DNA from: Antedon mediterranea | Taxonomy: Eukaryota > Animalia > Echinodermata | Reading direction: 5' to 3' | NCBI RefSeq assembly: GCF_964355755.1 | Contig: NC_092678.1 | Span: 25,437,365 to 25,501,364, forward strand | DNA length: 64,000 nt | Part shown: positions 1 through 64,000 of the stretch, in pieces | How the letters are laid out: each line of letters begins with the position of its first letter | Position numbering within the stretch: position 1 is the stretch's first letter | Position numbers and translations under genes: made by a program | Notes under the pieces: generated by a model | Database searches by the model: none | The model's input: only the letters and a program-made list of their open reading frames with translations | What the model was told of the DNA's origin: nothing

Positions 1-2
1 AT

Positions 3-146
3 CTACAACCAAAGGATCTGCTTTTCTCCAAATCACTTGACACAGGATCATCTGATTTGGATTTTGAAATTTATGACACGAACAAAGGAAGAAATCAGGA
101 TTTTGTAGATTTAGATGAATTTGAATTTATTGGTATTAGGGATTAG
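3..146 (+). CDS. Possible 3' end of an upstream gene (acidic C-terminus with LIR-like motifs)
   Basis: Frame 3 is open from the window start: LQPKDLLFSKSLDTGSSDLDFEIYDTNKGRNQDFVDLDEFEFIGIRD*, followed by AT-rich UTR-like sequence. Too short to identify. Confidence 0.3.
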   Translation, partial: LQPKDLLFSKSLDTGSSDLDFEIYDTNKGRNQDFVDLDEFEFIGIRD

Positions 147-444
147 TTAGATATCATACTGTGTGTCTGTGTAAGCCCACCCGGGGCTTATAACTGGGTC
201 ATTAAGTAAATAACATAATAATACTGTAAATACAACAATATTATTTACTACTTGCACACTTAACCCACCTTCTTGGTTGTCCAATTTTGCTTGCTTTTCT
301 TTTTTTTTTTTTTTTAAATTGATTTTATAATGAAAACATTTTAATTCAAGGTTAATTCAATTTGTAAAGTTTTTAATTTTTTATATAATTATTTTGAATT
401 GGCAGTAAATTTGGGGGTATTTACAATTTTGCGTTTTTTTACAA

Positions 445-534
445 ACCAGTGGCCTGCTCTCTTATCTTCAGATAACCAGTGCCCTACTCTCTTATCTTCA
501 GATAACCAGTACCCTACTCTCTTATCTTCAGATA
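445..534. repeat. 30-bp tandem repeat, 3 copies
   Basis: aaccagtg(g/c)cct(g/a)ctctcttatcttcagat repeated three times. Confidence 0.85.
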
Positions 535-878
535 CTAATTTACATGTGTAAAGTATAAATGTGAAATATTAAATTATAAATATTAATTTATGAAAATTAG
601 AAGAAGTAAAAATTGGTTTCATAATGAGAATCAATATTCATATGAATTCACTCTTTAAAACTAAATAATTGTTCTTTAGTGTGTGACAATATATTACTGT
701 TTTGGTTCTTGTATGTTTTAATTGTAGAAGCTCTTTCTTTGAAAAATATGTAAACTGTAAGTTATTCATGAACAGTTTAGTTTATAGTTGTATGTCAGAT
801 CCAGCAGTGGCACACTCTTGAGTGTGTAGTACTTAAGATTCATGTATACTTATTTTGTATTTACATTTAGATGCTATT

Positions 879-1052
879 AAGCGCTATCTACACTATCAAA
901 CTAGTTTGACAAAAAAAGTTTGATGTGCCCAAATATGGTAGTGATATCATTATTATGCCCAAATATAGTAGTGATATGACATTATCATGTCCATATAATT
1001 ATGAGCACATCACATTTTTTTGTCACATCAAGTTTGATAGTGTAGACAAGGC
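879..1052. mobile_element. MITE family with TIR aagctctgtctacactatcaaac
   Basis: Inverted ends ctacactatcaaac ... gtttgatagtgtagac and internal gcccaaatatggtagtgat repeats. Further copies at about 1822-1932, 5650-5850 (partial), 23766-23902, 35410-35555 (partial), 54203-54365, 58518-58674, and one split at 61040/63770. Confidence 0.75.
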
Positions 1053-2188
1053 CTTGATTTCCGACGACTTAACTACGTCATATTAATTTATTTTGCGCAT
1101 GTGCAAAAGTTATGACATGATTTCTTGCTTCCCACCTCAAAATAGTTTTGTAATTTCTAGGTCCAGGAGGACCTGATCTAACTCAGTCCTAGCAAATCTT
1201 AAGCTCTCCAGACAGATGGTATTATTCTCATAAGTCAAAGTCTTGTAGCCTTAAAGTACACATATTTAATGCAAGCCCTTGTCATTGAGTACTAACTTAA
1301 TGTTGGGGTATGCCACTGATGAGATCAGGGATGGTCACTATGAGGGCGCAGTAACATGTAGAATACACCCTAACACTTAAAATACTCTACTTAATACTCA
1401 CAAACAATTTTCACTAATCCCAATGCATGTTGCCAATTTTTTTTGTAACTATATTATCACTTAAAAGTGTTTATTAATTTAATAATACAGTAGTCATATA
1501 TACATGTATAAACCACTGGATTGCATACATGATGGGATTTTGATTTAACCTCCCCTCCCAACCCATGGTGCTACAGAATTAATTGTACACTCTTTTGTCA
1601 AGTTTCTTTTAATTTTTTTGGCTTTGTTTCAAAGCCGTTTCATGTGATATTAATAATTATTTGTACTTTTGTCTTTATTGTTTGTGCAATAGCATTTATT
1701 GAAGAAGACAAAGATTAAACCACAATATATAATTTAGTTATTTGTCATACTTTTTTAATAGGTGTCATTATTTTTATAAACATATATTCTAGTCAATAGC
1801 ATACTTATACAACTTGTTTAAAGCTCTGTCTACACTATCAAACAAATATGATGTGCCCATAAATGGACATGATAATGTCCATTTGGCAACATCACACTTT
1901 TTTGTCTAACTTTGATAGTGTAGACAGAGCTTTCCATTCCGGAATTATTTTGGATAACGTTTCCAATGTAATGGATGACAACAAACACTAATAATTTGCA
2001 ATTCTTTATTTGTATGTATATTTAACTCCACTATTACAGAACATTCCTTGGCCATTTTTGATCGCCTATTCAGATTTTGGAGAATACTGTTGGTGTCGCT
2101 ACTTGATGTTCTTTCAGAACTTAAAAGTGGCGTCTCTTTACTTGGTATCCTTTCACATATTATTGTTCAAACTTTTAGAATATTGTGG

Positions 2189-4082
2189 TTAACTTGAAAG
2201 TGGCATCCCTTTTCCTGTCAAAATACTCTGAAATAAATATAGCTTAATACATTAATATCCCTGTTTAGAAGTAAAGGGCAACTTGAGCAGAGGGAGTAAC
2301 GAAATCTGTGACTGCTGAAATTCACTAAGCACTTGCTTAAACTTAAAAGATACGCTAAATCAAGTACGTACATTTTGTGTTTGTTGAACACATGCATTAA
2401 ATGCTTTCACTTCATCTGAACATTTGAGTACTTGCTTAGGGTTGGCTTGGTAACAGTCTAACACGGCTTGCTGTAGGTTCTCACATATGCAAACATACTT
2501 ATCTTTCCTGTCATTCACAAAAACATTATATTTACTAAACACTGGCTTTACTTTGTTACAAGAATATGTTTTGTACATTTCAATCATTGTAAAAAAAACT
2601 ATTTTGTTTCTTGTTTAAACTTACATAAATTTTGCTTCTACTTTGTCTGCTGCCTGATTAAACTGTTCAGATGTTATTTGTGCTAGGTTGGCATTCTAAG
2701 AAAAAAATTATGCTGATTTAAAATCTGGTTTTCACAAAAGAAGGGTGTATAAAGACTGTTCTTAGGGAACAAACCAACATTTGTGGACGCCTGTGCTTTC
2801 TGAGGTTGGTTGCATTATTATTACTTGTAGGATGACAATTGACCCTCACCTTTTCCTCAGCCTTTCTTAGCCTCTCACTCCAGTGATCCTCAATTTGACG
2901 TAATCTTTCCTGCCACACCCTATCACTGTGGGTGTGTTGCTCATCCTGTTAATAAAAGTGTGTCCAAATATGGTAGTGGTATGCCCAAACACATCACATT
3001 TTTTTTTTCTTTAGAATCCTCTGCAGTATTATGAAATGTTTTATTTTTTTGGTACAATAGAATAATATAAATATTTATTTAAGGAGAGAAAAATGTTTAT
3101 ATTGTTTATGAACTTTTTATTCTTATTCTCCATAATTGCAATCTGGTTAATTTGCGGTTTCAGGTCTCTAAACTCTAAAATATTTTGAATTTGGCTTTTA
3201 ACTTTAAATTTTCACAAAAATACCTGTTGACTAAAGTCTGTCATGTTACCATGTTCATCTGTGAAAGAGAACACAATTTAATTTTATGCAAAAAAATAAA
3301 ATTATATTTCAAATAAATATGTAAATTACAATCAAACATCTCTTGAACACAATCATTATTTATAAATAATTACCCCTTCCCCCACATGGTATAAAATTGT
3401 CTATTACTTAGAAATAAGATAAATTTAAGTTTTATCTTCAAATAAATGTTTAAGTTTTACCTTGTACTTGAGAAGACTGTATCATTAATTTCAGAACATT
3501 TTCTGATATCTTAAATAAATAAAATAATAATTATTTTAAATTTATTATTAAATAGGCTATACTATGAATATGATGTTTTGTAGGCTACTTTGTTGTTGTA
3601 GGCCTAACCAAAATCTTTACCGGTATTTATTATACCTTACTAAAGGTAAGAATAGGCCTACTATCTAGTACTTTAGTAGGCCAAGCTAGTTAGTAGTAGT
3701 ACTGTAATTAGGGCCTAATTTAAATTATATGTAGCCTAAACCTAGTTTGCATTGCAAAGCGTACAATAAAAGAATAAGAAAAGGGTAAATTCCGATTTTT
3801 AGTGTTCTTGCAGGCCTATTAATGGCAGATTCTGACACCTACTACCTAGGCCTGCTGAACCAGGCCTACGTACGTATTATGCTGCTCGGGAGAACAGCAG
3901 AGAGCTTAGGCTAGTGAGTGTCCTTGCAGGTTTTAGATTGTGTGTGGCCTTAATAGCTAGGGCCTAGCTTAGAATATTAATTTCGCTAAGATCCTGTTAA
4001 TCATTTCTAACATTAATATTACCGTTATTGCACCGTCTCTTTCTTCTTCCAAAGTAATTGTTCTACTGCTACCGCCACCCAT
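2189..4082 (-). CDS. CHCHD3: MICOS complex subunit MIC19/MIC25 (CHCHD3/CHCHD6 family), 7 coding exons
   Basis: GT-AG exons at about 4082-4023 (MGGGSSRTITLEEERDGAIT, MGxxxS myristoylation motif), 3509-3461, 3258-3224, 2946-2851 (coiled coil WQERLRQIEDHWSERLRKAEEK), 2696-2626, 2507-2372 (twin CX9C: CENLQQAVLDC...CSDEVKAFNAC) and 2227-2189 (stop). Confidence 0.88.
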
Positions 4083-5021
4083 TTTCACCACTTTTCTGCT
4101 TTTGTGTTTTGTTTTTATTTCGCTTTTCAACTTTCGACAGGATTTATTTTTGAGAGTAGAGAAAAGAGTACTGCGCTGCTTGACCAAAACGCGTTTATTA
4201 CGCGTCAGCAAATAGGCTAGGTACTTAAACGCAAAAATAGGCCTACCGTTACCAGCCCTTTAAAAAACCATGAACATCGGGCGTATAGTATTAGAATACT
4301 ATAAGCCCATAAGAACTTACGATATTGGTTTGTTTCCTAATGATGTTACGACATGATTTGTTGAAATATGAAACAAAATATATAAGACTCATTAGGACCT
4401 CAGCTCCACCATGGTTGGGCTGAGATGAGAAGTTGAAAAATAGAGCTGCCAGGTCCCCGGAAACTATACTTTAATTACTTTATTGTCAACAAAAAAAGGC
4501 ATAAACATAAACAATCATCATTGACAAAAGTTGATAAGATTTAGTTGGAAACTAATTGCACGTATATACATTGATATATGAAACGAAATTATAATTCTAC
4601 AGTAATTGGGTGGAGCAAATAATTTGGAAAAATAGAGTTGCTAGGTGCGTGCCTGGAAATTGGACTTTGAAATATGGAAAGCATACAAGGCTACATGACC
4701 AGTCCCATGCCTATCCTAAATTAACTTAAAGTATCTCTCTTTCGAAATAAAAAAGAAAAACATTTTATATATATTATTTATAAAAAAAAAAAAAATCCGT
4801 AGAGATTCGAACCCCAGCTAGTAAACCTAAGAGAATTCAAACGATAGGTACTAGAGCACTACATGTTATGCCACAATGTACACGAGTAATGAAAGGTGTC
4901 AATAGTATATTCTTATACGCCTTTCATATTACGTCATTCTAATCGTTACGTCCTAAATATGCATATTCATGAGTGTTATTTTGAGGGAACGAAACTCGTA
5001 TTAACATTTCTATAAACCAGA

Positions 5022-5260
5022 GGGCCGGATAGCTCAGTTGGTAGAGCGTCGTGGAACACGATTATCATGGGTTCAAACCCCATGCCGGTCTCGGTGGAAA
5101 AGAGTTAAAGCTATGCGAGCTTCTGTGTTTGGGGTTCACAGATTTAAACGTCCCCCATTCCACCACGGCATTATGAAGCGATAACATCAAAGCATCTGAT
5201 GTCGTTACCCAAGGCTGTGAGAGGGCCTTACCGTGCTAGAGGCAAGGGAGCACACCAAAT
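5022..5260 (+). mobile_element. tRNA-derived SINE
   Basis: A-box TAGCTCAGTTGG and B-box GGTTCAAACCC; D and T arms can fold but the anticodon loop is only 3 nt (tcgtg-gaa-cacga); about 170 bp of non-tRNA body follows. Confidence 0.65.
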
Positions 5261-6160
5261 TTTTTTTTTGGCTTATTGCCTCTTTTCGATCTCATAAATT
5301 ATATGTTTGGCGCCCTCAATTTTAATAACATCTGCGTTGTCATGTGGTGTTGTGTAAAAAAAAATAATTGTTTTGACAGTTGACACGCACATGTTGACCA
5401 CCGCTTGGCGAATGCACGAAATAAAAACATTTTCGACGTAATAAATAAATTGAATTTAAATTACGTCATATCAACATTGTCAATATCAATGAAATACGGA
5501 TAGTTAAACACCTTTAAAAACTTGATAAATAAATACCACAACAAGTGTATAAATTTGGTCTGAAGTGAGACGTTTCGGTCAAAAAGTGGGCCGAATCGTC
5601 CTACCAAAAGGGAGGGGGGGGGAGGGGGCAGAATCGTCCCGGAATAACCGTAGAGCTCTCTAAACCATGGAACTGTCTAAACTATCAAACTGTGTGACAA
5701 AAAAGTGTGATGTGCCCATGGTAGTGATGCCCAAATATGGTAGTGATATACCCAAATATGGTAGTGATATACCCAAATATGGTAGTGATATGATATAATC
5801 ATGACTGTGATCCATAATATTATTATATCAGACATTTTTTTGTCAGTATAGTCAATAAAATTGATAATAAATAAATATTTCTAAATATTAATTAGAAAAA
5901 AACAATAATTCAAATTGTTACGTCAAAAAGTCGTGGCTTTTTTTGTAAAAAATCAAATATTCTTGTTTATCATCTATTCATGGTGTTTGCAAAGAATATT
6001 TTTGACAAAATACTGAGATTGTTTAGTTTTAATTCATGTAATTTTACTTTCTATCGGACCGTAAATTCCGAAATAAAAGATTGAATTGAATAATTGCAAT
6101 TGAACAAAACTATCTATTTCATTGTTTCAGAAATATAATCCATATACCGGTACCTTAAAA

Positions 6161-6199
6161 CATAGAGATATTATAGTGTTCTTTTATAATATCTCTATG
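6161..6199. mobile_element. 39-bp palindromic P-element-like footprint
   Basis: 15-bp inverted ends catagagatattata...tataatatctctatg flanked by 7-bp duplication cttaaaa; the paralogous site near 12160 is empty. Confidence 0.7.
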
Positions 6200-7148
6200 C
6201 TTAAAAATACCATGAACACTGGCGTCTAGACTCGTGAGTAGCACAGAAGACATAATTACAATAGGACAATTATAAATTGAATTCATCACAAACAAAAGGT
6301 AAGTTTTTTTATATACCCGTATTCAACATAATATTAAATGCCAGGCAAAAGGTTCAGCCTCTGGTTTGACTATATTACAGTATATATATATTTATTATAA
6401 ATCCAAAGGCAATATACTGAAAAAATGACAATGCTGTGGGAATCAGTGGCTGGATCTCAATGGAGATACAAAATAATAACTGAAGCAAAAAGCTAAATCA
6501 AAATTCAAAACAATAAAGTAAAATAGCCAGAAACATTATCAGAGCTCTCAGGCAACACTAACCCTTTATAAGTGCAAGTGTAAAATAACTATAATACAGT
6601 ATATATATACTTAAACATGGACTGGAAAACATGACGTTGTTGTCTAGGTGTAAACAAAAATCATACAAAATAGATTAGAAAAAAGAATCGTTTAGTTTGT
6701 TTTCAAGGATTTTTTTCACACAAAGAATTCCAAAAGAAGACGGAGGTCCAAAAAAAAGATTTTTTTGCTGATGGATAGTTGGAAATTTATTTAATCAGTT
6801 GATTGCTACACTCCAAGTGTACATGAATTTAAAAACAAATCATTATTAATTTAAGTTTTGTTTGTTATGGTTTTAATTTGTAAACACCTTTCAACTTTTG
6901 TATTGTTTTAGTTACATTCTACTTCTTTTATTTCTTTAATTGTTTGTTGTTTTTTGTAAATAGTTTTATATACTGAAACGGCCTTGTTAAAAACACTATA
7001 TTAAGCGGATCAAGTTTTCCGTTTTCAAATAAAGTTATTAATATTATTATTACTACTAGGCTATGTGCATATATTTCAAAAGCAATTTATGTTTCCTTCT
7101 ACATATCTTTTAAAGAAAGTTAATATTGGCTTCGGAGTGGTCTTGAGT

Positions 7149-8951
7149 TTACAGAGTACAAACCACGCAAGATAGCTCAAGATTATCTCCATACACCGAA
7201 CAATTCAATCCACCACCAGATTGATTGCATTTTCCCTCAACGAGGAACAACGTACTGGCTTCATCATCAGGAAATTGCGGACGGGCGCCATTACTATCAG
7301 GAACAACAGACTGGTTTTCATCAACGCATATGAACTCTGTACGCTTACGGTCGTCCCGAGAGGTCATTAAATATCCATCATATTCTTTAGTCCAACCGTT
7401 TGGACATTCTGTAACAGCTGGCATCATAAGTGTGACACTTCGTGGGGCTTGACAAACGGCACAAGGAACGTCATAATTGTGATTGTTCTTTAGCGGACTA
7501 AACTTCAAATCTCCGTACCTGTATTCTGTACCATAAACTGACCCTCTTTCGGTTTGAGATAATCCTACCGTAAACCTGTATTGTGGGTTGTCAGTCAGAC
7601 AGAGATAGTTTGCACCACTCCCACTTGAACCGTATGGTGGCCCTGCTGTCCTACCTAGGATTGTTAAGAGTTTTAAAATGCAGGAAATGGGATCATAGAC
7701 AATATAACAAATAAACAATATAGAAATTTAAAAGGAGCAATAATAATAAAATGTAAGAAAATACAACAAAAGCAAAATCATGGATGGTTGAATTGGCAGT
7801 GATGATTCAATAAGGTTTAATTTTATTTATTAAACCTTGTTTAAAGGGGTAACAAAGAAAAACAAAGAACTAAACAATTTACCTTTGTAGATCAATTCCG
7901 CAGTATTAGGACAGTTGGTACGCCCCCAACGAGTGAATAGAGTAATTTTAGTAGACTCAGGAACTGTGGGAACAAAGTAACAAAAACATGTAAATGTTGT
8001 ATTGATACTAAATACACAATTTATGATTTAATTTTTATTGAGGGCTTTGAATGATATAAAGACTGTGCTTGCCTCTGTGGTGTACCACAAAACATCTGAA
8101 CAAGCTAACCCAGCCTGTGCTTGCCTCTGTGCTGTACCACAAAACATCTGAACAAGCTAACCCAGCCTGTGCTTGCCTCATGTGCTGTACCACAAAACAT
8201 CTGAACAAGCTAACCCAAACCTTCCCTTTTGTATAAACTAATTTAAGACTAAACAAAGCAGCAATAGATGTTACTTTGTTTTAAAAATCTAACCCTACTG
8301 TTTAAGGATGATGATAAAATATTATTTACGTTGCCTGTATCATTGGTGTTCTGATATTGTTATTCAATATACTGTCCTGGTATGAAGCTTACCTTTAATT
8401 TGTGAATTTGGACCCGGCTTTAACACGTTTTCCTAAATTAAAGGCAACAAAATTAATAATCAATAACAATAATTTTAACGTCACATGCATATATAAAGCT
8501 TTTCAAATTGCAATGACCTAGAACAAAGTATTGTGTCTGGAATCTGCCAAAATTGTGTCAAAAAATCTTCTACTATAAAGTGTGTCACAATGTTCCTGTA
8601 TTTTCACAATAAATCAAACATAACATCTAAGCTTGCAAATCGAAAACCCTATTATTCTCAGCTGATCACATCTAAACTTACTTCGATTCTCGTAAGATGC
8701 TCAATGAAGGATTTCTGTGACTGGATAGTCATGATACTGAAAACTGCTACTACAATACATACAAGAATGACACATGCAACGGCAATACCAAGTGAAACAT
8801 GGTGTTGCTTCTGCTGTACAACCACCACTTGTTTTCCAGGAGGAACTGTATCAACATCACTATATTGACACTTGGCTATTCCTTTCTCTGTACTCTGGGT
8901 CCCCTCATTGCTCATTACTTCCATATACATATTATTATCCATCTCTGCCAT
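7149..8951 (-). CDS. Copy A: type II TM protein with short-chain collagen C4-like (NC1-related) ectodomain, intact, about 298 aa
   Basis: Exons 8951-8682 (YMEV, YSDV, TM VSLGIAVACVILVCIVVAVFSIM), 8432-8393, 7963-7883 (FTRWGRTNCP) and 7654-7149 (GSGANYLCL...DVPCAVC...CPNGWTKEYDGYLM...EFICVD...ELSCVVCT); canonical splice sites and consistent phases. Confidence 0.85.
8063..8217. repeat. About 51-bp tandem repeat, 3 copies, in intron 2 of copy A
   Basis: tgtgcttgcctctgtgctgtaccacaaaacatctgaacaagctaacccagcc; only one unit in the paralogous intron of copy I (about 55660-55715). Confidence 0.85.
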
Positions 8952-9789
8952 TCTTTGATTCTTTTTGTTGTTTGTCTGTCCCCACTAACAGTATTTATAC
9001 AAACAGCTAAACCGCATATTGAGGAACATCAAACTATTTAGCCTAATTTATAGGTAATAATGTGTAATTACTTATTGTACGTAGATTTTTTGTTTATACT
9101 ACATTAAAACAATGGATTTCCTCACTTCTACTAAAATGACCACAACACATTTTTTTTAAAGAGTTTTAATAACACACTAAAATGTGGTATATCAAGATTA
9201 AATTACTAGTTGGCATCTGTACATCCGTAGATTAATTTCCGATCGGATATTTGACACAAATTGAAATAAATTCTCAATTTTAATATACAATAATATCAGT
9301 TTTTGTTTGTTTTCTATGAAACATAATTTTGTGGTTCTTCTACAGGTAATGATTAGTTTTGATATAAAGTTTGCGGTACAGTATATTATAAAACTGGAGA
9401 ACGATCAAAGCAGAATGGCGTGATGTCTGAGTCTCGGTTTGTTTTTTTTTTGGCATGGTTGGAATGCCTTTTATTGTATTAGTTTATGTACAGCGCTAGG
9501 TTTCACAACATTAGGCGCTATATAAATCTAGGATATTATTATTATTATTATTATGTAGTACAATACTAACAGTAGTAAATTAAAAATCAATAATTAATTT
9601 CTTAGAAGGATGATGTTAATATAATATTTAAATAATAATTAATGGTTAATATTTCAAATATAATTGTATTACAGTATGATTATTAATAGATTTTTGTTTT
9701 ACGATTAACACATTTGTTCTTGAACCTGCTTCTTTGCTGTTTGTAGAACTACGTCTGTACTGCCTAAGGACAAACAACATAAGGAGGAA
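8952..9789. promoter_or_regulatory. Divergent intergenic region between copies A and B; TATA box for A
   Basis: Head-to-head ATGs with 838 bp between them; gtataaatactg on the minus strand at about 8990-9001, also present upstream of copies E, F, G and I. Confidence 0.5.
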
Positions 9790-11392
9790 ATGACACAGGA
9801 GGAAAATGTGTATATGGAAGTAATAGCCGGTGAGGAGATACAGAGTACAGAGAAAGGAATAGGCAAGTGTCAATATAGTGATGTAGATGCAGTTCCTCCT
9901 GGAAAACAAGTGGTGATTGTACAGCAGAAGCAACACCATGTTTCACTTGGTATTGCCGTTGCATGTGTCATTCTTGTATGTATTGTAGTAGCAGTTTTCA
10001 GTATCATGACTATCCAGTCACATAACGTAAGTGGGGTGCAATTATGACAGAAAACATTACAATACCTGTAAGTAGTATTGACAGCATGTTGTTGACAATG
10101 GTTACTAATGATGTACATGTAGTAGATCAGACAGTGGTTGTAAAAACAGGTTACCTATGTCAAGTACATAATTGACTAGATATAATAGAAATAACTTAAA
10201 CCAAATTTTAACATCTTGTATATTATAATATTTTTTTTGGCTTTAATCTAGGAAAAAATATGTTCACAAACTAAAGGTAGGCTTTTTTATACCCGTAAAA
10301 CACAATATTAAATAAGGTAAATAAAGGTTCAGCCCCTAGAATATGACAGTTTTAATTAATTAGCTGAGATCTTTTCCTCTTCAATAATATGAATGTGAGT
10401 GGCCGAGTGCTTAAAGACAGTGGAACCGTAACCCGGCCATAACATCGGCAGGGGTTCGAGGCTCACTCACTCTATGGTCTTCTCAGATATAAGAACTATA
10501 AACCGTATTTCCAGTGTACACACATGGTGTACATGGTCAACCAGTGTGGGGATCAAAACCCAGAATCGCAAATAATTTTGTATTAAAATTTAAATGATAA
10601 CAATTTTTTAAATTAATTTATAGTTTATACTTTATACACACGTTGGGGGCGCATGGATTGTCCAAGTACTGCTGAATTAGTATACAAAGGTATTTAAATA
10701 AAATGTTTTATTTAAAAATAAAATTGTAATTTTTGAAAAAATATCATGTTATTTTGAATATTCATCAGAAGATGATACTATGTCTTTGCAGAACATTGTA
10801 AATGATACCTATCAAAGTTTTGAGGTAATATTATATTGTATTATAATCCAATATTTAGGGTTTATTTATATTTCTAGGTGTCATGTCTGGTGCACCACAT
10901 ACCGGTAGTAATACTGGGAGTGGTGCAAACTATCTTTGTTTACCTGACCAACCACGATACAAATTCACAATGGCAGGCTATCAAACCACAAGGGGATCAA
11001 TCGCTGCTGTGGAATTCAGAGAATCAACAAAAATGTTCCAACCAACAAAAAAACTCCATGGTTTAAACTTTCCTTGCGCCGTTTGTCAAGCCCCACGAAG
11101 CGTCTCGTTACTTTTGCCAGCGGATACCGAATGCCCAATTGGTTGGATTACAGAGTTTAGCGGATACATGATGGCTTCTAAAAAGAACGAAAAACGTGCA
11201 GAATACGTCTGCGTAGATGAAAGTCCATCTTACATAAAGGGTAGACCTAATGCCGGTGATGCGGATGGGGTATCGGCCAGCTTTCTATTTCTTGTTGAGG
11301 GCCGATGCAATGCAGAAAATGTAGTTGGAGGGTTGCCTTGTCCACCGTATGTTGATGGTTATGAGTTGACTTGTGCAATTTGTACACAGTAA
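9790..11392 (+). CDS. Copy B: type II TM C4-like domain protein, intact, about 280 aa
   Basis: Exons 9790-10026, 10252-10276 (EKICSQTK), 10624-10689 (YTRWGRMDCP) and 10878-11392; all in frame with GT-AG sites. Confidence 0.88.
10397..10535 (+). mobile_element. tRNA-derived SINE family in intron 2
   Basis: A-box-like gtggccgagtgcttaa and B-box-like ggttcgaggct; copies at about 13060-13197, 32838-33590 (interrupted), and on the reverse strand at about 31200-31445 and 44950-45220. Confidence 0.65.
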
Positions 11393-14300
11393 TTTACTTT
11401 CCTTCGACACTGTATTGGTGATACTGGTGTCATAAGGTCCAATTTGTATTCTTCATTTTTATTGGTTTGTTGCAAGGGGTCTTGCGCAAACTTGTGTAGT
11501 TTGTACTCTGTATAAATTCACCTCTTGGAAGTTAACCTCTATAAATAACGAATATCATACTGCACTTTCTTAAAAAGATGTATATAATAGAATTTTGATG
11601 GTAAAGGTAAAATATTTATTCTGGTTCTCAAGCTTAAATTTGGGTTAGGCCTTCTGCGGACCCACAGCAGCCTACTACTTTGTTTGGCTATCTCCCATCA
11701 GGCTTCCCAGGATCTGTTCCATAGTGCTAAACAAATGTTTGATACAGTATAAAAGATTATAGGCCCTACAGGCATAGTCTAGCCTAGTAATAATAATGCT
11801 ATTTCCAGGTGCACTAGACTGCTATGAATTATTTAAAATGTTTTTTATATCTTGTATGTTTTCTATATCTACATGCTTTTCTTGCTTTGACATAATATTT
11901 TGTTTACTATATCATTAACAAAGTTATTAAAAAATTTCTGACGCAAAACCACTATTTTCATAAATTGTTTTTATTGTTTTACAATAAAATATGAATAGTT
12001 AAACACCTTTAAAAACTTGATAAATACCACAACAAAATTGGTCTTTCTATGGACCAGAGATTCCGAAATAAAGGATTGAATTGAATTGAATTATCGCAAT
12101 TAAAGAAAACACTAACCACTCTATTTCAAGTTGTTTCAGAAATAATATCCATATACCGGTACCTTTAAAAAACACATGAACACTGGCGTCTCTTAGACTC
12201 CAACAGAAGACATTTTAAAGGGCATTAAATTGAATTCGGTGTCAATGTTATTTTGTTGTGACTATTAATATTTTATGTATTTCTTAGAAGGATGAGTGCT
12301 TAATATTTAAAATATTATTGTTTTAAAGTATTACAGTATGATTATCTAAAAATGTTTGTTTTACGATTAACACATTTGTTGTTGAACCTGCTTCTTTGCT
12401 GTATGTAGAACTACGTCTGTACTGCTTAAGGACAAACAACATAAGGAGGAAATGACACAGGAGGAAAATGTGTATATGGAAGTAATAGCCGGTGAGGAGA
12501 TACAGAGTACAGAGAAAGGAATAGGCAAGTGTCAATATAGTGATGTAGATGCAGTTCCTCCTGGAAAACAAGTGGTGGTTGTACAGCAGAAGCAACACCA
12601 TGTTTCACTTGGTATTGCCGTTGCATGTGTCATTCTTGTATGTATTGTAGTAGCAGTTTTCAGTATCATGACTATCCAGTCACATAACGTAAGTGGGGTG
12701 CAATTATGACAGAAAACATTACAATACCTGTAAGTAGTATTGACAGCATGTTGTTGACAATGGTTACTAATGATGTACATGTAGTAGATCAGACAGTGGT
12801 TGTAAAAACAGGTTACCTATGTCAAGTACATAATTGACTAGATATAATAGAAATAACTTAAACCAAATTTTAACATCTTGTATATTATAATATTTTTTTT
12901 GGCTTTAATCTAGGAAAAAATATGTTCACAAACTAAAGGTAGGCTTTTTTATACCCGTAAAACACAATATTAAATAAGGTAAATAAAGGTTCAGCCCCTA
13001 GAATATGACAGTTTTAATTAATTAGCTGAGATCTTTTCCTCTTCAATAATATGAATGTGAGTGGCCGAGTGCTTAAAGACAGTGGAACCGTAACCCGGCC
13101 ATAACATCGGCAGGGGTTCGAGGCTCACTCACTCTATGGTCTTCTCAGATATAAGAACTATAAACCGTATTTCCAGTGTACACACATGGTGTACATGGTC
13201 AACCAGTGTGGGGATCAAAACCCAGAATCGCAAATAATTTTGTATTAAAATTTAAATGATAACAATTTTTTAAATTAATTTATAGTTTATACTTTATACA
13301 CACGTTGGGGGCGCATGGATTGTCCAAGTACTGCTGAATTAGTATACAAAGGTATTTAAATAAAATGTTTTATTTAAAAATAAAATTGTAATTTTTGAAA
13401 AAATATCATGTTATTTTGAATATTCATCAGAAGATGATACTATGTCTTTGCAGAACATTGTAAATGATACCTATCAAAGTTTTGAGGTAATATTATATTG
13501 TATTATAATCCAATATTTAGGGTTTATTTATATTTCTAGGTGTCATGTCTGGTGCACCACATACCGGTAGTAATACTGGGAGTGGTGCAAACTATCTTTG
13601 TTTACCTGACCAACCACGATACAAATTCACAATGGCAGGCTATCAAACCACAAGGGGATCAATCGCTGCTGTGGAATTCAGAGAATCAACAAAAATGTTC
13701 CAACCAACAAAAAAACTCCATGGTTTAAACTTTCCATTAGGAGAACGAGCCCTATTTAGCGTGAGCTTTTGCCTCTGGCATCTTACTTGTTTATTTTTGC
13801 CTAAAGCCAGTCATTAATGTCTTAGGCAATTAATAAATCACGTAACACCTTGTTCATCTTCCAGGCTCAGCCTTCCTTGCTTCTGATTGGCTGCAATGCA
13901 CAGCCTATTTTGGAATTGGTCACTCATTGTATTTAGAAACCACCATTATACCATGGGTAAATTTTTTGCACACAAAATTAAAGAATGCAAGTGGCCTTGT
14001 GGTTAGCAAGGTCAGTTCTAATCTAACAGCAGGGAGCCAAAGAATGAACTGTAGAGATGAGTTTAAAATAAAAATTTGTGTTTTGTGCACCCAGACTAAA
14101 ATCGCTGGAAAAGCAAAAACTTTTGTTTTGAAATTAAAACTATATTTATAAACTATTTCATGTTCTTCAGCTGAGATCTCAAAATGATCTCTATGGATTT
14201 GCCACCCCTCTAATGTTAAATATATAGGCCTATAATAAATAGTACAGTAATACTATTTCAAATTATAAGCAAACAATTAAATACTGTATTTTATAATCAT

Positions 14301-14460
14301 ATTTTATATAATAGTTACTTTATGTCTCAATTATAAACCCCTTTTCTTGAGTATACCCCAATTGTATGCACATTTATGGAGGAAATATATATTTATGTTT
14401 TTCTCAATACATAATAGTTCAGTTTTTTTTTCACATTAATGTGAAATTTGTTTGTCTAAG

Positions 14461-15764
14461 CATGGATTAAAGAATAGAAGGATATGCATCGACGTGAGAT
14501 CAAGGGTTCCTTGACTCTCGCCGACAGACCGCGGACCGCCCACAATGTTACAGTTTAATTAACCGCATGGTAACAACGAAACGGTCGCGTGCCTAATATA
14601 TTGTTTACTGCACATGTGCAACGACATTTAACCTTGTTGGCTACTACGCTTCTTTCGCGCGTTCTTTGGTGGCATGATGTTTGTAGATGGTCAACTATTG
14701 ACTATGTTGGTTTCTGCCGCGATTGATCTACGCTAATGATTTTTTTATGATGATTAAAGTAGCATTTTATGACCTGTAGTAGCCCTACATCTGAGACAAT
14801 AACTATTAGTTGTCTCATTTGTTGTAAAATTACAAAATCAGCAAGAATGCTAGCCTAGCTAGGCCCAGGCCTTGTACTAACTAGGCTAAACTGGGCTAGT
14901 AAACCCTATGATTTGCCGACATTGATACTGCCTAGGTAGGCCTAGGCTAATCTTAAATACTCACCGTTGTCTTACTTCTTGTGTGAATAATAATAATAGG
15001 TAGGCCTACTTCGTTTGTTCGTGATCAAGTTTGCCCTGCGTGTACTTTTCAAAACGACCGCTAGGTAACGAATCGCAACTATACATAGCCAGCCAATCCC
15101 GGATCAGGGATCGCTGTTTTCATTCAATTAGGCCCGGTGATTGGATGTGATGTGGATGACATAACCACTAGCCAATCACCAGGCACTACAGTTTAAATAT
15201 AATCACATCGATAATTAAGGAGATTTATGAAGAAACCACTGCTTAGCCATATATTAAAAAACACGATTGTTGTATGTCTGAACACCGGCCACGCTAACAA
15301 CATACATGGTCAAATGCATAATTTAATATTCTATAGATTAACGCAATTTTTAATGACAGAAGATGGCAGGCAAATAATGATAATTCAAATATAAAAATGG
15401 CATATTTTATTAATATTACCAACTACCTAAAATTACCAGTCGTAAGAAAGTGAACTTTTCGTAGTCCGATTGTGATGAAACTAAAACAGAATTATTCAGC
15501 AATATATGTTTGTTATCAATTAATCATCGACGCAGACATGTCAATAGAACATTCAGACTGCGCATACGATTTCTACATGGTTACGTTTTGGTCTCAAAAA
15601 ATGTAACAGTTGATTCGCAGCGTTTTACAGAGGGCCGCGGTTAGAGACACGGAGTTCAATGAACGTGTTTGTTTGATTGGCAGCAGTGCTTTAGTATAGG
15701 CAAGCGCGTTGTAAAATCGTTTGATGTCACCGTCGATGCATATCCTTCTATTCTTTAATCCATG
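14461..15764. mobile_element. P-superfamily-like non-autonomous element, 1304 bp, copy 1
   Basis: 34-bp TIR catggattaaagaatagaaggatatgcatcgacg, CA...TG ends, 7-bp TSD gtctaag. Confidence 0.85.
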
Positions 15765-16756
15765 GTCTAAGTTGTGTGAAGTAATGATACCAAAAATGTT
15801 AACTCCTAATTGTAACTCCTGAATTGTAATCAATAGATTAGGTCTAAGTAAATATTAAAAAATGGTTGTTAATGTTACAGATGGAACATTTTTGTTATAG
15901 GCCAGGATATCATTATTTTAACGATTAACTAAAAAATCAGATACTGTAATTAATACACTGAATAAAATCTGTATGCATGTTATATATTTATTTTAATTTG
16001 AAAATTAACAATTGCCATGTAAACATATATTATGGGCCTAATTTGAATTAAATTTTATAGAGTATATATTCTTAAAAAATTCCTGTCCGTTAAAAAACAA
16101 GGCCAACAGCCATTAAGTCGCGTGCTACAATGCATAGTGATACCGGACCGACCGACAGACAGACCGACAGACCGACTGACATAGGGCGCGTTTATACAAC
16201 ACGCTATTACACGCATATTCTACACGCCTACGAGAAGTGTGTTGTATAACAACAAAGAGATTCCGTGTAATGAGATTTTAATTGCAAAAAAGGCTACTTG
16301 GCTGAATCCTAAAATTTGGTGGATTCCCGGTCGCCGTTACCGTGTTGGAAGTGTCCTCAGGGTATATTTTGACCGCTCGTTAAAACAGGTCGTAATATCA
16401 ATCATGTCATGCGACGTCTAACAAGATTGGGCCCATTTATTGCTGCTTCGCTGCCAGCAATCATCCTCCTACCACGTCTTACGCCTAGCCTGGTTGGGCC
16501 AACCAACTCGTAGTGGTAGTAGGCCTCTATAGACTATCGTTTCCCACTCCAAACAGAATAAAAAATAACATCGCAAAAATGGCATCTTCTTCCATAGTGT
16601 ATAGATGAAATAATGAAACCCTTAAAATAACTTTTATTAATTTAAATGAACCGAGAACAAATAAACAACAATGCAAACGTGAACGAATACAATAATGAAA
16701 ATGGTAAAAACCGCGCGAATACATCGGACAGCGAGGAGAGGCGACGATGATTGTTG

Positions 16757-16780
16757 CAGGGAGTTGTTGACAACTCCCTG
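16757..16780. mobile_element. 24-bp palindromic P-like footprint
   Basis: cagggagttgt-tg-acaactccctg flanked by 7-bp duplication attgttg. Confidence 0.65.
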
Positions 16781-17099
16781 ATTGTTGACAACCCAGCCAA
16801 CAATTCAATTCAAGCGATCAACGATTTGACCTTTTATCCTAGCATGCACTGCGTGTTGATGAAACTTCCGGTACAACACGGTATCGTGATTTCTAGTATA
16901 ACAGCAAACGTTAAGGTGGGTTGACCTCGGTCCGAACAACACGCTAAAAATTAAAGCCGTGTTCAAATTTAGGGTGTTGTATAAACACGACCATAGTGAA
17001 CTACTGAACATGTGTAAAAATGTTGAAATGTTTAAAAACATTTATATTTTTTTAATTTACACGTGCGTAGCCTGTCACTTTTGACGTGCTCATATAACG

Positions 17100-17642
17100 T
17101 AATTTCTAGTTGAAAAGTAAGTCAAGAAAACAGAAATCGGGCAAAAAGAGTGCGCAATAACATTTAACGCGCAGTGCGCGCGCAAAAATCTGCGCACTCA
17201 TGGCAATTTTGTAAACGCTTAAAATTGCCTGAAACGTACTCTTATTTCATCGAAAATAAATTTTGAAAATTTTAAGCGCGCGTACGCATGCGTTACATGC
17301 GCTACGCACGTAATTGTATTGCCATATAATGATTTATGCCCTGAAATTTATGAGTACCAAATTTTATTTAATTGTGATTCATGGTTGTGAAGATATGATT
17401 ACAAACGTGATTTCGTTAAATCGTGCGTAGACCGCGTAATTTTTTATTGCGCACCGTGAAAACATAACCACATCGATTCCTGGCCATAAGGAATATACTG
17501 TGAAAAATTGACTTAGCTAGATTAAACTGATATCAAGATAAGGTCAGAAAGCGATAACATGCATGGTGATACCGGACCGACAGACAGACGGACCGACCGA
17601 CTGACATAGTGAACTATAGAGTCGCGTGCACGCGACTAAAAA
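17100..17642 (-). mobile_element. Helentron/DINE-like non-autonomous element (left boundary approximate)
   Basis: Minus strand begins tttttagtcgcgtgcacgcgactctata (palindrome) followed by a (gtcg/gtct)n microsatellite; a related fragment lies at about 16115-16185. Confidence 0.55.
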
Positions 17643-17705
17643 TGTGAACCTGCATAATGCGATAAAGTATTGTTGGCACATATATTAAATCCCGTCACAG
17701 TATTA

Positions 17706-18991
17706 TCTTGTATCCTTTAACATTTGGAATGAGTTGGTGCATGGTAAGATATAGGAATATGGATTATGAAGGGGATGAAAAAACGTGAAAAAGATAGCAC
17801 AATTTCTCAAATAGGTATACCGTACGTACAATTTCTCAAAGAAGTAGCACAACTTTCGTAATGGATTGCACAATTTCTCAAAGAGGTAGCACAATTTCCC
17901 GAATGGTTAGCACAATTTCTCAAAGAGGGAGCACAATTTCTCAAATGGTTAGCACAATTTCTCAAAGAGGTAGCACAATTTCCCGAATGGTTAGCACAAT
18001 GTCTCAAAGAGGTAGCACAATTTCCCAAATGGTTAGCACAATTTCTCAAAGAGGTAGCACAATTTCCCGAATGGTTAGCACAATTTCTCAAAGAGGTAGC
18101 ACAATTTCCCGAATGGTTAGCACAATTTCTCAAAGAGGTAGCACAATTTCCCAAATGGTTAGCACAATTTCTCAAAGAGGTAGCACAATTTCCCGAATGG
18201 TTAGCACAATTTCTCAAAGAGGTAGCACAAAATCTCCCGAAAGGATTGCATAATTTCTCAAAGAGGTAGCACAATTTCCCAAATGGTTAGCACAATTTCT
18301 CAAAGAGGTAGCACAATTTCCCGAATGGGTAGCACAATTTCTCAAAGAGGTAGCACAATTTCCCGAATGGGTAGCACAATTTCTCGAATGGTTAGCACAA
18401 TTTCTCAAAGAGGTAGCACAATTTCCCGAATGGTTAGCACAATTTCTCAAAGAGGTAGCACAATTTCCCGAATGGGTAGCACAATTTCTCAAAGAGGTAG
18501 CACAATTTCCCGAATGGTTAGCACAATTATTTCTCAAAAAGGTAGCACAATTTCCTGAATGTTGCATATTGCACAATTTCTCAAAGAGGAGCACACTTTC
18601 TCAAATGTAGGTAGCACAATATTTCGTGATTGTATGACCACAATTGTACTGGGAAGGTTTTAAACTATATTTAAAAAAATCACAGTGTGCAGAGGTTAGA
18701 GGGGTTGGAGGCTTAGTGATTTGCTGGGGTTAGTATCAATGACCACATGAGTAATGTGAACTGGGGGTATGTTTTAACTGCATTTGAAAACCGTCATAAA
18801 GCCGGGGTGTGCAATAGAATTTGTACCAGGAAGTTTAACATTATAAGTTAAAAAATCCCCGAGTGCGGGTGTGTGTTGGGGAGGTGGGTGCATTTTAGGG
18901 CATCTGGATAATGAGTTATCAAATGATCGGGAATGTACTGTGAAGTTTTAAAACTACATAGGAAACCCGCCCGGGCGTGTATAATTGCTAG
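17706..18991 (+). mobile_element. Helitron-like element carrying a 21/42-bp satellite array
   Basis: Possible 5' A|TC start at 17706; 3' hairpin cgcccgggcg shortly upstream of CTAG|T at 18988-18992. Confidence 0.55.
17795..18622. repeat. Minisatellite of alternating 21-bp units (42-bp dimer)
   Basis: tagcacaatttctcaaagagg / tagcacaatttcccgaatggt repeated over about 830 bp. Confidence 0.95.
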
Positions 18992-19384
18992 TCATCAATG
19001 TTTTAAAATACTAGAGTGCTAAAGTGAACATAATGTATGTAGGCCTATGTGCAGTTTTCTTAGAATAACATAAACAACTAAAATGAGGCATAATCCCTCT
19101 ATTATAATATCGTATAACATCAACTTGTTATTACACAATAAAAAAGATTGTTATTTATATGGGTTTCGTTTATGTTTATTAACATTCATTCAATTACATT
19201 TTTTTAAATAAAAAGATTTATTTTTTAGATTTTTTAGTATTATTAATTAATTCATATATCTGGTCCTATATACTAATATAGCGCAAACACTTTTTGGGAA
19301 GCGTATGGGTACCACCCCCTACGGCTACATTATTTTATTTGAATTTCCCGCTCATATTCTCAAAAATTGTAGGCCTACCTATAC

Positions 19385-19414
19385 CAGGGAGTTGTTATTA
19401 ATAACAACTCCCTG
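19385..19414. mobile_element. 30-bp perfect palindrome, P-like footprint
   Basis: cagggagttgttatt-aataacaactccctg flanked by 7-bp duplication cctatac. Confidence 0.7.
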
Positions 19415-21362
19415 CCTATACCTCAGCCCGAGTCTGATGTGATGGTGTACCTCTTGACATCCCTACCAAATCCCATCGCACCATCCCAGTTTATTTCAGA
19501 ATCCATTTGTAGTAGGCTATGTATTTCATTGGTAAATTAATAAAATTAAAATTATTCAATTGTAATTGGTTGATCGCTTGACTACTCAATCTAAGGTTGA
19601 ACTTTGTAGCTCCCCATACAATGTTGTTAAAATGTACAAAATCGAAAAGGAAACATGGAAATAAAGGCTTACTTAAATAATTATAAGGCGTGAAAAGGCT
19701 ATTATATAAATATTCATTTATTTCATGAAATCAAACTATTACCTAATCATTAAAACATGCTGTAACTGAAACCTGATGCTGTCGGTGATTGGCTGTTGGC
19801 AAACAAAGTGGGCTTGGCCTCTTTTAGTACCCAGATACTTTCCTGCATGATTGATGGCCACTGTTCTGTTAATTACCCATCAACAAGACTGATCAGGGTC
19901 AAAACAATTACAGGCAATTATAGTACCCCGGGTTAGGCGGGGTACTAAAAGCTCACGTTAAATAGGGCTCGTTTTCCTAATGCCTTGCGCCGTTTGTCAA
20001 GCCCCACGAAGCGTCTCGTTACTTTTGCCAGCGGATACCGAATGCCCAATTGGTTGGATTACAGAGTTTAGCGGATACATGATGGCTTCTAAAAAGAACG
20101 AAAAACGTGCAGAATACGTCTGCGTAGATGAAAGTCCATCTTACATAAAGGGTAGACCTAATGCCGGTGATGCGGATGGGGTATCGGCCAGCTTTCTATT
20201 TCTTGTTGAGGGCCGATGCAATGCAGAAAATGTAGTTGGAGGGTTGCCTTGTCCACCGTATGTTGATGGTTATGAGTTGACTTGTGCAATTTGTACACAG
20301 TAATTTACTTTCCTTCGACACTGTATTGGTGATACTGGTGTCATAAGGTCCAATTTGTATTCTTCATTTTTATTGGTTTGTTGCAAGGGGTCTTGCGCAA
20401 ACTTGTGTAGTTTGTACTCTGTATAAATTCACCTCTTGGAAGTTAACCTCTATAAATAACGAATATCATACTGCACTTTCTTAAAAAGATGTATATAATA
20501 GAATTTTGATGGTAAAGGTAAAATATTTATTCTGGTTCTCAAGCTTAAATTTGGGTTAGGCCTTCTGCGGACCCACAGCAGCCTACTACTTTGTTTGGCT
20601 ATCTCCCATCAGGCTTCCCAGGATCTGTTCCATAGTGCTAAACAAATGTTTGATACAGTATAAAAGATTATAGGCCCTACAGGCATAGTCTAGCCTAGTA
20701 ATAATAATGCTATTTCCAGGTGCACTAGACTGCTATGAATTATTTAAAATGTTTTTTATATCTTGTATGTTTTCTATATCTACATGCTTTTCTTGCTTTG
20801 ACATAATATTTTGTTTACTATATCATTAACAAAGTTATTAAAAAATTTCTGACGCAAAACCACTATTTTCATAAATTGTTTTTATTGTTTTACAATAAAA
20901 TATGAATAGTTAAACACCTTTAAAAACTTGATAAATACCACAACAAAATTGGTCTTTCTATGGACCAGAGATTCCGAAATAAAGGATTGAATTGAATTGA
21001 ATTATCGCAATTAAAGAAAACACTAACCACTCTATTTCAAGTTGTTTCAGAAATAATATCCATATACCGGTACCTTTAAAAAACACATGAACACTGGCGT
21101 CTCTTAGACTCCAACAGAAGACATTTTAAAGGGCATTAAATTGAATTCGGTGTCAATGTTATTTTGTTGTGACTATTAATATTTTATGTATTTCTTAGAA
21201 GGATGAGTGCTTAATATTTAAAATATTATTGTTTTAAAGTATTACAGTATGATTATCTAAAAATGTTTGTTTTACGATTAACACATTTGTTCTTGAACCT
21301 GCTTCTTTGCTGTTTGTAGAACTACGTCTGTACTGCTTAAGGACAAACAACATAAGGAGGAA

Positions 21363-22943
21363 ATGACACAGGAGGAAAATGTGTATATGGAAGTAATAGC
21401 CGGTGAGGAGATACAGAGTACAGAGAAAGGAATAGGCAAGTGTCAATATAGTGATGTAGATGCAGTTCCTCCTGGAAAACAGGTGGTGGTTGTACAGAAG
21501 CAACACCATGTTTCACTTGGTATTGCTGTTGCATGTGTCATTCTTGTATGTATTGTAGTAGCAGTTTTCAGTATCATGACTATCCAGTCACATAACGTAA
21601 GTGGGGTGCAATTATGACAGAAAACATTACAATACCTGTAGTAGTATTGACAGCATGTTGTTGACAAAATATGATTACTTAGTAGATCAGACAGTGGTTG
21701 TAAAAACAGGTTACCTATGTCAAGTACATAATTGGCTAGATATAATAGAAATAACTTAAACCAAATTTTAACATCTTGTATATTACAATACTTTTTTTGG
21801 CTTTAATCTAGGAAAACATACGTTCACAAACTAAAGGTAGGCTTTTTTATACCCTTCAAACACAATATTAAATAAGGAAAATAAAGGTTCGGTCCCTTTA
21901 CAAATCTCATATATTTATTTATTATTTATTTACTTGATGTGTATAGAAGGCTGCTATGAATGCTAACCCTAAAAAAAGAAGACCAGGCTCCTATGCTGGG
22001 TTGTAAATGGGACTAAAATTTGCTTTGCAAATTGTCCCAGCTTAGGTGGAGCTAGCAGTCAGAGCATGATGTTGTGTGATCTGTAAAACTGAATAATTGG
22101 TTGTCTTGTTGTTTGACTTGAAATCAATTTAAAAAAAATGATCAGTCATGGTCGATCAGCGAGGGGATCAAAACCCAGAATCGCAAATGATCTTGTATTA
22201 AAATTTAAATGATATTAAATAATTTTGTTAATTTATAGTTTATAGTTTATACACACGTTGGGGGCGTATGTATTGTCCAAGTACTGCTGAATTAGTATAC
22301 AAAGGTATTTAAATAAAATGTTTTAAAATGTAATGAAGATACTATGGCTTTGCAGAACATTGTAAATAATACTTATTAATGTTTTGAGGTAATACTATAG
22401 TCCAATATTTAGGGTATATTTATATTTCTAGGTGTGATGTCTGGAGCACCACATAATGATAATGGGAGTGGTACAAACTATCTTTGTTTACCTGACCAAC
22501 CACGATACAAGTTCACAATGGCGGGCTATCAAATCACGAGAGGATCAATTACTGCTGTGGAATTCAGGGAATCACAAAAAGACTTTAAACCAACAAAAGA
22601 TCTCCATGGTGTAAACTTTCCTTGCGCCGTTTGTCAAGCTCCACGAAGCGTCTCGTTACTTTTGCCAGCGGATACTAAATGCCCAATTGGTTGGATTACA
22701 GAGTTTAGCGGATACATGATGGCTTCTAGAAAGGACGAAACACGTGCAGAATACGTCTGTGTAGATAAAAGTCCATCTTACATAAAGGGTTCAGATAAAC
22801 CTGATGGTGATGCGGACTGGGAAATGGCCAGCAGGCTATTTCTTGTTGAGGGCCGATGCAATGCAGAAGCTGCAGTTGGAGGGTTGCCTTGTCCACCTTA
22901 CGTTGATGGTTACGAGTTGACTTGTGCAATTTGTACACAGTAA
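21363..22943 (+). CDS. Copy D: type II TM C4-like domain protein, intact
   Basis: Exons 21363-21596, 21812-21836, 22239-22304 and 22432-22943; ectodomain type with ...GDADWEMASR... Confidence 0.88.
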
Positions 22944-24375
22944 TTTACTTTACTTTGACACTGTAATGGTGATACAGGTGTCATAGGGTCTTGCATGCCA
23001 ATTTGTATCCTTCCTTTTTACTAGTTCGTTGCAAGGGGTCTTGCGCTAACTTGTGTAGTTTGCCAACTCTGTAAATAATAATGCTATTTCCAGGTGCACT
23101 AGACTGCTATGAATTATTTAATATGTTTTTTATATCTTGTATGTTTTCTATATCTACATGCTTTTCTTGCTTTGACATAATATTTTGTTTACTATAACAT
23201 TAACAAAGTTATTAAAATTTCTCACGCAAAACCACTATTTTCGTAAATCGTTTTTATTGTTTTACAATTGAGTATTTGTACATTTATATTCAGTCAACTT
23301 TCGTAAAAATGTTGCAAGACAAAAATATAGTTTTGATATTTTAGCATTGTCATGAACATAACCGTGTTTAAACCATCTGTATTAAGGGTCTTTTACAACT
23401 GTTCCAACACGGAGCCACGTGAAAACAAAACATTGACGTTCGGTTTGATTTGCCAGCGCTGGAGTGGAACCGTGCCGGAACGAGTGTGAACTTAAATTAT
23501 CGTACTGTAGCTAGTAGGCCTATACTTGTATCTTGTAGATGAGACCATCCATTTGTGTGCTTCGTACAAAATGATTTGTGATGTCATGAAAGTGACAACA
23601 TGATTACAAACAATTATGTTGTTACTAATCTAACAAAAACAATAGATATAGCATACCAAACCAAATGAATGCATGCTACTGTATGATTGCAAGGCGGGGG
23701 GGGGGGGGGGATGCCACCAAAGATGCCACCACAGTTTCATAATAATTTTTACAAAAGTGTACCAAAGCTCTCTGTCTACACTGTCAAACTAGTTTTAAGT
23801 GTGATGTGCCCAAATATGGTAGTGATATGACATCATCATGTCCATATATGGGCACATCACATTTTTTTTGTCACATAAACTTTGATAGTGTAGACAGAGC
23901 TTAAACAATACATGTCTATGTAAAAATACATATCTGAGTACAATACAATTGAAACTACAATCAATTTCAGTGTAATTTTTTATTTACATAATCCACACTT
24001 TACAAATAACAAGGTATACAAACAGTTAATTATGATTATTTAAATAATTAATACAAAATAATAATTAAAAAAAAAGAACATAAAAATGAAAGAACTAGGA
24101 TTTTATTGTAATAAATAAGTTTGATTGATTGATTGATTGATTGATTCTTTATTTTTCACACAACATTCATAAAAATATAAATAAAAAATTAAGTACAATA
24201 AAGTGTGAAAATCAGGATAACCACAGTTAGTTGCTTGTTTAAAAAAAGAAGAGCTACCATTCGTTTTAAATAAAAATACAAATTAAAATGACACGATAAA
24301 GCTATATCACACATTCAGACAGCAAGCTTTTAGATTCTTTATATGTTTTTTTATTTAACAAGATGCAGTGTGAAT

Positions 24376-24592
24376 TTAGCTTAATAATGCTAACAAATCC
24401 TTTCTCAATGTCAAAATACCGTCCTTAACGCTTGGTTCCACTTGCGCCGCAACATAACGCAATGCCCTTCCAATAATTGTGTTTGCCCCTGCCTGCATGA
24501 AATCAAAACTGCGATGTTTGTTGGGAACCATGCTTAAGGTCAATTTACGCATACGACTGGTAATGGTAATAAACAAAGCGATGATGCGATTA
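24376..24592 (-). other. Orphan terminal-exon-like ORF, duplicate of 59154-59370
   Basis: Acceptor tttttaaaacag, then NRIIALFITITSRMRKLTLSMVPNKHRSFDFMQAGANTIIGRALRYVAAQVEPSVKDGILTLRKDLLALLS*; higher GC than its flanks; family not recognised. Confidence 0.45.
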
Positions 24593-25003
24593 CTGTTTTA
24601 AAAATGTAATGTTTATAGCAGAAATGTAGCTATAGTTTTAATTTACTATAACTATGGTAAGTTTAAATATGGACACATTGGTTTTCTTAATTTATGTAAT
24701 TTATTACATTGACTTTGTTGGTTTCTATATTACAAGTAATATGGATACCATTAACATATAGCAATTTATATGCATAGCAAAATTAATTAAGTTATTGAGA
24801 AAAAGGAGGTCCATCTAGATTCGAACCCAGAATGCTTGATATGCAGATGTCCTACCATTAGACCATTATCATACATATGAAATATGAAATGACAAATTTA
24901 ACAAAAAAATCATAAAACATACCACCTTATAAAATAAACAATTTTAAATAATGATACTTTTGATAGACATTTAAATACCACCACCACAAACTATTAAGTA
25001 TCT

Positions 25004-25167
25004 ACTGTAGAACCCCCTCTTAGGGACCCCCTATAAGGGGACACTTTCTAGTTAAATAAACAATGGATAATAGATGTTTTAAAACTAGGGCCAACTGCTA
25101 TTCAGGGGACACCTCTCTTGTTGTGGTTTCAAAGGTGTCCCCTTACAGTACCAACGGTTCTACTGTA
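25004..25167. mobile_element. Small Tc1/pogo-like MITE remnant
   Basis: Inverted ends tactgtagaacc...ggttctactgta with internal aggggacacc/ggtgtcccct. Confidence 0.5.
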
Positions 25168-25213
25168 TCTGCCAACCTAAATCCATTGGTATAAAACTAA
25201 GTAAGTGACTTAC

Positions 25214-27943
25214 CACTCCACATGCTCTACAATGGTGTCTACGGCGTGTCAGCCCAAAATCAAGGGCGCACCGCATACACATGGTTGCTTCGTCATCTCG
25301 TATCCATCGAGGCGCACGCAAACCAAGATGAAAACTGTCCTCACCCGATTCGGTTACTGGCCGACTGTCCGTCTTAAAGAAAAAAATAAATAAAATTATT
25401 TTTTAAACACAGTAAAAATAAAGTGCTCTATAAACACAACCAAAATTATTATTTCAATGTATTTTAAAATTGTAAAACAAATAGATTTTTAACAATTCTA
25501 CATTGTTGAAAAAATAAATCAAACTTACTTCATCTTTATCTACTGATAACGCTTTAAACGTCTCTTTTCTTCTTAACAATTCTTGTATTGCACCGAGTAT
25601 TGCCTGAAATAAATGTCAATAAAAGTTGGTGAATCAAATTCATGACTCAGAAATAGAAGGAGTAGGCACATAATACAATTTGCTGTTGGTAAATACAATG
25701 TATAAAGTATCAAACCCCTGTTGCATCTGAACCTCTATTAAGGGGTGGGAAGATAATAATAATTTAGGTATTTGTATAGCACCAGAATCAACTAAACTGA
25801 AGTAAAAATCAAATAAAAATATTGGATGTTAAAAAGATGCCGTTTAAGTTCTTTTTTTTAAAAATAGCAATAGAAGTTGATTTAGTAAAATGACGAGGGA
25901 GAGAATTCCAAAGAGAAGCAGCAGAGAGGCCTCAGGCGTTTTTTAGCTTCTTTTACATATTCTAATGCCTGTTTTTCCTCTCTTTTTCCCATGAGCTTCG
26001 AAGCGCCTGGGTTTAGCCAGTGAGTGCTCATAGCCGTTACACCACTGGAAGGATATCTTTGAGATACCTTCACAGTCCTTGTTTGTTTCTCAGGTATGTC
26101 TCCCCTTATTACTGGAATGTTCCAATGATCTTACCCTCATCCATGATTCTTTCTCATCATCTGAACTCCCTTGTAACTCCAAAGTCTTTTGTTTGCTCTC
26201 AAGTCTAAATGTATGGTCATATTTGCTGTTTTCTCCATCAAAAATCTAGAAATATTATACAGTTACATTATTAAAAGTTTTACAATACTACTTTATGTTT
26301 CTGAAGAAAAGTATAAAATACAACATTTTAGTTTTCCCATAATAATGGCATTTTGAAAAAGAAATTATAAAATTGAAGCTGGGGTATATCCTGTCTTTAA
26401 TGAGGGTCGGTGGGTCAAGAAAGTTAAGTCATTAACTTATTAATATTGTTTAATATTTTATGAGGATAACAGGCAATCTAAACATATTTTATAACTTTTT
26501 TCAGACTTTAGGCCGAAGAAAGAGAAACATAAAAAGGAGAAGCTACACATGGGCAATACCATACATCATTGAGGGCCTCTTCAAGTCAGCTGTACTGCTG
26601 TAGTACAACTGTTAAGGCTACCCTTGTAAAACATAGTTGAATAAATAAAATAAATAAATACCTTCATTCCATCGATGTCTAACCGAGCCTTCACTTTGTA
26701 ACTTGACGTTCCTCCTGTGATTAGCTTTCGATTCTGAGTGCAGAACAGGACATCATTAAACTGAAATTAAAATCAATTGGTTAATTCAAGAGGTCATGTT
26801 TAATTCCATGGTATAGTTTTAATTGCAAGCTTGGCTTTCTATTGTCGTATGTTTAATTCCATGGTATGGTTTTCATCGCAAGCTTACTGTTTGCGCGTTT
26901 GTAGAGATGGTGCGGACTAGCGAACTTAAGTACCACTTACCAGGAACAGATATCGTTCCTGTTGGTCACCACTTCTTGCTGCTATCTTTGTGATCTTTCC
27001 TTCTTTCAAAAACTCTCTTGTGGGGTCGATGATGTCCTCACCGTCAATCATTTCATTAATCTTTAAAAGTTTCTGAAATTTATCCTAAAGAAAAAAAAAT
27101 TAATTATGTAGACAGTTAAAAATAAGTTTATGAAGAAACAATTGACTTAAGTCAAAACTACTAGGATACTTAAGTTTATTACTTACCATGCTTTTCATGA
27201 AATCATTGGAATGTTGGGCTGCTGCTGAGATTAAGTCAAGTGCTTCTGAAAAGACAATGTAAGGTTACATTAAAGTAGTGTACTTTTACCACTCAACATT
27301 AATTAATAGTAGGATAATGTTAGAGGGCTTGTAGTGTATGAGCTTACATTAATGTTATTTCAAGTAAGTACTTAAAGTAGTGTACTTTTACCATTAAGTA
27401 TTAGTCATTTTAATATTTCCGATAATGTTAGGGATCTATTAATTGTAGTGTATATAACTAGCACTTACTACAGGCATCTGTTTTATCCTCTGAGTCTCCT
27501 GGAAGTTTTTTAAGGTAATCTGAAAAATTAAAAAAAAAGAATCCAAATTTTCTATAAACCTCTAAACCGAACACCATACACATTTTAAGCATCAGTTAAA
27601 CTTTCTTAATCTGTTTCATGCTGTTTTAGGCCTAATACGCCTCTCTCCACCCAGGTGTATAAATGGGAACCCTGTTAGATCAAGACACAACTTTGCGTTG
27701 ATTACTAGCTGCATTATGGGAGTATGTTTCCATACGTGTTTGATCCAAAAAATTACTGGGGTAATAATGTTCAGCGCTGAGAGGTTTCACAACATTAGGC
27801 ACTATATAAATCCAGGATATTATTATTATTAGCAAATATAACAAAGGTTACTGACCTCTTAGTAACAATTGGTATCGTGGTACTCTCTGTACAGGTTCTA
27901 ACATATGATGTTGTAAAGACAGATGATGGCATAATGGATCTGC
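25214..27943 (-). pseudogene. FGD: Internal 8-exon fragment of an FGD-family protein (end of DH RhoGEF, PH, first half of FYVE)
   Basis: Exons read [29 protein letters not shown] / DYLKKLPGDSEDKTDAC / KALDLISAAAQHSNDFMKSM / DKFQKLL...IDPTREFLKEGKITKI...RYLFL / FNDVLF... / ...HTFRLESKQKTLELQGSSDDEKESWMR / AILGAIQE... / ...[38 protein letters not shown]; all open with GT-AG sites; no flanking FGD exons seen in the window. Confidence 0.85.
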
Positions 27944-28025
27944 CTGTTGAAGACAAAACAAGTAATATTACGAATAATTATATTTATTGAAATATTTTAA
28001 TTATACTGTGCAACCACTTCAGTCA

Positions 28026-28060
28026 AGGCTAGGCTAGGCTAGGCTAGGCTAGGCTAGGCC
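28026..28060. repeat. (AGGCT)n microsatellite
   Basis: aggct repeated about 7 times. Confidence 0.85.
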
Positions 28061-28700
28061 CGGTCGCGCGATATGATTTTTTTTTCCTTCAATATTATGA
28101 CGCACACGCGCGCACACCTCTTTTGAAGGTCCTCGAAATGTAACCTTGTCTACGCCGCCGGTTAGCCGGTGATAGTGTGTAGTTTGATGATGATTTTTTT
28201 TAGTTGCCATTTTTTCCGTCCTCCGTTGCTAACCGATATAGACATGATCAGTGGCTGTGATGTATTCCAGGGTCTCAAAAAATGTACTAGGTTCTTTAAA
28301 ATGCACATGAGCTACAGTAGATGTGTACACTGGACTACGGTTTATAGTCCTTGTAGAAGCCATTGCTTCTAGTTTAATTAATATTGGGCAAAATATTTGG
28401 TTTTCTGTGGCAACTTATTGCAATATGAGGAGGTTGCATGGTAACATGCCTTTTTTGTGTGAAAAGGAAAGAAGACAGGATTTAAGAAGTTAGTTGGAGA
28501 TTATAAGAGATAAATAGAGAGAGATTTTAGAAAGTTTTTGTATAAATTACTGAACCATAAGCCAGGGAAAGTTTACAGAATTCGGTAAGCTAGGCCTAGA
28601 TAACTTTGTTTTAACTTTCAGGGACCATCTCATAAGTGAGATATACCTGTTGCTTCTATGAAAGCATTACAGTTTATATGCTTGTTCTTTGGTTAAATTG

Positions 28701-30770
28701 GGGTAGTAACAAAGTGCGAGGCAGCGAGGCACGCGAGGCAGGGAAGGCAGGGAAGGCATGCGAGGCAAGTCAGAAATTTATGCGAGGCATCGTTTTACCA
28801 TCATCAAAAAATGCGAGGCATCATTTTATCATTTCTCAAAATTGCAAGGCAGGAAATCACCGAAATTGAAGTAGCCTAGGCCTAGGCCTAGGTCCGCTAG
28901 GCTAGTTTCCTTTTGCACCTGCCTTGTAATTTAACCAAGGCTTTATCCTGAATACCACAGCTTAGAATTAGTAGGCCTACTTTAATGAAGAAAAATCACA
29001 TAAAAGTAACAATAAATCCATTAAATTGGTGATTTTACAGACGTTGTTTTTCTCGCATTTCGCACACTCAATGTTCAATATTTTGGTTTCTATGGAACGC
29101 CAAAAGAGCAAAATTAATTAGAGGGCTAAAAACTCTGTGGAATCCATTTATATTTAACGCATTATTTGGTGAAAATCAAGTACAATTTCAATAGATTTTG
29201 TAAGGAAAAATGTTACTGTTGATAATGTACACGGTTTCGTTAACCTTTTAAAGAATAAAATAGAAAAATTCATCATAATATCCTTAGTAGGATGTCCTAG
29301 GTCTAGACTAGGTAGTGATGTTGATTTAGGATCGATTATTATTCTTTGAAAACATAACAGTATCAGCAGTAACATATTACAACATTTTTATTGACAAATT
29401 AACAAATATATTGAAATAAAACGTGTTTTTCACCAATAAATGCATGAGAAATTGACGCATTCCACTGAGTTTTAGTCCTCTATTATCGTTGCTCTTTTGG
29501 CGCTCCATAGAAACAAAAATATTGAACATTGAATAAGTGAAATTCGCGAACAGTGTGCGAGAAACACGCCTGTAAAATCATTAATTTAAGGATTTATTTG
29601 TTACTTTTTATGTGATTCTTTCATTAAAGTACTCATGAGGTATACTGCTAAGGTGTGGTATTCACACGATAAAGTTAGTTATCAAATTTGGAGTAAAAAT
29701 ACAAGCGAAGGAAACTAGCGCCAGGTTTATTAGTACGTACATGGACAACAATAAATAAAAATCGTTCGTAATATACCTAGCTTACTAAAACAGGAATAGT
29801 GTATCATTATTAAATATTACACCAATTATTATTTTATCAAAATTGATTAAATTATTTTCTACATAGGCCTCTTATCTAGGTTAGGGCTAAGCATATTAGC
29901 TAAAGTTTAATTTTAGGCCTAGTATTACAATTGTCGGACGTAAGTCTTTTTTCACACGCGCTCCAGAATTCTGTCGCAATTTTTTTCTTTGCGGCATGTT
30001 ATTGGATCGGCATATCAGTTACCTTTTATTCACCGCCAGTTATTGAACTTGTCCTGGCAATCGCTGTTCACCTTATTTGCGAGAGAGGTACACGTGTTGT
30101 TCATAGAGAATGGAATGTCAAAAATGTCTTTGGCACGCCGCTCAGAGAGAAGTCTGTGCGTTGCTGCTGAAACCACGTGCTATAGGAGTGGAATGCACCA
30201 CGATCCTCTGAGCTGAGGGCTGAATCATTCCGCTACCTGCTAAATAGTAAAGAGGGATTGTCCATCTCTCGGGTCTACCGGATCTAGGCGCAGGGGTGTG
30301 ACAAAATATTATTTTCACTCTGCTATGTTCGAGAGACATGTGAGTGAACACGCTCGAAATGCCAACAAACATTGCAGTCATTTGATGAGTGTGTCGCTAT
30401 AACAATTATTGTTTATCGAAAGTTGAAGACTGTCGTTCAGATTTTTGAACCGTAGTTTGGGCACTTTTGTAAAAGTAAAATTTGACACGATATGACTTGA
30501 ATGAAAAAACAATCGTTAGGCCTACATAAAAATAAACAACATGATGAGTGTATACACGAATCTATTTAGATACGCTTGTATCGATTGATTATTAGGCCTA
30601 TAATATATCATAATAGCACGTTAAGATATGCCTCGCACCTTTTTGAAATTGTAAACTATATGCCTCGCATGCCTCGCACTTTTGGAAATGATAAAATGAT
30701 GCCTCGCACAAATATTTGGCATGCCTCGCTTGCCTCGCGTGCCTCGCTGCCTCGCACTTTGTCAACACTC
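28701..30770. mobile_element. Mutator/MuDR-like non-autonomous element, 2070 bp, copy 1
   Basis: Long imperfect TIRs gggtagtaacaaagtgcgaggcagcgaggcacgcgagg / ...gcactttgtcaacactc with (gcgagg) subrepeats; 9-bp TSD gttaaattg; empty paralogous site at 44547-44555. Confidence 0.85.
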
Positions 30771-32217
30771 GTTAAATTGTTGTTTGAATAGCTAATATTT
30801 ATGCTCATATTATAATAGTAATAGTAATACTGGACAACAATTATGCATTATTATAGAAGACTGTATTAATTGCAGTTGTTGCTGATGGATCAATGTTAAT
30901 ATTATCATTCTGTCAATTGTTTAAATAGGTCATGTTAAACCAGTTTTAAATTAAGAACCAAGAACTTTATAATTAATTAATAGTTAACCATACTATTATG
31001 TCATTTTTATTGTTTTACAGTTAATCAACTCTATCACGGTATTGGTAAATAAAGACTTAAAGGAAGCATATAACCGTGTGATATTTCGATTCTCGACTCA
31101 TATATTTCTCTGGACCCTCGACAGTAATAGTCCTTATCCAAAAAGACTCGCTTTGGACTAGATGTTACCTTTCAATAACATGCTTCTCCTCTAGGGTCTT
31201 GTCATGTCCTGCAGCCATTTACGGCGCTCTCTCGACACAGTGGCCGAGTGTGTGTACTAGTACACCGGGTAACCACCTACTCGTCTCGAAAGATGTACTA
31301 GGATTTTAAAAGTGCACACACAATGTGTATACACTGGACCTATGGTTTATAGTTCTTATTTGAGAAGACTTGTTCTCCACCAGAACCATGGAGCGAGTGA
31401 GCCTCATACCCTTGCCGATGTTATGGCTGGGTTACGGTTCCACTGTTCCACTGAACAAATGTGTTAATCGTTAAACAAAAATCTATTAATAATTATACTG
31501 TAATACAATTATATTTGAAATATTAACCGGTAATTATTATTTAAATATTATATTAACCTCATCCTTCTAAGAAATTAATTATTGATTTTTAATGTACTAC
31601 TGTTAGTATTGTACTACATAAATAATGATAATACTGTAATAATATCCTAGATTTATATAGCGCCTAATGTTGTGAAACCTAGCGCTGTACATAAACTAAT
31701 ACAATAAAAGGAATTCCAACCATGCCAAAAAAAAGCCCAAACCGAGACTCAGACATCACGCCATTGCTTTAATCTTTCTCCAGTTTTATAATATACTGTA
31801 CCGCAAACTTTATATCAAAACAAATCGTTACCTGTAGAAGAACCACTTAAAAATTATGTTTCGTAGAAAACGAACGAAAACCAATATTATTGTATATTGA
31901 AATTAATAATTTATTTCAATTTGTGTCGAATATCAGATCGGAAATTAATTTACGGATGTACAGTATGCCAACTTGTAATTTAATCTTGATATAACACATT
32001 TTAATTTGTTGTTGTCTTTAAAAAAGATGTGTTGTGGTTATTTTAGTAGAAGTGAGGAAATAATTGTTTTAATGTAGTATAAACAAAAATTCTATGTATT
32101 AGTAATTACACATTATTAACTAGTAATTAAGCTATTATAGTTTGAAGTTCCTCAATATGCGGTTTTGCTGTTGGTATAAATACTGTTAGTGTTAGGGACA
32201 GACAGATAACAACAAGA

Positions 32218-34425
32218 ATGGCAGAGGAGATGGATAGTATGTATATAGAAGTAACAGCCAGGGAGGAGATACAGAGTAAAGAGAAAGGAATGGCCAAGTG
32301 TCAATATAGTGATGTTGATGCAGTTCCTCCTGGAAAACAAGTGGTGGTTGTACAGCAGAAACAACACCATGTTTCACTTGGTATTGCCGTTGCATGTGTC
32401 ATTCTTGTATGTATTGTAGTAGCAGTTTTCAGTATGATGACTATCCAGTCACATAACGTAAGTAGGTGCAATTATGACAGAAAACATTACAATACCTGTA
32501 GTAGTATTGACAGCATGTTGTTGACAAAATATAGTTACTAATGATACACATGTTGTAGATCAGAGAGTGGTTGTAAAAACAGATTACCTATGTAAAGTAC
32601 TTAATTGACTAGATATAATAGAAATTACTTAAACCGAATTTTAACATCTTGGTAATGAATTTTTTTTTTGGCTTTAATCTAGGAAAACATACGTTCACAA
32701 ACTAAAGGTAGGCTTTTTTATACCCTTAAAACACAATATTAAATAAGGAAAATAAAGGTTCAGCCCCAGAATATAACAGTTTTTAAACAGTTTTAATTAA
32801 TTTGCTGAGATCTTTTCCTCTTCAATAATATGAATGTGAATGGCCGAGCGCTTAAAGGCCAGGTGCGGGCAAAAAATTTCTATTGATCATACATTCCAAT
32901 AATTATCAATCTATAGTTTCCCCTATGTTTCATAATTTTTGGGATTTTATTTGTGTTACACGAGCTTGTTGAAAATAAGCACTTTCTTATCAGTGGGGGG
33001 ATAGTTCAAATTACACAGTAAAATCTCTATTCTTTTGTACACAAATTTTGTAAATAGAGAGGCATTTTAAAAAGCTATAACAAAAATAAACGGTGTGGTA
33101 AAAAATGTTATCAGATGACTAAATATAGGTAATATAACTTGAATTTTACATTTCTGGTATTTTTATTCAACTTCAGATTTTTATTTTCATGCTATAGCAA
33201 AAATTATCCACCGTATATCCACCATTTTTTGTCACCTCCTACAGTAGGGAGTCACCAGACATGTTATTACATTAGGTGAAACTACCTAACTACTGAAAAA
33301 AGTAGTCTTCCTGGTTTTTATAGCAGAATTTTGCCAAATTTTTTATTTGACCATATTAAGAGAATTTTATGTTTTTTTCGTCTTGATTTCTGTTACAAAT
33401 ATTTGATTTATGTACAATTAACCAGATATTATATTTAAAATTCAAGCCCTAGTATCTGAGCTTTAAGACAGTGGAACCGTAACCCGGCCATAACATCGGC
33501 AAGGGTTCAAGTCTCACTCACTCTATGGTCTTCTCAGATATAAGAACTATAAACCGTATTTCCAGTGTACACACATGGTGTACATGGTCAACCAGTGTGG
33601 GGATCAAAACCCAGAATCGCAAATAATTTTGTATTAAAATTTAAATGATAACAATTTTTTAAATTAATTTATAGTTTATACTTTATACACACGTTGGGGG
33701 CGTATGGATTGTCCAAGTACTGCTGAATTAGTATACAAAGGTATTTAAATAAAAATGTTTTATTTAAAATAAAATTGTAATTATTTTGAATATTCATCAG
33801 TAAATAAAGATGATACTATGTCTTTGCAGAACATTGTAAATGATACCTATCAAAGTTTTGAGGTAATATTATATTTCAGCCCAATATTTAGGGTTTATTT
33901 ATATTTCTAGGTGTCATGTCTGGTGCACCACATACCGGTAGTAATACTGGGAGTGGTGCAAACTATCTTTGTTTACCTGACCAACCACGATACAAATTCA
34001 CAATGGCAGGCTATCAAACCACAAGAGGATCAATCGCTGCTGTGGAATTCAGGGAATCAACAAAAATGTTCCAACCAACAAAAAAACTCCATGGTTTAAA
34101 CTTTCCTTGCGCCGTTTGTCAAGCCCCACGAAGCGTCTCGTTACTTTTGCCAGCGGATACCGAATGCCCAATTGGTTGGATTACAGAGTTTAGCGGATAC
34201 ATGATGGCTTCTAGAAAGAACGAAAAACGTGCAGAATACGTCTGCGTAGATGAAAGTCCATCTTACATAAAGGGTAGACCTAATGCCGGTGATGTGGATG
34301 GGGTATCGGCCAGCTTTCTATTTCATGTTGAGGGCCGATGCAATGCAGAAAATGTAGTTGGAGGGTTGCCTTGTCCACCTTACGTTGATGGTTACGAGTT
34401 GACTTGTGCAATTTGTACACAATAA
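32218..34425 (+). CDS. Copy E: type II TM C4-like domain protein, intact; tail has ITIM-consensus SMYIEV
   Basis: Exons 32218-32457, 32683-32707, 33675-33740 and 33911-34425; ectodomain nearly identical to B. Confidence 0.88.
32856..33462. mobile_element. About 607-bp TTAA-flanked insertion (Kolobok-like) splitting the intronic SINE of copy E
   Basis: ttaa|aggccaggtg...atctgagct|ttaa; absent from the paralogous introns of B and C; TIRs are weak. Confidence 0.6.
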
Positions 34426-36326
34426 TTTACTTTCCTTCGACACTGTATTGGTGATACTGGTGTCATAAGGTCCAATTTGTATTCTTCATTTATTGGTTTG
34501 TTGCAAGGGGTCTTGCGCAAACTTGTGTAGTTTGTACTCTGTATAAATTCACCTCTTGGAAGTTAACCTCTATAAATAACGAATATCATACTGCATTTTC
34601 TTAAAAAGATGTATAGAATAGAATTTTGATGGTAAAGGTAAAATATTTATTCTGGTTCTCAAGCTTAACTGCCGAAACTGAGGAAATTTGGGTTAGGCCT
34701 TCTGCGTACCCACAGCAGCCTACTGCTTTGTTTGGCTATCTCCCATCAGGCTTCCCAGGATCTGCGCCGTAGTGCTAAACAAATATTTGATACGGTATAA
34801 AAGATTATAGGCCCCTACAGGCATAGTCTAGCCTAGTAATAATAATGCTATTTCCAGGTGCACTAGACTGCTATGAATTATTTAATATGTTTTTTATTGT
34901 ATGTTTTCTATATCTACATGCTTTTCTTGCTTTGACATAACATTTTGTTTACTATAGCATTAACAAAGTTATTAAAATTTCTGATACAAAACCACTATTT
35001 TCGTAAATCGTTTTTATTGTTTTACAATTGACTATTTGTACATTTATATTCCATCAGTCAACTTTCGTAAAAATGTTGCAAGACAAAAATATAGTTTTGA
35101 TATTTTAGCATTGTCATTATGAACATAACCGTGTTTAACCCATGTGTATTGAGGGTCTTTTACAACTGTTTCAGCACGGAGCCATGTGAAAACAAAACAT
35201 TGATGTTTGGTTTGATTTACCAGCGCCGGAGCGGAACTCTGCCGGAACGAGTGTGAACGTTTTTTTAGTAATTTATTTGATATATTATATCAACATTGCC
35301 AATATCATCAATAAAATATGAATAGTTAAACAACTTTAAAAACTTTATAAATACCACAAAAAAATTGGTCTAAAGTGAGACGTTTCGTCTCACCAAAAGT
35401 GGGAGTATGAAACTTGTTTGACAAAAAAGTTTGATGTGCCCAAATATGGTAGTGATATGCCCAAATATGGCAGGTAGTGATATAGCGTGTCCATATAAAT
35501 ATCAGCACTTCACATTTTTTTGTCGTATAAAGTTTGATAGTGTAGACAAAGCATTAAACAAATAAAATTGATAATAAATCATTATTTCTTAAATTAATAA
35601 TTATATCAATTGATGAAAAAATAATAATTAAAATTGTTACATCAAAAAGTCGAGTGGCTTTTTTTGTAAGAAATATTCTTGTTTATCCTCTATTCATGGT
35701 GTTGCAAAGAATATTTTTGCCAAAACACTGAGATGAGTAGTAGTAATTAGTACAGTCTTTAATTCCATATGTAATTTTACTTCATATGGACCGTAAATTC
35801 CGAAATAAAATATTTGAATGCCTGATTTTTCCTCAGGGCACTGCTCAGGGGCCCTCATAAGCTCATAGCCGTTACACCATTGCTTTGACCGTTCTCAAGT
35901 TTTATATACACAGTACTGTATCGCAAACTTTATATCAAAACAAATCGTTACCCGTAGAAGAACCACCAAAATTATGTTTCGTAGAAAACGAACGAAAGCT
36001 GATATTTGTACTATATTGAAATTAAGAATGTGTTTCAATTTGTGTCGTATATAGGCCTACACATCTGATCAGGATTGATTTACGGATATAGTATGCCAAC
36101 TTGCAATTTAATCTAGATAATATTATCTCTTTGAAAAGATGTGTTGTGGTAATATTTAGTAAAAATGAGAAAATATTTTAATGTAGTAAACAAGAATGAG
36201 AACAATAAGGTATTATTTGGGAGTGCTAAATAGTTCCTCAATATGCGGTTTTGCTGTTGGTATAAATACTGATTTTAGTATTAGGACGGACAAACAAACA
36301 GCAAACAACAGAAAGAATCAAGAATC

Positions 36327-36624
36327 ATGGCAGAGATGGATAATATGTATATGGAAGTAATGACCAAAGCACACACTCAAAATAAAGAGAAAGGAATGGC
36401 CAAGTGTCAATATAGTGATGTTGATGCAGTTCCTCCTGGAAAACAAGTGGTGGTTGTACAGAAGCAACACCATGTTTCACTTGGTATTGCCGTTGCATGT
36501 GTCATTCTTGTATGTATTGTAGTAGCAGTTTTCAGTATGATGACTATCCAGTCACATAAATCCTTCATCGAGCATCTTACAAGAATCGAAATAAGCAGGT
36601 ACAATTTGACTGAATACATTACAA
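36327..36624 (+). pseudogene. Copy F: promoter and exon 1 only, truncated by a transposon end
   Basis: MAEMDNMYMEV...TM...HKSFIEHLTRIEISRYNLTEYIT runs directly into the TIR gggtgtgtag; no downstream exons before copy G. Confidence 0.8.
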
Positions 36625-39195
36625 GGGTGTGTAGAAAGCGACGACCTCGAATTGGACGACCCCAACGACCCGGGCGACCTCGAATTGGACGACCTAGAAT
36701 TGGACGACCCATAACACGAAACCGACGACCCCTATAATAGCCTAGCCTAGCCTAGGCCTAAGTATGGTATAACATCCCGAAGCCGAACATAACCAAAGAT
36801 CTTTAAACCATACCTTATATAATACTCGCAAGCAAGCAATTGATTTCAAATCACATTTCTGTTTTTTAAATGGACAATAAAGTATATATGACCAGGGCTC
36901 GATTTAGTGCTAGCCCGGCGTACAATGGCTAGTAAAAACAGCTCCGGGCTACCTAAAGTATCTTCCTTTAAGCCCGGATGGCTAGTAGGTTGTGGGAACT
37001 CGAAATTGGGACGAAATGACCTCATAAAAATAACTCCAGCATAAAAGACATATATGTCTTGGCAACATCATAAAAAAAAAACACTCGCGCGCTGCTGCTG
37101 TGGCCATAACAAGTGATGATGTAGGCGGAGCCTCTCATAATCAAACAAATTTCCCGAATTATGATTGGCCATTTATGTTTTTGTCACCCAGGTTATTGTG
37201 AAGTAGGCGGAGCTTCATTATCAGGTCAAACATGTCACAAAAATATGACCATAAATAACGAACTGTGATTGGCCAAATGTAGTAGAATTTTGCCAATGTT
37301 AAAAATAACTTGTCTAGTCTTGTCATCAGGCCTGGTTGTCACAGATCAAAGCTAGGGATATTTTGTAGGGCTCTATCCCTGTAGGTAGGCCATGGAGGCC
37401 ATATTTTATAATATGCGTAGGAGGCCTAGATAGAATCAAAAGCCATCGTTTGGCATCGTGATGGCGGGTGTCACGAAAGCTCAGACCACGAAAGCTCAGA
37501 CCCCCTAAGACCTAAGATCACGAAAGCTAAGACCCAACACCTAAGATTACAAATATTTATCTTTCGCACCTGCCTTGTATTTTAACTCCCAACATTTATT
37601 CTGAATACCACACCTTAGAATTGGCACTTTCATGAAAAAGAATCACATAAAAAGTAACAAATACATTTTTAAATTGATGATTTTACAGACGTTTTTCTCG
37701 CACACAAAATGACTAGCCTACAGTACAGAGTAGGGATGCTAGTCAAGTCGCCCCATCGCAAAGTCGCCCCATACAAAGTCGCCCCTTACACAGTCGCCCC
37801 ATCGCAAAGTCGCCCCAAAACAAAGTCGCCCCGACACAGTCGCCCTATCGCAAAGTCGCCCCTTCGCAAAGTCGCCCCATCGCAAAGTCGCTCCATCGCA
37901 AAGTCGCCCCATCGCAAAGTCGCCCAATCGCAAAGTCGCCCCAAAACGTTAAAAAATAGTTTACAAGTGCGTAAAATGTTGCAATGATACACAAAATAAC
38001 ACAGAACGTGTAGGCATAAAAGGGGAAGCCCCGCCATGTAGTTTCAGGTCACACGATCGGCACGCACCCCCATATCACCCCCGACTAATCACTCGGTCGC
38101 ACTCCACGGTCGCACTAACGACGTGCTAGCTTACCAGAGGGAAACCCCCGTAATTACTCCGCCGTTGCCGTTGTCGCACTCTACACAACGCACCATCTGA
38201 AGATGGGGAAACTCCGCCGGAGTTTTACGATGATATCAGTCGCGTTCGAAATCGGTCGCGATAAAATGATGTTATACGATCTAGATTATTTTTACTTTGG
38301 TCGATGAATATTTATTATTATTATTATTAGGCCTATATTAATAATTGATTTTTGTTTTTATTTTACAGGTCAGTATGATGAGAAAGATGTGTGGCTTAAA
38401 AAATGACAATTTGTAAACATAGTTTAAGATATAGTATTATCCAGCATAATGTCATTTAACAGTACATAATTATTTAAATGTGAAATATTTTATAGGAAAC
38501 GTAGGCTGCGTCCGTGTCTTTTATTTTATATGCAACAAATTACGTAAAACAATTTATTTATAAACATTCAGTTTACTATTATATACATAGTATTACAGTG
38601 AACATTGATTGTAAGACTCCTGGAAAGGCAATCCCATCATTATATTCCATTATAAAATTGCATCATATCACCACTATAATGTCGTAAATGATAACGTGCG
38701 TGTGTGTATTTGTCGTACGTCCGTGTACGTATTATTACGTGCCTCTTCACTGTCTTGTTTAATTTAAAATTAAATAAACACCTGATATGAGGATATTTAT
38801 TAGGCATGATAATTAGAATGTTCTATAACCAAAAGGATTGAAAAGAATTTCTTCAGTAAAATGATCATTGTGCTGTTGAATAAAAGGCGACTCGCCATCT
38901 GAAACATTCTCTGAAACCAATCGGAGCTGCGCCTTCTGGTATCTGTTTCCTCACAGCTGCTACGTCTTTCTGCTGACCGTCGGGGATTCCCCTTTTTAAA
39001 AAACACGCACACGATACTGTACGATGGTTTTTCCATGGTCAAAATGTCGCGTTTTAATTTTACTAATACCTGCATGTAAAACAATCATATCGGCGATGAA
39101 ATCCCCTTTTTTTTTCTTCATTTTGAAAAGTCATTATAAAATTAAGACACATAACTTGTCAATAAATGCAAAATGATCAATAAGTAGCCTATAAC

Positions 39196-40499
39196 CATGG
39201 ATTAAAGAATAGAAGGATATGCATCGACGTGAGATCAAGGGTTCCTTGACTCTCGCCGACAGACCGCGGACCGCCCACAATGTTACAGTTTAATTAACCG
39301 CATGGTAACAACGAAACGGTCGCGTGCCTAATATATTGTTTACTGCACATGTGCAACGACATTTAACCTTGTTGGCTACTACGCTTCTTTCGCGCGTTCT
39401 TTGGTGGCATGATGTTTGTAGATGGTCAACTATTGACTATGTTGGTTTCTGCCGCGATTGATCTACGCTAATGATTTTTTTATGATGATTAAAGTAGCAT
39501 TTTATGACCTGTAGTAGCCCTACATCTGAGACAATAACTATTAGTTGTCTCATTTGTTGTAAAATTACAAAATCAGCAAGAATGCTAGCCTAGCTAGGCC
39601 CAGGCCTTGTACTAACTAGGCTAAACTGGGCTAGTAAACCCTATGATTTGCCGACATTGATACTGCCTAGGTAGGCCTAGGCTAATCTTAAATACTCACC
39701 GTTGTCTTACTTCTTGTGTGAATAATAATAATAGGTAGGCCTACTTCGTTTGTTCGTGATCAAGTTTGCCCTGCGTGTACTTTTCAAAACGACCGCTAGG
39801 TAACGAATCGCAACTATACATAGCCAGCCAATCCCGGATCAGGGATCGCTGTTTTCATTCAATTAGGCCCGGTGATTGGATGTGATGTGGATGACATAAC
39901 CACTAGCCAATCACCAGGCACTACAGTTTAAATATAATCACATCGATAATTAAGGAGATTTATGAAGAAACCACTGCTTAGCCATATATTAAAAAACACG
40001 ATTGTTGTATGTCTGAACACCGGCCACGCTAACAACATACATGGTCAAATGCATAATTTAATATTCTATAGATTAACGCAATTTTTAATGACAGAAGATG
40101 GCAGGCAAATAATGATAATTCAAATATAAAAATGGCATATTTTATTAATATTACCAACTACCTAAAATTACCAGTCGTAAGAAAGTGAACTTTTCGTAGT
40201 CCGATTGTGATGAAACTAAAACAGAATTATTCAGCAATATATGTTTGTTATCAATTAATCATCGACGCAGACATGTCAATAGAACATTCAGACTGCGCAT
40301 ACGATTTCTACATGGTTACGTTTTGGTCTCAAAAAATGTAACAGTTGATTCGCAGCGTTTTACAGAGGGCCGCGGTTAGAGACACGGAGTTCAATGAACG
40401 TGTTTGTTTGATTGGCAGCAGTGCTTTAGTATAGGCAAGCGCGTTGTAAAATCGTTTGATGTCACCGTCGATGCATATCCTTCTATTCTTTAATCCATG
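39196..40499. mobile_element. P-superfamily-like non-autonomous element, 1304 bp, copy 2
   Basis: Same TIR and length as 14461-15764 and identical as far as read; different 7-bp TSD ctataac. Confidence 0.88.
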
Positions 40500-40774
40500 C
40501 TATAACACTTATTGTCTTACAACACTGTTATTGTTTTAACTACTGTAAATCTATACGAAGGCCTACTACACATTTATTATATTATCCTAAAAAATGAGCT
40601 GGTATCGCGTAGGTTGAAGAAATTGTAATTGTGGCTCTGGTAACTAATTTTAAAATCATATTAAATTAACATTTTCGAAACTATAAATCAGGGATAATCT
40701 TTTTAAAACTTTCAAACAAGGGACTATTTTTTTAATGATTTTTAAAAAGCACATCACTCCATTAATTATGTATG

Positions 40775-41577
40775 TGTTATGCGCGATTTGAACGATTTGC
40801 GCAATTTGAAATTGCGCAAAAAAATCCTTGCGCAATTTGAAATTGCGCAAAGAATTCTTGCGCAATTTAAAATTGCGCAAGGATTTTTTTGCGCAATTTC
40901 AAATTGCGCAATCAACTTGCGCAATTTCAAATTGCGCAAGAAAATCTTTGCGCAATTTTAAATTGCGCTGCACAATTTGTAAATTGCGCAAGGTAGTTCT
41001 TGCGCAATATGACACCTTTGCGCAATTTGAAAACGAACTGTAAATTTTCCCATACATGGCTAGGCTAGGCCTAGGCAGAGGAGTTTAAAATTTAGTATTT
41101 TATTATATAAATAAGACCATTTCAATGAAGATAATGTTTAATACTCACTTTTTAAGTTTTTAATATTAGTTTAGCTAGGCCATGTAACCTAGTCAGTATC
41201 AGTAGTCCAGACCCTAGCTAGGCTAGAGTAGTAGGCTATAGCCGGCCGCCCGCGCCGCGCCCGCCTGGTGGAACACCACCGCTTCGTTTTCCTTCGTCGG
41301 TTCTTCGACGGTACGCTAACTTATAACAATATTTGCACTACTAAAATAAGGAAATGCAATATTTATCTTTAATTTTGAATCATTCTTAGAAATTACTATA
41401 AAAATATGGGTGTGCATGATTTCACAATCTGTCGAAAAACCTTGCGCAATTTGCAGATTACTTGCGCAATTTAATACGTTGCTTGCGCAATTTGAAACAC
41501 ATGTTTCAATTCAAATTGCGCAAGGATTTTTTTTGCGCAATTTCAAATTGCGCAAATCGTTCAAATCGCGCATAACA
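40775..41577. mobile_element. About 800-bp MITE/foldback with palindromic tgcgcaattt(g/c)aaattgcgca subrepeats
   Basis: About 70-bp TIR tgttatgcgcgatttgaacgatttgcgcaatttg... mirrored at about 41510-41577. Confidence 0.8.
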
Positions 41578-42445
41578 TATATAATAGGATAAACATTAAT
41601 GTATACGACATTTAGCGCGACCAAAGTAACAACGCAATCGATATCAAACGCAACCGATATGATTAAATCCGTGGTCGACTTTGCGATGGGCGACTTTGCG
41701 TTGGGGCGACTTTGCGATGGGGCGAATTTGCGATGGGGCGACTTTGTAATGGGGCGACTTTGAGATGGGGCGACTGTGCCGGAGCGACTTTGTTTTGGGG
41801 CGACTTTGCGATGGGGCGACTTTGTATTGGGCGACTTTGTATGGGGCGACTTTGCGATGGGGCGACTTGACTGGTAGGCCTACCCCATGGGCCATGATGT
41901 TCAATGTTTTTGTTACTATGGAACGTCAAAAGAGCAAAAATTATATAGAGGGCTGAAAACTCTGTGGAGTCCATCTACAGTGTGGATGGAACAATGTAAA
42001 ATTAAAATTGTAATGATAATAGTATAATCAAGCAAGTACGAAGAAATAAATACTGGCAAATAAATTTTAATTTAAAAATCATGATAAGTTTTTTTGTTTC
42101 GTTTTTGTTCTGTTTTTATACTTGTACTATTATTGTTGCTCTTTTGGCGCTCCATAGAAACAAAAACATTAAGCATGGGGACGGAGCTCGAGGAGTTACA
42201 TTGTCATTACAGTATACAAAGAAACACATCTGTAAAATCATCAATTTAAAGGATTTATTTATTTGTTATTATGTGTTTCTCCTTTTGAAAGTACTTATAA
42301 GTCCTAATTTTAAAGTGTGGTGTTGAGGATAAAGTTAGTCAACAAATTTGGAGTCAAAATACAAGAAAGGCAGGTGCGTAAGAAAAACATTCTCTGAAGC
42401 AACACAATGGAGTAAATATATACCAACAAACAACCCGTCAAGTTT

Positions 42446-44487
42446 GAGTGTTGACAAAGTGCGAGGCAGCGAGGCACGCGAGGTATGCCAAATATTTGTG
42501 CGAGGCATCATTTTATCATTTCCAAAAGTGCGAGGCATGCGAGGCATATAGTTTACAATTTCAAAAAGGTGCGAGGCATTTAACGTGCTATTATGCTATA
42601 TTATAGGCCTAATAATCAATCGATACAAGCGTATCTAAATAGATTCGTGTATACACTCATCATGTTGTTTATTTTTATGTAACGATTGTTTTTTCATTCA
42701 AGTCATATCGTGTCAAATTTTACTTTTACAAAAGTGCCCAAACTACGGTTCAAAAATCTGAACGACAGTCTTCAACTTTCGATAAACAATGGTTATAGCG
42801 ACACACTCATCAAATGACTGCAATGTTTGTTGGCATTTCGAGCGTGTTCACTCACATGTCTCTCGAACATAGCAGAGTGAAAATAATATTTTGTCACGCC
42901 CCTGCGCCTAGATCCGGTAGACCCGAGAGATGGAAAATCCCTCTTTACTATTTAGCAGGTAGCGGAATGATTCAGCCCTCAGCTCAGAGGATTGTGGTGC
43001 ATTCCACTCCTATAGCACGTGGTTTCAGCAGCAACGCACAGACTTCTCTCTGAGCGGCGTGCCAAAGACATTTTTGACATTCCATTCTCTAGGAACAACA
43101 CGTGTACCTCTCTCGCAAATAAGGTGAACAGCGATTGCCAGGACAAGTTCAATAACTGGCGGTGAATAAAAGGTAACTGATATGCCGATCCAATAACATG
43201 CCGCAAAGAAAAAAATTGCGACAGAATTCTGGAGCGCGTGTGAAAAAAGACTTACGTCCGACAATTGTAATACTAGGCCTAACATTTTAATATGCTTAGC
43301 CCTAACCTAGATAAGAGGCCTATGTAGAAAATAATTTAATCAATTTTGATATAATAATAATTGGTGTAATATTTAATAATGATACACTATTCCTGTTTTA
43401 GTAAGCTATGTATAATATTACGAACGATTTTTATTTATTGTTGTCCATGTACGTACTAATAAACCTGGCGCAAGTTTCCTTCGCTTGTATTTTTACTCCA
43501 AATTTGATAACTAACTTTATCGTGTGAATACCACACCTTAGAAGTATACCTCATGAGTACTTTAATGAAAGAATCACATAAAAAGTAACAAATAAATCCT
43601 TAAATTAGGCCTAATGATTTTACAGGCGTGTTTCTCGCACACTGTTCGCGAATTTCACTTATTCAATGTTCAATATTTTTGTTTCTATGGAGCGCCAAAA
43701 GAGCAACGATAATAGAGGACTAAAACTCAGTGGAATGCGTCAATTTCTCATGCATTTATTGGTGAAAAACACGTTTCATTTCAATATATTTGTTAATTTG
43801 TCAATAAAAATGTTGTAATATGTTACTGCTGATACTGTTCTGTTTTCAAAGAATAATAATCGATCCTAAATCAACATCACTACCTAGTCTAGACCTAGGA
43901 CATCCTACTAAGGATATTATGATGAATTTTTCTATTTTATTCTTTAAAAGGTTAACGAAACCGTGTACATTATCAACAGGAACATTTTTCCTTACTGACA
44001 GTGACAAAATCTATTGAAATTGTACTTGATTTTCACCAAATAATGCGTTAAATATAAATGGATTCCACAGAGTTTTTAGCCCTCTAATTAATTTTGCTCT
44101 TTTGGCGTTCCATAGAAACCAAAATATTGAACATTGAGTGTGCGAAATGCGAGAAAAACAACGTCTGTAAAATCACCAATTTAATGGATTTATTGTTACT
44201 TTTATGTGATTTTTCTTCATTAAAGTAGGCCTACTAATTCTAAGCTGTGGTATTCAGGATAAAGTTGGTTAAAATACAAGGCAGGTGCAAAGGGAAACTA
44301 GCCTAGCGGGCCTAGGCCTAGGCTACTTCAATTTCGGTGATTTCCTGCCTTGCAATTTTGAGAAATGATAAAATGATGCCTCGCATTTTTTGATGATGGT
44401 AAAACGATGCCTCGCATAAATTTCTGACTTGCCTCGCATGCCTTCCCTGCCTCGCGTGCCTCGCTGCCTCGCACTTTGTTACTACCC
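42446..44487. mobile_element. Mutator-like element, copy 2, inverted relative to 28701-30770
   Basis: Near-identical reverse complement (shared ORF translations at 30142/42814, 29989/42979 and 29154/43820); no TSD. Confidence 0.85.
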
Positions 44488-45971
44488 TCGTCCAATTCGA
44501 GGTCGTCGCTTTCTACACACCCTTTAATTTATATGCTTGTTCTTTGGTTAAATTGTTGTTTGAATAGCTAATATTTATGCTCATATTATAATAGTAATAG
44601 TAATACTGGACAACAATTATGCATTATTATAGAAGACTGTATTAATTGCAGTTGTTGCTGATGGATCAATGTTAATATTATCATTCTGTCAATTGTTTAA
44701 ATAGGTCATGTTAAACCAGTTTTAAATTAAGAACCAAGAACTTTATAATTAATAGTTAACCATACTATTATGTCATTTTTATTGTTTCACAGTTAATCAA
44801 CTCTATCACGGTATTGGTAAATAAAGACTTAAAGGAAGCATATAACCGTGTGATATTTCGATTCTCGACTCATATATTTCTCTGGACCCTCGACAGTAAT
44901 AGTCCTTATCCAAAAAGACTCGCTTTGGACTAGATGTTACCTTTCAATAACATGCTTCTCCTCTAAGGGTCTTGTCATGTCCTGCAGCCATTTACGGCGC
45001 TCTCTCGACACAGTGGCCGAGTGTGTGTACTAGTACACAGGGTAACCACCTACTCGTCTCGAAAGATGTACTAGGATTTTAAAAGTGCACACACAATGTG
45101 TATACACTGGACCTACGGTTTATAGTTCTTATTTGAGAAGACTTGTTCTACCACCAGAACCATGGAGCGAGTGAGCCTCATACCCTTGCCGATGTTATGG
45201 CTGGGTTACGGTTCCACTGTTCCACTGAACAAATGTGTTAATCGTAAAACAAAAATCTATTAATAATTATACTGTAATACAATTATATTTGAAATATTAA
45301 CCATTAATTATTATTTAAATATTATATTAACCTCATCCTTCTAAGAAATTAATTATTGATTTTTAATGTACTACTGTTAGTATTGTACTACATAAATAAT
45401 GATAATACTGTAATAATATCCTGGATTTATATAGCGCCTAATGTTGTGAAACCTAGCGCTGTACATAAACTAATACAATAAAAGGAATTTCAACCATGCC
45501 AAAAAAAAACCCAAACCGAAGCTCAGCCATTACGCCATTCTGCTTTAATCGTCCTCCAGTTTTATAATATACTGTACCGCAAACTTTATATCAAAACAAA
45601 TCGTGACCCATACAAGAACCACTTCAAAATTATGTTTCGTAGAAAACGAACGAAAACCAATATTATTGTATATTGAAATTAATAATTTATTTCAATTTGT
45701 GTCGAATATCAGATCGGAAATTAATTTACGGATGTACAGTATGCCAACTTGTAATTTAATCTTGATATAACACATTTTAATTTGTTGTTTTCTTTAAAAA
45801 AGATGTGTGAGGAAATAATTGTTTTAATGTAGTATAAACAAAAATTCTATGTATTAGTAATTACACATTATTAACTAGTAATTAGGCTAAATAGTTTGAA
45901 GTTCCTCAATATGCGGTTTTGCTGTTGGTATAAATACTGTTAGTGTTAGGGACAGACAGATAACAACAAGA

Positions 45972-47726
45972 ATGGCAGAGGAGATGGATAGTATGTATAT
46001 AGAAGTAACAGCCAGGGAGGAGATACAGAGTAAAGAGAAAGGAATGGCCAAGTGTCAATATAGTGATGTTGATGCAGTTCCTCCTGGAAAACAAGTGGTG
46101 GTTGTACAGCAGAAGCAACACCATGTTTCACTTGGTATTGCCGTTGCATGTGTCATTCTTGTATGTATTGTAGTAGCAGTTTTCAGTATGATGACTATCC
46201 AGTCACATAAATCCTTCATCGAGCATCTTACAAGAATCGAAATAAGCAGGTACAATTTGACTGAATACATTACAATGCCTAAAGGTAGGCTTTTTTTTTA
46301 TACTCTTTAAACAGAAGTTTTAACAAACTTGCTGCAATTTTTTTTTAAGATCTCAGATATTTAAAAAAATGTTTTTTCCTCTTTAATAATGAAGGTGATT
46401 TACTTGATGTGTATAGAAGGCAGGTATAAATGCACTGCAAAGTGGAATACCAGGCTCTTATTGGGTTGTAAATGGGACTAAAATGTGCTCTGTCAAATTG
46501 TCCCAGCTTAGTTAGAACTTCAAAATAGCAGTTATAGTTACAAGCCAAGCAGGAGTGCATACAAAACGAAGACTTTTTTTTTATGTTATTCAAATTATAA
46601 AACAAAGGCTAACACAATGACACAATTTCGAACTTTTCAGAAATTTGGGTACGAGATAATCAAGGATCTTCATTTTGTATGCCCCCATATAAGATGTGTA
46701 CAAAACGAAGACCCTTGATTATCTCGCACCCAAATTTCTGAAAAAGTTCGAAATTGTGTTATTGTGTTAGCCTGGTGTGTTATTCAAATAAAATAATTTT
46801 TGGTTCTTCGGTCTTCGTTTTGTATGCACCCCCAAGCAGGATGTTGTGTGGTCTGTAACTAATTTGATTATAATTGGTTGAATTTGAAATTAATACAAAA
46901 AAAATGATCGGCCAAATGTCAACCAGGGATCAAAATCAAGAATCGCAAATAATTTTGTATTAACATTATAAATCATTTTTGTAAAATTTATAGTTCATAC
47001 TTTATACACACGTTGGGGGCGCATGGATTGTCCAAGTACTGCTGAATTAGTATACAAAGGTATTTTAATAAAATATTATTTAAAATAAAATTGTAATTTT
47101 TGAAAGAAAAATAATATCAATTTGAGTATTCATCAGTAAATGAAGATGATACCTATCAAGGTAATATTATATTATAGTCCCAATATACAGTATAGGGTTT
47201 ATTTATATTTCTAGGTGTCATGTCTGGTGCACCATCGAGTGATACTGGGAGTGGTACAAACTATCTTTGTTTACCTGACCAACCACGATACAATGTTACA
47301 ATGGCTGGCTATCAAGTGCCAAGAGGATCAATTTCTGCTGTGGAATTCAGGGAATACACAAAAACGTTTAATCCAACAAAACATCTCCATGGCCTAAACT
47401 TTCCTTGCGCCGTTTGCCAAGCCCCACGAAGCGTCTCGTTACTTTTACCAGCGCATACTAAATGCCCAATTGGTTGGATTACAGAGTTTAGTGGATATAT
47501 GATGGCTTCTGCAAAAATCCAAAAACGTGCAGAATTCGTCTGCGTAGATGAAAGTCCATCTTACATAAATGGTTCAGATAAACCTGATGGTGATGCAGAC
47601 GATCAATCGGCCAGCAAGCTATTTCATGTTGAGGGCCGATGCAATGCAGAAGCTGCAGTTGGAGGGTTGCCTTGTCCACCGTATGTTGATGGTTACGAGT
47701 TGACTTGTGCAATTTGTACACAGTAA
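45972..47726 (+). CDS. Copy G: type II TM C4-like domain protein, intact 3-exon variant
   Basis: Exon 1 is 45972-46284 (donor GTAAGT changed to ATAAGC, read-through to AAAG|gtaggc), then 46994-47059 and 47215-47726; frame preserved. Confidence 0.8.
46552..46832. mobile_element. 280-bp palindromic MITE in the first intron of copy G
   Basis: TIR gg(a/g)gtgcatacaaaacgaagac, internal inverted repeat of about 60 bp, flanking duplication caagca. Confidence 0.75.
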
Positions 47727-48338
47727 TTTTGTTAACTTTGACACTGTAATGGCGATACAGGTATCATAGGGTCTTGCATGCCAATTTGTATCCTTCATTT
47801 TTATTAGTTCGTTGCAAGGGGTCTTGCGCAAACTTGTGTAGTTTTTTCTCTTTTGTGAGGGCAACCCACTTTTATTGCAATGATAAACAATATGGTGTAG
47901 GTTACAGTATATTATATATCTATCTATCTATTTATCAATGAATATTTAAGTGATACTGTATTACACAGACAGAGGTTAAAAGATTATATAAAATATTTTG
48001 ATATTGTGTTGAAATCTAGATAAAACAAACATGTATACACAGAAAATTTATATTACAGAGCTAAAACGATATAAAGATTGATATTCAGTATTAAAAGGAG
48101 ATTCGATATAATATAAATATATATGATAAAATGGTATATTGCATTATAATAAGATTATGTTTTGTTTGAATACTTTTATAAAATTGTATAGTTTTACATT
48201 TTGAACATAATATTGCTTTTATTATTTATATGATAAAATAACAAACTAATAAATATTGCAAAGCTAAACCATACGCAAATCTTGAGCTACCTTGTGTGGT
48301 TTTGTACTCTGTAAATTCAAGACACCTCTTGGCAGTTA

Positions 48339-48864
48339 GATAAATTTAGATAAATTTATTGAACGAACGCTTTTGTATCAGCGGCACACGTTTATAAGAC
48401 GGTGCGTTCATTTACAAGGCAATGTAAAAACAAAAAGAAAAGTATCAAAAAATAACATTTAAGTCTTAACTAAGAAGCGAATTATACAAGTAAAATGAAA
48501 TTAGTAAAAACAAGGTAATCTTACATATCGAACAATACTTAACCTATATGATGGAGTTAATGTTATTATCTATTTATTATCAGTATTATTAATATTTTCA
48601 AGTTTTAAGCGAATATATTATCATTATTATTACTAAAAAAATATATATATATATATATAATTGCTAATTGATTTATTATACTGTTATTATTAAAATAAAT
48701 GCAACTTTTATATGATTATTTGTTCTTATTATATTTAATATTAATAGTTATTTGTAATTTAATTAAATGTGATACAATTTTTATTATATTATTTAGTCTT
48801 ATTTTTAGTACTGTATTATTTATTTATTTTATTTAGATTTAGGTTACATTATATAATTTTGAAG

Positions 48865-48914
<50 letters not shown>

Positions 48915-50700
48915 TAAAAATATAATATATTATTGAATTAGATAAATGGTAGATAATATGGTGGGCGGTAAATATTTATATATTATATATTAAGTGTAGT
49001 CTTTCTATGTCTCCATGCAGCAGTTAAGTATTGTTTACAGTGATAGTCTACAATTTCACCGATTCTCTCAAATGGAAATTCTAAATAAAGGTCATCAAGT
49101 AAAATATGATGTTGGTATTCGATTGTACCACTTCTAAAATTCTCCCAGAATGTATCATAACCACAATACAATAAATCCATTTTTAGTAAGTTAAAATGTG
49201 TTTCTCTTACATTTTTAAGGTTTGAACATTCAAGTAGAAAATGGTCTGTAGTTTCAATTAACTGATTGTTGCATAGCTTGCAAAAACCAGTCTCATTTTC
49301 TGACCATGTATTTTTTCTACCTTCTAAATCAAGAGAGTTAGACCTCGCTTTAAACTTTAAACTAATGGAATCAAAATTCACCATATCAAACATGTATGTC
49401 TCTGCTTTAGGTTCATGTTTATATTTCAAATATTCGGAGAGGGTTGACTTTGTTTTTGCACCTTCTAACCATTCCTTGATATTTTCTAGAGAGTTGGCAT
49501 GTGTAAAACTCTTGAACCATTGACTTTCCGGATTTAAATTAAACTTATTTCCTAAATCAAATTTACATAATAAATCTTTGATATGGTTAATCCACTTCCA
49601 TTTCACCTTATCTTCTACATCCATTATAGATCTACATAGTAGTTTTTGCCACCTTTGGTCATCCATATTTTTAATTCTGTTAAAATAGGACATCCTAAAT
49701 TTATTTTGGATGGTGTAGAGTGTCTCCCATCCTAGGTCACCAATCAATGCCGCTTTCGCGACGTTTCTTGGTGCCTTCAAAATAATTCTAGCCATTTGGT
49801 ATTGTAAATTTTCTAACTTATTTAGTGAACCTTTAGAGTTACATAACCATATTGCAGAGGCGTAATTAATTGTTGGTAATCCTATCGTTCTCCATAAAAG
49901 ATCACCATAGTATACCCTATTGAAATCATTCTGATTGTTTATAATAGAGGTAATATAGGCTATTATCCTATTTCCCTTTTTGATTACTTCATTGATATTG
50001 TCAGAATCTGTATATGAACGTGATATTATTACACCAAGATATTTATACCTTTCTATTTCTGTGATATAATGATTACCAAGGCTCCATGTTCTATGTGGAT
50101 TTACTCTTTGCCCTGTGACCAGCACATTTGATTTGTCAAAATTAAACTCTAATTTCCATGCTTGTGAATAATCACTTGCTACTTTAAGTAGTTTCACAAG
50201 TTCAGACTCATTGTCACCGATTAAAACCACGTCATCAGCAAAAAATAGTGCACCTATTTGTGTGCCATAGATTTGAACACCTAGTTTATGACTTTTGATT
50301 AGATTATTTAGTTCGTTAATGTAAATAGAAAAAAGAACTGGTGACAATGAACAGCCTTGTTTCACTCCTTCATTAATGCTAAACTTATCAGATTCTATGT
50401 CATTGAACAAAACTTTGCATTTAACATCATCGTATATATTTCTTAGTAAGTTAAGGAGTTTACCACGGATACCAATTCTTTTGGCAGCCGTAATTAACCC
50501 TTGTTGCCAGACTGAATCAAAGGCTTTTTTAAAGTCCAAAAAGGCCAGAAATGTTTTTTTACCCTCAGCACGCCTTGTGGCGATAATGCTTTTCAAGACA
50601 AAAATGTGGTCTTCACATCTTCTGTCTGTCCGAAAGCCCCCTTGGACTTCACCAAGGATGCCATTTTCTTCTAAAAATTGAGAAATATTATATGCAATAA
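48339..50700 (-). mobile_element. 5'-truncated non-LTR retrotransposon (LINE)
   Basis: RT ORF plus AT-rich 3' UTR ending in aataaatttatctaaatttatct; interrupts the conserved 3'-flank motif ggcagtta|acctctat seen intact near 11530 and 53400. Confidence 0.85.
48983..50596 (-). CDS. LINE ORF2 fragment: reverse transcriptase with C-terminal CCHC zinc finger
   Basis: Motifs FLDFKKAFDSV, GVKQGCSLSPVLF, FADD, YKYLGV and CKLC...HFLLEC; no stops; frame continues upstream (QGGFRTDRRCEDHIF) to about 50700. Confidence 0.92.
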   Translation of the reverse strand: MKSIIATRRAEGKKTFLAFLDFKKAFDSVWQQGLITAAKRIGIRGKLLNLLRNIYDDVKCKVLFNDIESDKFSINEGVKQGCSLSPVLFSIYINELNNLIKSHKLGVQIYGTQIGALFFADDVVLIGDNESELVKLLKVASDYSQAWKLEFNFDKSNVLVTGQRVNPHRTWSLGNHYITEIERYKYLGVIISRSYTDSDNINEVIKKGNRIIAYITSIINNQNDFNRVYYGDLLWRTIGLPTINYASAIWLCNSKGSLNKLENLQYQMARIILKAPRNVAKAALIGDLGWETLYTIQNKFRMSYFNRIKNMDDQRWQKLLCRSIMDVEDKVKWKWINHIKDLLCKFDLGNKFNLNPESQWFKSFTHANSLENIKEWLEGAKTKSTLSEYLKYKHEPKAETYMFDMVNFDSISLKFKARSNSLDLEGRKNTWSENETGFCKLCNNQLIETTDHFLLECSNLKNVRETHFNLLKMDLLYCGYDTFWENFRSGTIEYQHHILLDDLYLEFPFERIGEIVDYHCKQYLTAAWRHRKTTLNI

Positions 50701-51630
50701 AAACCTCTATGGATAACGAATATCATACTGCATTTGCTTAAAAAGATGTATAGAATAGAATTTTGATGGTAAAGGTAAAATATTTTTTCTGGTTCTCAAG
50801 CTTAACTGCAAACTGAGGAAATTTGGGTTAGGCCCTCCGCGTACCCACGGCAGCCTACTACTTTGTTTGGCTATCTCCCATCAGGCTTCCCAGGATCTGT
50901 TCCATAGTGCTAAACAAATGTTTGATACAGTATAAAAGATTAGGCCCTACAGGCATAGTCTAGCCTAGTAATAATAATGCTATTTCCAGGTGCACTAGAC
51001 TGCTATGAATTATTTAATATGTTTTTTATATCTTGTATGTTATCTATATCTACATGCTTTCTTGCTTTGACATAATATTTTGTATACTATAACATTAACA
51101 AAGTTATTAAAAAGTTTCTGACGCAAAACCACTATTTTCATAAATTGGTTTTATTGTTTTACAATAAAATATGGATAGTTAACACCTTTAAAAACTTGAT
51201 AAATACCACAACAAAATTGGTCTTTCTATGGACCAGAGATTCCGAAATAAAAGATTGAATTGAATTGAATTATCGCAATTAAAGAAAACACTAACCACTC
51301 TATTTCAAGTTGTTTCAGAAATAATATCCATATACCGGTACCTTTAAAAAACACATGAACACTGGCGTCTCTTAGATTCCAACAGAAGACATTTTAAAGG
51401 ACATTAAATTGAATTCGGTGTCAATGTTATTTTGTTGTGACTATTAATATTTTATGTATTTCTTAGAAGGATGAGTGCTTAATATTTAAAATATTATTGT
51501 TTTAAAGTATTACAGTATGATTATCTAAAAATGTTTGTTTTACGATTAACACATTTGTTGTTGAACCTGCTTCTTTGCTGTTTGTAGAACTACGTCTGTA
51601 CTGCCTAAGGACAAACAACATAAGGAGGAA

Positions 51631-53250
51631 ATGACACAGGAGGAAAATGTGTATATGGAAGTAATAGCCGGTGAGGAGATACAGAGTACAGAGAAAGGAA
51701 TAGGCAAGTGTCAATATAGTGATGTAGATGCAGTTCCTCCTGGAAAACAAGTGGTGATTGTACAGCAGAAGCAACACCATGTTTCACTTGGTATTGCCGT
51801 TGCATGTGTCATTCTTGTATGTATTGTAGTAGCAGTTTTCAGTATCATGACTATCCAGTCACATAACGTAAGTAGGTGCAATTATGACAGAAAACATTAC
51901 AATACCTGTAGTAGTATTGACAGCATGTTGTTGACAAAATATGATTACTTAGTAGATCAGATAGTGGTTGCAAAAACAGGTTACCTATGTCAAGTACATA
52001 ATTGGCTAGATATAATAGAAATAACTTAAACCAAATTTTAACATCTTGTATATTACAATACTTTTTTTGGCTTTAATCTAGGAAAACATACGTTCACAAA
52101 CTAAAGGTAGGCTTTTTTATACCCTTCAAACACAATATTAAATAAGGAAAATAAAGGTTCGGTCCCTTTACAAATCTCATATATTTATTTATTATTTATT
52201 TACTTGATGTGTATAGAAGGCTGCTATGAATGCTAACCCTAAAAAAAGACCAGGCTCCTATGCTGGGTTGTAAATGGGACTAAAATTTGCTTTGCAAATT
52301 GTCCCAGCTTAGGTGGAGCTAGCAGTCAGAGCATGATGTTGTGTGATCTGTAAAACTGAATAATTGGTTGTCTTGTTGTTTGACTTGAAATCAATTTAAA
52401 AAAAATGATCAGTCATGGTCAATCAGCGAGGTCAATCAGCGAGGTCAATCAGCGAGGTCAATCAGCGAGGGGATCAAAACCCAGAATCGCAAATGATCTT
52501 GTATTAAAATTTAAATGATATTAAATAATTTTGTTTAATTTATAGTTTATAGTTTATACACACGTTGGGGGCGTATGTATTGTCCAAGTACTGCTGAATT
52601 AGTATACAAAGGTATTTAAATAAAATGTTTTAAAATGTAATGAAGATACTATGGCTTTGCAGAACATTGTAAATAATACTTATTAATGTTTTGAGGTAAT
52701 ACTATAGTCCAATATTTAGGGTATATTTATATTTCTAGGTGTGATGTCTGGAGCACCACATAATGATACTGGGAGTGGTACAAACTATCTTTGTTTACCT
52801 GACCAACCACGATACAAGTTCACAATGGCGGGCTATCAAATCACGAGAGGATCAATTACTGCTGTGGAATTCAGGGAATCACAAAAAGACTTCAAACCAA
52901 CAAAAGATCTCCATGGTGTAAACTTTCCTTGCGCCGTTTGTCAAGCTCCACGAAGTGTCTCGTTACTTTTGCCAGCGGATACTAAATGCCCAATTGGTTG
53001 GATTACAGAGTTTAGCGGATACATGATGGCTTCTAGAAAGGACGAAACACGTGCAGAATACGTCTGTGTAGATAAAAGTCCATCTTACATAAAGGGTTCA
53101 AAAAAATCTGATGGTGATGCGGACTGGGAAATGGCCAGCAGGCTATTTCTTGTTGAGGGCCGATGCAATGCAGAAGCTGCAGTTGGAGGGTTGCCTTGTC
53201 CACCTTACGTTGATGGTTACGAGTTGACTTGTGCAATTTGTACACATTAA
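51631..53250 (+). CDS. Copy H: type II TM C4-like domain protein, intact, near-duplicate of D
   Basis: Exons 51631-51867, 52082-52106, 52546-52611 and 52739-53250. Confidence 0.88.
52417..52470. repeat. 13-bp tandem expansion (ggtcaatcagcga, 4 copies) in intron 2 of copy H
   Basis: Single unit in the paralogous intron of D at about 22150. Confidence 0.85.
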
Positions 53251-55125
53251 TTTACTTTATTTTGACACTGTAATGGTGATACAGGTGTCATAGGGTCTTG
53301 CATGCCAATTTGTATGCTTCATTTTTATTGGTTCGTTGCAATGGGTCTTGTGCTAACTTGCCAAGTTTGTACTCTGTAAATTTATAACACCTTTTGGCAG
53401 TTAACATCTATAATAACCTCTATGGATAACGAATATCATACTGCATTTGCTTAAAAAGATGTATAGAATAGATTTTTATGGTAAAAAATAAATAAATGTA
53501 CTGTCTTTGTTTGGCTATCTCCCATCAGGCTTCCCAGGATCTGTTCCATAGTGCTAAACAAATGTTTGATACAGTATAAAAGATTATAGGCCCTACAGGC
53601 ATAGTCTAGCCTAGTAATAATAATGCTATTTCCAGGTGCACTAGACTGCTATGAATTATTTAAAATGTTTTTTATATCTTGTATGTTTTCTATATCTACA
53701 TGCTTTTCTTGCTTTGACATAATATTTTGTATACTATAACATTAACAAAGTTATTAAAATTTCTCACGCAAAACCACTATTTTCGTAAATCGTTTTTATT
53801 GTTTTACAATTGAGTGTTTGTACATTTATATTCAGTCAACTTTCGTAAAAATGTTGCAAGACAAAAATATAGTTTTGATATTTTAGCATTGTCATGAACA
53901 TAACCGTGTTTAACCCATCTGTATTAAGGGTCTTTTACAACTGTTTCAGCACGGAGCCATGTGAAAACAAAACATTGATGTTTGGTTTGATTTACCAGCG
54001 CCGGAGCGGAACTCTGCCGGAACGAGTGTGAACGTTTTTTTAGTAATTTATTTGATATATTATATCAACATTGCCAATATCATCAATAAAATATGAATAG
54101 TTAAACAACTTTAAAAACTTTATAAATACCACAAAAAAATTGGTCTAAAGTGAGACGTTTCGTCTCACCAAAAGTGGGCCGAATCGTCCCGGATTTATCG
54201 TAAAGCTCTGTCTACACTATGAAACTTGTTTGACAAAAAAGTGTGATGTGCCCAAATATGGTAGTGATGTGCTCAAATATGGCAGGTAGTGATATAGCGT
54301 GTCCATATAAATATCAGCACTTCACATTTTTTTGTCGTATAAAGTTTGATAGTGTAGACAAAGCATTAAACAAATAAAATTGATATTAAATCATTATTTC
54401 TTAAATTAATAATTATATCAATTGATGAAAAAATAATAATTAAAATTGTTACATCAAAAAGTCGAGTGGCTTTTTTTGTAAGAAATATTCTTGTTTATCC
54501 TCTATTCATGGTGTTGCAAAGAATATTTTTGCCAAAACACTGAGATGAGTAGTAGTAATTAGTACAGTCTTTAATTCCATATGTAATTTTACTTCATATG
54601 GACCGTAAATTCCGAAATAAAATATTTGAATGCCTGATTTTTCCTCAGGGGCCCTCATAAGCTCATAGCCGTTACACCATTGCTTTGACCGTTCTCAAGT
54701 TTTATATACACAGTACTGTATCGCAAACTTTATATCAAAACAAATCGTTACCCGTAGAAGAACCACCAAAATTATGTTTCGTAGAAAACGAACGAAAGCT
54801 GATATTTGTACTATATTGAAATTAAGAATGTGTTTCAATTTGTGTCGTATATAGGCCTACACATCTGATCAGGATTGATTTACGGATATAGTATGCCAAC
54901 TTGCAATTTAATCTAGATATATTATCTCTTTGAAAAGATGTGTTGTGGTAATATTTAGTAAAAATGAGAAAATATTTTAATGTAGTAAACAAGAATGAGA
55001 ACAATAAGGTATTATTTGGGAGTGCTAAATAGTTCCTCAATATGCGGTTTTGCTGTTGGTATAAATACTGATTTTAGTATTAGGACGGACAAACAAACAG
55101 CAAACAACAGAAAGAATCAAGAATC

Positions 55126-56970
55126 ATGGCAGAGATGGATAATATGTATTGTAGTAGCAGTTTTCAGTATGATGACTATCCAGTCACATAAATCCTTCAT
55201 TGAGCATCTTACGAGAATCGAAGTAAGTTTAGGTGTGATCAGCTGAGAATAATAGGACTTTCGATTTGCAAGATTAGATGTTATGTTGATTTATTGTGAA
55301 AATACAGGGACATGGTGACGCACTTCATAGTAGAAGATTCTTTGACACAATTTTGTCAGTTTCCAGACACAATAATTTATAATTTGAAAAGCTATAACAT
55401 CATGCATGTGATGTTAACATTATTGTTATTGATTATTAATTTTGTTGCCTTTATATTAGGAAAACGTGTTAAAGGGTGCAAATTTACAAATTAAAGGTAA
55501 GCTTTATACCAGGACAGTATATTGAATAATAATATCAAAAACACCAAGGAATACAGGCAATGAAATAATATTACGGTAGGGTTAGATTTTTAAAACAATG
55601 TAAAATATATCTATATTTCTGCTATGTTTGTCAATTATTTTTATACCATAGGAAAAAGTCTGGTTAGCATGTCCAGATGTTTTGCTTTGTGTACAGCACA
55701 GAGGCAAGCACAGTCTTTATATCATTCAAAGCCCTAAATTAAATCATAAATTGTGTATTTAGTATCAATACAACATTTACAGGTTTTTGTTACTTTGTTC
55801 CCATAGTTCCTGAGTCTACTAAAATTACTCTATTCACTCGTTGGGGGCGTACTGATTGTCCTAATAGTGCGGAATTGATCTACAAAGGTAAATTGTTTAG
55901 TTCTTTGTTTTTTTCATATATGATTGTTTTAATATATGTTTTTATGAATGCCCTGGCTTGATTTTCAGCATATGCTGTTTAGGGTAACCCCCTTTAAACA
56001 AGGTTTAAAGATATATTTTTTACATTTTTTGTTGTTGAATATGCCATTTTATTGTCACATAATAGTTATCCACTTTGAAAAAAAAATAGAAAAATATTTA
56101 TTTACCTGAAAAAACTGTAATTTAAAGCAAAATATAGTCAAATAGGCTGCTAGCCAATGGGTTTTTGGTTGAATTTGACCATTTATTTGTCATTTAATAT
56201 GAGAAAACGTTATTTTTTTTGGTTTTTTTTTTCACGGAGGGATTAACTTTATTAAAACTACAAAATAACCTATTCAAAATCTGATTTAGTTAGTCTTCAT
56301 TTTTCATGTTTTTGGGGGACAATACATATTTAATAAATTAAATTAAACCTTATTGATAGTTTCTGTATTATTATTGTTTATTTGTTATATTGTCATTATC
56401 TATGATCCCATTTACTACATTTGAAAAATAAACCTAATTAGTGGTAAACTCTTAACAATCCTAGGTAGGACAGCAGGGCCACCATATGGTTCAACTGGAA
56501 GTGGCGCAAACTATCTCTGTCTGACTGACAACCCACAATACAAGTTTACGGTAGGATTATCTCAAGTCGAAAGAGGGTCAGTTTATGGTACAGAATACAG
56601 GTACGGAGATTTTAAGTTTACTCCACTGAAGGACAATCACTTCTATGATGTTCCTTGTGCCATTTGTCAAGCCCCACGAAGTGTCACACTTATGATTCCA
56701 GCTGTTACAGAATGTCCAAACAGTTGGACTAAAGAATATGATGGATATTTAATGACCTCTCGAGACGACCGTAAGCGTACAGAGTTCATCTGCGTTGATG
56801 AAAACCAGTGTCTTGTTCCTGGTAGGGATAGCGCCCGTCGGCAACTTCCTGATACAGAAGCCAGTACGTTGTTCCTTGTTGAGGGAAAATGCAATCATTC
56901 TGGTGGTGGATTGAATTGTTCGGTGTATGGAGATAGTCTTGAGCTATCTTGCGTGGTTTGTACTCTGTAA
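55126..56970 (+). pseudogene. Copy I: A-type ectodomain with a frameshifting deletion of the tail and most of the TM in exon 1
   Basis: Exon 1 (55126-55222) lacks 167 nt relative to F, between two tatgtat repeats, giving MAEMDNMYCSSSFQYDDYPVT*; exons 55460-55496, 55807-55887 and 56465-56970 remain open. Confidence 0.8.
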
Positions 56971-58892
56971 ACTCAAGACCACTGCGAAGCCAGTATTAAC
57001 ATTCTTTAAAAGATATGTAGAAGGAAACATAAATTGCTTTTGAATTATATGCACATAGCCTAGTAGTAGTAATAATATTAATAACTTTATTTGAAAACAG
57101 AAAACTTGATCCGTTTTTAACAAGGCCGTTACAGTATATAAAACTATTTACAAAAAACAACAAACAATTAAAGAAATAAAAGAAGTAGAATGTAACTAAA
57201 ACAATACAAAAGTTGAAAGGTGTTTACAAATGCAAAGTTTAAACCATAACAAACAAAACTTAATAATGATTTGTTTTTAAATTCATGTACACTTGGAGCG
57301 TAGCAATCAAGTGATTAAATAAATTTCCATCTATCCATCAGCAAAAAAATCTTTTTTTGGACCTCCGTTTTTCTTCCGAGAATTCTTTGTGTGAAAAAAA
57401 TCTTTGAAAACAAACAAAACAATTCTTTTTTTCTAATCTATTTTGTATGATTTTTGTTTATACCAAGACAACAACGTCATGCTTTCCAGTCAATGTTTTG
57501 ATATATATATAGTATATATAATTATTTTGCACTTGCACTTATAAAGGGTTAGTGTTGCCCGAGAGCTCTGCTAATGTTTCTGACTGTTTTACTTTATTGT
57601 TTTGATTTAGCTTTTTCCTTATTTTTTTAGTATCTCCATTGAGATCCAGCCACTGATACCCACAGCACTGATACTCACAGCATTGACATTTTGTATCTCC
57701 ATTGAGATCTAACTACTGATACCCACAGCATTGTCATTTTTTCAGTAATTTGCCTTTGGATTTATATTTCTATAATTATTTTGTTCTATAATAACAAATA
57801 TAATAAAGCATTTTTGACACAAAAAAGTATATTTTTATCTCATAAATCGTTTTTATTGTTTTACAATTGAGTATTTGTACATTTATATTCCATCAGTCAA
57901 CTTTCGTAAAAATGTTGCAAGACAAAAATATAATTTTGATATTTTAGCATTGTCATGAACATAACCGTGTTTAAATCATCTGTATTAAGGGTCTTTTACA
58001 ACTGTTCCAGCACAGAGCCACGTGAAAACAAAACATTGACGTTCGGTTTGATTTGCCAGCGCTGGAGTGGAACCGTGCCGAACGAGTGTGAACTTAAATT
58101 ATCGTACTGTAGCTAGTAGGCCTATACTTGTATCTTGTAGATGAGATCATCCATTTGTGTGCTTCGTACAAAATGATTCGTGATGTCATGAAAGTGACAA
58201 CATGATTACAGACAATTATGTTGTTACTAATCTAACAAAAACAATAGATATAGCATACCAAACCAAAAGAATGCACGCTACTGTATGATTGCAAGGGGGA
58301 GGGGGGGGGGATTAAGCCATACAAAATAGTAAAGATAAAAAGCTGTACATCTCTGTCACAAATTATAATAAATCTGATATTTGATACATATATACTCTTA
58401 ATTTATTTAGCAAATCTTAAAGAAAATTTCAACAATAAAACTCTTACAAATATATTTCTACCTTAAATTTAAAGATGCCACCACAGTTTCATAATAATTT
58501 TTACAAAAGTGTACCAAAGCTCTCTGTCTACAATGTCAAACTAGTTTGAAGTGTGATGTGCCCAAATATGGTAGTTATATGCCCAAATATGGTAGTGATA
58601 TGACATCATCATGTCCATATATGGGCACATCACATTTTTTTTGTCACATAAACATTGATAGTTTAGACAGAGTTTAAACAATACATGTCTATGTAAATAT
58701 ACATATCTGAGTACAATACAATTGAAACTACAATCAATTTCAGTGTAATTTATTATTTACATAATACACACTTTACAAATAACAAGGTATACAAACAGTT
58801 AATTATGATTATTTAAATAATTAATACAAAATAATAATTAAAAAAAAAGAACATAAAAATGAAAGAACTAGGATTTTATTGTAATAAATAAG

Positions 58893-58923
<31 letters not shown>

Positions 58924-59153
58924 CTTTATTTTTCACACAACATTCATAAAAATATAAATAAAAAATTAAGTACAATAAAGTGTGAAAATCAGGATAACCA
59001 CAGTTAGTTGCTTGTTTAAAAAAAGAAGAGCTACCATTCGTTTTAAATAAAAATACAAATTAAAATGACACGATAAAGCTATATTCACACATTCAGACAG
59101 CAAGCTTTTAGATTCTTTATATGTTTTTTTATTTAACAAGATGCAGTGTGAAT

Positions 59154-59370
59154 TTAGCTTAATAATGCTAACAAATCCTTTCTCAATGTCAAAATACCGT
59201 CCTTAACGCTTGGTTCCACTTGCGCCGCAACATAACGCAATGCCCTTCCAATAATTGTGTTTGCCCCTGCCTGCATGAAATCAAAACTGCGATGTTTGTT
59301 GGGAACCATGCTTAAGGTCAATTTACACATACGACTGGTAATGGTAATAAACAAAGCGATGATGCGATTA
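59154..59370 (-). CDS. Putative terminal exon of an unidentified gene extending beyond the right window edge
   Basis: Acceptor ttttaaaatag, 71-codon open frame to TAA, AATAAA downstream; one amino-acid difference from the 24376 copy. Confidence 0.4.
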
Positions 59371-61126
59371 CTATTTTAAAAATGTAATGTTTATAGCAGA
59401 AATGTAGCTATAGTTTTAATATACCATAACTATGGTAAGTTTAAATATGGACACATTGGTTTTCTTAATTTATGTAATTTATTACATTGACTTTGTTGGT
59501 TTTTATATTACAAGTAATATGGATACCATTAACATATATCAATTTATGCATAGCGAAATTAATTAAGTTAACAGTGATTGAGAAAAAGTAGGTCCACCTA
59601 GATTCGCACCCAGAATGCTTGATATAAAGATGTCCTACCATTAGACCATTATCATACATATGAAATATGAAATCACAAATTTAACAAAAAAATCAAAATT
59701 GTTTTTAAACCATGGTCACTTTTAACATAATTTACTTCACTAATGATTTATTTTCTCATTATTTTAAACTAAAATTACATTTTTTGTTAATGTTTATATT
59801 TATTAAGAATATTTAGTTTATCTTACGATCCATTAAAAGTTCTTGAATATTTATTAGTCTTAAGTAAGGTCACAACTAATTTGCATATCAGGTGAAAAGT
59901 TGTTGTTGCTAATGCTTAGTCAAGCATACTACAGCCAAGCTAAGTACCACAGGCCTAGCTTTACTGGATATAATATGCATTATTTTTTACTGGAATTATG
60001 GATATTTTTAGAATTATCATAATCTTAGGTGAGTTAAACTATTATTTTAATTATTATGAAGTTGTATGAATAATGTTCTTTATAATAAATTATCATTGTT
60101 TACAAGACTGTCTGAGGGTGTGCTTAGCCTGAGCTCATGCTTTGGTTGCTCACTGCTAGCTTACCACCACACTACCACCATCCACTACTACTAAGCTCAC
60201 AGCACAGCCTTTGGCAGCCTAGACTTCTTGGTCTTATTTTTTGTTCTAATCTAAAATATAGTCTTATATGTATGTAAGGGTCAGTGTTCTCGGTCTATAT
60301 AATTTAAATATCAGGTGGTTTTTTATGTAATAACATTTACACAAAACGCGGAGTGGACAGGCGGTTTTTTCGCTCAAAGTAGATACAGATTCGACGTGGG
60401 ACAAGCTACGCGGTTTTTCGCTTACAGTTACCGCTCGTCTGTGTAAATTGCCTTTTGAACGACCAGATTATTTCTATATGAAACATTAGGTGTAAAACAT
60501 CCGAGTTTACTCAAGTTTTCCCCTGAAAATGCAAGGATTTGTAGCTACAAAACAAAACAATAATAAAGAAAAGAAATATTTACATTTCATGCTAAAACCT
60601 ATAATACACTATAAACATTATAAAAAACTGATTTATGAAATTAACAATATATTTCACTCTCTCCCCCGAATGTTCATGCAGTGCCGACATTAATGTTGTT
60701 TTCAAAAAAAAAAACAAACACGCATGTAGCTTTGTAACCTGCAGTGATTTTATAAAGAGAATTTGAAGTAAAAAAAGAAAAAAAAAATGTCCTATACTGT
60801 ACATTATAAACATGCTATTATTAAAACCATCTAAAAGTAGTATTATTTTTATATATTCCCATGTTTTATACAAAAAGACATTTTCTTCAAATAACTTAAG
60901 TTTTCATGTTATTGATGCTGTATAAAATTAAAATATTATTGTAATTAAATTATTATTTTATAATGTTCTCTTTAATATTCACATTTTAAATAATATACAT
61001 CTCAACTACTAGTTAAAATTAAAATACAAAGTTGATCTTAAGTTCTGTCTACACTACCAAACTTTATGTTACAAAAAAATGTGATGTGCCCATATATGGA
61101 CATGATGATATCATATCACTACCATA

Positions 61127-63715
61127 TTTATTTATTTATTTATTTCGTTTTCTTTTAGTAGGGTAGCCCTCTCAGTAATAAAATAAAACTGCTCTTCCGA
61201 GGGGCCCTACGGCACATTTAAACAAAATTTGAAAACAACTTAAACTAAAACTTAAACTAAAACTAAACTTCAATGCATGTTCTCATTATTATTATACTTT
61301 TATACCATATTTAAATATATTTCACTGGAACCATCCTAGACCACCGGCAACAATAAATGAATCTTAACAAGTGATTTAAAACGGTTATAATTGTTTTGTT
61401 TTCTTAATTCATAAGGTAGGCCATTCCAGAGTGAACTTCCATAATAAACAAAACTACGTTTGTATATTTCGAGGTTACATCTGGGCAAATACAACAGATT
61501 ATTTTCATAGTTTCTGGTTTGAATATTGTGTACACTACTAATATATTGCAAAACATCACATAAGTATGAAGGTACAGATTCTTGTAAACATCTAAATATT
61601 GTACAAATTGTATGATATTCAATTCTTGTCTTAATTGTTAGCCAACCTAAATCATAATGCATTTGTCTAACAGGAGTTTACGAAAGCCCATTAATGCCAT
61701 TTTAAGTATATGTTTTTCGAACGTAATCCGTTATAACGAATTAGTAATTCGTTTGAACGGATTAATAATCTGTTCAAACGAATTAGTAATCCGTTCAAAC
61801 GAATTGCAACATATACAACAAGTGCCATTCAAAGTATATGTTGTAATTCGTTTGAACGGATTACTAATCCGTTCAAACAAATTACTAATTTGTTTAAACG
61901 GATTACTAATTTGTTCAAACGGATTACTAATCCGTTCAAACGAATTACTAATTTGTTTAAACGGATTACTAATTCGTTCAAACGAATTACTAATTTGTTT
62001 AAACGGATTAGTAATCCGTTCAAACGAATTACTAATTCGTTCAAACGAATTAGTAATCCGTTTAAACGAATTAGTAATTTGTTTAAACAAATTAATAATT
62101 TGTTTAAACGGATTATTAATCTGTTTGAACAAATTAGTAATTCGTTTGAACGAATTAGTAATCCGTTTAAACAAATTATTAATTTGTTTATACAAATTAA
62201 TAATTTGTTCAAACGGATTACTAATTCGTTAGAACGAATTAGTAATTCGTTTGAACAAATTAGTAATCCGTTTAAACAAATTACTAATCCGTTTGAACGG
62301 ATTCCTAATTCGTTTTAACAGATTATTAATCTGTTTAAACAAATTAGTAATTCGTTTGAACAGATTAGTAATCCGTTCAAACGAATTACAACATATTCTT
62401 TAAATGGTACTTGTTGTATATGTTGCAATTGGTTTGAACGGATTACTAATTCGTTTGAACAGATTACTAATCCGTTCAAACGAATTACTAATTTGTTTAA
62501 ACAGATTAATAATCTGTTCAAACGAATTAGGAATCCGTCCAAACGGATTAGTAATTTGTTTAAACGGATTACTAATCTGTTTAAACGAATTACTAATTCG
62601 TTTAAACGAATTAGTAATCCGTTTAAACAAATTATTAATTTGTTTAAACAAATTACTAATTTGTTTAAACAGATTACTAATTCGTTCAAACGAATTACTA
62701 ATTCGTTCAAACAGATTAGTAATCCGTTTAAACAAATTATTAATTTGTTTAAACAAATTATTAATTTGTTTAAACGGATTACTAATTCGTTTGAACGAAT
62801 TAGTAATCCGTTTAAACAAATTATTAATTCGTTTAAACAAATTAGTAATCCGTTTAAACAAATTAGTAATTCGTTTGAACGAATTAATAATTCGTTTGAA
62901 CAAATTAGTAATCCGTTTAAACAAATTAGTAATTCGTTTGAACGGATTAGTAATCCGTTTAAACGAATTACAACATATACTACTTTAAATGGCACTTGTT
63001 GTATATGTTGCAATTCGTTTGAACGGATTACTAATTCGTTTGAACAGATTATTAATCCGTTCAAACGAATTACTAATTCGTTAGAACGGATTACGTTCGA
63101 AAAACATATACTTAAAATGGCATTAATGGGCTTTCGTAGGAGTTCGAATATCAGCACCTAGTATTAATCGTGCAGCTCTATTTTGTACCCTTTGCAATTT
63201 TAAAATATGGGCGTTTGAACCAGTACCCCAGATTGTTGAACAATAGTCAATATGTGATAAAAATAGAGCATTGTATAATCTTTTAATAATTTTAGGAGAT
63301 GTAAAACTTTTCAATCTATAAAATAGATGTAGAATTTTTGATAGTTTTGCACATATAGAATCAATATGTACTTTCCATGAGAGTTGTTCATCAAATGTAA
63401 GTCCCAAATATTTAAACGTTTCAACTTTCTCAATCGGAATGTTATCAAAAATTACTGTTTCATCTGTTGTTTTATTAACACGTGCATGAGTACCAAAAAG
63501 CATGTATTTGGTTTTATCAATGTTTAGAGTTAATTTATGTTTATCTAACCATTGTTTTACATTTTCCAACTGTTCAGTTAAAACTGTTGTAAGCTCTTCA
63601 TTTGATTTACATGCATAAAAAAGCGCAGTGTCGTCTGCATAGAGGACTGTTTTACAAATCCCATCAACACTATCATGTAAGTCATTTATGTATAAAATAA
63701 ACAACAAAGGGCCAC
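61127..63715 (-). mobile_element. 5'-truncated CR1/L2-group LINE split by a DNA transposon
   Basis: RT motifs GPLLFILYINDL, LYADD, FKYLGL and IDYCSTIW (63123-63707) continue after the insertion as VRQMHYDLGWLTI... (61336-61671); (TAAA)n tail at 61127-61146. Confidence 0.88.
61679..63138. mobile_element. IS3EU-like non-autonomous foldback element filled with 21-bp repeats
   Basis: TIR tacgaaagcccattaatgccattttaagtatatgtttttcgaacgtaatccgtt (over 50 bp), TAC...GTA ends, 6-bp TSD ggagtt; internal (gtaatccgtttaaacgaatta)n arrays in both orientations. Confidence 0.8.
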
Positions 63716-64000
63716 ACGTCTGCTCTTAACGACGACTACACTACTACTGATTGGTTTATGATAACATAATGGGCACTAGTTTGGTAGTGTGAATAGAGCT
63801 TTAGTTAGCACCATATTGTACCTCTTTATCAATCACTGCTAACTATTATTTAATACTTATTGTACCAGGCTGAGTATTACAGTCTAGGATTATCTTTCAA
63901 TTTTCCTCGACCTAGGGACAAGTGAGGTCAATTCATCGGTCGTCGTGTGGACCTAGAAACCAACAAATTAGCGTTACGAAGTGAGAAAGCATTTTTCCAT

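What the first reader, a model, noticed from the sequence alone, without database searches (positions are those of the whole stretch)
7149..56970. Nine-copy cluster of collagen-free, membrane-anchored C4/NC1-like domain proteins with tyrosine motifs: a candidate new invertebrate receptor family
Seen: every intact copy splices to a cytoplasmic tail of about 50 aa with Y(M/I)EV-x17-YSDV, one TM, a tiny stalk and a C-terminal domain with the short-chain collagen C4 signature (Y/FTRWG, GSG(A/T)NYLCL, PCAVC, CPxGW, EY/FxCVD, ELxCxxCT). There is no signal peptide and no Gly-X-Y run. Established: this domain is usually annotated in secreted short-chain collagens related to collagen IV NC1, whereas type II topology with YxxL/V tails in tandem birth-and-death clusters typifies NK-complex C-type lectin receptors (Ly49, NKG2, Dectin). 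Inference: a matrix-derived oligomerisation fold has been reused as a diversified cell-surface recognition receptor for immunity, allorecognition or fertilisation. I cannot confirm novelty without a database search.
Basis: partly seen in the sequence, partly recalled or inferred. Interest (0 to 1): 0.85.

Follow-up and report, generated by a model that had tools for sequence, protein, structure and literature searches.

The report
Membrane-tethered collagen caps with tyrosine tails
A feather-star DNA stretch holds nine copies (six intact) of a gene that joins the end-cap domain of sponge-type short collagens to a predicted membrane anchor and a two-tyrosine tail, which likely makes these proteins untested cell-surface recognition receptors built from a matrix-protein part.

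Summary
In Antedon mediterranea there are nine loci: six intact genes and three broken ones. Each intact gene encodes a ~50-aa tail with YxEV-x17-YSDV, one hydrophobic helix, a short stalk and a ten-cysteine domain. Three models equal RefSeq proteins, and one RNA-like run shows the membrane exon spliced to the domain exons. The domain is the spongin short-chain-collagen NC1; its only fold matches are collagen IV NC1.

Membrane-anchored, collagen-free forms are not unique to this cluster. They occur in another crinoid, a brittle star, a sea urchin, amphioxus and a bryozoan, and a single origin is rejected (AU p=0.005). The tail is found only in Antedon, and the crinoid relatives elsewhere lack the motifs. 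The motifs are not canonical ITIM, hemITAM or ITAM, and the ectodomains show no positive selection. In favour: Y-x-E-V stays fixed in an otherwise drifting segment, and unrelated membrane forms are modestly enriched in YxxPhi (7 of 16 tyrosines, p=0.014).

Best reading: a likely type II recognition receptor with a recently acquired phosphotyrosine tail (0.45). Ten paper searches found no description of the membrane form; the family's founding paper could not be read. New variant of a known kind.

The parts
7149..8951 (-). Copy c1, intact, type A ectodomain. Exons 8951-8682 (tail+TM), 8432-8393, 7963-7883, 7654-7149; 298 aa; TATA box near 9000
   Evidence: RefSeq model P0271 has the same exons 2-4 but a transposon-derived 5' end
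9790..11392 (+). Copy c2, intact, type B. Exons 9790-10026, 10252-10276, 10624-10689, 10878-11392; 280 aa; head to head with c1
   Evidence: joints 10026>10252 and exon 3>4 in run X1; first 260 aa in P0268
12452..20303 (+). Copy c3, broken: exons 12452-12688, 12914-12938, 13286-13351 and 13540-13734, then the insertion, then the rest of exon 4 at 19983-20303
13735..19982 (.). About 6.2-kb insertion with imperfect terminal inverted repeats (likely a DNA transposon); supplies 5' exons to the RefSeq models of c1 and c4
21363..22943 (+). Copy c4, intact, type B. Exons 21363-21596, 21812-21836, 22239-22304, 22432-22943; 278 aa
   Evidence: contained in P0269
32218..34425 (+). Copy c5, intact, type B. 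Exons 32218-32457, 32683-32707, 33675-33740, 33911-34425; 281 aa; TATA box at 32174
   Evidence: identical to P0001 = XP_071960293.1
36327..36624 (+). Copy c6, orphan tail+TM exon cut by a repeat insertion; TATA box at 36260
45972..47726 (+). Copy c7, intact, type B, three exons 45972-46284, 46994-47059, 47215-47726; 296 aa; likely a chimera of a c5-type 5' block and a c6-type stalk
   Evidence: identical to P0002
51631..53250 (+). Copy c8, intact, type B. Exons 51631-51867, 52082-52106, 52546-52611, 52739-53250; 279 aa
   Evidence: identical to P0270
55126..56970 (+). Copy c9, type A, likely pseudogene: a 167-nt deletion in exon 1 removes most of the tail and TM and shifts the frame; exons 55460-55496, 55807-55887 and 56465-56970 are open
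   Evidence: RefSeq P0003 starts at a downstream Met
9722..9746 (+). Splice acceptor standing where c1, c5, c6, c7 and c9 have a TATA box (also at 12408, 21319, 51587); receives an in-frame splice from a donor in the previous copy's exon 4 (11346, 20257)
   Evidence: joint 11346>9747 in run X1; RefSeq fusions P0268, P0269, P0012

Best explanation
These genes encode a spongin-type NC1 domain joined to one membrane helix and a two-tyrosine tail, and the proteins likely work as type II cell-surface recognition receptors whose tail would be phosphorylated and would recruit SH2-domain proteins. Shown here: the anatomy, the splicing, the fold and the birth-and-death cluster. Predicted: N-terminus inside and the disulfide-rich domain outside, retained in the membrane because the stalks have no furin site. 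Inferred and untested: the NC1 heads cluster (probably as trimers, as in the collagen-bearing relatives), bind a surface or matrix ligand through four variable segments, and bring the tails together. A Src/Syk-type kinase would then phosphorylate Y(M/I)EV, which has acidic residues upstream, and YSDV; with tyrosines 21 residues apart, the pair would dock a tandem-SH2 protein such as an SHP-type phosphatase. History, inferred: crinoids already had a tyrosine-free membrane form; the Antedon lineage gained this tail, and recent gene conversion or exon exchange spread one tail+TM exon over two old ectodomain types.
For: Splicing and anatomy. Fold: AF2 model with mean pLDDT 81.6, disordered tail, helix 51-83; only collagen IV NC1 matches, Z 7.6-8.3, rmsd 4.2-5.3 A over 151-158 residues. 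No R-x-K/R-R site in any crinoid stalk, whereas 5 of 5 amphioxus TM forms have one. Ectodomain types A and B differ by dS 1.1-1.4 but share a tail+TM exon at dS 0.04-0.11. In the N-terminal tail segment, pooled over four tail types, about 23% of nonsynonymous and 23% of synonymous sites differ, yet Y, E and V are 3 of only 4 invariant columns of 20 (post hoc p about 0.03). In 11 non-crinoid TM forms, 7 of 16 tail tyrosines are YxxPhi against 2.9 in shuffles (p=0.014). 30 of 40 variable ectodomain positions fall in four segments covering 68 of 170 residues (segments chosen after seeing the data). Precedent in crinoids: a collagen-free C1q head acts as a lectin (OXYL, PMC6409975 abstract). Precedent for paired non-canonical YxxV motifs: Botryllus FcoR receptors (PMC12582321 passages).
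Against: The tail was found only in Antedon. Crinoid relatives P0014-P0017 have no tail tyrosine and P0013 has no YxxV. No motif meets the ITIM or hemITAM definitions. YSDV lies in a homogenised tract, so its conservation is no independent evidence. For the P0001 tail alone, two YxxPhi is not beyond chance (p=0.064). No pN/pS above 1 in the ectodomain. The c2-type copies have an acceptor in place of the TATA box and are annotated as read-through fusions; RefSeq's c1 model skips the TM exon. No ligand, tissue or induction data exist here, and RNA support is one run of guessed type.
Confidence: 0.45

Rival explanations
1. Endocytic capture (scavenger-type) receptor: the NC1 head binds a ligand such as a glycan, collagen fragment or microbe, and the YxxV motifs are sorting signals for clathrin adaptors rather than phosphotyrosine docking sites.
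For: Both motifs fit YxxPhi. The enrichment in unrelated TM forms is of plain YxxPhi, not of ITIMs. The motifs fail the canonical immune definitions. Type II endocytic receptors with tyrosine sorting signals are common (recalled).
Against: Val at +3 is a weak AP-2 signal, and acidic residues before the first tyrosine look like a kinase site (both recalled, not tested). A fixed pair 21 residues apart is not needed for endocytosis.
Confidence: 0.25
2. Membrane-tethered matrix or adhesion protein: a structural anchor or decoy that co-assembles with secreted spongin-like collagens, with the tyrosines incidental.
For: The family is known only in matrix and secretory roles (PMC5395295, PMC12549020, PMC6626399 passages). 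The older crinoid TM forms lack tail tyrosines. Amphioxus TM forms carry collagen and furin sites like shed membrane collagens. No positive selection.
Against: Type B copies have replaced family-wide near-invariant residues (Tyr153, Gly154, Tyr157, Tyr204 in P0001 numbering; 83-98% conserved elsewhere) and sit on a long branch. YxEV is held fixed in a drifting segment. Rapid copy turnover is unusual for a structural anchor (inference).
Confidence: 0.2
3. Mostly neutral expansion: one or two working genes sit in a transposon-rich, recombining region, and most copies are redundant or read-through by-products.
For: 3 of 9 loci are broken. Four copies lack the TATA box and take read-through splices. 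c2 and c3 are 98.6% identical in DNA, and c4 and c8 97.8% in protein. pN/pS up to 0.85 fits relaxed constraint.
Against: 6 of 9 loci keep full frames and all ten cysteines. Family-conserved positions show pN/pS 0.33-0.63. Both ectodomain types have been kept since dS above 1.
Confidence: 0.1

Closest known systems
Spongin short-chain collagens and related proteins (NCBI 'short-chain collagen C4-like'; PMC5395295 passages; Aouacheria 2006 seen only as a citation)
   Same: C-terminal NC1 domain with ten cysteines, no HSQ motif, collagen IV NC1-like fold, no Pfam model; 38-50% identity to named members.
   Different: Described as a short triple helix plus NC1 in matrix. These proteins have no Gly-X-Y run, no signal peptide, an internal membrane helix and a tyrosine tail.
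RefSeq proteins of Anneissia japonica XP_033105611.1 ('short-chain collagen C4-like'), XP_033104063.1, XP_033119838.1, and Antedon XP_071953196.1, XP_071960761.1
   Same: Same TM + short stalk + NC1 layout; one crinoid clade in the tree (SH-like 91; SH-aLRT 83).
   Different: Different or degenerate tails with no YxxPhi motif; no function is attached to them.
Collagen IV NC1 domain (PDB 1li1, 5naz, 1t60)
   Same: Only fold match: Foldseek E 5.9e-6, VIA Z 7.6-8.3 over the whole ectodomain.
   Different: 14-19% identity, rmsd 4-6 A, no PF01413 hit, no triple helix.
NK-complex type II C-type lectin receptors (Ly49, NKG2A, Dectin-1, CLEC-2; recalled)
   Same: Predicted type II topology, short stalk, disulfide-rich head, tyrosine motifs in an N-terminal tail, tandem birth-and-death cluster.
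   Different: The head is a spongin NC1 with no Lectin_C hit; the motifs are non-canonical; no positive selection found; no homology shown.
Botryllus fester co-receptors FcoR (PMC12582321 passages)
   Same: Invertebrate clustered receptors with paired non-canonical VYxxV 'core-2' motifs.
   Different: Type I Ig-superfamily proteins; motif pairs 29-33 residues apart; linked to a tested allorecognition locus.
Collagen-associated globular heads reused for recognition: crinoid C1q lectin OXYL (PMC6409975 abstract); type II fibrinogen-domain receptor FIBCD1 and class A scavenger receptors (recalled)
   Same: The principle of a collagen end domain, freed from the helix, used for binding.
   Different: Different folds; OXYL is secreted; no ligand is known for any spongin NC1 in what I read.

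Membership tests
Spongin short-chain-collagen-related family | C-terminal NC1 domain with ten cysteines (seven shared with collagen IV, three spongin-specific) | tested here: met
   10 Cys in each intact model; 8 invariant and 2 near-invariant over 117 sequences. Matched by count, not mapped one by one to the paper's figure (PMC5395295).
Spongin short-chain-collagen-related family | No HSQ motif | tested here: met
Spongin short-chain-collagen-related family | NC1 fold related to collagen IV NC1 | tested here: met
Spongin short-chain-collagen-related family | Short Gly-X-Y triple helix | tested here: not met
   At most 2 triplets; no PF01391 on P0001. So these are NC1-domain relatives, not collagens.
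Spongin short-chain-collagen-related family | Secreted through an N-terminal signal peptide | tested here: not met
   Highest 9-residue hydropathy in the first 30 aa is 0.88; the only hydrophobic peak starts after residue 45. Hydropathy only.
Collagen IV | Pfam C4 (PF01413) pair and long triple helix | tested here: not met
   No Pfam family for the domain at E up to 1 or for P0001 at 0.01
NK-complex type II C-type lectin receptors | Type II single-pass topology | tested here: inconclusive
   One hydrophobic helix, a disulfide-type domain C-terminal to it and no signal peptide favour it; flanking charge is +1 to +2 before and 0 to +1 after, only weakly informative
NK-complex type II C-type lectin receptors | C-type lectin domain by sequence profile | tested here: not met
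   No Lectin_C hit
NK-complex type II C-type lectin receptors | C-type lectin fold | tested here: inconclusive
   Not listed in the fold searches; absence from the list does not exclude it
NK-complex type II C-type lectin receptors | Canonical ITIM (I/L/VxYxxI/L/V) or hemITAM ([ED][ED][ED]xYxxL) | tested here: not met
   Residue -2 is N, S or C, and residue +3 is V (definitions). c5 and c7 fit the looser SxYxxV form (recalled); the c2 type is hemITAM-like.
NK-complex type II C-type lectin receptors | Tandem birth-and-death cluster | tested here: met
   9 loci, 3 broken, chimeras and inversions
NK-complex type II C-type lectin receptors | Diversifying selection on the ligand-binding head | tested here: inconclusive
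   pN/pS 0.66-0.85 at family-variable sites, none above 1; only three distinct type B haplotypes, so power is low
NK-complex type II C-type lectin receptors | Immune-cell expression, ligand binding, SH2 recruitment | not testable with these tools
   No tissue-resolved RNA or binding data
Shed type II membrane collagens (MACIT type; recalled) | Collagen domain and furin site in the stalk | tested here: not met
   Neither is present in the crinoid proteins; both are present in amphioxus relatives P0069, P0071, P0233, P0260

The most novel reading that the evidence does not exclude
The spongin NC1 domain is an unrecognised invertebrate recognition module. It was anchored in the membrane several times independently (crinoids, other echinoderms, amphioxus, bryozoans and unnamed lineages) and repeatedly acquired tyrosine signalling tails. 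In Antedon it forms a paired-receptor cluster, with SxYxxV (inhibitory-like), EENVYxxV (hemITAM-like) and motif-less variants, convergent on the vertebrate NK receptor complex but built from a basement-membrane-collagen fold.
Probability: 0.25. Interest if true: 0.8.

Novelty: new variant of a known kind. Interest (0 to 1): 0.5.

Why it matters
The spongin NC1 family is widespread in invertebrates, has no Pfam model, and is treated as structural matrix in every paper I saw. Membrane-anchored, collagen-free members with tyrosine tails suggest that the domain binds ligands and has been recruited as a receptor head, as the C1q head was. That would give a direct handle on what this domain does, and a new receptor scaffold for echinoderm immunity or cell recognition. 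The cluster offers ready tests: two ectodomain types on one tail, and three tail variants. The case is limited by the tail being confined to one genus so far and by the lack of any functional data.

Tried and rejected
Tools that gave nothing:
- No whole genome is held for this window, so copies outside it were seen only as RefSeq proteins.
- Pfam found no family for the domain. PDB sequence searches gave nothing credible (0 hits; best E 0.07, unrelated).
- The ESM Atlas gave only sub-0.9 leads named short-chain collagen C4-like and nothing for the tail.
- No C-type lectin appeared in the fold lists; this does not exclude kinship.
- The run search listed no holder on record as RNA; X1 is a guess and also covers introns and intergenic DNA.
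- The second read-laying (c7-c9) was swamped by repeats and showed no usable joints.
- A homotrimer prediction could not be run because the queue was full, so oligomeric state is untested.
- Earlier findings of this scan: none by sequence or words; the 8 of 77 shown for this genome concern other loci.

Ideas rejected or withdrawn:
- Positive selection in the ectodomain: not found.
- A shuffled-in tail from another receptor family: no donor among proteins of 154-492 aa; longer and shorter proteins were not searched.
- Furin shedding of the crinoid proteins: no site.
- A single origin of all TM forms: rejected.
- My notebook idea of an intron-less paralogue is withdrawn: the letters between the joint match P0013, and the DNA runs give 'between: not known'.
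- Assembly artefact as the source of the array: unlikely, because copies differ by private insertions and by 2-46% in protein, but not excluded for c2/c3.
Full report
1. Source and observation. The window is 34% GC animal DNA. Its proteins match RefSeq entries of the crinoid Antedon mediterranea. A six-frame motif scan, self-comparison and splice-anchor search give nine loci between 7149 and 56970. Six have complete frames with GT..AG introns: c1 on the minus strand, and c2, c4, c5, c7, c8 on the plus strand, 278-298 aa. Three are broken: c3 is split by a 6.2-kb insertion with terminal inverted repeats, c6 is an orphan first exon, and c9 has a 167-nt frameshifting deletion. All six intact models have two tail tyrosines, Y(M/I)EV and YSDV, with 17 residues between the motifs. 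Each has one hydrophobic peak after residue 45, no early hydrophobic stretch and at most two Gly-X-Y triplets. Pairwise protein identity is 54-98%.

2. Is the membrane exon really joined to the domain? c5, c7 and c8 are identical to RefSeq predictions, c4 lies within one, and c2 shares its first 260 residues with one. In run X1 (RNA by guess only), contigs join 10026 to 10252 (GT..AG, 25 letters on the short side), exon 3 to exon 4 (GT..AG), a long exon 1 to exon 3 (56 letters), and exons 1-2-3 of the paralogue P0013. None of these joints is in runs X2 or X3. This is one run from one study, and it also covers introns. Against: RefSeq's c1 model starts in the transposon and skips the membrane exon. 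Five loci (c1, c5, c6, c7, c9) have a TATA box shortly before the ATG. In c2, c3, c4 and c8 the same position reads as a splice acceptor, which can take an in-frame splice from a donor in the previous copy's exon 4. That joint is in X1 and in RefSeq fusions P0268, P0269 and P0012. A fusion would lose the last two cysteines of the upstream domain and is probably a by-product (inference).

3. The domain. Pfam has no model for it, which agrees with PMC12749355 (passages): the spongin C-terminal domain matches neither PF01410 nor PF01413. It is abundant: 2361 representatives at E up to 0.001, many named short-chain collagen C4-like. It has ten cysteines and no HSQ, as PMC5395295 describes for spongin NC1 (passages). 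The AlphaFold2 model from a 117-row alignment has mean pLDDT 81.6, a disordered tail, a helix at 51-83 and a beta-rich domain. Among the Foldseek rows shown, all those with E under 0.02 are collagen IV NC1 (best E 5.9e-6, TM about 0.32-0.37). The wide VIA search found 2 of 48,161 chains at Z 2 or more, both collagen IV NC1 (Z 7.6, rmsd 4.2 over 151). The second look gave Z up to 8.3. These Z values are middling, but nothing unrelated competes.

4. How unusual is the architecture? Of 274 sequences, 218 were kept; multi-domain and short matches were dropped, and P0208, P0012 and P0269 were excluded by hand. A hydropathy rule called 69 signal-type (36 with six or more Gly-X-Y triplets, 33 without), 27 internal-TM and 122 unclassifiable. 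The sample is biased toward crinoid-like sequences. Of the 27 TM rows, 7 are window genes, 2 are other Antedon genes and 18 come from elsewhere: Anneissia (3), Amphiura (3), Diadema (1), Branchiostoma (5, four with collagen), Watersipora (3) and unnamed records (3). On a 47-row tree (22 TM, 25 signal-type, picked by me) the label changes 6 times, and holding all TM rows together is rejected (AU p=0.005, quick LG+G4 tree). Starred branches alone force only one change, so the number of origins is open. Crinoid TM forms make one clade with moderate support.

5. The tail. A search with residues 1-82 found only four Antedon clusters among proteins of 154-492 aa. The Anneissia proteins and Antedon P0015 have homologous membrane helices but different, tyrosine-free tails; P0013 keeps one tyrosine without the +3 valine. 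The motif pair is therefore young. Within the cluster, two old ectodomain types (c1/c9 against the rest, dS 1.1-1.4) share a nearly identical first exon (dS 0.04-0.11), which points to recent conversion or exon exchange. The first 24 codons differ among four tail types at about equal synonymous and nonsynonymous rates (about 0.23 pooled), yet Y, E and V stay fixed (3 of 4 invariant columns of 20; post hoc p about 0.03). YSDV lies in the homogenised part and gives no independent evidence. Across 11 non-crinoid TM representatives, 7 of 16 tail tyrosines are YxxPhi against 2.9 expected (p=0.014); for P0001 alone p=0.064. By the definitions in PMC12582321 (passages) neither motif is a canonical ITIM or hemITAM, though they resemble that paper's paired core motifs. 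The 17-residue gap is too long for an ITAM (recalled).

6. Diversification of the head. Among type B copies, 40 of 170 exon-4 positions vary, 30 of them in four segments chosen after inspection. pN/pS is 0.66-0.85 at family-variable sites and 0.33-0.63 at conserved sites; none exceeds 1. Type B has also replaced several residues that are 83-98% conserved in the family. This fits relaxed or shifted constraint, and does not show an arms race.

7. Mechanism. I favour a type II recognition receptor with a phosphotyrosine tail (0.45) over an endocytic capture receptor (0.25), a matrix tether (0.2) or a mostly neutral array (0.1). Anatomy, splicing, fold and cluster history are shown. Topology is predicted. 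Oligomer, ligand, phosphorylation, partner and tissue are inferred; the multimer prediction could not be run because the queue was full. The crinoid lectin OXYL, a collagen-free C1q head (PMC6409975 abstract), is a precedent for the principle, not evidence for this family.

8. Literature and novelty. Ten searches found no paper describing a membrane-anchored spongin NC1 protein. Only 12 papers hold the phrase 'short-chain collagen C4'; I read passages of two, both treating it as matrix, and saw the rest only as listings. A review of echinoderm matrix never uses the word spongin (PMC10381214 passages). Nematostella spongin-like genes are reported mostly in neuroglandular cells (PMC12549020 passages). 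PMC5560861 and PMC10672478 were seen as passages. The founding paper (Aouacheria 2006) is not held and might mention such forms; no supplements were read. Statements on NK receptors, FIBCD1, MACIT collagens, AP-2 and kinase preferences are recalled.

9. Verdict. A real, well-formed cluster and an apparently undescribed membrane variant of a known domain family, with a lineage-specific tyrosine tail. The receptor function is plausible but untested. Novelty: new variant of a known kind. Interest 0.5.

Noticed in passing
protein P0127: A 3949-aa protein listed for the choanoflagellate Choanoeca perplexa carries nine tandem spongin-type NC1 domains and a TNFR cysteine repeat; unnamed P0128 has six. 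PMC5560861 calls spongins specific to invertebrate metazoans, so the domain may predate animals (contamination not excluded).
   Followed up: partly
protein P0134: A sea spider (Nymphon striatum) model holds two TM+NC1 units with furin-like sites, although PMC5395295 states that spongins are absent from ecdysozoans.
   Followed up: no
window 9722-9746, 12408, 21319, 51587: A TATA-box position has turned into a splice acceptor in four copies, allowing in-frame read-through splicing from the previous copy's last exon.
   Followed up: partly
window 13735-19982: The insertion in c3 supplies 5' exons in both directions in RefSeq models (to c1 on the minus strand, and an ATG for the c3-half/c4 fusion); part of it (14457-15770) recurs at 39192-40505 with 99.8% identity.
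   Followed up: partly
window 28701-30770 and 42446-44487: A 2-kb inverted duplication (96%) next to a 1.7-kb direct duplication of the c5 promoter and first exon at c7; likely the trace of the event that orphaned c6.
   Followed up: no
window 48986-50722 (-) and 63126-63725 (-): Reverse-transcriptase (RVT_1) open frames of LINE-like elements.
   Followed up: no
window 17828-18620 and 61723-63094: 21/42-bp minisatellite arrays that give long open frames on both strands; not genes as far as tested.
   Followed up: no
proteins P0092, P0125: Unnamed proteins from another branch of the family have the same tail-TM-short stalk-NC1 layout, with two YxxI/V motifs in an 80-residue tail: the closest independent parallel to the Antedon design.
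   Followed up: partly
proteins P0069, P0071, P0233, P0260: Amphioxus type II membrane collagens ending in a spongin NC1, with furin sites: candidates for a shed membrane-collagen class.
   Followed up: no
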